DNA from: Candidatus Saccharimonadota bacterium
Lineage (GTDB): Bacteria > Patescibacteriota > Gracilibacteria > Absconditabacterales > Absconditicoccaceae
Direction: 5' to 3'
NCBI GenBank assembly: GCA_000503875.1
Contig: CP006913.1
Coordinates: 870,001-902,000, forward strand
Length of the DNA stretch: 32,000 bases
In this document: positions 1 through 32,000 of the stretch, in pieces
How positions within the stretch are numbered: position 1 is the first letter of the stretch
Layout of the letters: every line of letters starts with the position of its first letter
Notes under the pieces: generated by a model
The model's input: only the letters and a program-made list of their open reading frames with translations
Database searches by the model: none
Told to the model about the DNA's origin: nothing
Translations under genes and position numbers: made by a program

Positions 1-660
1 AAAGGGGAAATTCACTATTTACACTATAAATTTATAAAAAAAATGAACCAAGAAGAACTCCTCAAAAAGTATGAAGACATTATCAAAGAAGAAATTAATA
101 TCAAAGAAATTACAGCTTTGGACAGCAGTATCAAAGTTAAAAAAATATTTAAACCCCTAGGAAATCAACTTTCTGCAAAATTTGGAAAAGATACAGGAAA
201 AATTATTCAATTCGGAAAAATGGGAAATTTGAAACAAGGAGAAAACAATCAGATTGTTGTTTTTGATGATGCTTGAAACGAACGAACACTTGAAAATTCG
301 GATTATGAAATTGCTTACGAAGGATTAGAATGAGACAACATCGCGATCGATAACGAAATCATCGCAAAGCTCGATTTAGAAATTACTCCAGATCTTGCCA
401 GAGAATGAGTCGCTCGCGAAATATCTAGATTTCTCAATCAAATGAGAAAAGAAGCGAAATATAATGTTGACGATAAGGTACATCTTGCCTACCAAACCGA
501 TAGTAAATATTTGATGGAAGTAATGTCAGAATTCTGAGAATTTTTACAAGATGAAGCGCTTGTTAAAGAAATATCTCACAACACTAGAAAACCAGCAGGT
601 GATATTGTCGCAGAATTCACTTCTGACGAACAAATGATGATGATCGCTTTGAAAAGATAG
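1..660 (+). CDS. ileS: Isoleucyl-tRNA synthetase, C-terminal fragment (5' end lies upstream of the window)
   Basis: Frame 1 is open from base 1. Four in-frame TGA are read as Gly. The tail ...DLEITPDLAREGVAREISRFLNQMRKEAKYNVDDKVHLAY... matches the conserved IleRS C-terminal region. TAG stop at 658-660. Confidence 0.75.
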
Positions 661-690
661 GATGATTACTTGAAAAGATAATTAAATTGA

Positions 691-834
691 GCAATAAAAA
701 GAACAAACAAAAAAAGAAAATATCAACAAATCAGCATCATCATGAGCCAAAACAGGAATTCAATTATAATGAGACGCTAATTCTAAATAAAATATTGCTT
801 TGATATTTGATGTATGTTGTTTGTTTTTTATTGC
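691..834. repeat. Long-range inverted repeat in the ileS-recX spacer (gcaataaaaagaacaaacaa / ttgtttgttttttattgc)
   Basis: 691-710 and 817-834 are reverse complements apart from a 2-nt bulge, and enclose about 106 nt. No ORF explains it. Confidence 0.3.
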
Positions 835-869
835 GAAACAATGACGACTTTATGATCTTAAATTAAATA

Positions 870-1310
870 ATGGCCCAACAAACTTGTCTAGATTATGCAC
901 TTCATTATATTTCTCGCTATCCAAAAACCGAAAGCGAACTCAAAATTAAACTTATGCAAAAAGGTTATTTTTCCAACGATATCGAAAAAGCAATGAATAT
1001 TCTCAAAGAAAAAAAATTTCTTAGCGATGAATTGTTTGTAGAAAGTTATGTAAGAAGCGAACTTATGAACAAAGGTAAACCGCCTATCGCAATTATCAAA
1101 AAGCTTCAAGAAAAATGAGCAGATAAACACCTTATTATGAAAATCATCAAACAAAATGAAGAAGACGTAAATAGCGGCGTAAGAGAAAGAATCAAAAAAG
1201 AAATCGCAAGCTACAAAAAAAGAGGCGAAGAATGATTCGATATTATTCAAAAACTTATGCGCAAAGGATACAGATTATGAGACATCAAAGATGTTATCAA
1301 CAACAAATAG
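870..1310 (+). CDS. recX: RecX-like regulatory protein
   Basis: ATG 870, TAG 1308-1310, 146 codons with 3 in-frame TGA. Repeated helical modules ([60 protein letters not shown]) are typical of RecX. Confidence 0.65.
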
Positions 1311-1342
1311 ATTCTGATTTTATTTATTATAGACAAGCTATC

Positions 1343-2734
1343 ATGAAAGCTACTCCTATCAGCAAATTGTATGCAGATCACAAGTCATTACTCAATACAT
1401 CAATCAATCTCAATGGATGGGTAAGAACAATCAGAGATTCCAAAACATTTGGATTTATTGAACTTAATGATGGATCATACCTCAAAAATATACAAATCGT
1501 TTTTGAAGATAAATTAGATAATTTCGATGCAATTTGCCACCTTGGAGTAGGAAGCGCAATTTCTGTAGAAGGAACTCTCGTTGCTTCACAAGGAGGAAAA
1601 CAAGTTTTTGAAATTCAAGCAAGCAAAGTAACTATCGTAGGAACTTCTCTTCCAGAATATCCTCTTCAAAAGAAAAGACATGGATTCGAATACCTCAGAG
1701 AAATTGCTCATCTTAGACCAAGATCAAATACCTTTTCTGCCGTGTTTAGAGTAAGAAATTTACTTTCATTCGCGATTCATAAATTCTTCCAAGAACAAGG
1801 ATTTATGCGAACACATACACCAATTCTTACAGGAAGCGACTGTGAAGGCGCTGGAGAAATGTTTAGAGTATCTACTCTTGATATGATGAATCCTCCAAAA
1901 ACTGAAGACGGGAAAATAGATTATTCCAAGGATTTCTTTGGGAAAGAAGCATCTTTGACAGTAAGCTGACAACTAAACGGAGAAACATTTGCTTGTGCTT
2001 TCTGAAAAATTTATACTTTCGGACCTACGTTTAGAGCTGAGAATTCAAATACCACAAGGCACTTATCAGAATTCTGGATGATAGAACCAGAAGTTGCTTT
2101 CGCAAATTTACAAGACAATATGGATCTTGCTGAGGGGTTGATAAAATACGTTTTCAAATACGTATTAGAGAATGCCCCTGAAGAAATAGATTTCTTCACC
2201 CAGTTTATCAACCCAGAAATCAAAGACAGAGTAACTAAATTGGTAAATTCAGATTTTGCAAGAATAACCTATACACAAGCTATTGATCTTCTCCAAAAAT
2301 CAGGACAAAAATTTGAATATCCAGTTTCTCGAGGAACAGAACTTCAAACAGAACACGAAAGATATCTTTCAGAAAAAGTATACAACGGACCAGTATTCGT
2401 AACTGATTATCCAAAAGAATTTAAAGCATTCTATATGAGACTGAGTGATGACAAAAAAACGGTTGCCGCTATGGATCTTTTGGTTCCAGGAGTCGGAGAA
2501 ATGATAGGAGGAAGCCAAAGAGAAGAAAGACTCGAAATCCTTGAAGAAAGAATGAAAGAAGTAGGGCTCAATCCAGAAGAATATTCTCGATATCTTGATC
2601 TGAGAAGATACGGAACAAATCCACATGCAGGATTTGGAGTAGGTTTTGAAAGATTAGTAATGTACATAACTGGTATGGAAAATATCCGCGACGTTATCCC
2701 ATTTCCAAGATGTCCAAAAACATTGGAATTTTAA
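1343..2734 (+). CDS. asnS: Asparaginyl-tRNA synthetase
   Basis: ATG 1343 ([10 protein letters not shown]), TAA 2732-2734. Two ORF-track fragments in one frame are joined through TGA at 1967 and 2003. Class II motifs are present: [41 protein letters not shown] 1967 is the Gly of LTVSGQLNGE. CGA 2588 is the Trp of W-YLDLRRYG. Confidence 0.95.
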
Positions 2735-2748
2735 TATAAAAATCAGGA

Positions 2749-2773
2749 AGCCCAACATACGTTGGGTTTTTTA
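2749..2773 (+). terminator. Rho-independent terminator after asnS
   Basis: Stem agcccaac / gttgggtt with loop atac, followed by a T-run at 2767-2772. Confidence 0.7.
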
Positions 2774-2792
2774 TCAAAAAATAGGTAAAACC

Positions 2793-3017
2793 ATGCAACT
2801 CGGCATCTATCAACATTTCAAAGGAAATTTTTATCGTGTCATCAGTGTAGCAAGACACAGTGAAACATTAGAAGAAATGGTAGTTTATCAAGCTCTTTAT
2901 GATCATCCAGAACGAGGAAAAAATTCACTTCGAGTCAGACCAAAACAAATGTTTTTAGAGGAGGTAACCAGAGATGGGAAAATATTTCCGAGATTCACGT
3001 TTATTAGAGAAGAATAA
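2793..3017 (+). CDS. DUF1653 family protein
   Basis: Intact 74-codon ORF. YQHFKGNFYRVISVARHSETLEEMVVYQALY...SL(CGA)VRP fits the DUF1653 pattern, with CGA at the usual LWVRP Trp. Confidence 0.75.
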   Translation: MQLGIYQHFKGNFYRVISVARHSETLEEMVVYQALYDHPERGKNSLRVRPKQMFLEEVTRDGKIFPRFTFIREE

Positions 3018-3038
3018 TTTATTTAATAATAAATTTCT

Positions 3039-3239
3039 ATGCTTACCAACGAAATAAATACAAATGAAGGAATGGTCATCGAATTATCAGATTGAAAATA
3101 TACAATTTCCTTTAACGAAATACCCAAATATACAAAAGAAGAAATGAAGAAATTACTTAAAATGCAAAATGAACCAATTGAAAGAAGAAAAATGGCTTCT
3201 TGAGTAGGTAAAAAATCATCAGGATTTTTTTATAAATAG
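3039..3239 (+). CDS. Small hypothetical protein (66 aa)
   Basis: ATG 3039, TAG 3237-3239, 2 in-frame TGA. It is the only coding-like frame in the gap, and no domain was recognised. Confidence 0.3.
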
Positions 3240-3274
3240 TATTAAATTTGTATTTTTAGACCGTTCAAACATAT

Positions 3275-4996
3275 ATGTCTACCCTCAAAAAACTTCTCAG
3301 CCCAGTCAAAGAAATGAAAGGTCGTTATTTTCTACTAATTTTAAGCTCGATATATTTTGGAGCTTTACGACCTATAAGTGCCTTAATTACAAGTAAAATA
3401 ATAAAATGATTTGAAGCAAAAGATGTAGAATACTTCAAATTGTATCTCTTAATTTTTTTATGAATAATTCTTTTCAATTATGGAACAAACTATTTTATCA
3501 GGACATTTAGAAGAGTAACTGCAAGAATTTTCGTAGAAAAACTTTACAAAAAATATATGCAAAAATACCTCAAAGCAGATAACAATCAGATTGAAATCCT
3601 AGGAACAGGACAAGCAAATTCCATCATCTCAAATGGATGTGAAAACCGAAGAATGCTGGTTATGGAAAATATATCAGGAAGCTTACTTAGAGTTGTTGTT
3701 GGTATGGTTGTTTCTATGATATTATTCATAACAAATTTGTGATTAGGTATGTCTTTGATAGCAGCTTGAATTTTTATTATTGTAATAATAATTAGCGTAA
3801 TATGAAATAAACTTTTCAAAGAAGTAAGAGAAAATAAAAGAGATATAAGCATCAAAATGAATAGATCACTAATCAAAATAATTATGTCAAAATTTGAAGT
3901 TTTACAAAACAACAAAATTTCCAAAGAAATACAGACAATAACAAATTTTATCAAAAAAATTATATTTCGAGATAAAAAAGAAAGTAAATGATATATAATA
4001 GCTAGTGACCTACCAAGATTTATAATAGATTTAGTTAAAGTCTGAATTTTGGCACGATATGGAATACAAATTATTGAATGAAAAGCGGGATATGCAGAAT
4101 TTACATTGATATGGATGTTATTAAATCAGATTTGATGATCTTTGTTTGAAATAAACGAATTTATGTTAAATTATCATTGATTAATTGTTTATGTAGAAAA
4201 ATTACGAAAAACATTTGATGATATACCTGCCATAAAATGATATGAAACAGGGAAAATATTCAGATTCAAACAATGAAATATTGAGTTTAAAAATATGTCT
4301 TTCAATTATGGAGAAAAAAATATTTTTGAAAATTTTTCTTTGACTATCACATGAGGACAAAAAATAGCTTTTGTTGGAGAAAGTTGATCTGGTAAGACAA
4401 CTTTGATAAAACTAATATCATGATATATTCATCCAACAAAATGAAAAATAACAATAGATAATCAAAATTTACAAGAAACCTCACTAAAAAGTTATTACCA
4501 TAAAATATGATATCTCACTCAAGATCCAAATGTTTTTGATTGAACTATTTTGGATAATCTTCTTTATGGAACCAAAAAAAAAGTAAGTAAAAACGAAATC
4601 CAAACAGCAATCAAACTCTCCAAATGTGATTTTATTTCTCAATTCAAAGATTGACTCGAAACCCAGATTTGAGAAAAATGAGTTAGATTAAGTGGAGGTC
4701 AAAAGCAAAGACTCGCTATCGCAAAACTTTTTCTCAAAAACCCACACATTATATTTTTGGATGAGCCAACTTCTGCTTTAGATAGTATGTCAGAAGAACA
4801 AATTACACAGGCATTCAACAATCTTTTCAAAAATAGAACTGTTATCGTAGCAGCTCATAGACTTCAAACAGTAAAAAGTGCAGATATTATATATGTTTTT
4901 GATAAATGAAAAATCGTAGAACAAGGAACACATCCAGAACTTCTCAAAAAGAAAGGAAAATATTATAAAATGATCGAATTACAATCTGGATTCTAA
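3275..4996 (+). CDS. ABC exporter, fused permease/ATPase (MsbA/ABCB-like)
   Basis: ATG 3275, TAA 4994-4996, 573 codons with about 23 in-frame TGA. The N-terminal half is hydrophobic. The NBD has Walker A GES(TGA)SGKTT, signature LSGGQKQR, Walker [13 protein letters not shown] and H-loop AAHRL. Confidence 0.9.
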
Positions 4997-5902
4997 TGCT
5001 TCCTCTATAATTTCCTTATGATCTGGGAATGCAAATTTCACCGTAGCTAAGTCTTTTGGATCGAGAAGAACAATTTCTTTCGCATCATCACCAGCGTTAA
5101 GTTGTCCTCCAACAATTTCTGACAAATAGGCAAGTGTTACATTGTGAGCACGAGGATCTCTGTCGGGGTTACTCCATTCTCCGAGTAACTTTCTCGTGCG
5201 AATCTGAAGACCTGTTTCTTCTGACGCTTCTCTAACTGCAGCTTCAGCACAAGATTCTCCGATATCTACAAATCATCCTGGCAAGGCAACACCTTCAGGA
5301 TAATGCCCTCTCTGAATCAAAATTAATTTCCCTTCTGGCGTAAACATCACGATATCAACAGTCAAACTTGGTCCTTTTTTCTCGTTATGAAATAAATTTT
5401 TGAGTCTATCAAATGCTTTAATAGACGCTAAATATGTAAGAACAGAAGAAGGTAATGACGTAGGAAGTTGATCTGTCGCGTATCTTGCTATCTGTTCTCT
5501 AATAGTAGTTCCTCTAATAAATTCCTTAATTTCCAAAGGAATAATAGTTTTTCCTGTAGACGAAAAAACTTGTTGAACCCAAGGATTTCCTGTTAAAACA
5601 CAATCAAAAGGAGGAAGATTTGTTTGGATATAATTAAGCCATTTTTCATTGTCTCCAAAATCAGGAATAGAAAACACTTCTACTTCCAATGTAGATAAAA
5701 CTTCCTGAACAGAAGCCTTGATCATATCATATCTTTCTTCAAAAGTAAAAGGATTCTCCGTACTAAATTCTTTATTAGCCGATCATATCCCGATCAGAAT
5801 TTTAGTAACACCTTGAGCAATCCCCTGTTTAATACCATCAATATGACCATAATGCAACCCAGGTTGCGCACGCGTAATAAATAATCAGACTTTTTGTTCC
5901 AT
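4979..5902 (-). CDS. nadM: Bifunctional NMN/NaMN adenylyltransferase (NadM type) fused to a Nudix hydrolase
   Basis: ATG at complement 5900-5902, TAA at complement 4979-4981, 307 codons, 3 TGA. N-terminal nucleotidyltransferase motif RAQPGLHYGH (HxGH). C-terminal Nudix box ALPG(TGA)FVDIGESCAEAAVREASEETGL. The 3' end overlaps the ABC gene by 18 nt. Confidence 0.8.
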
Positions 5903-5928
5903 GAGAGATAATTTAAAAAATAAAAGTT

Positions 5929-6699
5929 TTATAATCAGCCAAGTTTCTGATTGGAAAGAGCAATTCTCTTGCTATCAAAATCATTACTTGCTAAAAATCA
6001 TAAGGAAATAGATTTGTTGCTGGGCATAAGAGAAATCTCTTTTACATCGTCTATTTTGCCACCATAACCATCAACACCAACCATAATCGGAGTTCTTCCG
6101 GAAGGACTAATATGAATAGATTGCGGTTTCAGTAAATGATAATTAAATGGTTTAGTCGCAAGTCACATAAGTCACCACAAATCACTTTGCATGGGTAAAA
6201 TAGGTCATCAATTTCCCAACCGATATCCCGAACTTCCAAGCGAAGTAGAAAGGATTAATCCCGTCCCAAGAATATGTTTATCAAACGATTCTCCATGAAG
6301 ATCAAAGGAAAAATAATCCAAAATATTTCCCCCAATGACCACATCGTTGATCGCATACAAAATATGACGAGTTGCCTCTTGGGTTACGACTTCTATCTGC
6401 ATAGGATGGACTTTAACAATATCCAATTCTTCAAAGGTTTTGGGCAATGATTTTTCTTGAAGCGTATTGAGCAAAAATCACAAAGTTCCGCAATTAATTC
6501 CAAAAAAAAGTTTCCCTTCATCAAAATGTTTTTTCATCGCATCAAGCATAAAGCCATCTCCTCAAGCCACTAAAAAAGCATTAGCCTTTTTTTTATCAAA
6601 GGTAATATTCTGATATAATCACGCTTCGATATCTTTTTGCAGATCGATTGCTTTTGGTCTTTTGGTATCCAGAACTGGATAATAGAGAAGTTTTTTCAT
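5929..6699 (-). CDS. nadK: NAD kinase
   Basis: ATG at complement 6697-6699, TAA at complement 5929-5931, 256 codons, 9 TGA. Motifs VA(TGA)GDGFML (GGDG), NCGTL(TGA)FL (NxGxLGFL) and STSLGSSGY..GN(TGA)(TGA)PI. Confidence 0.85.
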
Positions 6700-6724
6700 G
6701 ATAAAATAGTTAAAAGATTAAAAG

Positions 6725-8356
6725 CTATCCTTGAACAATCGGCATCAATCTTCCAATTCCGATACTTCTTTCTTTGAGCTTAATAATTGGCGGGGTCTGT
6801 TTTTTCTTAAACTCGTTTCTCTTGATCATACGTTGATATTTTTGAGCATCTTCCAGACTGATAGGATACTTACTACTCACCGCCTCTGGCGTAGCGCCGA
6901 ACCCCATTTCCTCGACGGCTTCTGAAACTGACTCATAGTCAAAAGGATCCACCTGACCATCCTGTAACTCCGCAGAAGCCTTTCTGGTAATAATTCCTTG
7001 CGGAATAACTTCTTTATGAGATTTTCCATTAATATACTTCGCCATGGCATAGACTTCTTTTTTATTAAGATCTCCTATAAGTCAGAGACCACCAATCAAA
7101 TCTCCATATAATGTTCCATATCCAAGATCTAATTCTGTTTTATTTGAATTATTAATTACGAGTCCTCCTACATCATTAGCAATATTCATCAAGATCAATC
7201 CTCTTATTCTTGCTTGTGCATTTTCATAGGCAATACCTTGAGGTTCCTTGTGTAAATGTTCACGAGAAAAAGAAGAAAAACCTTGTACCAATTCGTCGAT
7301 AGGACCAATCTGAAGTTGGATACCAAGATTGTCCGCCAATTGTTGAGATAATTGAAATGATAAGTCAGAATTATGTTTTGTTGGCATATAAATTGCATGA
7401 ATATGATCAGGTTCAAGCACTTGAGACATCACATACAAACTCAATGCTGAATCTATTCCACCAGAGACTCCAATCACGAGCTCCTTAATTCACGTTTTTG
7501 CTAGATAATCACGAAGTCCAAGTTTCATAGCTTCAAGCAAAGATCCATATTTTTCTTGATGTTCGAAATGAACATATCAGCTTTTATCATAGGTTTCAGC
7601 CTCCAAATCAACGATAGCAACTTCTTCCTCAAAGCTCTTTGCCAAATAATTAAGATTACATTCTTTATCAACCACCATACTCGCTCCATCAAAAACCAAT
7701 TCATCTTGAGCACCAACTTGATTGACATAGACGACAGGAACTTGAAGATTTCTTGCGTGTTTTTTCAAAAGACCCAGTCTTTTTTGTTGTTTCCCCTGGG
7801 CAAAAGGAGATGCTGACAAATTGATCAAAAGATCAAGATCTTTATTAGCATATTGTTGAGCGGGTTTTGTCTCATACAAGTCATCCCAGATGTCTTCACA
7901 AATAGTTACTCCGACCTTTTGCCCACCCGCTGTAAAAACCAATGGACCCTTACCAGCCTCGAAATATCTATTTTCAAAAAACACATCATAATTTGGTAAA
8001 AGTTGTTTGTGATACATTTGGATATCTTGACCGATAACGGCTGCTGCATTATGTTTTTTCATATATCCAGAAGGCATTTTCTCTGCATCATTATAATCTA
8101 CACAACCAAGCACAACTTTTAAATCTTTTGAAGTTGATCTAACAATATCTCTAATTTCATAGATCATTTCTTTTTGCTGACGAAGCTGTGTTTCGTTATC
8201 AAGCAAATCATTAGGTGGATATCCTAATGTTGTCATCTCAGGAAAAATAATCAGACTAACTTCTTTCCCAATGCGTTGGATAACATCAATGATTTTTTGT
8301 TTGTTGTAAGCCAAATCGCCTACTCTGGTATTTATTTGTGCTATTCCTATTTTCAT
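6725..8356 (-). CDS. nadE: Glutamine-dependent NAD+ synthetase (CN-hydrolase domain plus NAD synthase domain)
   Basis: ATG at complement 8354-8356, TAG at complement 6725-6727, 543 codons. Three same-frame ORF-track fragments are joined by 3 TGA. N-terminal nitrilase-like domain (FPEM, CEDIW). C-terminal ATP-pyrophosphatase motif GVSGGIDS. Confidence 0.95.
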
Positions 8357-8373
8357 GAGTACGGTAGGTAAGG

Positions 8374-8412
8374 AAATAAATAATTGTATTTGTTACAATA
8401 ACTAGAAGTTAA
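8374..8412 (-). promoter_or_regulatory. nadE promoter with embedded ATTGTA-N5-TACAAT palindrome (candidate NrtR operator)
   Basis: On the minus strand: -35 TTAACT, 18-nt spacer, -10 TACAAT. The perfect palindrome lies at 8383-8399. 34 of 35 nt are identical to 12838-12872 upstream of pncA. Confidence 0.6.
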
Positions 8413-8496
8413 AAAAATAAAGAGATTTTTATATGGAGAACTATCTTCAAATCTTTTGCACTTCTATCTTCACTATCATATATAATGATTTTTTTA

Positions 8497-8534
8497 TCAA
8501 TTTCAAGAGAAAATGTATTTTTTACAATAAGAAA
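8497..8534 (-). promoter_or_regulatory. Conserved intergenic module, copy 1 (TCAATTTCAAGAGAA plus AATGTA-N5-TACAAT box)
   Basis: About 35 nt alignable with 13271-13310 and 18161-18199. The box at 8512-8528 has 1 mismatch to the palindrome. It lies upstream of the nadE promoter. Confidence 0.45.
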
Positions 8535-8545
8535 CTATTAAAAAC

Positions 8546-8572
8546 AAAACCCTAGTATAAAACTAGGGTTTT
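8546..8572 (-). terminator. Rho-independent (bidirectional) terminator after hflC
   Basis: Stem aaaaccctagt / actagggtttt with loop ataaa, flanked by an A-run and a T-run. Confidence 0.8.
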
Positions 8573-8587
8573 AATTAATTTTAAATA

Positions 8588-9448
8588 TTATTTCGGAATA
8601 ATTAAAAGCTTATCCTGCGGCAAAATCCATTCCGTATTGTTGGCATAAACTTTTTTGAAAGTTTCTACCTCATTATACATATGAAATAGATCCTTACTTT
8701 TGGCATAAGCTTTATTTAGCATAGCAAGACGCGTACTATCAGCACTACCCTTTATAGCTTCTGCATTTTTTCTTGCTGTTGCAACAATATCGTCAGCACG
8801 AAAATTTGCATGAGAAACAATAGAGTCTTTTAATTTCTGCCCTTCAGCAAGATAACCATCTGTTATTTTTTGACGATCAGCAATCATATCACTAAATACC
8901 GCTTTTTTATTTTCATCAGGTAATTCAACACGATTAAATGACAAAAATTTTATTGAGATATCAATATCATCCAAACCATGATTTGATGATGATTTAATAG
9001 TATCAAGCAAACCCTGACGATTATTTGTTACAATATCCTCAAAAATATTTTCACCAAGAATTGCAGCTATATCCGAACTGATATGGTCATCAATTCTATG
9101 ATTTGCTTTATTCATATCAACAACCTTCGTAAAGAAGGTTTTGGGGTTATCTATCTTGAATAAACAAAAATAATCAACAAGAAGTTTCTTTTTTGTCTTC
9201 TCTTGAAGTGTCATTTCTCTTGCATTATAAAGAAGAAGGCGCTTGTCTACTTTAATCACACGCTCCCAAGGATATTTTGTTTTTAATCCAGATTCGGTAT
9301 AATCTCTTTTTGGCTTACCAAATAAGAATGCCGAAGCTTGTTCCCCTTCTTTGATTATAAATAAAGAAGAATTAGCAAGAATAAAAATAAATATTGCTAT
9401 AATAAACAATATTATATTGGGCTTTGAATTCTGAAATATTGTTTTCAT
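8588..9448 (-). CDS. hflC: SPFH/band-7 protein HflC
   Basis: Intact 286-codon ORF with an N-terminal TM segment followed by an SPFH domain. It is adjacent to hflK with a 1-nt spacer. No TGA codons. Confidence 0.75.
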   Translation of the reverse strand: MKTIFQNSKPNIILFIIAIFIFILANSSLFIIKEGEQASAFLFGKPKRDYTESGLKTKYPWERVIKVDKRLLLYNAREMTLQEKTKKKLLVDYFCLFKIDNPKTFFTKVVDMNKANHRIDDHISSDIAAILGENIFEDIVTNNRQGLLDTIKSSSNHGLDDIDISIKFLSFNRVELPDENKKAVFSDMIADRQKITDGYLAEGQKLKDSIVSHANFRADDIVATARKNAEAIKGSADSTRLAMLNKAYAKSKDLFHMYNEVETFKKVYANNTEWILPQDKLLIIPK

Positions 9449-9449
9449 A

Positions 9450-10448
9450 TTATTGAAAGTTTTTTAGATTTAACAATGATTTATCATTAACAACTGTTTT
9501 TTTTGCAGAAGGCATAACCTCTTGCATTGCCTCAAACCATAATTTTTGTTTGGTAGTAATAGGGTCTTTTTTATATTCCATATAAACACCCATAAAACGA
9601 GAAACCTCACCTTCGGCAGCATTTACCTGTTGTGTAAAATAAGATCTCGCTTCATTAATTATAGTTTGAGCAGTTCCTTCAGCTTTTGGAATCACACTAT
9701 TAACATGACCTATAGCTTCATTATACATTTTTTCTTTTTGTTTGATTGCATCCATAACCGCATCATAAGCTGTTTGAACGGCTTTATCGGGCAATGTACA
9801 ATCTTGTAATTTCACTTCATTAATAGTAACCTTGATTCCAATAAAATCACAGTACTCTTGTAAAAGTTTCTTATTCCTTTCCTGAATTTCATTTTTCTCG
9901 GTTGTGAGAATTGCATCAATAGGTGTTTTACCAACAATCAATCTCATCGAACCTTGAGAAAGATTATCAAGAACAGCTTGAGGATTTTTCACTTGATAAA
10001 GCCAATTATAAGTATCCTGTATTGTATATTGAATAATCCAATACACAGAAGCCAAATGACCCCCTTTTGTAAGCATAACAGCCTCTTCGGGAACCTCAAC
10101 ATATTCAACAGGATTCGAATTTTCAACAGTTCTAAAACCAAGTTCCCAACGATAACGAACTTCCGTTCCAACTTTTCTAACTTTCGAAATAATTGGCATT
10201 TTGAAGTATAAACCACCAGGACCAACCTCATGAGAAAACTTTCCAAAATATTCTACAGAGCCTTTTTCGGTTTTATCAAGAACAAACCAAGAACCGAAAA
10301 TCAAATTAAAACCGATAATAAAGACAAAAACAATCAATAACCAATTAAAAGGCAAAAATGTAAATTTATTAAGTCTCACCCCTTTATCTCCATCGCGATC
10401 TTCAATAAAATCAAGATCGAAACCGAGGAATTTCAAAAATCTTTTCAT
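9450..10448 (-). CDS. hflK: SPFH/band-7 protein HflK
   Basis: Intact 332-codon ORF with a TM segment followed by an SPFH domain (VLDKTEKGSVEYFGKF..., coiled C-terminal part). No TGA codons. Confidence 0.75.
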   Translation of the reverse strand: MKRFLKFLGFDLDFIEDRDGDKGVRLNKFTFLPFNWLLIVFVFIIGFNLIFGSWFVLDKTEKGSVEYFGKFSHEVGPGGLYFKMPIISKVRKVGTEVRYRWELGFRTVENSNPVEYVEVPEEAVMLTKGGHLASVYWIIQYTIQDTYNWLYQVKNPQAVLDNLSQGSMRLIVGKTPIDAILTTEKNEIQERNKKLLQEYCDFIGIKVTINEVKLQDCTLPDKAVQTAYDAVMDAIKQKEKMYNEAIGHVNSVIPKAEGTAQTIINEARSYFTQQVNAAEGEVSRFMGVYMEYKKDPITTKQKLWFEAMQEVMPSAKKTVVNDKSLLNLKNFQ

Positions 10449-10600
10449 AATTTTTAGTTTTTATTTTTTGCTACTCTTTGATTCTCGGGATTTTCGCTTT
10501 CTCCCATAGACAAAATTAATCATCATACTATATAAATAATGCTAATTATCTCGTCAATATATCTTATATACATTTACTATAAAATGTCAATACAAATTAA

Positions 10601-12076
10601 CTACATATCATTTATAAATCTTTCTCTCACTTTTTGATGAATTTCTTTGGTTACTTCGCTTTCTCTGCTTGGAAGATATACCGCGTCAAATGTTTCTATA
10701 AGTCTTTTTCTTGCAATATCTACAGCGGCTATATCATTATCATCATAAACAAGATTTCCATTTTCATAGACTGGCTTCAAAAGTCTTTCCCCTTGAATTT
10801 CTTCAAATTCTTGAACAACAACTCTCTCATCATTTCTTATCTCTATATTTAAGTCTCCTGGAATAGGCTCCTTATCGATATCGTTTGAAAGCTTACCAGT
10901 TGGATCGTCTTCTACCTGAGTAAGTTTATAGGCAGCGCTAAGAGCATCTCTTGTTTTGTTTCTCGCTACCAAGAGACCGCCCAATCCATATTGGATAAAA
11001 TCTTTTGGATCAAAACCAGCATTTGCGACTGCTTCTTCTACTCTTCTGACATCTTCAACAGTAGAAATATCAGCAACCACAATCTTATCTAATTTTGGAT
11101 CTAGCATATCATGTTCTTTCAATTTCTTGAGTGCATAAACTGCTTGGTCTGCTAAATCTCAACTATCCAATCTCATACCGACAACCTTACCTGTTGCTCT
11201 ATATTTCTTTTTTAAAGCCACAATCTTATCTATCCCTTTATACGAATCGATTAAATCTACAAGAAGAGCTATTTTATCGCTGGATTCAATTGCATTAACA
11301 AAAGCTTCATCCTCTGTTGGATAACAAGAGAAATATCTATGCGCAGTTGTTCCTCCGCTAAGGGTTTGCGGATATACCAAGGCAGCCGTATCATTGGAAG
11401 TAAGTTTTAATCCTCCTCCAACAATATTTGCTTCTACGGCATCCAAATGAAAATCTTCATTTGGAGTAGCTCTTTTACCAAATTCAGCAACCCTTCCTTG
11501 TCCTATAATTTGTTCTAAATAGTAGGCATCAGTGGCAACGATACTTTTGAAAAAAGCTCTTAAAAAAACAGGTTCATAGATAGCAGCAAGTTCTGCAGGA
11601 CCAGAAACCACCATTACGGGTTCCTTTGGTTTAAGCACCGTTCCATCTTCTACCGCACGAATCTTCAAAGGAATATGTCATCCATGAGTATCTATTACCT
11701 CTTGCCACATAGTCGCATCAAAAAATCCATTTCCTCCTTTTGTTTTTTGTGCCTCGTAAAAATCCTTTGCAAAATCAAGTTCTGCCTGAGTAATTTGGAT
11801 ACCAAGAATGCTTTTTAAAGTACTTCTAATCCCATCCACAACGACATATTCTTTATTAGGAGACCTCCTAAAAGACATTGTAAACGTTTCCTGCTCATGA
11901 GATTTTTCTCCTTTAAGATGGTTCATGGTTCTGTTGTATGCATCCGTTTGAATGATTTTATTTTTCTTGGCAATATCTTTTCTCACGTCAAGATCAGTGA
12001 TTTGTTCATATTCTTGATAAGAAATTTCAGGGAATCTGGTCCTCTGCTCCTTGTATGATGAAAAATTGAAGGTCAT
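10601..12076 (-). CDS. pncB: Nicotinate phosphoribosyltransferase (NAPRTase family, ~490 aa form)
   Basis: ATG at complement 12074-12076, TAG at complement 10601-10603, 491 codons. Three same-frame fragments are joined by 2 TGA. Motifs QTDAYNRTMN, EFGKRAT, LTSNDTAA, GTTAH and MRLDS(TGA)DL. Confidence 0.85.
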
Positions 12077-12088
12077 GGGTAGTGTTTG

Positions 12089-12820
12089 TTATGCGAATAA
12101 AATATTTTCTAATTCTTTTAACGTAACATATCTGATGTTATTTTGGGCAAAGTTTTCTATCATTACTTGTGTAGATTCTGATGCAACACCTCTTACTGCA
12201 TCGTCAACAACAATCACTTCATATCATTTATCAACTGCGTCCAATGCTGTTTTTCCCACACAATAATCCGTAGCAACTCATCATAAAACAACTTTTTGAA
12301 TCTGATTTTCTGTAAGCTTTTTATCCAAATCGGTTTCATCAAATCCACTATACGCTTCTTTAGCTGGGTTCGTTCCTTTAATCACGGTAATAGCAAAGTC
12401 ATCTTTTTTTAGCGGTTCCATCAATTCTGCACTATCTGTTCGATCTTTTGAATGTTGTGGCCAAAGCATTTGACTACCAACTGTTTTAAGAAATGATTGT
12501 AGTTCTTTGACAGTAAATTCGGCTCCGAGAGCTAATCCATGATTTTCTTCTGTCCAATCTTTTACCTCTTTATACGCAATCATATCAAATGGTTTCTTAT
12601 CTAAATAATTATCTGCAAAGGAAATATGTCCTCTCGGATGTTGTTCAAATACATTCACTATCAACGCTCCATATGGTTGCAAAAGATCAATAAGCTTTTT
12701 CGTTGCCTGGGCTGCTTGTTCTCCTTCTTGGACATAGAGTTCTTTATACGAAGCATCTTCAAAGGTTTTTGTGTTATCAACACTGATAACGGCTACATGA
12801 TTAAGATTTATAGTTTTCAT
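12089..12820 (-). CDS. pncA: Nicotinamidase
   Basis: ATG at complement 12818-12820. The ORF-track fragment extends through 3 TGA to TAA at complement 12089-12091, giving 243 codons. Motifs ISVDNTKTF, LWPQHS and VVL(TGA)(TGA)VATDYCV (catalytic Cys). The stop lies 12 nt before the pncB start. Confidence 0.9.
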
Positions 12821-12837
12821 ACTCCTAAGTGGTTATA

Positions 12838-12876
12838 AAATAAATAATTGTATTTCTTACAATAACTAGAAGGCAA
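12838..12876 (-). promoter_or_regulatory. pncA-pncB promoter with embedded ATTGTA-N5-TACAAT palindrome (candidate NrtR operator)
   Basis: On the minus strand: -35 TTGCCT, 18-nt spacer, -10 TACAAT. The perfect palindrome lies at 12847-12863. It is near-identical to the nadE promoter and sits at the same distance (27 nt) from the ATG. Confidence 0.6.
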
Positions 12877-12882
12877 AAAAAA

Positions 12883-13281
12883 TTAATCAGGAATAGAAAA
12901 CTTTATAGTAGTAGTTCCCTCATAATTATCACCATAACTTGGAAAATCAGAACTAACTTTAATATTTGTATATCCCAAGGCCTTTAATAATCAGCTAATA
13001 TCTTTATCCTTATCGGTACAAATATCTGATTTCAAAACGATTGAGATATCCTTTTCATAAGCAGCTACTGTTTCACGAATTTTTGCATCAAGAGCATCTC
13101 TTGTTTTTTCACCAACCTTGTGTTTTAACGCTTCCAATCTTTCACTAGCTGACATATTTTTCAGCATCTCCGATGATTCTTTTGCTGTTAACATAGAGAG
13201 AAGAGTAATGAATAAAAGAATTTTATTATCTTTTTGTTTACCCTGGTATTTGTATATTATACAATTTCTATCAAATTGCAA
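12883..13281 (-). CDS. Hypothetical small protein (start uncertain: TTG 13281 or ATG 13194)
   Basis: Open frame with 1 TGA, TAA at complement 12883-12885. The central part is helical and charged (ERLEALKHKVGEKTRDALDAKIRETVAAYEKD). No domain was recognised. Confidence 0.4.
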
Positions 13282-13310
13282 GAGAATATTGTATATTTTA
13301 CAATAAGAAA
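13271..13310 (-). promoter_or_regulatory. Conserved intergenic module, copy 2 (TCAAATTGCAAGAGAA plus perfect ATTGTA-N5-TACAAT box)
   Basis: Perfect palindrome at 13288-13304. Alignable with 8497-8534 and 18161-18199. Confidence 0.5.
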
Positions 13311-13338
13311 AACCCGCACTGAAAAACAGCCGGGTTTT
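13311..13338 (-). terminator. Hairpin terminator downstream of the vWA gene (left edge of the TGA-free block)
   Basis: Stem aacccg..ctg / cag..cgggtt with a small internal loop, flanked by an A-run and a T-run. A second perfect hairpin, TTACATAAA-N6-TTTATGTAA, lies at 13356-13379. Confidence 0.5.
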
Positions 13339-13381
13339 ACATAGTTTTATTATGATTACATAAACAATAATTTATGTAAAA

Positions 13382-14170
13382 TTATCCACCAAAGCCTCCA
13401 AGATTGGTTTGACTATGGTAAGCAGCGCTTTGACTAGCACGTACAGCACTCTGACTAAATATCTGAAATGCTTTACGTATTTCACTTGGATTAGATTGAG
13501 CTGTTAATATCCAGCGATCTGAGATTCCCATATCACCAAATACTTTTCTAAAATCACAGTTCCCATTATCAAATCCCATAGCGGCGATAATATGATCTTC
13601 ATTCTTCAACATGTCAGTGACGATTTTTTTAACATCATCAGATGTACTTGTACGAGAATGACAATCTTCACCGTCAGTCATAATGAGCGTAATTGTACGT
13701 ACCTGAATCCCATTGTTTTTAAAATCCTGCGTTTTAGCGATAACAGTAGCGAGAAGCTTAGCTGTTTCATCAAATAAAGGAGTACCTCCATTTGGATCAT
13801 AATTAGCAGGATCCATTTTTGGAACAACTGAAAGGGGTGTATAAGGATACAACACTGTTCCATTCAGATACCGGTTTAAAACTTCTATATTATCTTGTTG
13901 TTTGCTATCAGATAATGCTTTGATAAGCATATTGTGTCCATCTCGAATAGGTTGAGCATTGCTAGCAAATCTGATTGATCCAGAATCATCAACCAAAATA
14001 TTCAACAAAATAACTTCACTGGATTTCACATTATCAATTGGGACTCCAAGTCCTTCTTGTATAATAGCTCCAATATCTGGGATTTTTGTAAGAGCTGTTA
14101 ATGAGCCTTGACTCAAATCACCATCTTCGTGGGCGTTTTGCAACAAACCCAAATTAGCTGTATTTGACAT
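13382..14170 (-). CDS. von Willebrand factor A (vWA) protein with MIDAS motif, TerY-like
   Basis: ATG at complement 14168-14170, preceded by GGAGGA with a 7-nt spacer. TAA at 13382-13384, 262 codons. MIDAS elements VDDSGS, GGTPL and MTDGED. Confidence 0.85.
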   Translation of the reverse strand: MSNTANLGLLQNAHEDGDLSQGSLTALTKIPDIGAIIQEGLGVPIDNVKSSEVILLNILVDDSGSIRFASNAQPIRDGHNMLIKALSDSKQQDNIEVLNRYLNGTVLYPYTPLSVVPKMDPANYDPNGGTPLFDETAKLLATVIAKTQDFKNNGIQVRTITLIMTDGEDCHSRTSTSDDVKKIVTDMLKNEDHIIAAMGFDNGNCDFRKVFGDMGISDRWILTAQSNPSEIRKAFQIFSQSAVRASQSAAYHSQTNLGGFGG

Positions 14171-14197
14171 AATTTTGTCCTCCAATTTTTTTTGTTT

Positions 14198-15223
14198 TTA
14201 CAATAATTTTGTTGCATCAACATCAGGCCACTGATCAATTGGATCAGTACTTTTTACTACATGCATACCAGCATTGCGAAATCTTTCGAAAGCTTGATTT
14301 GCTTGATCAGTAAAATCGACTATACCAGGAATAACCACTGGCGAAGTACAATCTTCCAAAAGGTAAACTTTTTTTGCCAATGATGGATCTTTGCTCATAA
14401 TATCGGTAAGCAAATCATCAATACTCCAGGCTACACAATGTGATTTTGCTTGTCCAGCAATAATCAACATATCGTAGTTGAGAAGTTTCTCGATAAATCG
14501 AGAATTTCTTTGAGCAATAGCAGTATTATCATAAGTATCCAATACCTCAGGACTCAATACCGAGTAGTTCTCAGTCAATGGATTACCACCCTTAATTTCG
14601 ATACCTGATTCACTGCTGCGAGCAATCGTATGAAAGAAAATAGCTTCTTCAACAAGTGATACCAAAGAATGACCAATTCCACCAAGCATTGCATGGTAGG
14701 GCCATATGGTAAGTTGATATTTACCTTTTTTTTCCAATGATTGGGCATAGTGAATTACGTGCTTTCTCAAAGCTGTGTAACCAACTCCCAAACTAGTAGC
14801 CACACCAGGATTGATAACATATTTTCCCTTGACCAGATCATCAGATGAGATCATGGTCATAGCAGGTACAGGATTTCCATTCTGATCAACAAAGAACAGA
14901 GAATGAAAAATCTGCATTGCCCTATGGGTATCCATGGTAGGAAAAATTTTGGTGATTCTACCGAGATTAGCATAAATAAATTGTACAAGACGTTTTGTGT
15001 CTTCCGGAGCATTCTGAACAAAAAGTTCAAAACCGGGAATGCAAAATGTATTCTGCATATCAATCGGCATCAATGCAATTTTAAATTTATCAGTTGCAGA
15101 ATCAGTAATACTTTGATTTGCCTTATAGAGGATTCCCTCTTCTGCCAAATTTTGGTAAGCGATCCTATAAACCTGATCGGCTTTAGAAACATCGTGATGT
15201 TTCGGAGTTGCAAATTTTTTCAT
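14198..15223 (-). CDS. Large isochorismatase/nicotinamidase-like cysteine hydrolase (341 aa)
   Basis: Intact ORF. Motifs PIDMQNTF (Asp region), TIWPYHAMLGGIGH (resembles the nicotinamidase LWPxHC segment) and IIAGQAKSHCVAWS (catalytic Cys region). It has an N-terminal extension of about 50 aa compared with pncA. Confidence 0.75.
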   Translation of the reverse strand: MKKFATPKHHDVSKADQVYRIAYQNLAEEGILYKANQSITDSATDKFKIALMPIDMQNTFCIPGFELFVQNAPEDTKRLVQFIYANLGRITKIFPTMDTHRAMQIFHSLFFVDQNGNPVPAMTMISSDDLVKGKYVINPGVATSLGVGYTALRKHVIHYAQSLEKKGKYQLTIWPYHAMLGGIGHSLVSLVEEAIFFHTIARSSESGIEIKGGNPLTENYSVLSPEVLDTYDNTAIAQRNSRFIEKLLNYDMLIIAGQAKSHCVAWSIDDLLTDIMSKDPSLAKKVYLLEDCTSPVVIPGIVDFTDQANQAFERFRNAGMHVVKSTDPIDQWPDVDATKLL

Positions 15224-15250
15224 AATTATTTTTTTTAAGTTTGTTTGTGT

Positions 15251-17134
15251 TTATTTTATCGCAAGCAAAATAATTTTGTTGCGTTTAACAACATAAATTC
15301 CATGAGTAGAAACTATTAGTTTTGATTGCTCGTTTACATATTGTTCTGTATCAACAAACAATTTACTTTCTAGTTTCCCAGATGAATTAAATGATATTCT
15401 GAGAATACCTTCATCAGTAGGACAAAAAAGATAATTAGCAAAAGCTGATTTACCTTTGATGTGATTTAACCAAGAATAATTATCTATACTATTATCAATA
15501 TGCGCAAGAACATTTCCTTGTCTATCGATAACAATACAATGATTAATATATTGGCTCTGATCCTTGGTAGCAATCATAAGCCAAATTATAGCATCACTAA
15601 TAAAACACTTTGCATCCGTGATTTGTCCTTTGATAAATGGTAATACAACGCGATCATTAATCACCTTGCTTGTCATCTCAAAAACAAATCCCTGCAAAAT
15701 ATTACCAGCCTTATACATACCAAATCCCAAAGTATTACCAACCCATAATAGAGTTTGGTCTGCAACTCCTTGTCCTATTTGACTAGGAGAATATTCCAAA
15801 CCAAGTGGGTTACCTTTGTAAATGGTACCATTTTCTATCCAAAACATATTCTGGTTATTAGCATCAAATATTGATTTATTACCAACACAATCTACAAACG
15901 TTTTATTGATTTTACCATCAGCAAAGTGTGTAAGCATAGTATTTGATTTACCAAAAATTGTAGTAGTATCGTTGATTGCAAAATGCAAACCGCGATCGAG
16001 TTCTCCCTTCATTACAATTTCAGAATTTTCTCTTTTGTATCCATTATCTTGATGATACAAATACATCAGTTTATTATTTTCTAATGTAACAAAAAGTATT
16101 ACTCCATCAGTATGGAATATCTCATGCATTTGAACATTACCACTTACTGCAACAGGTGCAAATATTTTTACACCAACAGTACAAATAGGACAATGTGAAG
16201 TAGCATATTCTAGTCCACAAACAGGACACCTCTGCCAATGCATATCTTCCAAAAGTTTGATCGGGAATTCACCTCTATTATCTTTATCAAAAAGATTTTT
16301 AAAATAATGAATCATATCATCCGTCAAAACATTGTATGGATAAGCATGTTTAGGATAAACAACCTCAGGATTAAAAACATTTATTCGGTGATGAGCACGC
16401 AGTTGTTGCTTAATACGTTTGGTCGAATCCTTGGGCTTATAAATACCTCCATAAGGATCTACGAACAATAACGTTTTAAAAAGTAATGCAGAAAAAGCAT
16501 ACCAGTCACCCAGTGGATTATGATTTTTTGTCATAGTCCAAAACGATTCTTTTCCTTTGGTAATAATATCACAAATCAAAGGATCAACAAATTTTTCTGT
16601 ATACATAGTACTCATAAAAGAGCCAAACTGATAACTATCAGTATCTATCATATACACTTGTTGATTTTTGATTAGCGTATTTAGATCGTTAAAATCACCA
16701 ATCACAATTCCATGATTATGTAGTGATTTGAGAGTTTTATGAAGATTTACAAAGATATCTCTAATTTCATTATTTGAAATGTTCATAGATTCTCTATAGT
16801 GAATATCTCCATACGTCAACAATGTTTCAGCTCCAGTGATAAACGGCATAGTGTAACCAACCACCAATCCTTGCTTGTCAGTTAATAACTCACGAGGACT
16901 AATAATATTACTTTCTAATCCGCGAGGAAACATTGTTAGTTTTTTTTGATGCATCGATATCCTGACATGAGCAGCTTGCTGCTCCTCAGGAGATTGTGTA
17001 TAATAAGGATCATTTGATTGGCGATATATTTTTGCCACATTACCATTACCCATATCATACACAACAGCCTCTTGGCCAGCACCGATTTCTTTGGTTAATC
17101 GTATTGATTGACCATGCAAATAAACTGTTTTCAT
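15251..17134 (-). CDS. Ser/Thr protein kinase-like protein with central Zn-ribbon and a ~300 aa beta-rich C-terminal domain
   Basis: Intact 627-codon ORF. Gly-loop GAGQEAVVYD with VAKIY Lys, catalytic segment HNHGIVIGDFNDLN, and MIDTDS (DFG-like). Zn-ribbon CPVCG-x9-CPIC near 16180-16240. The C-terminal part has repeated beta-strand-like segments. Confidence 0.8.
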   Translation of the reverse strand: MKTVYLHGQSIRLTKEIGAGQEAVVYDMGNGNVAKIYRQSNDPYYTQSPEEQQAAHVRISMHQKKLTMFPRGLESNIISPRELLTDKQGLVVGYTMPFITGAETLLTYGDIHYRESMNISNNEIRDIFVNLHKTLKSLHNHGIVIGDFNDLNTLIKNQQVYMIDTDSYQFGSFMSTMYTEKFVDPLICDIITKGKESFWTMTKNHNPLGDWYAFSALLFKTLLFVDPYGGIYKPKDSTKRIKQQLRAHHRINVFNPEVVYPKHAYPYNVLTDDMIHYFKNLFDKDNRGEFPIKLLEDMHWQRCPVCGLEYATSHCPICTVGVKIFAPVAVSGNVQMHEIFHTDGVILFVTLENNKLMYLYHQDNGYKRENSEIVMKGELDRGLHFAINDTTTIFGKSNTMLTHFADGKINKTFVDCVGNKSIFDANNQNMFWIENGTIYKGNPLGLEYSPSQIGQGVADQTLLWVGNTLGFGMYKAGNILQGFVFEMTSKVINDRVVLPFIKGQITDAKCFISDAIIWLMIATKDQSQYINHCIVIDRQGNVLAHIDNSIDNYSWLNHIKGKSAFANYLFCPTDEGILRISFNSSGKLESKLFVDTEQYVNEQSKLIVSTHGIYVVKRNKIILLAIK

Positions 17135-17991
17135 AATATTTCCTCACTTTTTCTCAAAGAGATTAACGTAGTATCGTCAGACAATAAGCCTGGACATTTG
17201 ACAATGTTTTTTTCTTCCCAAACAGGTTTTCGCTTTTCTGTATTAACCATAGTCAACACATTACGAATCCATTCAGGATTTCTGAAATAAATATCATCAG
17301 TCCAAAACTGATTAATCTGACCTATAAGTTTATCTTGTCCTGGAAATTTCTTTTCAGATAATTCCATCAGATCAACAACGCCATCAGTTCCTATCAATAA
17401 ATTTTGAATAGAATCTGTAGGCCAAATACCATGTCTTTGGATACCAAGGAGTGACGGATCATTTCTCGTAATCTCACTTCCGGTGATTCCATAACATAGA
17501 TAAGGTGGCTTATTACCAGCAAAAGGGCCTATTACATGTTTTTCTCCATTGATGAAATAGATTCCATCTCCACAAGAAAAAACACAAGTAACATTGGGCG
17601 TAATCACAACTCCGACTATGGTAGCTAGAAAATATTTACAGATAGTATCTATAAGATTTTCATCCATATCTTGAGCTATAATACGAATGCGAGCCAAAAC
17701 ATCTTGACGTACATTATGCCATAACCAATCATGTTGAAAAAAGTTTTCATCAGAAAGGATACTATGATGTTTATTGAGATAACGAGCTAATGTATTAGCA
17801 AAAATAGAAGATAATAATTTACTTCCTACTTCACTATATTGCCCGCCACTACAACCATCAGAAACTATAGCAATAATATACTGACGTTCTCTCAGCCACA
17901 AGAAATGATCTTGGTTGTTACGACCTATTTTTGTATGTCGAGTTCCAATCACAGATCCTCCAGCAAGTTCAAAACGATCTAGGTTTTCCAT
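17095..17991 (-). CDS. PP2C-family Ser/Thr phosphatase
   Basis: ATG at complement 17989-17991. Motifs NNQDHF, VSDGCSGG and LIGTDGVVD (metal-binding Asp residues). Under the standard code it ends at TGA 17131-17133, overlapping the kinase ATG as ATGA. With TGA read as Gly it continues for 12 codons to TAA at complement 17095-17097. Confidence 0.8.
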
Positions 17992-18160
17992 ATATGTATT
18001 TTTTAATTGTTTAGCTGTTAATGAACTTCTTCATGTATTAGTAATAACATCATACTAAAGGTTTCTTTTCTGTTTCTTGCAATCCCCTTTCAGTCTGTCG
18101 AAGGAAGATAATTCCAAGAAGAAAGATTACTTTAGTAATTGTACTATATACAAAAAGAAA

Positions 18161-18199
18161 TCAATTGCAAGAGAAAATGTAAAACAAACAATAAGTAAA
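18161..18199 (-). promoter_or_regulatory. Conserved intergenic module, copy 3, in the PP2C / radical SAM divergent region
   Basis: TCAATTGCAAGAGAA followed by AATGTA-N5-AACAAT (18176-18192, 2 mismatches to the palindrome). It has the same orientation and layout as copies 1 and 2. Confidence 0.4.
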
Positions 18200-18272
18200 T
18201 TTATATATACAACAAAATTTGATTATTTAACAATAGTTAAGTACATTTATTCACAGATAACATTAAAAAAAC

Positions 18273-18308
18273 ATATGTATTGACATTTTATATAAAATAC
18301 ATATTATA
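18273..18308 (+). promoter_or_regulatory. Radical SAM gene promoter overlapped by a 9-bp inverted repeat
   Basis: -35 TTGACA at 18280-18285, 16-nt spacer, -10 TATTAT at 18302-18307. The inverted repeat ATATGTATT-N14-AATACATAT (18273-18281 / 18296-18304) spans both elements. Confidence 0.45.
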
Positions 18309-18346
18309 TAAAAAATAAAACAAAAAAATAACCAAATTTTACAAAT

Positions 18347-19270
18347 ATGGAAATGCAAAGTATTAGTGTCGTCGTACCAGGTGGTTGTCCAAACAGGTGT
18401 AAATGCTGTGTATCAAAATTACATACCGATGGTGAAAACGTATATAGAAATCAAATTGAAAAAAATTATCAATTTGAAGACCTATATCAAAACGATTATT
18501 ATGATGCCATGAGTTTCGCCAGAGATAATGGCTGTAATACTATGATGTACACTGGCGACGGAGAACCTTTAATGAACAAAGGATTCATAAGAAAGGTAGT
18601 TGAAATAAATAAACAATTAAATCAACCTTTCAGATGGAATGAAATCCAGACAACCGGCGTATTCCTGACTAAGAAATCAGAGGAAAATGGAGGTGAGACA
18701 AACTTACGTTGGTTAAGAAATTATGTAAGAATAAAAACCATTTCGTTAAGTTTATTCAACATCTTTGATTCAAACAAAAATGCAGAATATTCTCAACCAC
18801 AATCAAAAGCTGCTTTCGTAGATATTGAAAAAACATGTAAAGCTATTAAAAAATATGACTTTACATTACGATTATCTCTAAATATGGTTGATTTTTACAA
18901 TGATGTAACCCCAGAAGAAATCTTCCAAAGAGCTAGAGAGTTAGGTGCAAATCAGATTACCTTCCGCGTACTTTATAATATTGATAATCCAACAAACAAA
19001 GAAGAACAAGAAATCTCAGATTGGATAAGAGAACATAAAGTAAAAGATGAGAAAATTCAAGAAATCAACGACTATATCAAAAAACACGGTCGTATTCTCG
19101 AACAACTCCCCTTTGGTGCCTATCGTTACAGCTTACATGGAATGTCCGTTGTAGTCGATGACGATTGTATGAGCACAAAAGAAGGAACAAAAGAAGTTAA
19201 ATATTTAGTACTCCGTCCCAATTGTAAAGTATATACCAAATGGGATGACGAAGGCTCTATCATCTTCTAA
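18347..19270 (+). CDS. Radical SAM enzyme (307 aa, no SPASM-type extra Cys cluster seen)
   Basis: Intact ORF. CX3CX2C cluster GGCPNRCKCC near the N-terminus and a GGE-like SAM motif YTGDGEPL. No TGA codons. Confidence 0.85.
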   Translation: MEMQSISVVVPGGCPNRCKCCVSKLHTDGENVYRNQIEKNYQFEDLYQNDYYDAMSFARDNGCNTMMYTGDGEPLMNKGFIRKVVEINKQLNQPFRWNEIQTTGVFLTKKSEENGGETNLRWLRNYVRIKTISLSLFNIFDSNKNAEYSQPQSKAAFVDIEKTCKAIKKYDFTLRLSLNMVDFYNDVTPEEIFQRARELGANQITFRVLYNIDNPTNKEEQEISDWIREHKVKDEKIQEINDYIKKHGRILEQLPFGAYRYSLHGMSVVVDDDCMSTKEGTKEVKYLVLRPNCKVYTKWDDEGSIIF

Positions 19271-19273
19271 CAC

Positions 19274-19303
19274 AAAAAAGTCGCAGAATCCTGCGACTTT
19301 TTT
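19274..19303. terminator. Strong bidirectional terminator between the radical SAM and DCD-like genes
   Basis: aaaaaagtcgcag / ctgcgactttttt, a 13-bp stem with loop aatc. Confidence 0.85.
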
Positions 19304-19352
19304 CAATTACACTATTTAATATTTTTTGATTCAATAATATATTAATTTTTAT

Positions 19353-20306
19353 TTATCAATCCTTATGGTAAATATGCAATTCTATAAAGTCATTAAATTC
19401 ATTTCCTTTCACTATTTCTGTCCTAATAGGGCCTTTAAATCATGGATCTATCAAAGGAGAAATAATATGGTGTCACGAACCATCATATCTTTGGTAAATA
19501 ATAGTTCAAAAATACTCTCCAAAATCCACATAAAATGTTTCTCCGATATTAAAATTATGTTCAGTATGTTGAGGATTAGCAGAATCAAAAGGTTGTAACA
19601 CATCAACTAAATTCTTTTTTGATTGAATCAAAATTCCTTTATGGTTATCAGGAATATAAATATTTCAATTTAGTTTAAGTTTTAATGTTAACGCCTGATC
19701 AATTTCACCTTCTGTAAGCTCTTTAGCTTCTCAAATATTTTCTATCATATCTGGCGTTATGGTTTCCCGTTCTGAAGGAATATTTGATCATACAAGAACC
19801 CAAGTCTTACCATATTCTCATTCGATTTTAATTTTTCATTTTTCTATAATATTGTACAAATCTTTTCCTGTAATACTACTTCCACTAGGTCTAAAATAGA
19901 GTCTTAAAAATGGAGTTTGAGGCTGTATTTCTACAGGAGATAGTCATCTATTAATTACTGAAACAGAAACATCAACAAAGCCTTTTTCACGAAATTCAGC
20001 CAAATCAGCATAAGAAATATAATCAAACATATTTCCCAACATATGTATTCATGACTGAGCAAAACAACTTCTCATAGAAATTTCCAGGTGTTTCATCATT
20101 CAAGTAGAAAGTAATCATACTTCTGGAAATAATTTTTTATCTAATCTAACAACCACAGGAGTAACTTCACCCGCAGCAAGAACGACATTTTCTACAACAG
20201 AAAAATCATCGCTTACTCGAAATTTTTTGATATGAGTATCCAAAATCTGACGACTAAGATATGAATTAGCTCCAAATAGCTGATCTTCATTTGAAAATAT
20301 TTCCAT
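19353..20306 (-). CDS. dCTP deaminase/dUTPase-superfamily (DCD-like) protein
   Basis: I fully translated it: ATG at complement 20304-20306, TAA at complement 19353-19355, 317 codons with 12 in-frame TGA and no TAA/TAG. The C-terminal motif HHIISPLIDP(TGA)FKGPIRTEI resembles the dCTP deaminase signature IDPGFxGxxTLE. Confidence 0.5.
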
Positions 20307-20324
20307 ATGCCAATAAAAAATAAA

Positions 20325-21233
20325 TTATCTACTCAATTTCAAAATTCTCAATTTTTGCCAGTATAAATGCCCATCATGATAATCTTCTTTCAATCACTTT
20401 TCCTTAATCAAATAATCTAACCATTCCTTATTATTAAGAACATTCCCGACTTTCAAAGGCACTTCCATATAATCCAAAAGTTCTACTTTAGCACCAGAAG
20501 CTGCAATAATAGGATCTATAATATCATCAGCAAGATTTGAAACATTGATAATCAACTCCTTATTGAAATTTTTTATAAGATAAATCAATAATTCCAAGCC
20601 TTCATACGGATTATCTTCAATTGCTTTAGGTCTAGGAATATACGGTGGGTTACACACAATAAGATCAAACTTTTTGTCTTTTAAATATTTTCTAGCATCT
20701 CATAACACAAATTCTGCTCTCGAATCTTTGTTGGTATCATCAAAATACTTTTTCGCATTAGCATTAATATCACTCATCACTATTTGATGAAGATTTTTTG
20801 CTTTTGTTCAGATATATTTAGCAATAAATCCTGGTCCACTACCAACCTCTATAAGGTTTTCCATTTCATCAAAATCGATGTCTTTTATTGCTCTACAAAA
20901 TAACAACGTATCAATATTTGGAGACCAAACCCCATGATATTTTCCTTGTTCAAACTCCATTCTCAATCCATCATATTCTACTATTGTCATCGGTTTACGC
21001 AAAAGAAGTTGAACCGTTTGTCTAGCAATATAGTCTTTGATATGAAAAAATTTATAATCGTCTGTCATCAAAACAGGATGTTCTATAGTCGTCACAAATT
21101 GTTCTTGCGTATGAGGAAATTCATAAATTCTATTTCCTTCAGCATCTCTATCTTTACCCATAGTTTCAGCTAATTCTGGTCCTGTCGCATAAATATCTTG
21201 ATGAGATAGTTCCTTATCAAAAGAAAGTTTCAT
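20325..21233 (-). CDS. HemK/PrmC/Mtq2-like SAM-dependent methyltransferase (NPPY motif)
   Basis: ATG at complement 21231-21233, TAA at complement 20325-20327, 302 codons, 3 TGA. Motif I EVGSGPGFIA, motif IV VCNPPYIP, and VWSPNIDTLLF resembling VYxPxEDTxLL. It carries an N-terminal extension of about 100 aa. Confidence 0.7.
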
Positions 21234-21365
21234 AAAAAACACGATAATAAAGTAAATATTCTTGAACTTATTATAAATATTTGTCGTAAAAAGTCAATAA
21301 ATATATTGAAATTAGACAAAGAATATATAGTATAGAATAAACATATTTACCTATAAACTATTTTC

Positions 21366-23147
21366 ATGAAACAAGCGCTATATGCATGATCCTTTGACCC
21401 TATAACTCACGGACACAAAGATATCACAGAAAGAGCCGCAAAACATTTCGACAAAGTAACTGTTGGTATTGGTGTTAATCCAGATAAAGAAGGAAGATAT
21501 CTTTTTTCCTTACAAGAAAGACTCCATCTTACGCGTGAAGTCCTCAAAGATATTTTAAATGTGGATGTTTTGGCATTTAGAGGCATGCTTTCTGATTTTG
21601 CCTATGAAAACAAATATCCAGTAGTCGTAAGAGGAATCAGAAATGGGAAAGATTTTGAAATGGAACAAGAACTGCAATGGGCTATTGAAAGGCAAAAACT
21701 TGGAATAGAAACATTTTTTCTTAATGCAAAACAATCAGTTTCAGATGTTAGTTCTAGTGCCGTAAAATCAGTACTCAAAGAACAAGGAGATATTAAACCC
21801 TATGCCCCATTAATCATTAAACAAGCAATGGAAGGAAGACTTTTAGGTCAATATATAGCAGGAGTTACTTGAAGTGTAGGATCTGGAAAATCATTCACTA
21901 CAGATACATTTATGAAACTCTGCGAAAAAAATGGAATCACCTGACACAATCTTGATTTAGATAAAATAGGTCACGAAATCCAATGACCACTCCAAGAACC
22001 AATTTATCAAGAAACTAGACAAAGAATAATCCAAACATTTGGAGATGATGTGGCAAATGAAGATGGGACTATAAACAGAGAAAATCTTGGTCCAAAGGTA
22101 TTTTGAGATGCTAAAAAATTAGAAGAACTCAATGCCATCATGCATGATCCTATGAGAGTGAGAACAAGAAGACTAATGTACAACCAAAAAGGATTATTCT
22201 TCTATAACGCAGCACTCATTGCAGAAAATAACGCATCAAATATTGTAAACAATAATATAGTTTTGGTTAATGTAGATCCAGCAATTCAAGCAAAAAGATT
22301 GGAAGAAAGATGAGCATCTCCAGAAGATGTCACAAGAAGACTAAAAAGCCAATTTACCACAGAATATAAAAAAAGTCTATTACTAGAAAGTATAAAAAAA
22401 GATGAGCATGGACTTATTATTGATCTTCAAACACCCTATATCAATCAAAGTGAAAAAATCGCTTTCAACGCATTGTTAGCACAAATAGATACGTTTGGAG
22501 AACTTCGTTTTTCTGGATTACTCAACAGATTATGAGTCAAAGAAAATCATGCCAAACTTTTTGCTGAACTAAGAAATATGTATGATAGGCCCATCTCTCC
22601 CGATGCAAATCGAGATGAAATAACTCAAAAAATAAAAGGAAATTATCACAAACGATTACACATTATAGACTCCTCAAATGAATTTTATAAAATCAGACAT
22701 CTTATCAAAAATCCTGATATTATTGAATGTGCAATATTATTTCACGATATTATTTACGATCCAACATCAAAAACCAACGAGGAAGATAGTGCAAACTTTG
22801 CAGAAAATATATTAATCAAACGATGACTTCCAAAAGATTTTATAGAAGAGGTAAAAAGATATATTCTTCTAACCAAGCACGACAAAATTCCAGATACTGA
22901 AGATGGTAAATATCTAGTGGATATCGATACGTCTATCTTATGAAGAGAACGAAAAAAATATGAACAATATGCCAAAGATATCAGAAGAGAATATTATATG
23001 TATTCAGACAATAAGTATAACGCAGGAAGAAAAAATGTATTAAAGTTTTTCCTAGAAAAAGAAAATATATTCCAAACAGAGCATTTTCAAAACAAGTATA
23101 AAGACCAGGCAAAAACAAATATCGAACAAGAAATTTCTTCATTATAA
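21366..23147 (+). CDS. coaD-coaE: Tri-domain fusion: phosphopantetheine adenylyltransferase (CoaD), dephospho-CoA kinase (CoaE) and a COG4339-like HD phosphohydrolase
   Basis: ATG 21366, TAA 23145-23147, 593 codons, 9 TGA, single frame. CoaD motif YA(TGA)SFDPITHGH. CoaE P-loop IAGVT(TGA)SVGSGKS follows directly after the CoaD C-terminus. The C-terminal domain has YHKRLH...AILFHDIIYDP...NEEDSANFA...LLTKHD...DIDTSIL(TGA)RE. Confidence 0.85.
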
Positions 23148-23158
23148 ACGATGAACTA

Positions 23159-23175
23159 ATTGTATATATAACAAA
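23159..23175 (+). promoter_or_regulatory. Degenerate ATTGTA-N5-AACAAA box upstream of nrtR (possible autoregulation)
   Basis: The left arm is perfect and the right arm matches 4 of 6 positions. It lies 61 nt upstream of the nrtR ATG. Confidence 0.3.
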
Positions 23176-23206
23176 TATTGATTTTCATTATAAAAAGAAT
23201 AGAATC

Positions 23207-23231
23207 AAATCAGATTTTAATTCTGATTTTT
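23207..23231 (+). terminator. Hairpin plus T-run after the coaD-coaE-HD gene, ending 5 nt before the nrtR start
   Basis: Stem aaatcaga / tctgattt with loop ttttaat, followed by a T-run. Confidence 0.5.
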
Positions 23232-23235
23232 GCAA

Positions 23236-23895
23236 ATGAGCAAACAAAACATTCTTATCACGGTAGACAACATTGTCTTCAGTATCGTAGATCAACAACT
23301 CCAAGTTCTTTTGATTAAAAGACTTATAGAACCGTTCAAGGATATGCGAGCCTTGCCAGGATGATTCGTTTTGGAAAACGAAAATTTAGAAAAAGCTGCT
23401 CACAGAGAACTCGAAGAAGAAACTAGCGTAAAAAATATTTATCTAGAACAACTCTATACTTTTTCTGAGGTAAATAGAGACCCAAGAGGAAGAGTTATTT
23501 CTTGTGCATATATGGCACTTGTTGCAAGAGAAAACATCATTATCAATCCAGGATCTGATGCGGCAGAAACACAATTTTTTGCGGTAAATAAATTACCAAA
23601 ATTAGCCTTCGATCACAAAAAAGTAATAGAATATGCCCTTCAAAGATTAAAGTGGAAAATGGAATATACTAATATCGCTCAATATATTTTGCCAAGAAAA
23701 TTTACGCTTTCAGAATTACAAAAAGTGTATGAAACGATACTCAACCAAGCTATCGATGTAAGAAACTTTAGAAAAAAGATTGAAAAACTGTGACTTGTAA
23801 AAGAAACAGGAGAAAAAGAAATCGGCGTACAATACAGACCCGCAAAATTATATGAATTTAGTACAAGAAAATTGGAAATTGTAGACGTATTATAA
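23236..23895 (+). CDS. nrtR: Nudix-related transcriptional regulator of NAD metabolism (NrtR family)
   Basis: ATG 23236, TAA 23893-23895, 219 codons, 2 TGA. The N-terminal Nudix-like domain has M(CGA)ALPG(TGA)FV...AAHRELEEETS. The C-terminal winged-helix-like part has FTLSELQKVYETILNQAIDVRNFRKKI. It lies near NAD genes that carry palindromic boxes. Confidence 0.8.
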
Positions 23896-23910
23896 AAAAA
23901 TGAAGTAAGC

Positions 23911-23938
23911 AAAAAGTTCCCAAAATGGGAACTTTTTT
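23911..23938. terminator. Bidirectional terminator between nrtR and the downstream convergent gene
   Basis: Stem agttccca / tgggaact with loop aaa, flanked by an A-run and a T-run. Confidence 0.8.
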
Positions 23939-23957
23939 AAAATTAAAAAGAAACAAA

Positions 23958-24650
23958 TTAAACAATTTTTTCTACTTTCCAAACCACATAATCAGTATCC
24001 TGACCAAATGGGTTGTGCATAAATTGTTTCTTGTAATGGATCATTATCTGCTTTCCGGACAACAAAGATGTCATCAATGACCTATAAATATTTTCATCGG
24101 TAACAGACATAGACATAAAGTCATTTCCAATATTACTTAACTGGAACATAACCTCGTAAGATTTGGTAATAGTTCCACGTTTAGAAAGTTTCACAACTCT
24201 ACCAATACGGAACCCTTCAGACTTAAGTCCATCAATACCTTGTTCTTGATAAGGCAGAATAGCAATAGACGTATCCAAGGGCGAAATCTCTAACGGTTCA
24301 TATTCATTTTCCCAATTCAGTGGTCCAATTCTATATTGACGATATTTAATCACCACATATTTATTAGCATATTGGGAAATATTAGAAACCAATGCCGATT
24401 TTGTCGAAAGAGAGAATTGCCAAGGATTTATCAATACACTATCTTTCATATCAAAATAATATGAACTCTCCTTCCCAAGAAGAAGATCTCCCTCACAGGA
24501 TTTAAAAATGAGACCCGTAGAAGAGAATTTATTGAGCTTTCCCATTCGATATCCTTCAGAATAAGTGCCATAGCCCATATCCTGAGTAAAATACATTAAA
24601 ACAAAGAAAGCAACAATAAGGATACCAGCAATTATTAAAAGCTTTTTCAT
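23958..24650 (-). CDS. Membrane-anchored hypothetical protein with an internal tandem duplication
   Basis: Intact 230-codon ORF with an N-terminal TM/signal segment (KKLLIIAGILIVAFFVLMYF). It contains two homologous halves: SEGYRMGKLNKFSSTGLIFKS...VVIKYRQ and SEGFRIGRVVKLSKRGTITKS...IMIHYKKQ. No TGA codons. Confidence 0.6.
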   Translation of the reverse strand: MKKLLIIAGILIVAFFVLMYFTQDMGYGTYSEGYRMGKLNKFSSTGLIFKSCEGDLLLGKESSYYFDMKDSVLINPWQFSLSTKSALVSNISQYANKYVVIKYRQYRIGPLNWENEYEPLEISPLDTSIAILPYQEQGIDGLKSEGFRIGRVVKLSKRGTITKSYEVMFQLSNIGNDFMSMSVTDENIYRSLMTSLLSGKQIMIHYKKQFMHNPFGQDTDYVVWKVEKIV

Positions 24651-24933
24651 AAATATAATATTTTTGGTTTATGATTTCAATATAAATATTTAAGTAAAAA
24701 TGTCAATAGAAATAATTATTAAAAAAACACCAGAGAGAAACCGAGGTGTGATTTTTCTAAACTAAATATACCCTTACCTATAATTGTCTCAGCCTTTCTC
24801 CTAATGAAATAGGTGATTTACGATAAGAAATAGCAAAGAATCTATAGCAAAAATCAAGCTATGAAAAATTTCTCAATTTTCTCTTGAACTTGATTTTCAT
24901 TTTCCTATACAGACACATCCCACTTTTTTTAAA

Positions 24934-24982
24934 ACACAATATCTAGTGCTATTATATCATAAAAAAACACAATATCTAGTAT
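24934..24982 (+). promoter_or_regulatory. Tandem NrdR boxes upstream of nrdA
   Basis: ACACAATATCTAGTGC (24934-24949) and ACACAATATCTAGTAT (24967-24982) sit 33 bp apart. Both fit the NrdR-box consensus acaCwAtATaTwGtgt. The second box ends 28 nt before the nrdA ATG. Confidence 0.65.
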
Positions 24983-25009
24983 TTTATTCTATAAATTCCA
25001 AAATCAAAC

Positions 25010-27283
25010 ATGTTCTTCCTTGTAACTAAACACAGCACTGCCAAAGAAAATTTTAGCCGAGAAAAAATCGAAAAAACATTTCAAAGAGCGACACTATGAT
25101 TGGAAGATCTTTGTAATTTTGATGACATCAAAAAAGAACTAGAAAAATATTTGATGGAAAATATAGCCACCAAAGATATCACAAAGCTCCTTATCAAAGC
25201 AGTAATAAATTTGATATCAATCGAAAATACCCATTGGCAACTTGTTGCAGGAAGATTACTTACCATGGATCTCTACAAACAAGCAATGAGAAATAGAAAT
25301 ATACCCATCGAAAATATCTATTCGAATCAAAATTTTAGCCAACACTTCCAACAATATATTCAACAAAAAAAATATTATCAGAATTTTATGGAATATTATA
25401 GCCCAGAAGACATACAAAAAGCTGGTTCTTATCTAAAGAAAGAATACGATTTCGCATACGGATATACAACCGCACTTATGATCAAAAAACGTTATTTACT
25501 GAATCCAAACAACGATATTCAGGAATTACCGCAAGAAATGTATATGGCAATAGCCCTTTTCCTCGCTATTCCAGAGAGCCCAGAAACCAGACTAGAAACT
25601 GCTTTCGCCATCTATGATGCCTGTGCTACCCAGAAAATATCCTTGCCAACGCCAACCTTAATGAACGCAAGAACCAATTTTCACCAGCTTTCCAGTTGTT
25701 TCAAACTCAATGTGGATGATGATCTCAGATCTATCTACCACAACATCGAAAACATGGCACAAATCTCCAAATTTGGAGGTGGAATCTGAGTATATCTCGG
25801 AAATATCAGGTCCAAGGGATCCGATATCAGAGGGGTCAGGGGCGCTTCAGGATGAATTCTCCCTTGGACAAAAGTCATCAACGATACAGCAATTGCGGTG
25901 AACCAACTTGGTGCAAGAGCTGGGGCAATTTCAGTGACGCTCGATATCTGGCACAGAGATATCCTTGATTTCCTAGATATGCAAACAGAAACAGGAGATA
26001 TTAGAAGAAAATCTTTTGATATATTTCCTGCGGTCAGCGTACCCGATCTCTTTATGCAGAGAGTCATGGATAACAAAGATCGAACCCTTTTTGATCCCAA
26101 AGAGATAAACGATAAAACAGGCAAAAAGCTTCAAAACCTCTTTCAAGAAGACTTCACAACATTCTATGAACAACTAGAACAAGACCCAAATATCACGCTC
26201 AAACAAAGCATTCCCGCCAAAGATCTTTTCAAAAAGTTTCTCAAATCTGTGGTAGAAACTGGAATGCCGTATACTTTTTTCCGCGACACGGTCAACAGAA
26301 CAAATCCCAACAATCACGCAGGAAACATTTATTCTAGCCAACTCTGCACCGAAATAGCGCAAAATACTTCTCCTTCTGAGTTTATTGAAGAGACAGAAGA
26401 AAATGGAAATATCAATATCAAATACAAACCAGGCGATTCTGTGGTGTGTAATCTCGCTTCTATAAACGTTGCTAAAGTATATACTCCAGAAGAGATCAAT
26501 AAGATTGTACCTATTGCCATGCGCATTCTCGACAATGTTATTACGCTAAACTTCTTCCCAATCAAGGAAGCAGAAATCACCGCGAAGAAATATAGAAGTG
26601 TTGGACTGGGTTTTCTAGGATTGGCTGAATATCTAGCGGTAAACAATATGGTCTATGACTCAGCTTTCGCAAGAACCCATATCGATCAACTCTTCGAACA
26701 ATACGCCTACACAACCATCAAAGCATCCAACGAATTAGCCCAAGAAAGAGGCGCATACGAATTATTTAAAGGAAGCCAACGAGAAAAAGGAATTCTTTTT
26801 GGGAGAGACGAACAACGATATAGCCAACATTCTACGCTCAAAGATAAACGGTCCGATCTTATCAAAAATATCAAAACACATGGAATCAGATTTGCTTATC
26901 ATCTTTCCCCTGCGCCAAACACATCAACCTCATTAGTCGTAGGAACAACTGCTGGATTACTCCCTATCTACAAGAAATACTTTGTAGAAACCAACGGAGT
27001 CGCCCCTAGTGTAAACGTAGCACCAAATCTAAACAAAGAAAATACACGATTCTACAAAGAATATGTACATATGAAAATGCCAGAAGTCATCGATATGATC
27101 TCTACTATCCAAAAACGAGTAGACCAATCAATCAGCTTTGAATGGATAGTAAATCCAGCCGAAACGACACCATCAGAACTTTACGCTTACTATGTCAAAT
27201 CACGACAACAAGGCATCAAAACAATTTATTATGTTAGAAGCATGAGCCTAGACGTCAAAGAATGCAGCAGCTGTAGCGGATAA
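25010..27283 (+). CDS. nrdA: Ribonucleotide reductase class Ia alpha subunit with N-terminal ATP-cone
   Basis: ATG 25010, TAA 27281-27283, 757 codons. Fragments in one frame are joined by 3 TGA. Motifs SQLCTEI, SPAPNTSTS and C-terminal CSSCSG. CGA/CGG fall on conserved Trp positions (QK-W-VDQSIS, KS-W-QQGIKTIYY, DK-W-SDLIKNIKTHG). Confidence 0.95.
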
Positions 27284-27323
27284 AAAACACAGAAATAATT
27301 TTAACCATTAATTCTCTATCACC

Positions 27324-27980
27324 ATGAACAATATTATAGAAGCCCTTAACCGACGTTATGCAACCAAAAAATTCGATACCAACAAAAAGATTAATCAGGA
27401 AGATTTCACTACCTTACTTGAATCATTGAGATTGGCTCCATCTTCATTTGGACTTCAACCATGGAAATTTATCCATGTAAAAACACCTGAAATCAGAACT
27501 GAATTACAAAATAATTCTCGAGGACAAGCTCAGGTAACTGAAGCCTCTGATTTGATTGTCATTGCTGTTAAAACAACAATGGATGAAAACGATGTGGAAG
27601 AATATACACAAAGTATACAAAAAATAAGAGCAGTAAATGTAAGTGAAATATCAGAAGCTGATATCAAAAAACTCTTAGATTACAAAAATATGATGATAGG
27701 AACTATCACCTCAAGGACTCCAGAACAAATCAAATCGTGGAATCAAAAACAAGCATACATAGCAATGGGATTTCTTCTAGAAACCTGTGCAATTTTGGGC
27801 ATAGATGCTTGTCCTATGGAAGGCTTCGATCCTAATAAATACGATGAAATTTTATGACTAGATAAACTATGACTCACTGCAACCGTAGTTATCCCTGTAG
27901 GATACAGATCAAGCGAAGATAAATATGCAGACCTAACAAAAGTAAGATTTGATAAAGAAGAAGTAGTAATAGAAAAGTAG
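27324..27980 (+). CDS. NAD(P)H nitroreductase family protein
   Basis: ATG 27324, TAG 27978-27980, 218 codons, 2 TGA. LN(CGA)RYATKKF resembles the WRYATKKF start seen in this family. Also LAPSSFGLQPWKF and ACPMEGF. Confidence 0.85.
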
Positions 27981-27987
27981 CTTTTTA

Positions 27988-28246
27988 AAAAAACCTAGGG
28001 ATATAGTCACCCCTAGGTCCGCAGAAAATACCTGCATTCTGTTTTCGCTCGCCACTACTCACAGAAAAATAACGTCGCAACAGAAAATTCGAATTTAGTA
28101 AACGCACATATGCAGCCCGGAGATTTATAATATACAATATCGCGAATTTCATATACGCAATCTCTATTGTCGAATGTGGCGTCGGGCCCTCTGTCGCTAA
28201 TTATAATGGAAATAAATAGTCACTACTCTTTGAGCAACCCACCATC
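27988..28246 (-). ncRNA. Candidate structured non-coding RNA (~260 nt, family not identified)
   Basis: Relatively GC-rich island in an AT-rich spacer. Minus-strand promoter: -35 TTGACT (complement 28275-28280), 16-nt spacer, -10 TATATT (complement 28253-28258). Minus-strand terminator cctaggg/ccctagg (27995-28017) followed by a T-run. Several internal helices are possible. Confidence 0.4.
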
Positions 28247-28308
28247 ACAGTGAATATAAAGATTACAAGAAAAAAGTCAATCTTATTTATATTTTAACGA
28301 GTTATATC

Positions 28309-28752
28309 ATGCAAATCACCCTCACTACTGGTCAAACGACAACACAAACCACTCTTTCAGACCTCTTTAAAAAATCAAAACAAACACTTCTCTACTTCTA
28401 CCCCAAAGACAACACCCCAGGTTGTACACTAGAAGCTAGAGACTTTTCTCTTCACCTCAAAACATTCTTGGAAAAAGGAATCCAAGTAATCGGTGTAAGC
28501 AAAGATTCAGAAAAATCACACTGTGGATTTATAGAAAAACAAGAATTAACCATTCCCCTTATCTCAGATCCAGAACTCATCTTACACAAACAGTTTTGAA
28601 CTCGAGGAGAAAAAAACAATTACGGCAAAATCTCCCAATGAACAATTAGATCCACTTTTCTCCTCGACCAATCAGGCAAGATTCTCAAAGAACGACGCAA
28701 CGTCAAAGCCACTGGTCATGTAGAGAAACTTATGAAAGAAATTATGCTTTAG
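28309..28752 (+). CDS. bcp: Peroxiredoxin Bcp (thiol peroxidase)
   Basis: ATG 28309, TAG 28750-28752, 147 codons, 2 TGA. Motifs FYPKDNTPGCT, F(TGA)T(CGA)GEK (GVWGEK-like) and RSTFLLD. KE(CGA)RNVKATGH has CGA at the usual Trp position. Confidence 0.85.
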
Positions 28753-28820
28753 TATACTTTTTGACCCGGAAGCAAAAAGTAACATGAAAAAATGTATTTT
28801 AACTACTAATCGCTATCACC

Positions 28821-29417
28821 ATGGAAACAGCATCAATCACCTTAGAATCTCCTATCCAAAATTTTGAATTTGAAATGTACAATCCACAAACAGACAAAAG
28901 TGACAAAAAAATGTTTTCAGATTATGAAGGAAAACGAACTATTTTAGTATTTTACCCAGCAGATTTCACCTTTGTTTGTCCAACAGAACTCAAAGATTTA
29001 TCAAAAATATATAGCAAAATATTGGAAATAAACGTCGAAATATTTGTAGTAAGTACCGACACTATTTTTTCTCACAAAAGACGAATAGAAACAGAAAGTT
29101 TACTTAAAGATTTCAAAATTCCAATGATCAGTGATAGGACTGGAGAAATAACAAAGTACTTCAATATTCGAAATGAAAAAACAGGAAATGCAGAAAGAGG
29201 AACCTTTATTATTTCTCCAAAGGGCATATTGAAATCAATCGAAATCAGTACAGAATCAGTAGGGAGAAGCGCTCAAGAACTTCTTAGAAAAATGGAAGCC
29301 CTTCATTTTATAGAAGAAAATCCTGGTCATGCCTGCCCAGCCAGCCGAAATATCGGACTCAAATCACTCAAACCATGACTCGATATCGCTGGAAAAGTTT
29401 GAGAAACACTAGAATAA
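28821..29417 (+). CDS. ahpC: Typical 2-Cys peroxiredoxin (AhpC/Prx1 family)
   Basis: ATG 28821, TAA 29415-29417, 198 codons, 2 TGA. GK(CGA)[17 protein letters not shown] carries the peroxidatic Cys and HACPAS(CGA)N the resolving Cys, with CGA at both canonical Trp positions. Confidence 0.85.
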
Positions 29418-29461
29418 AAGCTAAGCAAACAACCGACTATTAGGCTATTTTCAAAGAAAAA

Positions 29462-29483
29462 AGTCCTCCCTTGAGGGAGAACT
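29462..29483 (-). terminator. Hairpin with T-run downstream of the 29496-29801 gene
   Basis: Stem agt-c-ctccc / gggag-a-act with loop ttga. On the minus strand it is followed by tttttt. Confidence 0.4.
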
Positions 29484-29495
29484 CTACTATAGTTT

Positions 29496-29801
29496 TTAAA
29501 AAAACAAATACTTCGGAGTAAAAGACAGCAAGAGAATAGCTGCTAGAACACCCATCAAAAATAAGGATCCAATCGTCCATAAGGAATACGCCGGTAATGT
29601 TTTATAAGTGTAAAAACCAATACAACAAAACACAATTAAATAGACGAGATTCCAAACGAAACCGAAAGATTCCACATAAGAAGCGACAAAAGGGCGCAAA
29701 ACAAAGAAAGCAGAAGCACAAAAAACAATAAACACTATCGTAGCTATGAAATACACAACGACGTTTTCTCTAGTGTTAATGAGAATAGTTGATTGTTTCA
29801 T
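29496..29801 (-). CDS. Small hypothetical integral membrane protein (101 aa)
   Basis: Intact ORF with three strongly hydrophobic segments and no recognisable domain. Confidence 0.5.
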   Translation of the reverse strand: MKQSTILINTRENVVVYFIATIVFIVFCASAFFVLRPFVASYVESFGFVWNLVYLIVFCCIGFYTYKTLPAYSLWTIGSLFLMGVLAAILLLSFTPKYLFF

Positions 29802-29905
29802 AAGACAAATCCAGACAGCTGCTGCTGTTTTCCACGCCTCTTCGTGGGATCCAAAAAAAACTGGTAAACATATAATAAATATTTATACAATAAAGTCAAT
29901 ACATC

Positions 29906-30934
29906 ATGCAAGCCAACCAAATATTCAATCCATCAGGGAACGATAATCCTCAAGAAAGAACAATTATCAAAGGAAATACGACAGGTCTTTTCAATCTCAA
30001 TAGCACCAAATATGGTTGGGCAAAATCGCTCTACACCATTATGATTGGAAACTTTCGAGTACCTGAAAAAGTGTCCGGACTCAACGAAGATAGTATTCAA
30101 TACAAGGAACTCACCGACAATGAACGCAGAGCCTACGATGGAATTCTTTCTTTTCTTATTTTTCTCGATAGTATCCAAACCGTCAATCTCCCTAATTTTT
30201 CGGATTACATCACAGCTCCAGAAGTCAGTCTTCTTCTAGCAATCCAAACCTATCAAGAAGCTATTCATTCCCAAAGCTATGCAACTATTTTGGAAAGCGT
30301 TGTGGAATCATCCAAAAGAGACGACATCTATTATTTCCGAAGAGACAATCCAATTCTTCTAGAAAGAAACCAATACATCGGACAAATCTATCAAAATTTT
30401 ATGGACAATCCCAATGATGATAATTTTTTCAAAGGTTTAATCTGAAATTTTTTATTGGAAGGCTTATATTTTTACAATGGATTTGCTTTTTTCGATACCC
30501 TTGCTGATCATCAAAAAATGAAAGCTACCGATAGAATGATCAATTATATTCGTAGAGATGAACTTACTCATGTAACCATGTTTACCTATATTATCAAAGA
30601 AATTCAAAAAGAATTTCCTCAAATATTTGATAAAAAAGTAGTATACGATATGTTTCAAAATGCGGTAGAACAAGAGATCAAACGATCACAATTCATTTTG
30701 GGAAACAACATAATCTGAATCAACCATCAGACTACAGAAATTTATACCAAATGGTTAGCCAACAATAGATTGAGCCTAATTGGCCTCGAGCCCCTTTACC
30801 CAGACATCACCGAAAACCCCTACAAGCACCTCGAACGCCTCCAAGACAACAACTCAGAAAAATCTAATTTTTTTGAATCAACAGTAACTAATTATACACA
30901 ATCTAGTAGTATGAAAGGAAATCGAGATTTTTAA
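29906..30934 (+). CDS. nrdB: Ribonucleotide reductase class I beta subunit
   Basis: ATG 29906, TAA 30932-30934, 342 codons, 2 TGA. Di-iron ligand motifs YQEAIHSQSY and RDELTHV. NF(CGA)VPEKV has CGA at the conserved NFWxPEE Trp. Confidence 0.95.
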
Positions 30935-30977
30935 AAAACTATTAGCAATCAAAAATAAAAACTATATATTTTCAACC

Positions 30978-32000
30978 ATGAAACTCCTCAAACAAATCAA
31001 CAAAGCGCTCGCTTACGTGATAATCATTTTTATCAAAATCTACCAATTCACGCTCTCGCCAGATAAGAGCATATTTTTCTTATATCTCAGAGGAAGAGTC
31101 TGTGCGCATCATCCTCACTGCAGCCAATATAGCATCAATGTCCTCAAAAGATATGGATTTTGGCCAGGAATTTTCTATGCTTTTGACAGAGTTTTACATT
31201 GTACACCAAGCATGACCATCAATTACGATCCTGATCACTACAAAATAGTTTTCTTCTCATCAGCTCCTATTGGAGTACCTTTTTTGCAAGAATTAGCAAA
31301 AGACAAAAGATTTGAAGTTGTAGGGGTTGTTACTCAATGCGACAAACCGCAATGAAGAGGTATGGAAACCTGTGAAAATATTATCAAAACTGAAGCCAAA
31401 AAGATATTTCCAAATCAAAACGAAAATTTCATCAATACTCCAACCAAACTTAATCCAGAAAAATCGGAAGAAGGAAAAGAATTTCACAAGCGACTCACGT
31501 CAAAAGAGCCAGATTTCCTAGTTGTGATAGCCTACGGAAAGATCATCCCAGAAAATATTCTTGATATAGCTAAGATAGCCCCTATCAATGTCCATGGATC
31601 AATTCTCCCAAAATATCGCTGAGCATCTCCTATTCAGTCTGTTTTCCTCAATAGAGAGAAATCATCAGGGATAACTATCATGAAAATGGATAAAGGAATG
31701 GATACTGGAGATATGATCGACATCAAACAAACCAAACTCCACTTTGATCGAACTTGCAAAGATCTTATCGAACGAATGAAGTCAGAATGACCAGCATTCC
31801 TAAATGACACCGTTCGAAAATTCGGTAAAAAAGTCCTTGGACACAAAAAACAAGACGATGATAAAGCTACTTATTGTTCCAAAATAGAAAAAGAAAGCTG
31901 ATTAATCGACCCTTACAAGGATTCATTGGAAGAAATTTATAACAAATATCGCGCCTTCTTTCTTCGACCAAAAATTTATTTTATACATAATGGGAAAAGA
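30978..32000 (+). CDS. fmt: YidD-like membrane insertion efficiency factor fused in frame to methionyl-tRNA formyltransferase (3' end outside window)
   Basis: ATG 30978, with the frame open to the window end through at least 4 TGA. The N-terminal ~88 aa is YidD-like (IKIYQFTLSP...CAHHPHCSQYSINVLKRYGFWPGIFYAFDRVLHCTP). Fmt follows: KIVFFSSAPIGVPFL, VVTQCDKPQ(TGA)RG, VVIAYGKIIP, NVHGSILPKYR(TGA)ASPIQ. Confidence 0.8.

Follow-up and report, generated by a model that had tools for sequence, protein, structure and literature searches.

A conserved five-gene block that evolves as if in the standard code within a genome reading UGA as Gly and CGA/CGG as Trp

Introduction

Shulgina and Eddy (2021, eLife, PMC8629427) predicted for this lineage a genetic code in which UGA encodes Gly and CGA and CGG encode Trp, and KACI re-detects the same code (bioRxiv 10.64898/2026.04.02.715157). 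The Figure 4 source data of PMC8629427 list the assembly analyzed here, GCA_003543185.1 (contig DPJE01000005.1), with UGA as Gly, CGA as Trp, and CGG as "?"; the tRNA genes reported for it comprise one each for GCG, UCG, CCG, and CCA and none for ACG. Codetta also returned "?" for CGG in several sister assemblies, some sister assemblies have two tRNA(CCG) genes, and a Trp-type identity was reported for the tRNA(UCG) and tRNA(CCG) of the clade (PMC8629427).

Translation table 25, the SR1/Gracilibacteria code, assigns UGA to Gly (Campbell 2013, Rinke 2013) and has proteomic validation (Hanke 2014, as cited in PMC6851277). Liu et al. [quoted passage not shown] Stop-recoded phages, as that paper summarizes the work of Borges 2022 and Ivanova 2014, have early genes in the standard code and late genes that are recoded, with a change of decoding state during the life cycle as the accepted explanation.

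Results

Gene content and codon use

The window is the whole stretch of DNA analyzed, 32,000 nucleotides (positions 1-32000). Once TGA is taken as a sense codon, open frames tile it with 29 genes, and the gene ends are TAA (22) or TAG (6). These genes contain 98 in-frame TGA, 52 CGA, and 4 CGG codons; eight genes have no in-frame TGA. As had been described before, TGG (59 codons) is kept for Trp, and AGA (243), AGG (22), CGT (50), and CGC (25) are used for Arg. The standard code was earlier said to break about 25 genes; by our count, table 11 breaks 20 and only shortens one more. The preliminary description was right to read the organism as an Absconditabacteria-type CPR bacterium and to point to Shulgina and Eddy (2021), who made exactly this prediction. 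The reassignment is already published for this genome and is confirmed here at the codon level. Because the assembly appears in their table, the window supports the code as a gene-level illustration rather than as a first observation.

Recoded codons in ordinary genes

The eight codons first cited all lie where they were reported and in the motifs named for them. They are listed here with a ninth, clade-specific site in NAD kinase.

4385-4387, plus strand: TGA = Gly, fourth residue of Walker A in the ABC exporter g5 (GES-x-SGKT); aligns to the Gly of ABCB1 GNSGCGKS
6562-6564, minus strand: TGA = Gly, first Gly of GGDG in NAD kinase g7 (VA-x-GDGF); solved NAD kinases have vvGGDGnml at the aligned position
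1967-1969, plus strand: TGA = Gly in AsnRS g3 (LTVS-x-QLNGE); Gly in 6pqh and 5zg8
30056-30058, plus strand: CGA = Trp in NrdB g28 (NF-x-VPE); relatives have TGG 30, CGA/CGG 10, and no other codon
28935-28937, plus strand: CGA = Trp in AhpC g27; relatives have TGG 7, CGA/CGG 9, Phe 1
2588-2590, plus strand: CGA = Trp in AsnRS g3 (x-YLDLRRYG); Trp in 3/3 solved AsnRS compared
23347-23349, plus strand: CGA = Trp in the NrtR-type Nudix regulator g22 (x-ALPG); relatives have TGG 3, CGA/CGG 2, Tyr 1
26849-26851, plus strand: CGG = Trp in NrdA g24 (DK-x-SDLIKNIKTHG); Trp in 7agj and yeast R1; relatives have TGG 39, CGA 11
6220-6222, minus strand: CGG = Trp (clade-specific) in NAD kinase g7; TGG in L058, CGA in L057, CGG in L056 and L060; only W or R in GenBank table-25 proteins

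The reading of TGA as Gly is borne out in ordinary genes, where TGA falls on the conserved Gly of Walker A, GGDG, and AsnRS. Among 50 aligned NrdA genes, well-conserved columns contain 378 TGA codons, and 373 of these fall in Gly columns. Both the TGA/Gly and the CGA/CGG/Trp signals are far beyond chance.

CGA and CGG align to Trp of standard-code homologs in NrdA, NrdB, AhpC, AsnRS, NadK, and other native genes, and TGG is their near-exclusive exchange partner among relatives (AhpC also has one Phe and Nudix one Tyr). Sites that swap only among TGG, CGA, and CGG make up 4/4 in NrdB, 3/4 in AhpC, 2/2 in Bcp, 2/2 in the nitroreductase, and 5/5 in Fmt; conversely, TGG sites of the window carry CGA or CGG in relatives. 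Six of the eight NrdA CGA/CGG sites are Trp in solved structures. The NrdA genes of the window's clade (L003-L012, L045) have 4-10 CGA per genome, and all of their CGA/CGG codons in conserved columns are at Trp, none at Arg. All four NrdB CGA sites are TGG throughout two outgroup classes (13-14/13-14 and 11/11 genomes).

Over the whole window, the open frames hold 56 CGA/CGG codons, of which 25 have positive support as Trp. Another five, at 13943, 13871, 16385, 17938, and 17230, clearly occupy Arg positions; they belong to g14, g16, and g17. Two more lean to Arg, one in g15 (14498) and one in g18 (18869). The four CGG codons of the window comprise two Trp sites (NrdA and NadK), an Arg site in g14, and one in g19.

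A five-gene block with a standard-code signature

The codons at Arg positions belong to a block at 13382-19270 (both strands) that has no sense TGA, has CGA/CGG at Arg columns, and uses only TGG for Trp.

13382-14170, minus strand: g14, vWA-like
14198-15223, minus strand: g15, nicotinamidase-like
15251-17134, minus strand: g16, protein kinase
17131-17991, minus strand: g17, PP2C
18347-19270, plus strand: g18, radical SAM
13943-13945, minus strand: CGA in g14 at an Arg that hardly varies (PI-R-DGHN); of 30 homologs, cyanobacteria among them, at least 90% have Arg; among relatives, 13 Arg codons and 2 CGA/CGG
13871-13873, minus strand: CGG where g14 conserves Arg or Lys (N-R-YLNG); among relatives, 10 Arg, 5 CGA/CGG, and 1 Lys
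16385-16387, minus strand: CGA where kinase g16 conserves Arg; Arg in 42/50 diverse homologs; among relatives, 9 Arg and 4 CGA/CGG
17938-17940, minus strand: CGA in PP2C g17, Arg position; among relatives, 9 Arg codons and 1 CGA/CGG
17230-17232, minus strand: CGA in PP2C g17, Arg position; among relatives, 9 Arg codons, 3 Val, and 1 Lys
17131-17134, minus strand: ATGA overlap, in which the ATG of kinase g16 is overlapped by a TGA where homology places the end of PP2C g17
18139-18153, no strand assigned: palindrome TTGTACTATATACAA in the divergent g17/g18 promoter; also upstream of nadE, the pncA-like g12, g13, and nrtR

The end of g17 reads TTATGAAA in the window and in L059, and L060 and L062 stop with TAA there. 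The GenBank table-11 call for this PP2C gene stops at the overlapping TGA, and an in-frame TAA follows 12 codons beyond it. The double reassignment, put forward at first for positions 1-32000, therefore fails as a statement about the whole window: CGA/CGG as Trp stands in ordinary genes, on their Trp sites and TGG swaps, and gives way at the conserved Arg sites of the block, where TGA also ends the PP2C gene.

The block is situated in a NAD-salvage neighborhood. Its palindrome has nine matches against 2.2 expected and overlaps the -10-like box of a promoter-like site on the minus strand. We found no curated family or defense model matching the block, no phage genes, mobile-element genes, or terminal repeats within it, and no close relative of it in IMG/VR.

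Codon meanings inside and outside the block

We pooled block and flank counts over 12 recoded genomes (the window and 11 relatives). TGA makes up 0 of 1289 Gly codons in the block versus 363 of 1346 in the flanks (GGN 1289 versus 983). The block contains 219 TGG and 113 CGA/CGG codons, and the flanks 43 and 75. The commonest partner in CGA/CGG columns is Arg in 31 and Trp in 0 for the block, and Arg in 0 and Trp in 13 for the flanks (Fisher p = 2e-11). At Trp columns the block has 211 TGG and no CGA/CGG, and the flanks have 36 TGG and 45 CGA/CGG. Compared with four standard-code outgroups, block CGA is at 20 Arg-conserved and 0 Trp columns, and block CGG at 13 and 0. We consider it very probable that ordinary genes read UGA as Gly, CGA/CGG and UGG as Trp, and AGA/AGG/CGU/CGC as Arg, with the block under standard-code constraints.

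CGA and CGG could instead be ambiguous at all times, with tRNA(UCG) and tRNA(CCG) charged by both ArgRS and TrpRS or with Arg-type and Trp-type tRNAs side by side, so that every such codon yields a mixture and each gene uses the reading it needs. The two tRNAs would keep the Arg anticodon determinants C35 and G36, which are determinants for ArgRS. Both readings do occur in one genome, and the "?" calls for CGG here and in sister assemblies and the paired tRNA(CCG) genes of some of these would fit. We nevertheless consider this unlikely. Essential enzymes have many CGA at invariant Trp positions (NrdA 7, NrdB 4), and most molecules would be inactive if Arg were inserted to any sizeable extent. 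Within the block, CGA/CGG fall at Arg-conserved columns no less often (32-33%) than AGA (41%) or CGT (23%) and are freely exchanged for other Arg codons across a dS of 0.3, which is incompatible with a mostly-Trp reading; nor is there any crossover between the gene sets in the partner counts above.

A recent transfer from a standard-code donor, still unadapted, with CGA/CGG now misread as Trp and the TGA stop read through, appears improbable. Newly arrived genes would look exactly like this, the Arg codon usage of the block differs from that of the flanks, and other genes that lack TGA occupy variable slots, such as HflK/C (g9-g10) between nadE and NAMPT, a slot without these genes in relatives. 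However, the block has identical synteny in 11 relatives, and the housekeeping proteins of these 12 genomes share merely 50-60% identity. Between the window and L059, block dS is 0.32 (dN/dS 0.10), matching the flanks at 0.38-0.39 (dN/dS 0.11), and block synonymous divergence is saturated in deeper genome pairs. The CPR copies form their own clade (65-93% identity), followed by cyanobacteria at about 60%, and two-fold codon families in the block are already used as in the flanks. CGA/CGG occupy differing Arg sites from genome to genome (the closest two differ at 4/9 such columns), so turnover is ongoing. From these alignments, we conclude that the block is vertically inherited and evolves as if in the standard code.

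Site-specific mRNA editing of Trp-site codons, with CGA/CGG as Arg throughout, would naturally let both types of site coexist, and in plant mitochondria a supposed "CGG=Trp" proved to be C-to-U editing. We regard it as very improbable here, and we know of no C-to-U mRNA editing in bacteria. Of the Trp-site codons, 88% are CGA and not CGG; C-to-U editing turns CGA into UGA (Gly here), and UGG would be reached only through two different edits. Trp-site and Arg-site codons are not set apart by any sequence context, and the published tRNA inventory has no ACG and gives the clade's UCG and CCG tRNAs Trp-type features. That the contig is a chimera of a recoded genome and a standard-code organism is scarcely credible: although the assembly failed GTDB quality control (50% completeness) and contaminating contigs cause code artefacts (PMC8629427), recoded genes flank the block on either side, it matches the flanks in GC content and two-fold codon usage, and it is found with the same gene order in two independent assemblies of the sample and in 11 other genomes from different studies.

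Predicted decoding

For ordinary genes, in which we read CGA/CGG as Trp, Arg decoding in the CGN box would be carried out by tRNA-Arg(GCG) for CGU and CGC only. Its gene lies 4.5 kb outside the window (L054, 4618-4691, minus strand) and has A20 and A73. Since G34 pairs with U or C alone, CGA and CGG are left with no Arg reader; they would be read instead by tRNA(UCG) and tRNA(CCG), published as present in this assembly, whose Trp identity follows sequence-based rules of a single paper. UGA would be read by tRNA-Gly(UCA) with RF2 absent, as suggested by the literature and by the tRNA(UCA) of a relative (L034; G1:C72, C2:G71, G3:C70, U73). Across about 50 kb of the contig and 84 related loci, we found no UCG, CCG, or UCA tRNA and no prfB of this genome, and our literature search returned no proteomic confirmation of CGA/CGG as Trp.

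If the readers of CGA/CGG are Trp-type only, the block proteins would have Trp at invariant Arg positions, which is hard to reconcile with a dN/dS of 0.1. This clash implies that the tRNA picture is incomplete or that the block is selected in an unseen context. The operator-like palindrome that the block promoter shares with native NAD genes argues for expression in this cell and not elsewhere. We tentatively suggest that the block may matter in a cellular state in which CGA/CGG mean Arg and UGA does not mean Gly. Such a second decoding state would be conditional, not a constant ambiguity, and we know of no bacterial example.

Discussion

A block of standard-code genes within recoded genomes appears to be unreported so far. 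The TerY-P triad was reportedly described by Anantharaman, Iyer, and Aravind in 2012 as a vWA protein, a PP2C phosphatase, and a Ser/Thr kinase; the block likewise has neighboring vWA-type, PP2C, and protein kinase genes. It adds a nicotinamidase-like gene, in some genomes a radical-SAM gene, and the NAD-salvage setting. The vWA/PP2C/kinase module occurs widely among bacteria; g14 has 1398 homologs and g16 has 3103.

The block resembles stop-recoded phages in that one replicon carries two gene sets with different codon meanings. In those phages, as outlined in PMC10746230, only stop codons are affected and the suppressor tRNA and release factor are phage-encoded, whereas here a bacterial chromosome and a sense-to-sense codon are involved and no switch component was found. 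The code-11-compatible phages of Liu et al. share with the block the lack of in-frame TGA, and the PP2C TGA with its TAA 12 codons on recalls their backed stops. That paper concerns phages, and its prophages are all fully recoded; the block is chromosomal and at a fixed position in 12 genomes. The paper also considered TGA alone, and block CGA/CGG as Arg are not "compatible with both codes" in a Trp-reading host.

With table 25, the window shares in-frame TGA at conserved Gly, TAA/TAG stops, and, in a relative, a tRNA(UCA) that has the identity elements for Gly. CGA/CGG remain Arg in table 25, which therefore mistranslates about 45 Trp codons of the window; this table also fails to stop at the TGA closing the PP2C gene. 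The closest match is the Absconditabacteria code of PMC8629427: the codons, meanings, and lineage are the same, as are low GC, rare CGN, no tRNA(ACG), and a tRNA-Arg(GCG) for CGU/CGC. That study infers one meaning per codon per genome, whereas here CGA/CGG stand for Arg in one conserved chromosomal block that also avoids sense TGA. A majority call over the whole genome conceals such a block, and the block may contribute to the "?" calls for CGG.

Codon usage and gene content

The reassignment of TGA to glycine and of CGA and CGG to tryptophan, already published genome-wide, is confirmed for the ordinary genes of this organism and is invalid for a block of five genes at 13382-19270. The preliminary description had extended it over all of 1-32000; this claim is upheld in part, by Trp and Gly columns in the ordinary genes, and it fails in the block, where CGA and CGG stand at Arg. 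All eight codons that it named have the coordinates and motifs that it gave, and the prediction that it credited to Shulgina and Eddy 2021 is indeed theirs.

The window has a G+C content of 33% and is carried on GenBank assembly GCA_003543185.1 (contig DPJE01000005.1) and in an independent ENA assembly from the same sediment metagenome. Counting TGA as sense raises the coding length from 8,215 to 16,211 codons (stop-to-stop frames of at least 100 codons), and 29 genes (g1 to g29) then tile the sequence. In-frame counts are 98 TGA, 52 CGA, 4 CGG, and 59 TGG, and for the Arg codons 243 AGA, 22 AGG, 50 CGT, and 25 CGC. Gene ends are counted as 22 TAA and 6 TAG; g17, a PP2C gene, however stops at TGA where its orthologs have TAA. 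Among native genes, the TGA share of Gly codons ranges from about 6% (AsnRS, NadE, NAMPT, NrdA) to about 50% (the ABC exporter g5, and g19).

Pfam matches cover the IleRS C-terminus, RecX, AsnRS, DUF1653, an ABC exporter, an NAD cluster (NMNAT-Nudix, NAD kinase, glutamine-dependent NadE, NAMPT-like, isochorismatase), and HflK/C-like proteins. Further matches are a kinase, a PP2C and a radical-SAM protein; a methyltransferase, a CoaD-CoaE-HD fusion, and an NrtR-type Nudix regulator; and NrdA, NrdB, nitroreductase, Bcp, AhpC, and a YidD-Fmt fusion. There are two apparent fusions: g21 (21366-23147) joins CoaD, CoaE, and an HD domain, and g29 (30978-32000) carries YidD and methionyl-tRNA formyltransferase in one frame. 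A scan of the 32,000 nucleotides found no tRNA gene and no Rfam family. On the same contig, a phage-type integrase gene (L054 8274-9083, 50-860 bp before window position 1) adjoins the IleRS gene; it is in two pieces in the GenBank table 11 call.

Codon reassignment in the ordinary genes

Shulgina and Eddy 2021 (PMC8629427) predicted the change of CGA and CGG to Trp for Absconditabacteria, in addition to UGA to Gly. In their account these bacteria lack tRNA(ACG), CGU and CGC are read by tRNA-Arg(GCG), and CGA and CGG by tRNA(UCG) and tRNA(CCG). Their Figure 4 source data place this assembly under "Likely Absconditabacteria", with UGA inferred by Codetta as Gly, CGA as Trp, and CGG as "?", and with a usage per 10,000 of 25.4 CGA, 1.7 CGG, and 56.3 UGG. 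The tRNA genes are given as ACG 0, GCG 1, UCG 1, CCG 1, and CCA 1, where the entries for tRNA(UCG) and tRNA(CCG) record presence only. Later papers take the CGA/CGG change as established; we found no proteomic test of it in the literature.

Public protein entries for the clade (P0001-P0038 and the gene calls of L002, L059, and L060) are translated inconsistently, many with table 4, which shows TGA as W at glycine positions, and the GenBank calls on this contig use table 11, which leaves genes fragmented. Because such entries can make comparisons of proteins misleading, we rechecked W/R patterns from database proteins on the DNA.

TGA codons fall on canonical glycines, including those of Walker A, the GGDG motif, AsnRS, and the ABC exporter g5. 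The CGA sites of g5 were rejected as evidence, as they lie in poorly conserved transmembrane segments and are uninformative. In AsnRS (g3), two CGA codons align to Trp, and both TGA codons align to Gly or small residues. Of the eight CGA/CGG codons in NrdA (g24), none aligns with Arg and six align with a Trp of solved structures; the other two fall at a hydrophobic ATP-cone position and at a variable position.

We compared NrdA codon by codon across 51 loci of relatives from species-representative genomes. In well-conserved columns, 373 of 378 TGA codons are at Gly columns. The genomes fall into three classes. The first is the clade of the window (72-88% identity), with 4-10 CGA per gene and TGA at Gly columns; here CGA in conserved columns is always at Trp and never at Arg, and three members (L006, L009, and L011) each have 2-3 CGG at Trp columns. 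Positions that are TGG in the window are CGA or CGG in relatives. The second class has 17 genomes (L013-L017, L028, L031, L034, L038, L040, L042-L044, L046, L047, L051, and L052) in which TGA serves as Gly and NrdA is free of CGA and CGG, a pattern that resembles a codon-disappearance stage. The third has 16 genomes with no in-frame TGA and with CGA/CGG at Arg/Lys columns, as in the standard code. One relative (L049) has a CGG at a Trp column and a CGA at an Arg column of NrdA.

Other genes show the same exchange with TGG. All four CGA sites of NrdB exchange with it (TGG is used in all genomes of the other two classes), as do three of the four in AhpC, the fourth being hydrophobic. Sites in Bcp, nitroreductase, and Fmt behave likewise, and the NAD kinase CGG at 6220-6222 is TGG, CGA, or CGG in four relatives. 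There is positive support for Trp at 25 of the 56 CGA/CGG codons of the window, at 23 by exchange with TGG in relatives and at two more by solved structures, and no CGA or CGG is found at an Arg column in the native genes tested. Table 25 mistranslates about 45 Trp codons in the window. The reading of CGG as Trp, also part of the preliminary description, stands for 26849 and 6220 and not for 13871, which is an Arg site; the last of the four CGG codons (19767) is unclassified.

tRNAs and release factor

Table 11 fragments of the edge genes extended the sequence past the window by about 9 kb on either side (about 18 kb in all). This sequence contains one tRNA of interest:

L054 4618-4691 (-), tRNA(GCG), same contig, about 4.5 kb before window position 1

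It has the arginine identity elements A20 (in the D-loop) and A73. Its anticodon reads CGU and CGC only and leaves CGA and CGG unread, and arginine at CGU/CGC is decoded by tRNA(GCG) and not by tRNA(ACG->ICG). Apart from this tRNA-Arg(GCG), the window and the 9 kb or so on each side contained no tRNA(UCA), tRNA(UCG), tRNA(CCG), or prfB, and tRNAs with UCG or CCG anticodons were absent from all 84 related loci scanned. One relative (L034 16561-16639) encodes a tRNA(UCA) that has all four glycine identity elements (G1:C72, C2:G71, G3:C70, U73), and another a normal tRNA-Trp(CCA) with A1:U72 and G73. In the literature, prfB is absent from all BD1-5 genomes.

A gene block with a standard-code signature

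The use of TGA and CGA is very uneven among the genes of the window. The block consists of g14 (vWA-like), g15 (nicotinamidase-like), g16 (kinase), g17 (PP2C), and g18 (radical SAM), which have one TGA among 123 Gly codons; about half of the Gly codons of g5 and g19 are TGA. That sole TGA (17131-17133) stands where g17 orthologs have their TAA stop, forms the overlap ATGA with the start codon of the next gene, and is followed 12 codons downstream by a second stop, TAA. The vWA gene of a relative (L062) has a TGA directly after its conserved C-terminal GGFGG. Arginine is the conserved residue at CGA/CGG sites of the block. The CGA at 13943-13945 in g14 aligns with Arg in at least 90% of 30 homologs, cyanobacterial proteins (57-60% identity) included, and the CGG at 13871-13873 is in an Arg/Lys column. 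In g16, 42 of 50 diverse homologs have Arg where the window has the CGA at 16385-16387, and all six of its conserved Trp columns are TGG.

Using proteins from homolog searches and one metagenome scan, we retrieved the corresponding DNA of 11 other recoded genomes. All 12 genomes share the gene order g22-g21-g20-g18-g17-g16-g15-g14-g13-g12-g11-g8-g7-g6. In public table 11 calls, the four cassette genes are full length and all neighboring genes are shattered. The pooled counts differ between block and flanks.

Codon counts in the block and in flanking genes, pooled over 12 genomes
TGA / GGN: block 0 / 1,289; flanks 363 / 983
TGG / CGA+CGG: block 219 / 113; flanks 43 / 75
TGG / CGA+CGG at Trp columns: block 211 / 0; flanks 36 / 45
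Mixed CGA/CGG columns, commonest partner Arg: block 31; flanks 0
Mixed CGA/CGG columns, commonest partner Trp: block 0; flanks 13

The Arg and Trp column counts separate block from flanks at p = 2e-11 (Fisher's exact test). Four standard-code genomes with the same cassette served as outgroups. Against these, 20 occurrences of CGA and 13 of CGG in the block stand at Arg-conserved columns and none of either stands at Trp, and the proportions of CGA and CGG at Arg-conserved columns match those of AGA, AGG, and CGT. CGA and CGG are absent from conserved Arg positions in the native genes tested and present at them in 13382-19270. The block is an unreported variant; papers on closed Gracilibacteria genomes and their metaproteomes make no mention of such genes.

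Inheritance and selection

In recoded genomes the block is vertically inherited and subject to purifying selection, and it evolves under standard-code constraints. When the window is paired with L059, its closest relative, dS is 0.32 and dN/dS 0.10 in the block, compared with 0.38-0.39 and 0.11 in the flanks, and in deeper genome pairs dS is saturated in both alike. Of the nine CGA/CGG columns in the same comparison with L059, four have changed to AGA or CGC and not one has become TGG. Specific results speak against each of three alternatives, namely recent transfer, RNA editing, and misassembly. For transfer they include the flank-like dS and the separate CPR group of block copies, which cluster at 65-93% identity before values drop to about 60%. 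High expression was rejected as the cause of TGA avoidance, as block and flanks show identical use of all two-fold codon families; only the recoded codons, those for Arg (CGT/CGC up, AGA down), and some A-ending four-fold codons differ. Codon context was rejected as a decoding rule, as no flanking position separates Trp-site from Arg-site CGA/CGG.

A mobile element was also rejected: the block has no terminal repeats, no mobile-element or phage hallmark genes, and a fixed position in 12 genomes. IMG/VR held no close relative of the block, and a profile search returned only homologs at 50-59%, on very large contigs. No PADLOC or NCBIfam family scored above threshold, which argues against a known defense system. 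When the block was compared with the TerY-P triad, in which vWA, PP2C, and Ser/Thr kinase genes are neighbors, g17 matched PP2C_2 above the cutoff (62.8 bits), g16 matched Pkinase below it (26.3 bits), and g14 had no Pfam match, though its UniRef name is VWFA-domain protein. A permissive Rfam scan for a hidden RNA in the block gave only sub-threshold hairpin matches.

Regulation and other TGA-free genes

The palindrome TTGTA-N5-TACAA occurs 9 times, with 2.2 expected. It is found upstream of nadE, the pncA-like g12, g13, and nrtR, and in the divergent promoter of g17 and g18. Window positions are:

8384-8398, palindrome
8513-8527, palindrome
12848-12862, palindrome
13250-13264, palindrome
13289-13303, palindrome
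18139-18153, palindrome
23160-23174, palindrome

It probably serves as the operator for g22, the NrtR homolog. As the palindrome is shared by promoters of NAD genes and the block promoter, it suggests that the block belongs to the native NrtR regulon. There is also a palindromic hairpin (19243-19335) between the convergent ends of g18 and g19, with sub-threshold STnc40 matches on both strands; it is probably a bidirectional terminator.

In the recoded loci analyzed, TGA is missing from only 33 of the 254 ORFs with 200 or more codons, and roughly half of the 33 are block copies. Others, all in CGA-recoded genomes, are:

L019 1601-3217, FMN glutamate-synthase-like gene
L022 838-2481, FMN glutamate-synthase-like gene
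L023 7723-9333, FMN glutamate-synthase-like gene
L062 11498-13045, aldehyde dehydrogenase
L057 1-1134, aldehyde dehydrogenase
L045 1449-2654, PurM-like gene

In the FMN glutamate-synthase-like and aldehyde dehydrogenase families, CGA/CGG of one genome stands opposite Arg of another, so the standard-code signature may extend to more genes than the block. Within the window, the HflK/C-like g9 and g10 (8588-10448) have no TGA, CGA, or CGG, are rich in CGT, and read the same in both codes; relatives have different genes in this slot between nadE and NAMPT. The gene g23 (23958-24650) is TGA-free with one unclassified CGA.

Decoding of the block and comparison with known systems

Constant ambiguous decoding of CGA and CGG is a poor fit, as many invariant Trp positions of native enzymes are written CGA and as selection treats CGA/CGG in the block like other Arg codons. 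This leaves, as a class of explanation, a second decoding context for the block. A specific form, which we consider unlikely, is that one chromosome holds two codes and that the block, a conserved signaling and NAD-linked set of five genes, yields correct proteins only when the cell enters a second decoding state. Most genes would need UGA as Gly and CGA/CGG as Trp, and the block would be written for UGA as stop and CGA/CGG as Arg. A trigger could be, for example, a standard-code phage (predicted for these hosts) or imported prey components that replace the special tRNAs, after which only standard-code host genes would be translated faithfully. If this were true, the block would serve as a module for the infection or feeding state and carry its own safety catch.

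The reassignment itself is already published; what is new is that, within one genome, the reassignment of a sense codon does not hold uniformly. Over a divergence at which synonymous changes are saturated, the block has remained readable only in the ancestral code. The finding can be tested directly, as cultured co-cultures of Absconditabacteria and metaproteomes exist. It touches on the way in which sense codons change meaning, for which the models are codon capture, an ambiguous intermediate, and conditional decoding, and on whether an altered code acts as a firewall against foreign genes. It also bears on trust in genome-wide code callers and annotation pipelines, as a corrected table with CGA/CGG as Trp would mistranslate the block instead.

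Among precedents, phages that infect the same hosts and avoid in-frame TGA (PMC10746230) come closest, together with phage genomes with two code blocks. The Code-11-compatible mobile elements (Liu et al. 2023, PMC10746230) resemble the block in having no in-frame TGA and a backed-up TGA stop, but the block has neither the phage or mobile-element hallmark genes nor the mobility expected of such elements. Neither phage precedent involves a bacterial chromosome or a sense-to-sense change.

Follow-up and report, generated by a model that had tools for sequence, protein, structure and literature searches.

NAD+ depletion and reconstitution form a central theme in the relations between phages and their hosts, and NARP1 and NARP2 are phage pathways of NAD+ reconstitution. 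TerY-P-type triads are widespread, their molecular output is obscure, and a TerY-P-like defence module was reportedly described by Gao et al. in 2020. As two studies summarise from Anantharaman et al. 2012, a TerY-P triad consists of a TerY-like vWA protein, a PP2C phosphatase and a Ser/Thr kinase with a C-terminal zinc ribbon (PMC11090510, PMC4978471). NrtR recognises sites with the core GT-N7-AC and leaves the DNA in response to ADP-ribose; the nearest parallels to the present locus in the paper on the NrtR regulon are nrtR-draG-SCO1765 and the unexplained nrtX-nrtY (PMC2330246). Jumbo phages carry NAMPT/NMNAT sets for NAD+ supply (PMC7824862).

In the locus described here, genes for a vWA protein, a PP2C phosphatase and a kinase are accompanied by a fourth, ISO, which encodes a long-form nicotinamidase-like cysteine amidohydrolase. 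The link that this cassette would make between a phospho-switch and NAD salvage is apparently undescribed. Full-text searches yielded no paper linking a nicotinamidase or isochorismatase with vWA, PP2C, TerY or NrtR, although an earlier mention is possible, and the cassette goes unmentioned in the jumbo-phage surveys that are searchable in full text.

The long-form enzyme and its active site

ISO occupies positions 14198–15223 of the window (the whole 32,000-nucleotide stretch of DNA analysed here) on the reverse strand, and its 341 codons run from an ATG start to a TAA stop with no in-frame TGA. A protein 100% identical to it is encoded in an SR1 genome of 1.18 Mb whose locus tags begin with P148_SR1C00001. 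Because more than 8000 homologue clusters exist at 90% identity, ISO is a conserved gene and no chance ORF; identity within the family is about 60% across phyla. The landmarks that a sequence-only reading of this DNA had pointed out are all present in the 341-aa translation, with PIDMQNTF at residues 53–60, WPYHA, which replaces WPxHC, at 174–178, and AGQAKSHCV at 256–264. The N-terminal extension that it had noticed is likewise real and covers residues 1–47. ISO also has about 50 additional residues between the DxH motif and WPYH, forming an enlarged insert, and a short C-terminal tail.

The closest folds are those of nicotinamidases. A Foldseek search of the PDB with the AF2 model of ISO (pLDDT 96.9) placed nicotinamidases at all of ranks 1–14, the best being 2wta (E 4.7e-12, target TM 0.78), and target TM ranged from 0.74 to 0.80 among these nicotinamidase matches; the top matches in BFVD were giant-virus nicotinamidases. 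When the ISO family profile was compared with PDB sequences, the top five were again nicotinamidases, with Pnc1 at 1.1e-6. A single-sequence search of the PDB with ISO gave no match, and the link to nicotinamidases came from the family profile and the fold search only, identity to the solved enzymes being 14–18%. ISO passes neither the Pfam cut-off for PF00857 (Isochorismatase; 16 bits, cut-off 27, E 0.014) nor that of NCBIfam PRK11609 (NF008623; 18.1 bits, cut-off 174), and a precomputed Pfam domain is absent from its homologues too.

Alignment of ISO with M. tuberculosis PncA by hhalign (97.5% probability) equated D55 with D8, H177 with H71, K211 with K96 and C263 with C138. Alignment and conservation together indicate a catalytic triad of D55 (15059–15061), K211 (14591–14593) and C263 (14435–14437), and conservation and motif position indicate metal ligands at D98 (14930–14932), H100 (14924–14926) and H177 (14693–14695), all on the reverse strand. 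D98-x-H100 sits in MDTH and H177 in WPYH. The equivalence of D98 and H100 with the PncA metal ligands is based on motif, strand position and alignment to the window's PncA, as hhalign against the M. tuberculosis protein misplaces this short segment. In a set of 45 diverse family members, conservation reaches at least 90% for D55, D98, H100, W174, K211 and C263, so that neither the catalytic Cys nor the catalytic Asp has been lost, and F60, H177 and H262 never vary; F60 and W174, the residues of the pyridine pocket, are kept across the family. ISO is thus apparently a divergent nicotinamidase-type enzyme, and from its retained residues it would be fully active. The metal of solved nicotinamidases binds the unsubstituted pyridine N1, and N1-ribosylated substrates (NMN, NR, NAD) could not bind it likewise. 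Because ISO retains the metal ligands, free nicotinamide is favoured over NMN or NAD as its substrate.

ISO had also been called a paralogue of the window's own pncA. It is nicotinamidase-like, but it is not a close paralogue, since profile-to-sequence alignment with the pncA product gave E 2e-8 at about 23% identity. A relationship this distant rules out a recent duplication of that gene, and ISO belongs to a separate, ancient long-form family. Most members of this family stand alone. Of about 79 genome loci seeded with the enzyme, just 23 had a vWA gene, in a scan that used the closer set of ISO homologues, the broad alignment being too diverse; the subfamily is not confined to unrelated metabolic contexts away from kinase, PP2C and vWA genes. 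Cassette-linked and stand-alone ISOs differ only at G213 and P280, and essentially at G213. No Ser, Thr or Tyr conserved only in cassette-linked ISOs was found as a candidate phosphosite, and because these proteins share no specific Ser or Thr, ISO may not be the target of the kinase.

In seven lineage-diverse loci (L009, L016, L029, L054, L061, L069 and L082), ISO adjoins a NAPRTase gene on the same strand. Four ISO-adjacent NAPRTase genes were tested, and they best matched different NAPRTase models; those of L054 (NF006415) and L009 (NF003704) passed the curated NCBIfam cut-off, and those of L082 and L061 fell below theirs. A tblastn search with the window's pncA as query gave no PncA-like match in the loci, from several lineages, where ISO lies beside NAPRTase. 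Some family members are fused to an alcohol-dehydrogenase-like domain or to a 235-aa N-terminal domain, the latter giving proteins of about 580 aa; for this 235-aa domain there was no Pfam match, no sequence relative in the PDB and no free-standing copy in the fetched loci.

The four-gene cassette and its NrtR-type boxes

All four genes of the cassette lie on the reverse strand, in the order PP2C, kinase, ISO, vWA. The PP2C-type phosphatase (17095–17991; 298 aa under code 25) matches Pfam PP2C_2 (PF13672) at E 1.9e-17, with 64 bits against a cut-off of 24. It has an in-frame TGA at codon 287, code 11 would end the protein at TGA 17131, and its gene overlaps the start of the kinase gene (15251–17134). 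The product of the latter is a divergent Ser/Thr-type protein kinase that matches Pfam Pkinase at E 4.4e-6, below the gathering score, and whose profile matched kinase loops and Zn ribbons of the PDB only weakly, all at E>0.1. Its G18/G20 loop, K35, D147-x4-N152 and D164 are invariant, as are the four cysteines (C303, C306, C315, C318) of a zinc ribbon that follows the kinase domain, and the roughly 300 aa beyond the ribbon form a conserved C-terminal domain that these PDB matches leave unassigned. Gaps of 27 nt separate ISO from the kinase gene on one flank and from the vWA gene (13382–14170) on the other, and 1378 nt separate it from the pncA start at 12820.

The 262-aa vWA protein, whose ATG at 14170 is preceded by a GGAGG ribosome-binding site, was recognised by fold search and by its MIDAS. 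It had no Pfam match, VWA models included, and its profile retrieved nothing among PDB sequences. The AF2 model (pLDDT 88.1) has the vWA folds of CMG2, TEM8 and an integrin I-domain as its top Foldseek matches. The MIDAS is complete (D61-x-S63-x-S65, T130, D166), the DxSxS, T and D being invariant, and the C-terminus forms a Ser/Gln-rich helix and tail, with SQ-rich sequence at residues 238–256; some homologues carry the JGI label 'uncharacterized protein YegL'. In PADLOC-DB v2, no model matches ISO, vWA or PP2C, and the kinase has weak matches only to the PD-T4-6 and MkoA kinase models.

ISO is a fixed member of this four-gene cassette, as had been supposed from the sequence of the window alone. 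When loci were seeded with the vWA protein, ISO lay immediately upstream in 60/60, and the kinase was present in 42 of the 44 with room for it, the ISO-vWA pair occurring without a kinase in L128 and L132. The order PP2C-kinase-ISO-vWA is conserved across phyla, with 55–60% identity for ISO and vWA. Viruses carry the cassette too, both in huge-phage genomes that have been curated and in IMG/VR contigs about 190–545 kb long. Of 30 viral loci, 17 have all four genes together, arranged in either of two orders and with ISO identities of 30–37%. In huge phages an ADP-ribosylglycohydrolase (ARH) gene sometimes joins them, and the module there reads ISO-vWA-PP2C-(ARH)-kinase. SR1 genomes of about 1.2 Mb keep the cassette.

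The neighbours of the cassette include genes for NrtR, NAPRTase, PncA, ARH, NADAR, Nudix proteins and NAD kinase, ARH and NADAR being recurrent among them. NrtR is encoded in the locus of 20 of the 44 complete cassettes, and NrtR, NAPRTase, ARH or pncA-pncB is nearby in 33 of them, whereas neither ter genes nor modules for restriction or DNA processing are associated with these neighbourhoods. The survey of gene neighbourhoods that the sequence-only reading had suggested thus connects ISO with NAD metabolism by way of adjacent NAPRTase genes, nrtR genes and NrtR boxes.

The window itself encodes an NrtR regulator, with a Nudix domain and an NrtR winged helix, on the forward strand (23230–23895; Pfam NrtR_WHD E 7.2e-25, NUDIX E 2.6e-16). 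The motif TTGT-N7-ACAA occurs six times in the window against 1.04 expected, a count that 0/100 shuffles reached, and all six boxes are intergenic, upstream of nadE, pncA, a small ORF, PP2C and nrtR. The box in front of the cassette (TTGTACTATATACAA, 18139–18153) is 148 nt upstream of the PP2C start, in the divergent region between PP2C and a radical-SAM gene, where it overlaps the -10-like TATAGT of a promoter-like site (18170–18143). Two more (13250–13264 and 13289–13303) lie between the vWA stop and the unit formed by the small ORF and pncA-pncB, another (12848–12862) is directly upstream of pncA, and the others precede nadE (8384–8398) and the nrtR gene itself (23160–23174). Boxes also lie upstream of PP2C in 12/12 SR1/Peribacteria-type loci, and in cyanobacterial-type loci 21-bp palindromes (ATAGTGTAAAAATAACACTAT) take this position, nrtR being the divergent neighbour in most. 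The cassette is accordingly predicted from these sites to belong to the NrtR regulon, with NrtR binding to the boxes.

Other members of this putative regulon in the window, all on the reverse strand, are nadE, encoding a glutamine-dependent NAD synthetase (6725–8356; Pfam NAD_synthase E 2.3e-52, CN_hydrolase), and the pncA and pncB genes. The product of pncA is a shorter nicotinamidase-type protein (12089–12820; 243 aa under code 25) that matches Pfam Isochorismatase at E 1.8e-23 and has nicotinamidase/pyrazinamidase as its best NCBIfam match, at E 4.9e-29 and below the cut-off; pncB (10601–12076; 491 aa under code 25) encodes a nicotinate phosphoribosyltransferase (NCBIfam NAPRTase, E 3.6e-45, below cut-offs). 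The small conserved ORF between the cassette and pncA (12883–13194, likely start ATG 13194) has copies with 64–69% identity at the same position in SR1-type loci, and no Pfam or NCBIfam match. The conventional pncA-pncB operon announced by the earlier reading is present, but it is intact only under genetic code 25. Three in-frame TGA codons in pncA are read as Gly, and the in-frame TGAs of pncA and pncB fall at conserved glycines (VVLGGVATDYCV and RLDSGDL), which fits code 25; pseudogenes were ruled out for these split ORFs, as every in-frame stop is a TGA at a conserved Gly. The window is part of an SR1 genome in which TGA is translated as Gly.

Proposed function and competing explanations

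The most likely reading, to which we give a probability of roughly 0.6, is that ISO is an NrtR-controlled nicotinamidase modulated by its partner vWA, kinase and PP2C proteins. As a metal-dependent Cys-amidohydrolase, ISO would deamidate free nicotinamide, which is left over when NAD+ is cleaved or donates its ADP-ribosyl group, to nicotinate and ammonia, and the nicotinate would enter the Preiss-Handler route encoded by the neighbouring genes (pncB, the NadM-Nudix gene and nadE). ISO would be transcribed third in a PP2C-kinase-ISO-vWA operon. Since the promoter of this operon carries an NrtR operator, the cassette would be de-repressed along with pncA-pncB, nadE and nrtR, the trigger being ADP-ribose as a sign of NAD consumption. 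The vWA protein, with its MIDAS, would be the obligate partner of ISO and may bind it, or may sense or deliver metal, and the kinase/PP2C pair could set the state of the ISO-vWA complex, as proposed for TerY-P-type triads. ISO may thus be the regulated output of the phospho-switch. We infer nicotinamide as the substrate, and likewise the physical interaction between ISO and vWA, the phosphorylated protein and the direction of regulation.

An enzyme of the same fold and chemistry could instead act on another pyridine or pyrazine carboxamide, or on an NAD-derived amide, and complement the shorter PncA. Near the cassette, the window, SR1-type loci, L164 and L166 all encode a canonical PF00857-type nicotinamidase, and because simple redundancy with it would be odd, a different substrate or role for ISO is conceivable. 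The roughly 130 extra residues, in the N-terminal extension and enlarged insert, could reshape the pocket, and the fusions to the 235-aa and alcohol-dehydrogenase-like domains point the same way. We nevertheless regard another substrate as unlikely, as the metal ligands are conserved together with F60 and W174, which hold the unsubstituted pyridine ring in PncA, and as ISO adjoins NAPRTase in several lineages whose loci gave no PncA-like tblastn match. That ISO is an ordinary housekeeping nicotinamidase lying by chance beside an unrelated triad is highly improbable: stand-alone members do form the majority of the family, but linkage from the vWA side is 60/60, gene order is kept across phyla, and phages have the same four genes again, differently ordered and at 30–37% identity. 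More credible, though still quite unlikely, is a maturation role for the vWA protein, which would insert or sense the active-site metal of ISO; the kinase and PP2C would act on vWA, ISO activity would follow from this, and the switch would report metal rather than NAD status. vWA cochaperones for metalloenzymes are well known. The strict ISO-vWA pairing, the complete MIDAS and the kinase-less pairs of L128 and L132 are all consistent with such a role, and TerY has been proposed to be metal-sensing, in a study that cites Anantharaman 2012 (PMC11090510). However, the stand-alone majority of ISOs need no vWA and differ essentially at G213 only, and no MoxR-type ATPase is present.

A further explanation sees the cassette primarily as a TerY-P-like defence or counter-defence device, with ISO as an effector on the nicotinamide pool. 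In cells, ISO would keep nicotinamide out of reach of phages that rebuild NAD+; in huge phages, it would direct nicotinamide into the resynthesis of NAD+, or lift the inhibition that nicotinamide exerts once NADase-type immunity has fired. Anti-phage defence has been linked with TerY-P triads and TerY-P-like modules (PMC11090510), the four-gene module occurs in curated huge-phage genomes and IMG/VR contigs, and ARH and NADAR genes are recurrently nearby. Against this, cellular cassettes sit in NrtR-controlled NAD-salvage clusters rather than defence islands, PADLOC models match neither vWA, PP2C nor ISO, the 55–60% identity of ISO and vWA across phyla is unusually high for conflict proteins, and the cassette is kept in SR1 genomes of about 1.2 Mb. 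The conflict-associated framing of the sequence-only reading does not fit the setting in cells, where the cassette lies in NAD-salvage clusters, whereas its presence in huge phages leaves room for a conflict role. We consider this explanation unlikely, and it overlaps that of a switched nicotinamidase rather than excluding it.

Extending the preferred reading of ISO as a regulated nicotinamidase, PP2C-kinase-nicotinamidase-vWA, often with ARH, could form an NAD-homeostasis switch that is induced through NrtR and ADP-ribose, gated by phosphorylation and captured by phages, and could be the first case in which the enzymatic output of a TerY-P-type triad can be identified. We offer this only tentatively. 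It would be a previously unrecognised switch of four or five components, common to minimal-genome CPR bacteria, cyanobacteria and other phyla, and huge phages would gain from it a regulated third NAD+ route, via nicotinate, for rebuilding NAD+ or for controlling nicotinamide during NAD-depleting immunity. The ISO cassette, in which a triad appears tied to a defined regulon and to a single enzyme whose reaction can be predicted, offers a direct and tractable experimental handle on the action of a TerY-P-type switch. For NAD biology, it points towards long nicotinamidases as a large, unmodelled family that many cyanobacteria and other phyla may use for salvage, and it suggests that nicotinamide clearance is controlled post-translationally. 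A 1.2-Mb SR1 genome would devote about 4.6 kb to such control of NAD salvage.

Comparison with known systems

ISO has its alpha/beta fold in common with PncA/Pnc1 (EC 3.5.1.19; PDB 2wta, 3v8e, 3pl1, 1ilw), and both have the Asp-Lys-Cys triad, the Asp/His/His metal ligands, the Phe/Trp pyridine pocket and a genomic pairing with NAPRTase. ISO is, however, about 130 residues longer (47-aa N-terminal extension, DxH-WPxH insert and C-terminal tail), has WPYHA where PncA/Pnc1 has WPxHC, and, unlike PncA/Pnc1, has a subset of members with an obligate vWA/kinase/PP2C context. We found no characterised member of its family.

Among phage NAD+ systems, the huge-phage ISO cassette, sometimes with ARH, could similarly serve the recovery of NAD+ from nicotinamide. 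It would differ from NAMPT/NMNAT and from NARP1/NARP2 in that ISO is a putative deamidase feeding the nicotinate route, with its own kinase, phosphatase and vWA control, and if huge phages do use it as a regulated nicotinamidase, one more route would join those known.

As in the described NrtR regulon, the window has an NrtR gene and 21-bp palindromes with a GT-N7-AC core upstream of pncA, nadE, nrtR and the cassette, whereas a kinase/PP2C/ISO/vWA cassette is not among the listed members of that regulon (Rodionov et al. 2008, PMC2330246). With TerY-P the cassette shares the same three protein types, including a probable Ser/Thr kinase followed by four cysteines of a putative zinc ribbon. In the cassette, however, the kinase and vWA genes always have an enzyme gene, ISO, between them as a fourth member, and the kinase adds a C-terminal domain of about 300 aa where that of TerY-P ends at the ribbon or an OB fold. 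Finally, TerY-P neighbours ter, McrBC/CoCoNuT and DNA-processing genes, whereas the ISO cassette neighbours genes of NAD salvage and ADP-ribose metabolism under NrtR.

Reading frame, fold and active site

The gene of the long-form nicotinamidase-like cysteine amidohydrolase (ISO, 14198-15223, minus strand) is a genuine open reading frame of 341 codons that starts at ATG, stops at TAA and contains the three motifs quoted in the sequence-only reading, and a homologue search showed that a candidate-division SR1 genome of 1.18 Mb encodes the identical protein. Genetic code 25, in which TGA encodes glycine, is in use throughout the window. Under the standard bacterial code, pncA (12089-12820) and pncB (10601-12076) are interrupted by in-frame stops, all of them TGA and each at a conserved glycine (VVLGGVATDYCV, RLDSGDL), and because of this reassignment the table 11 calls for these and other genes are fragmented across the window. 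The ISO frame contains no TGA, and its translation is therefore independent of the choice of code.

On ISO, the Pfam Isochorismatase model scored 16 bits, below its gathering score of 27, and the NCBIfam nicotinamidase model scored 18 bits, below its cut-off of 174; sequence search found no related solved structure. An AlphaFold2 model built from a 45-sequence alignment had a mean pLDDT of 96.9, and a PDB fold search with it bore out the suggestion of a nicotinamidase-like hydrolase, since nicotinamidases filled the top ranks throughout and other isochorismatase-family amidases were placed lower. The best match was A. baumannii PncA (E 4.7e-12, target TM 0.78), with further top matches to the nicotinamidases of yeast (Pnc1), P. 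horikoshii, Leishmania, Drosophila, M. tuberculosis, S. pneumoniae and B. subtilis. The first five matches of the family profile among PDB sequences were also nicotinamidases, and a viral structure library returned giant-virus nicotinamidases.

Profile alignment with M. tuberculosis PncA (97.5% probability) paired D55, K211 and C263 of ISO with the catalytic D8, K96 and C138, and H177, in the WPYH motif, with the metal ligand H71. The MDTH segment (D98, H100) lies where PncA has its DxH metal ligands, and F60 and W174 correspond to residues that sandwich the pyridine ring. The Asp-Lys-Cys triad and metal site, which the sequence-only reading had proposed to check, are all retained in the 45-sequence alignment, and the residues of triad, metal site and pocket show either no variation or a conservation of 90% or more among members with as little as 30% identity. 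The metal of solved nicotinamidases is bound to the free nitrogen of the nicotinamide ring; that ISO has kept the ligands therefore speaks for an unsubstituted pyridine carboxamide as substrate, rather than NMN or NAD. Compared with classical PncA, ISO has the N-terminal extension previously noted (47 residues), a larger insert ahead of WPYH and a short tail at the C-terminus, and its kinship to the window's own 243-aa pncA product is only distant (E 2e-8).

The cassette and its partner proteins

The genes for PP2C phosphatase (17095-17991), kinase (15251-17134), ISO and vWA protein (13382-14170) form a cassette on the minus strand with intergenic gaps of at most 27 nt; the PP2C gene, which overlaps the kinase start, has one TGA that is read through (17131-17133). 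The proposed membership of ISO in a kinase/PP2C/vWA unit held in a reverse survey of metagenome contigs, seeded from the orthologous vWA protein: ISO was immediately upstream of the vWA gene in all 60 loci with room for it, and the kinase was found in 42 of 44 loci.

All three partner proteins appear functional. PP2C scored above the Pfam threshold, and the kinase retains the glycine loop, catalytic lysine, D-x4-N loop and metal-binding Asp; after this core come a zinc ribbon with four cysteines and a further conserved domain without an assigned fold. The vWA protein had no Pfam match; its model (pLDDT 88.1) resembles MIDAS-type vWA domains, with invariant DxSxS, T and D. The C-terminal domain of the kinase (about 300 aa, residues about 330-627, window 15251-16150, minus strand) is strongly conserved, with W432, G470-F471-G472, W555 and others invariant; it had no match by sequence and may be a sensor domain.

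NAD genes and predicted NrtR operators

The window is an NAD supercluster, comprising a NadM-Nudix gene, a probable NAD kinase, nadE, pncB, pncA, the cassette and an NrtR regulator (23230-23895). Six copies of the palindrome TTGT-N7-ACAA are present (1.04 expected; none of 100 shuffles reached six), and all of them are intergenic: upstream of nadE (8384-8398), pncA (12848-12862), a small ORF (13250-13264 and 13289-13303), PP2C (18139-18153, overlapping a -10-like element) and nrtR (23160-23174). These boxes have GT-N7-AC at their core, as do NrtR operators, whose repressor is released by ADP-ribose (PMC2330246), and constitute a predicted NrtR regulon in the SR1 genome. In 12 of 12 SR1/Peribacteria-type loci the 400 nt preceding PP2C contained such boxes. 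In cyanobacterial-type loci PP2C was preceded by 21-bp palindromes such as ATAGTGTAAAAATAACACTAT, mostly located between it and a divergent nrtR. Among 44 complete cassettes with upstream sequence, NrtR was in the locus in 20 and directly upstream in 14, and NrtR, NAPRTase (nicotinate phosphoribosyltransferase), ARH (ADP-ribosylglycohydrolase) or pncA-pncB was near 33.

Other genes accompany this cluster. The small ORF between cassette and pncA (12883-13194, minus strand, about 100 aa) had no family match and is kept in SR1-type loci at 64-69% identity. A radical-SAM gene (18347-19270, plus strand), divergent from PP2C and sharing its box-containing intergenic region, holds the same position in SR1-type loci (67-74% identity). 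Two membrane-anchored proteins between nadE and pncB (8588-10448, minus strand) resemble an HflK/HflC (SPFH/band-7) pair by eye. Between cassette and nrtR lie a 317-aa ORF without a Pfam match (19353-20306, minus strand), which adjoins a methyltransferase, and a large ORF (21366-23147, plus strand) that appears, by eye only, to be a CoaD/dephospho-CoA-kinase/HD-type fusion.

Distribution, function and comparison with known systems

At 90% identity the ISO family forms more than 8000 clusters, and at 50% identity 2164. Its conservation is remarkable, sequences from SR1, cyanobacteria, spirochaetes and other groups being about 60% identical, and close relatives are encoded by at least 596 species-representative genomes. 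The commonest neighbours in 79 non-redundant loci seeded from ISO were the vWA protein (23), kinase (19), PP2C (18), NrtR (11), ARH (8) and NAPRTase (7), and the other loci showed lineage-specific synteny only. In a neighbour-joining tree, stand-alone and cassette-linked enzymes do not form separate groups, and they differ at essentially one conserved position. The NAPRTase genes directly adjoin ISO on the same strand; the best models of four tested differ, and two (L054, L009) exceed curated NCBIfam cut-offs.

Fused forms also occur. One protein (P0258, 655 aa) joins ISO to a domain that, by eye, resembles a zinc-type alcohol dehydrogenase, and another (P0199, 614 aa) is a tandem duplication of a short form. 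In a subset of cassettes a domain of about 235 aa, with no Pfam match, PDB sequence relative or free-standing copy in the fetched loci, is fused at the N-terminus, giving enzymes of about 580 aa (P0044, P0060, P0109, P0122 and others; L164 7001-8743; L166 7001-8731). Two such loci read NADAR-NrtR-PP2C-kinase-ISO-vWA-PncA-x-NAD kinase-Nudix-NAPRTase and NrtR-PP2C-kinase-ISO-vWA-PncA-x-Nudix-ARH-x-PRTase.

Relatives at 26-59% identity were found in 27 IMG/VR contigs and in three curated genomes of huge phages, 462-595 kb in size; a host or prophage origin is possible for some of the high-identity IMG/VR contigs, and the phage claim therefore rests on divergent copies in large phage genomes. Seventeen of these 30 viral loci also contain vWA, PP2C and kinase, among them L167 (LR745208.1, 6004-11190), L168 (LR756511.1, 5992-9996), L169, L176-L179, L182, L183, L188 and L193. 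Their order is cellular or, often, different, as ISO-vWA-PP2C-(ARH)-kinase, with ARH inside the module in L177 and L193. The huge-phage enzymes inspected (L167, L168) are without the N-terminal extension and retain WPxHC. Searchable jumbo-phage surveys made no mention of the module.

We consider it probable (roughly 0.6) that ISO is an ADP-ribose-inducible nicotinamidase that would feed nicotinate to NAPRTase and be modulated by its partner, the vWA protein, together with the kinase and PP2C. The recurrent pairing with NAPRTase is the strongest contextual argument for nicotinate as product. Co-occurrence of the shorter PncA would fit a different substrate, which the NAPRTase pairing and the conserved metal ligands make unlikely. 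A primarily conflict-related role is suggested by the copies in phages and by ARH and NADAR as neighbours; it overlaps the nicotinamidase reading and seems to us similarly doubtful as the main function. PADLOC defence models found no match in vWA, PP2C or ISO. That the MIDAS-type vWA protein is a metal-loading factor is a slightly fainter prospect, and chance adjacency is scarcely credible given the constant position of ISO upstream of vWA.

The literature available to search contains no description of the long nicotinamidase family or its cassette. The neighbours of the cassette are not the ter or restriction genes of TerY-P triads. The cassette resembles those triads in architecture (PMC11090510) and adds an inserted enzyme, bringing together elements of known kinds: a probable nicotinamidase, a TerY-P-type triad and a predicted NrtR regulon.
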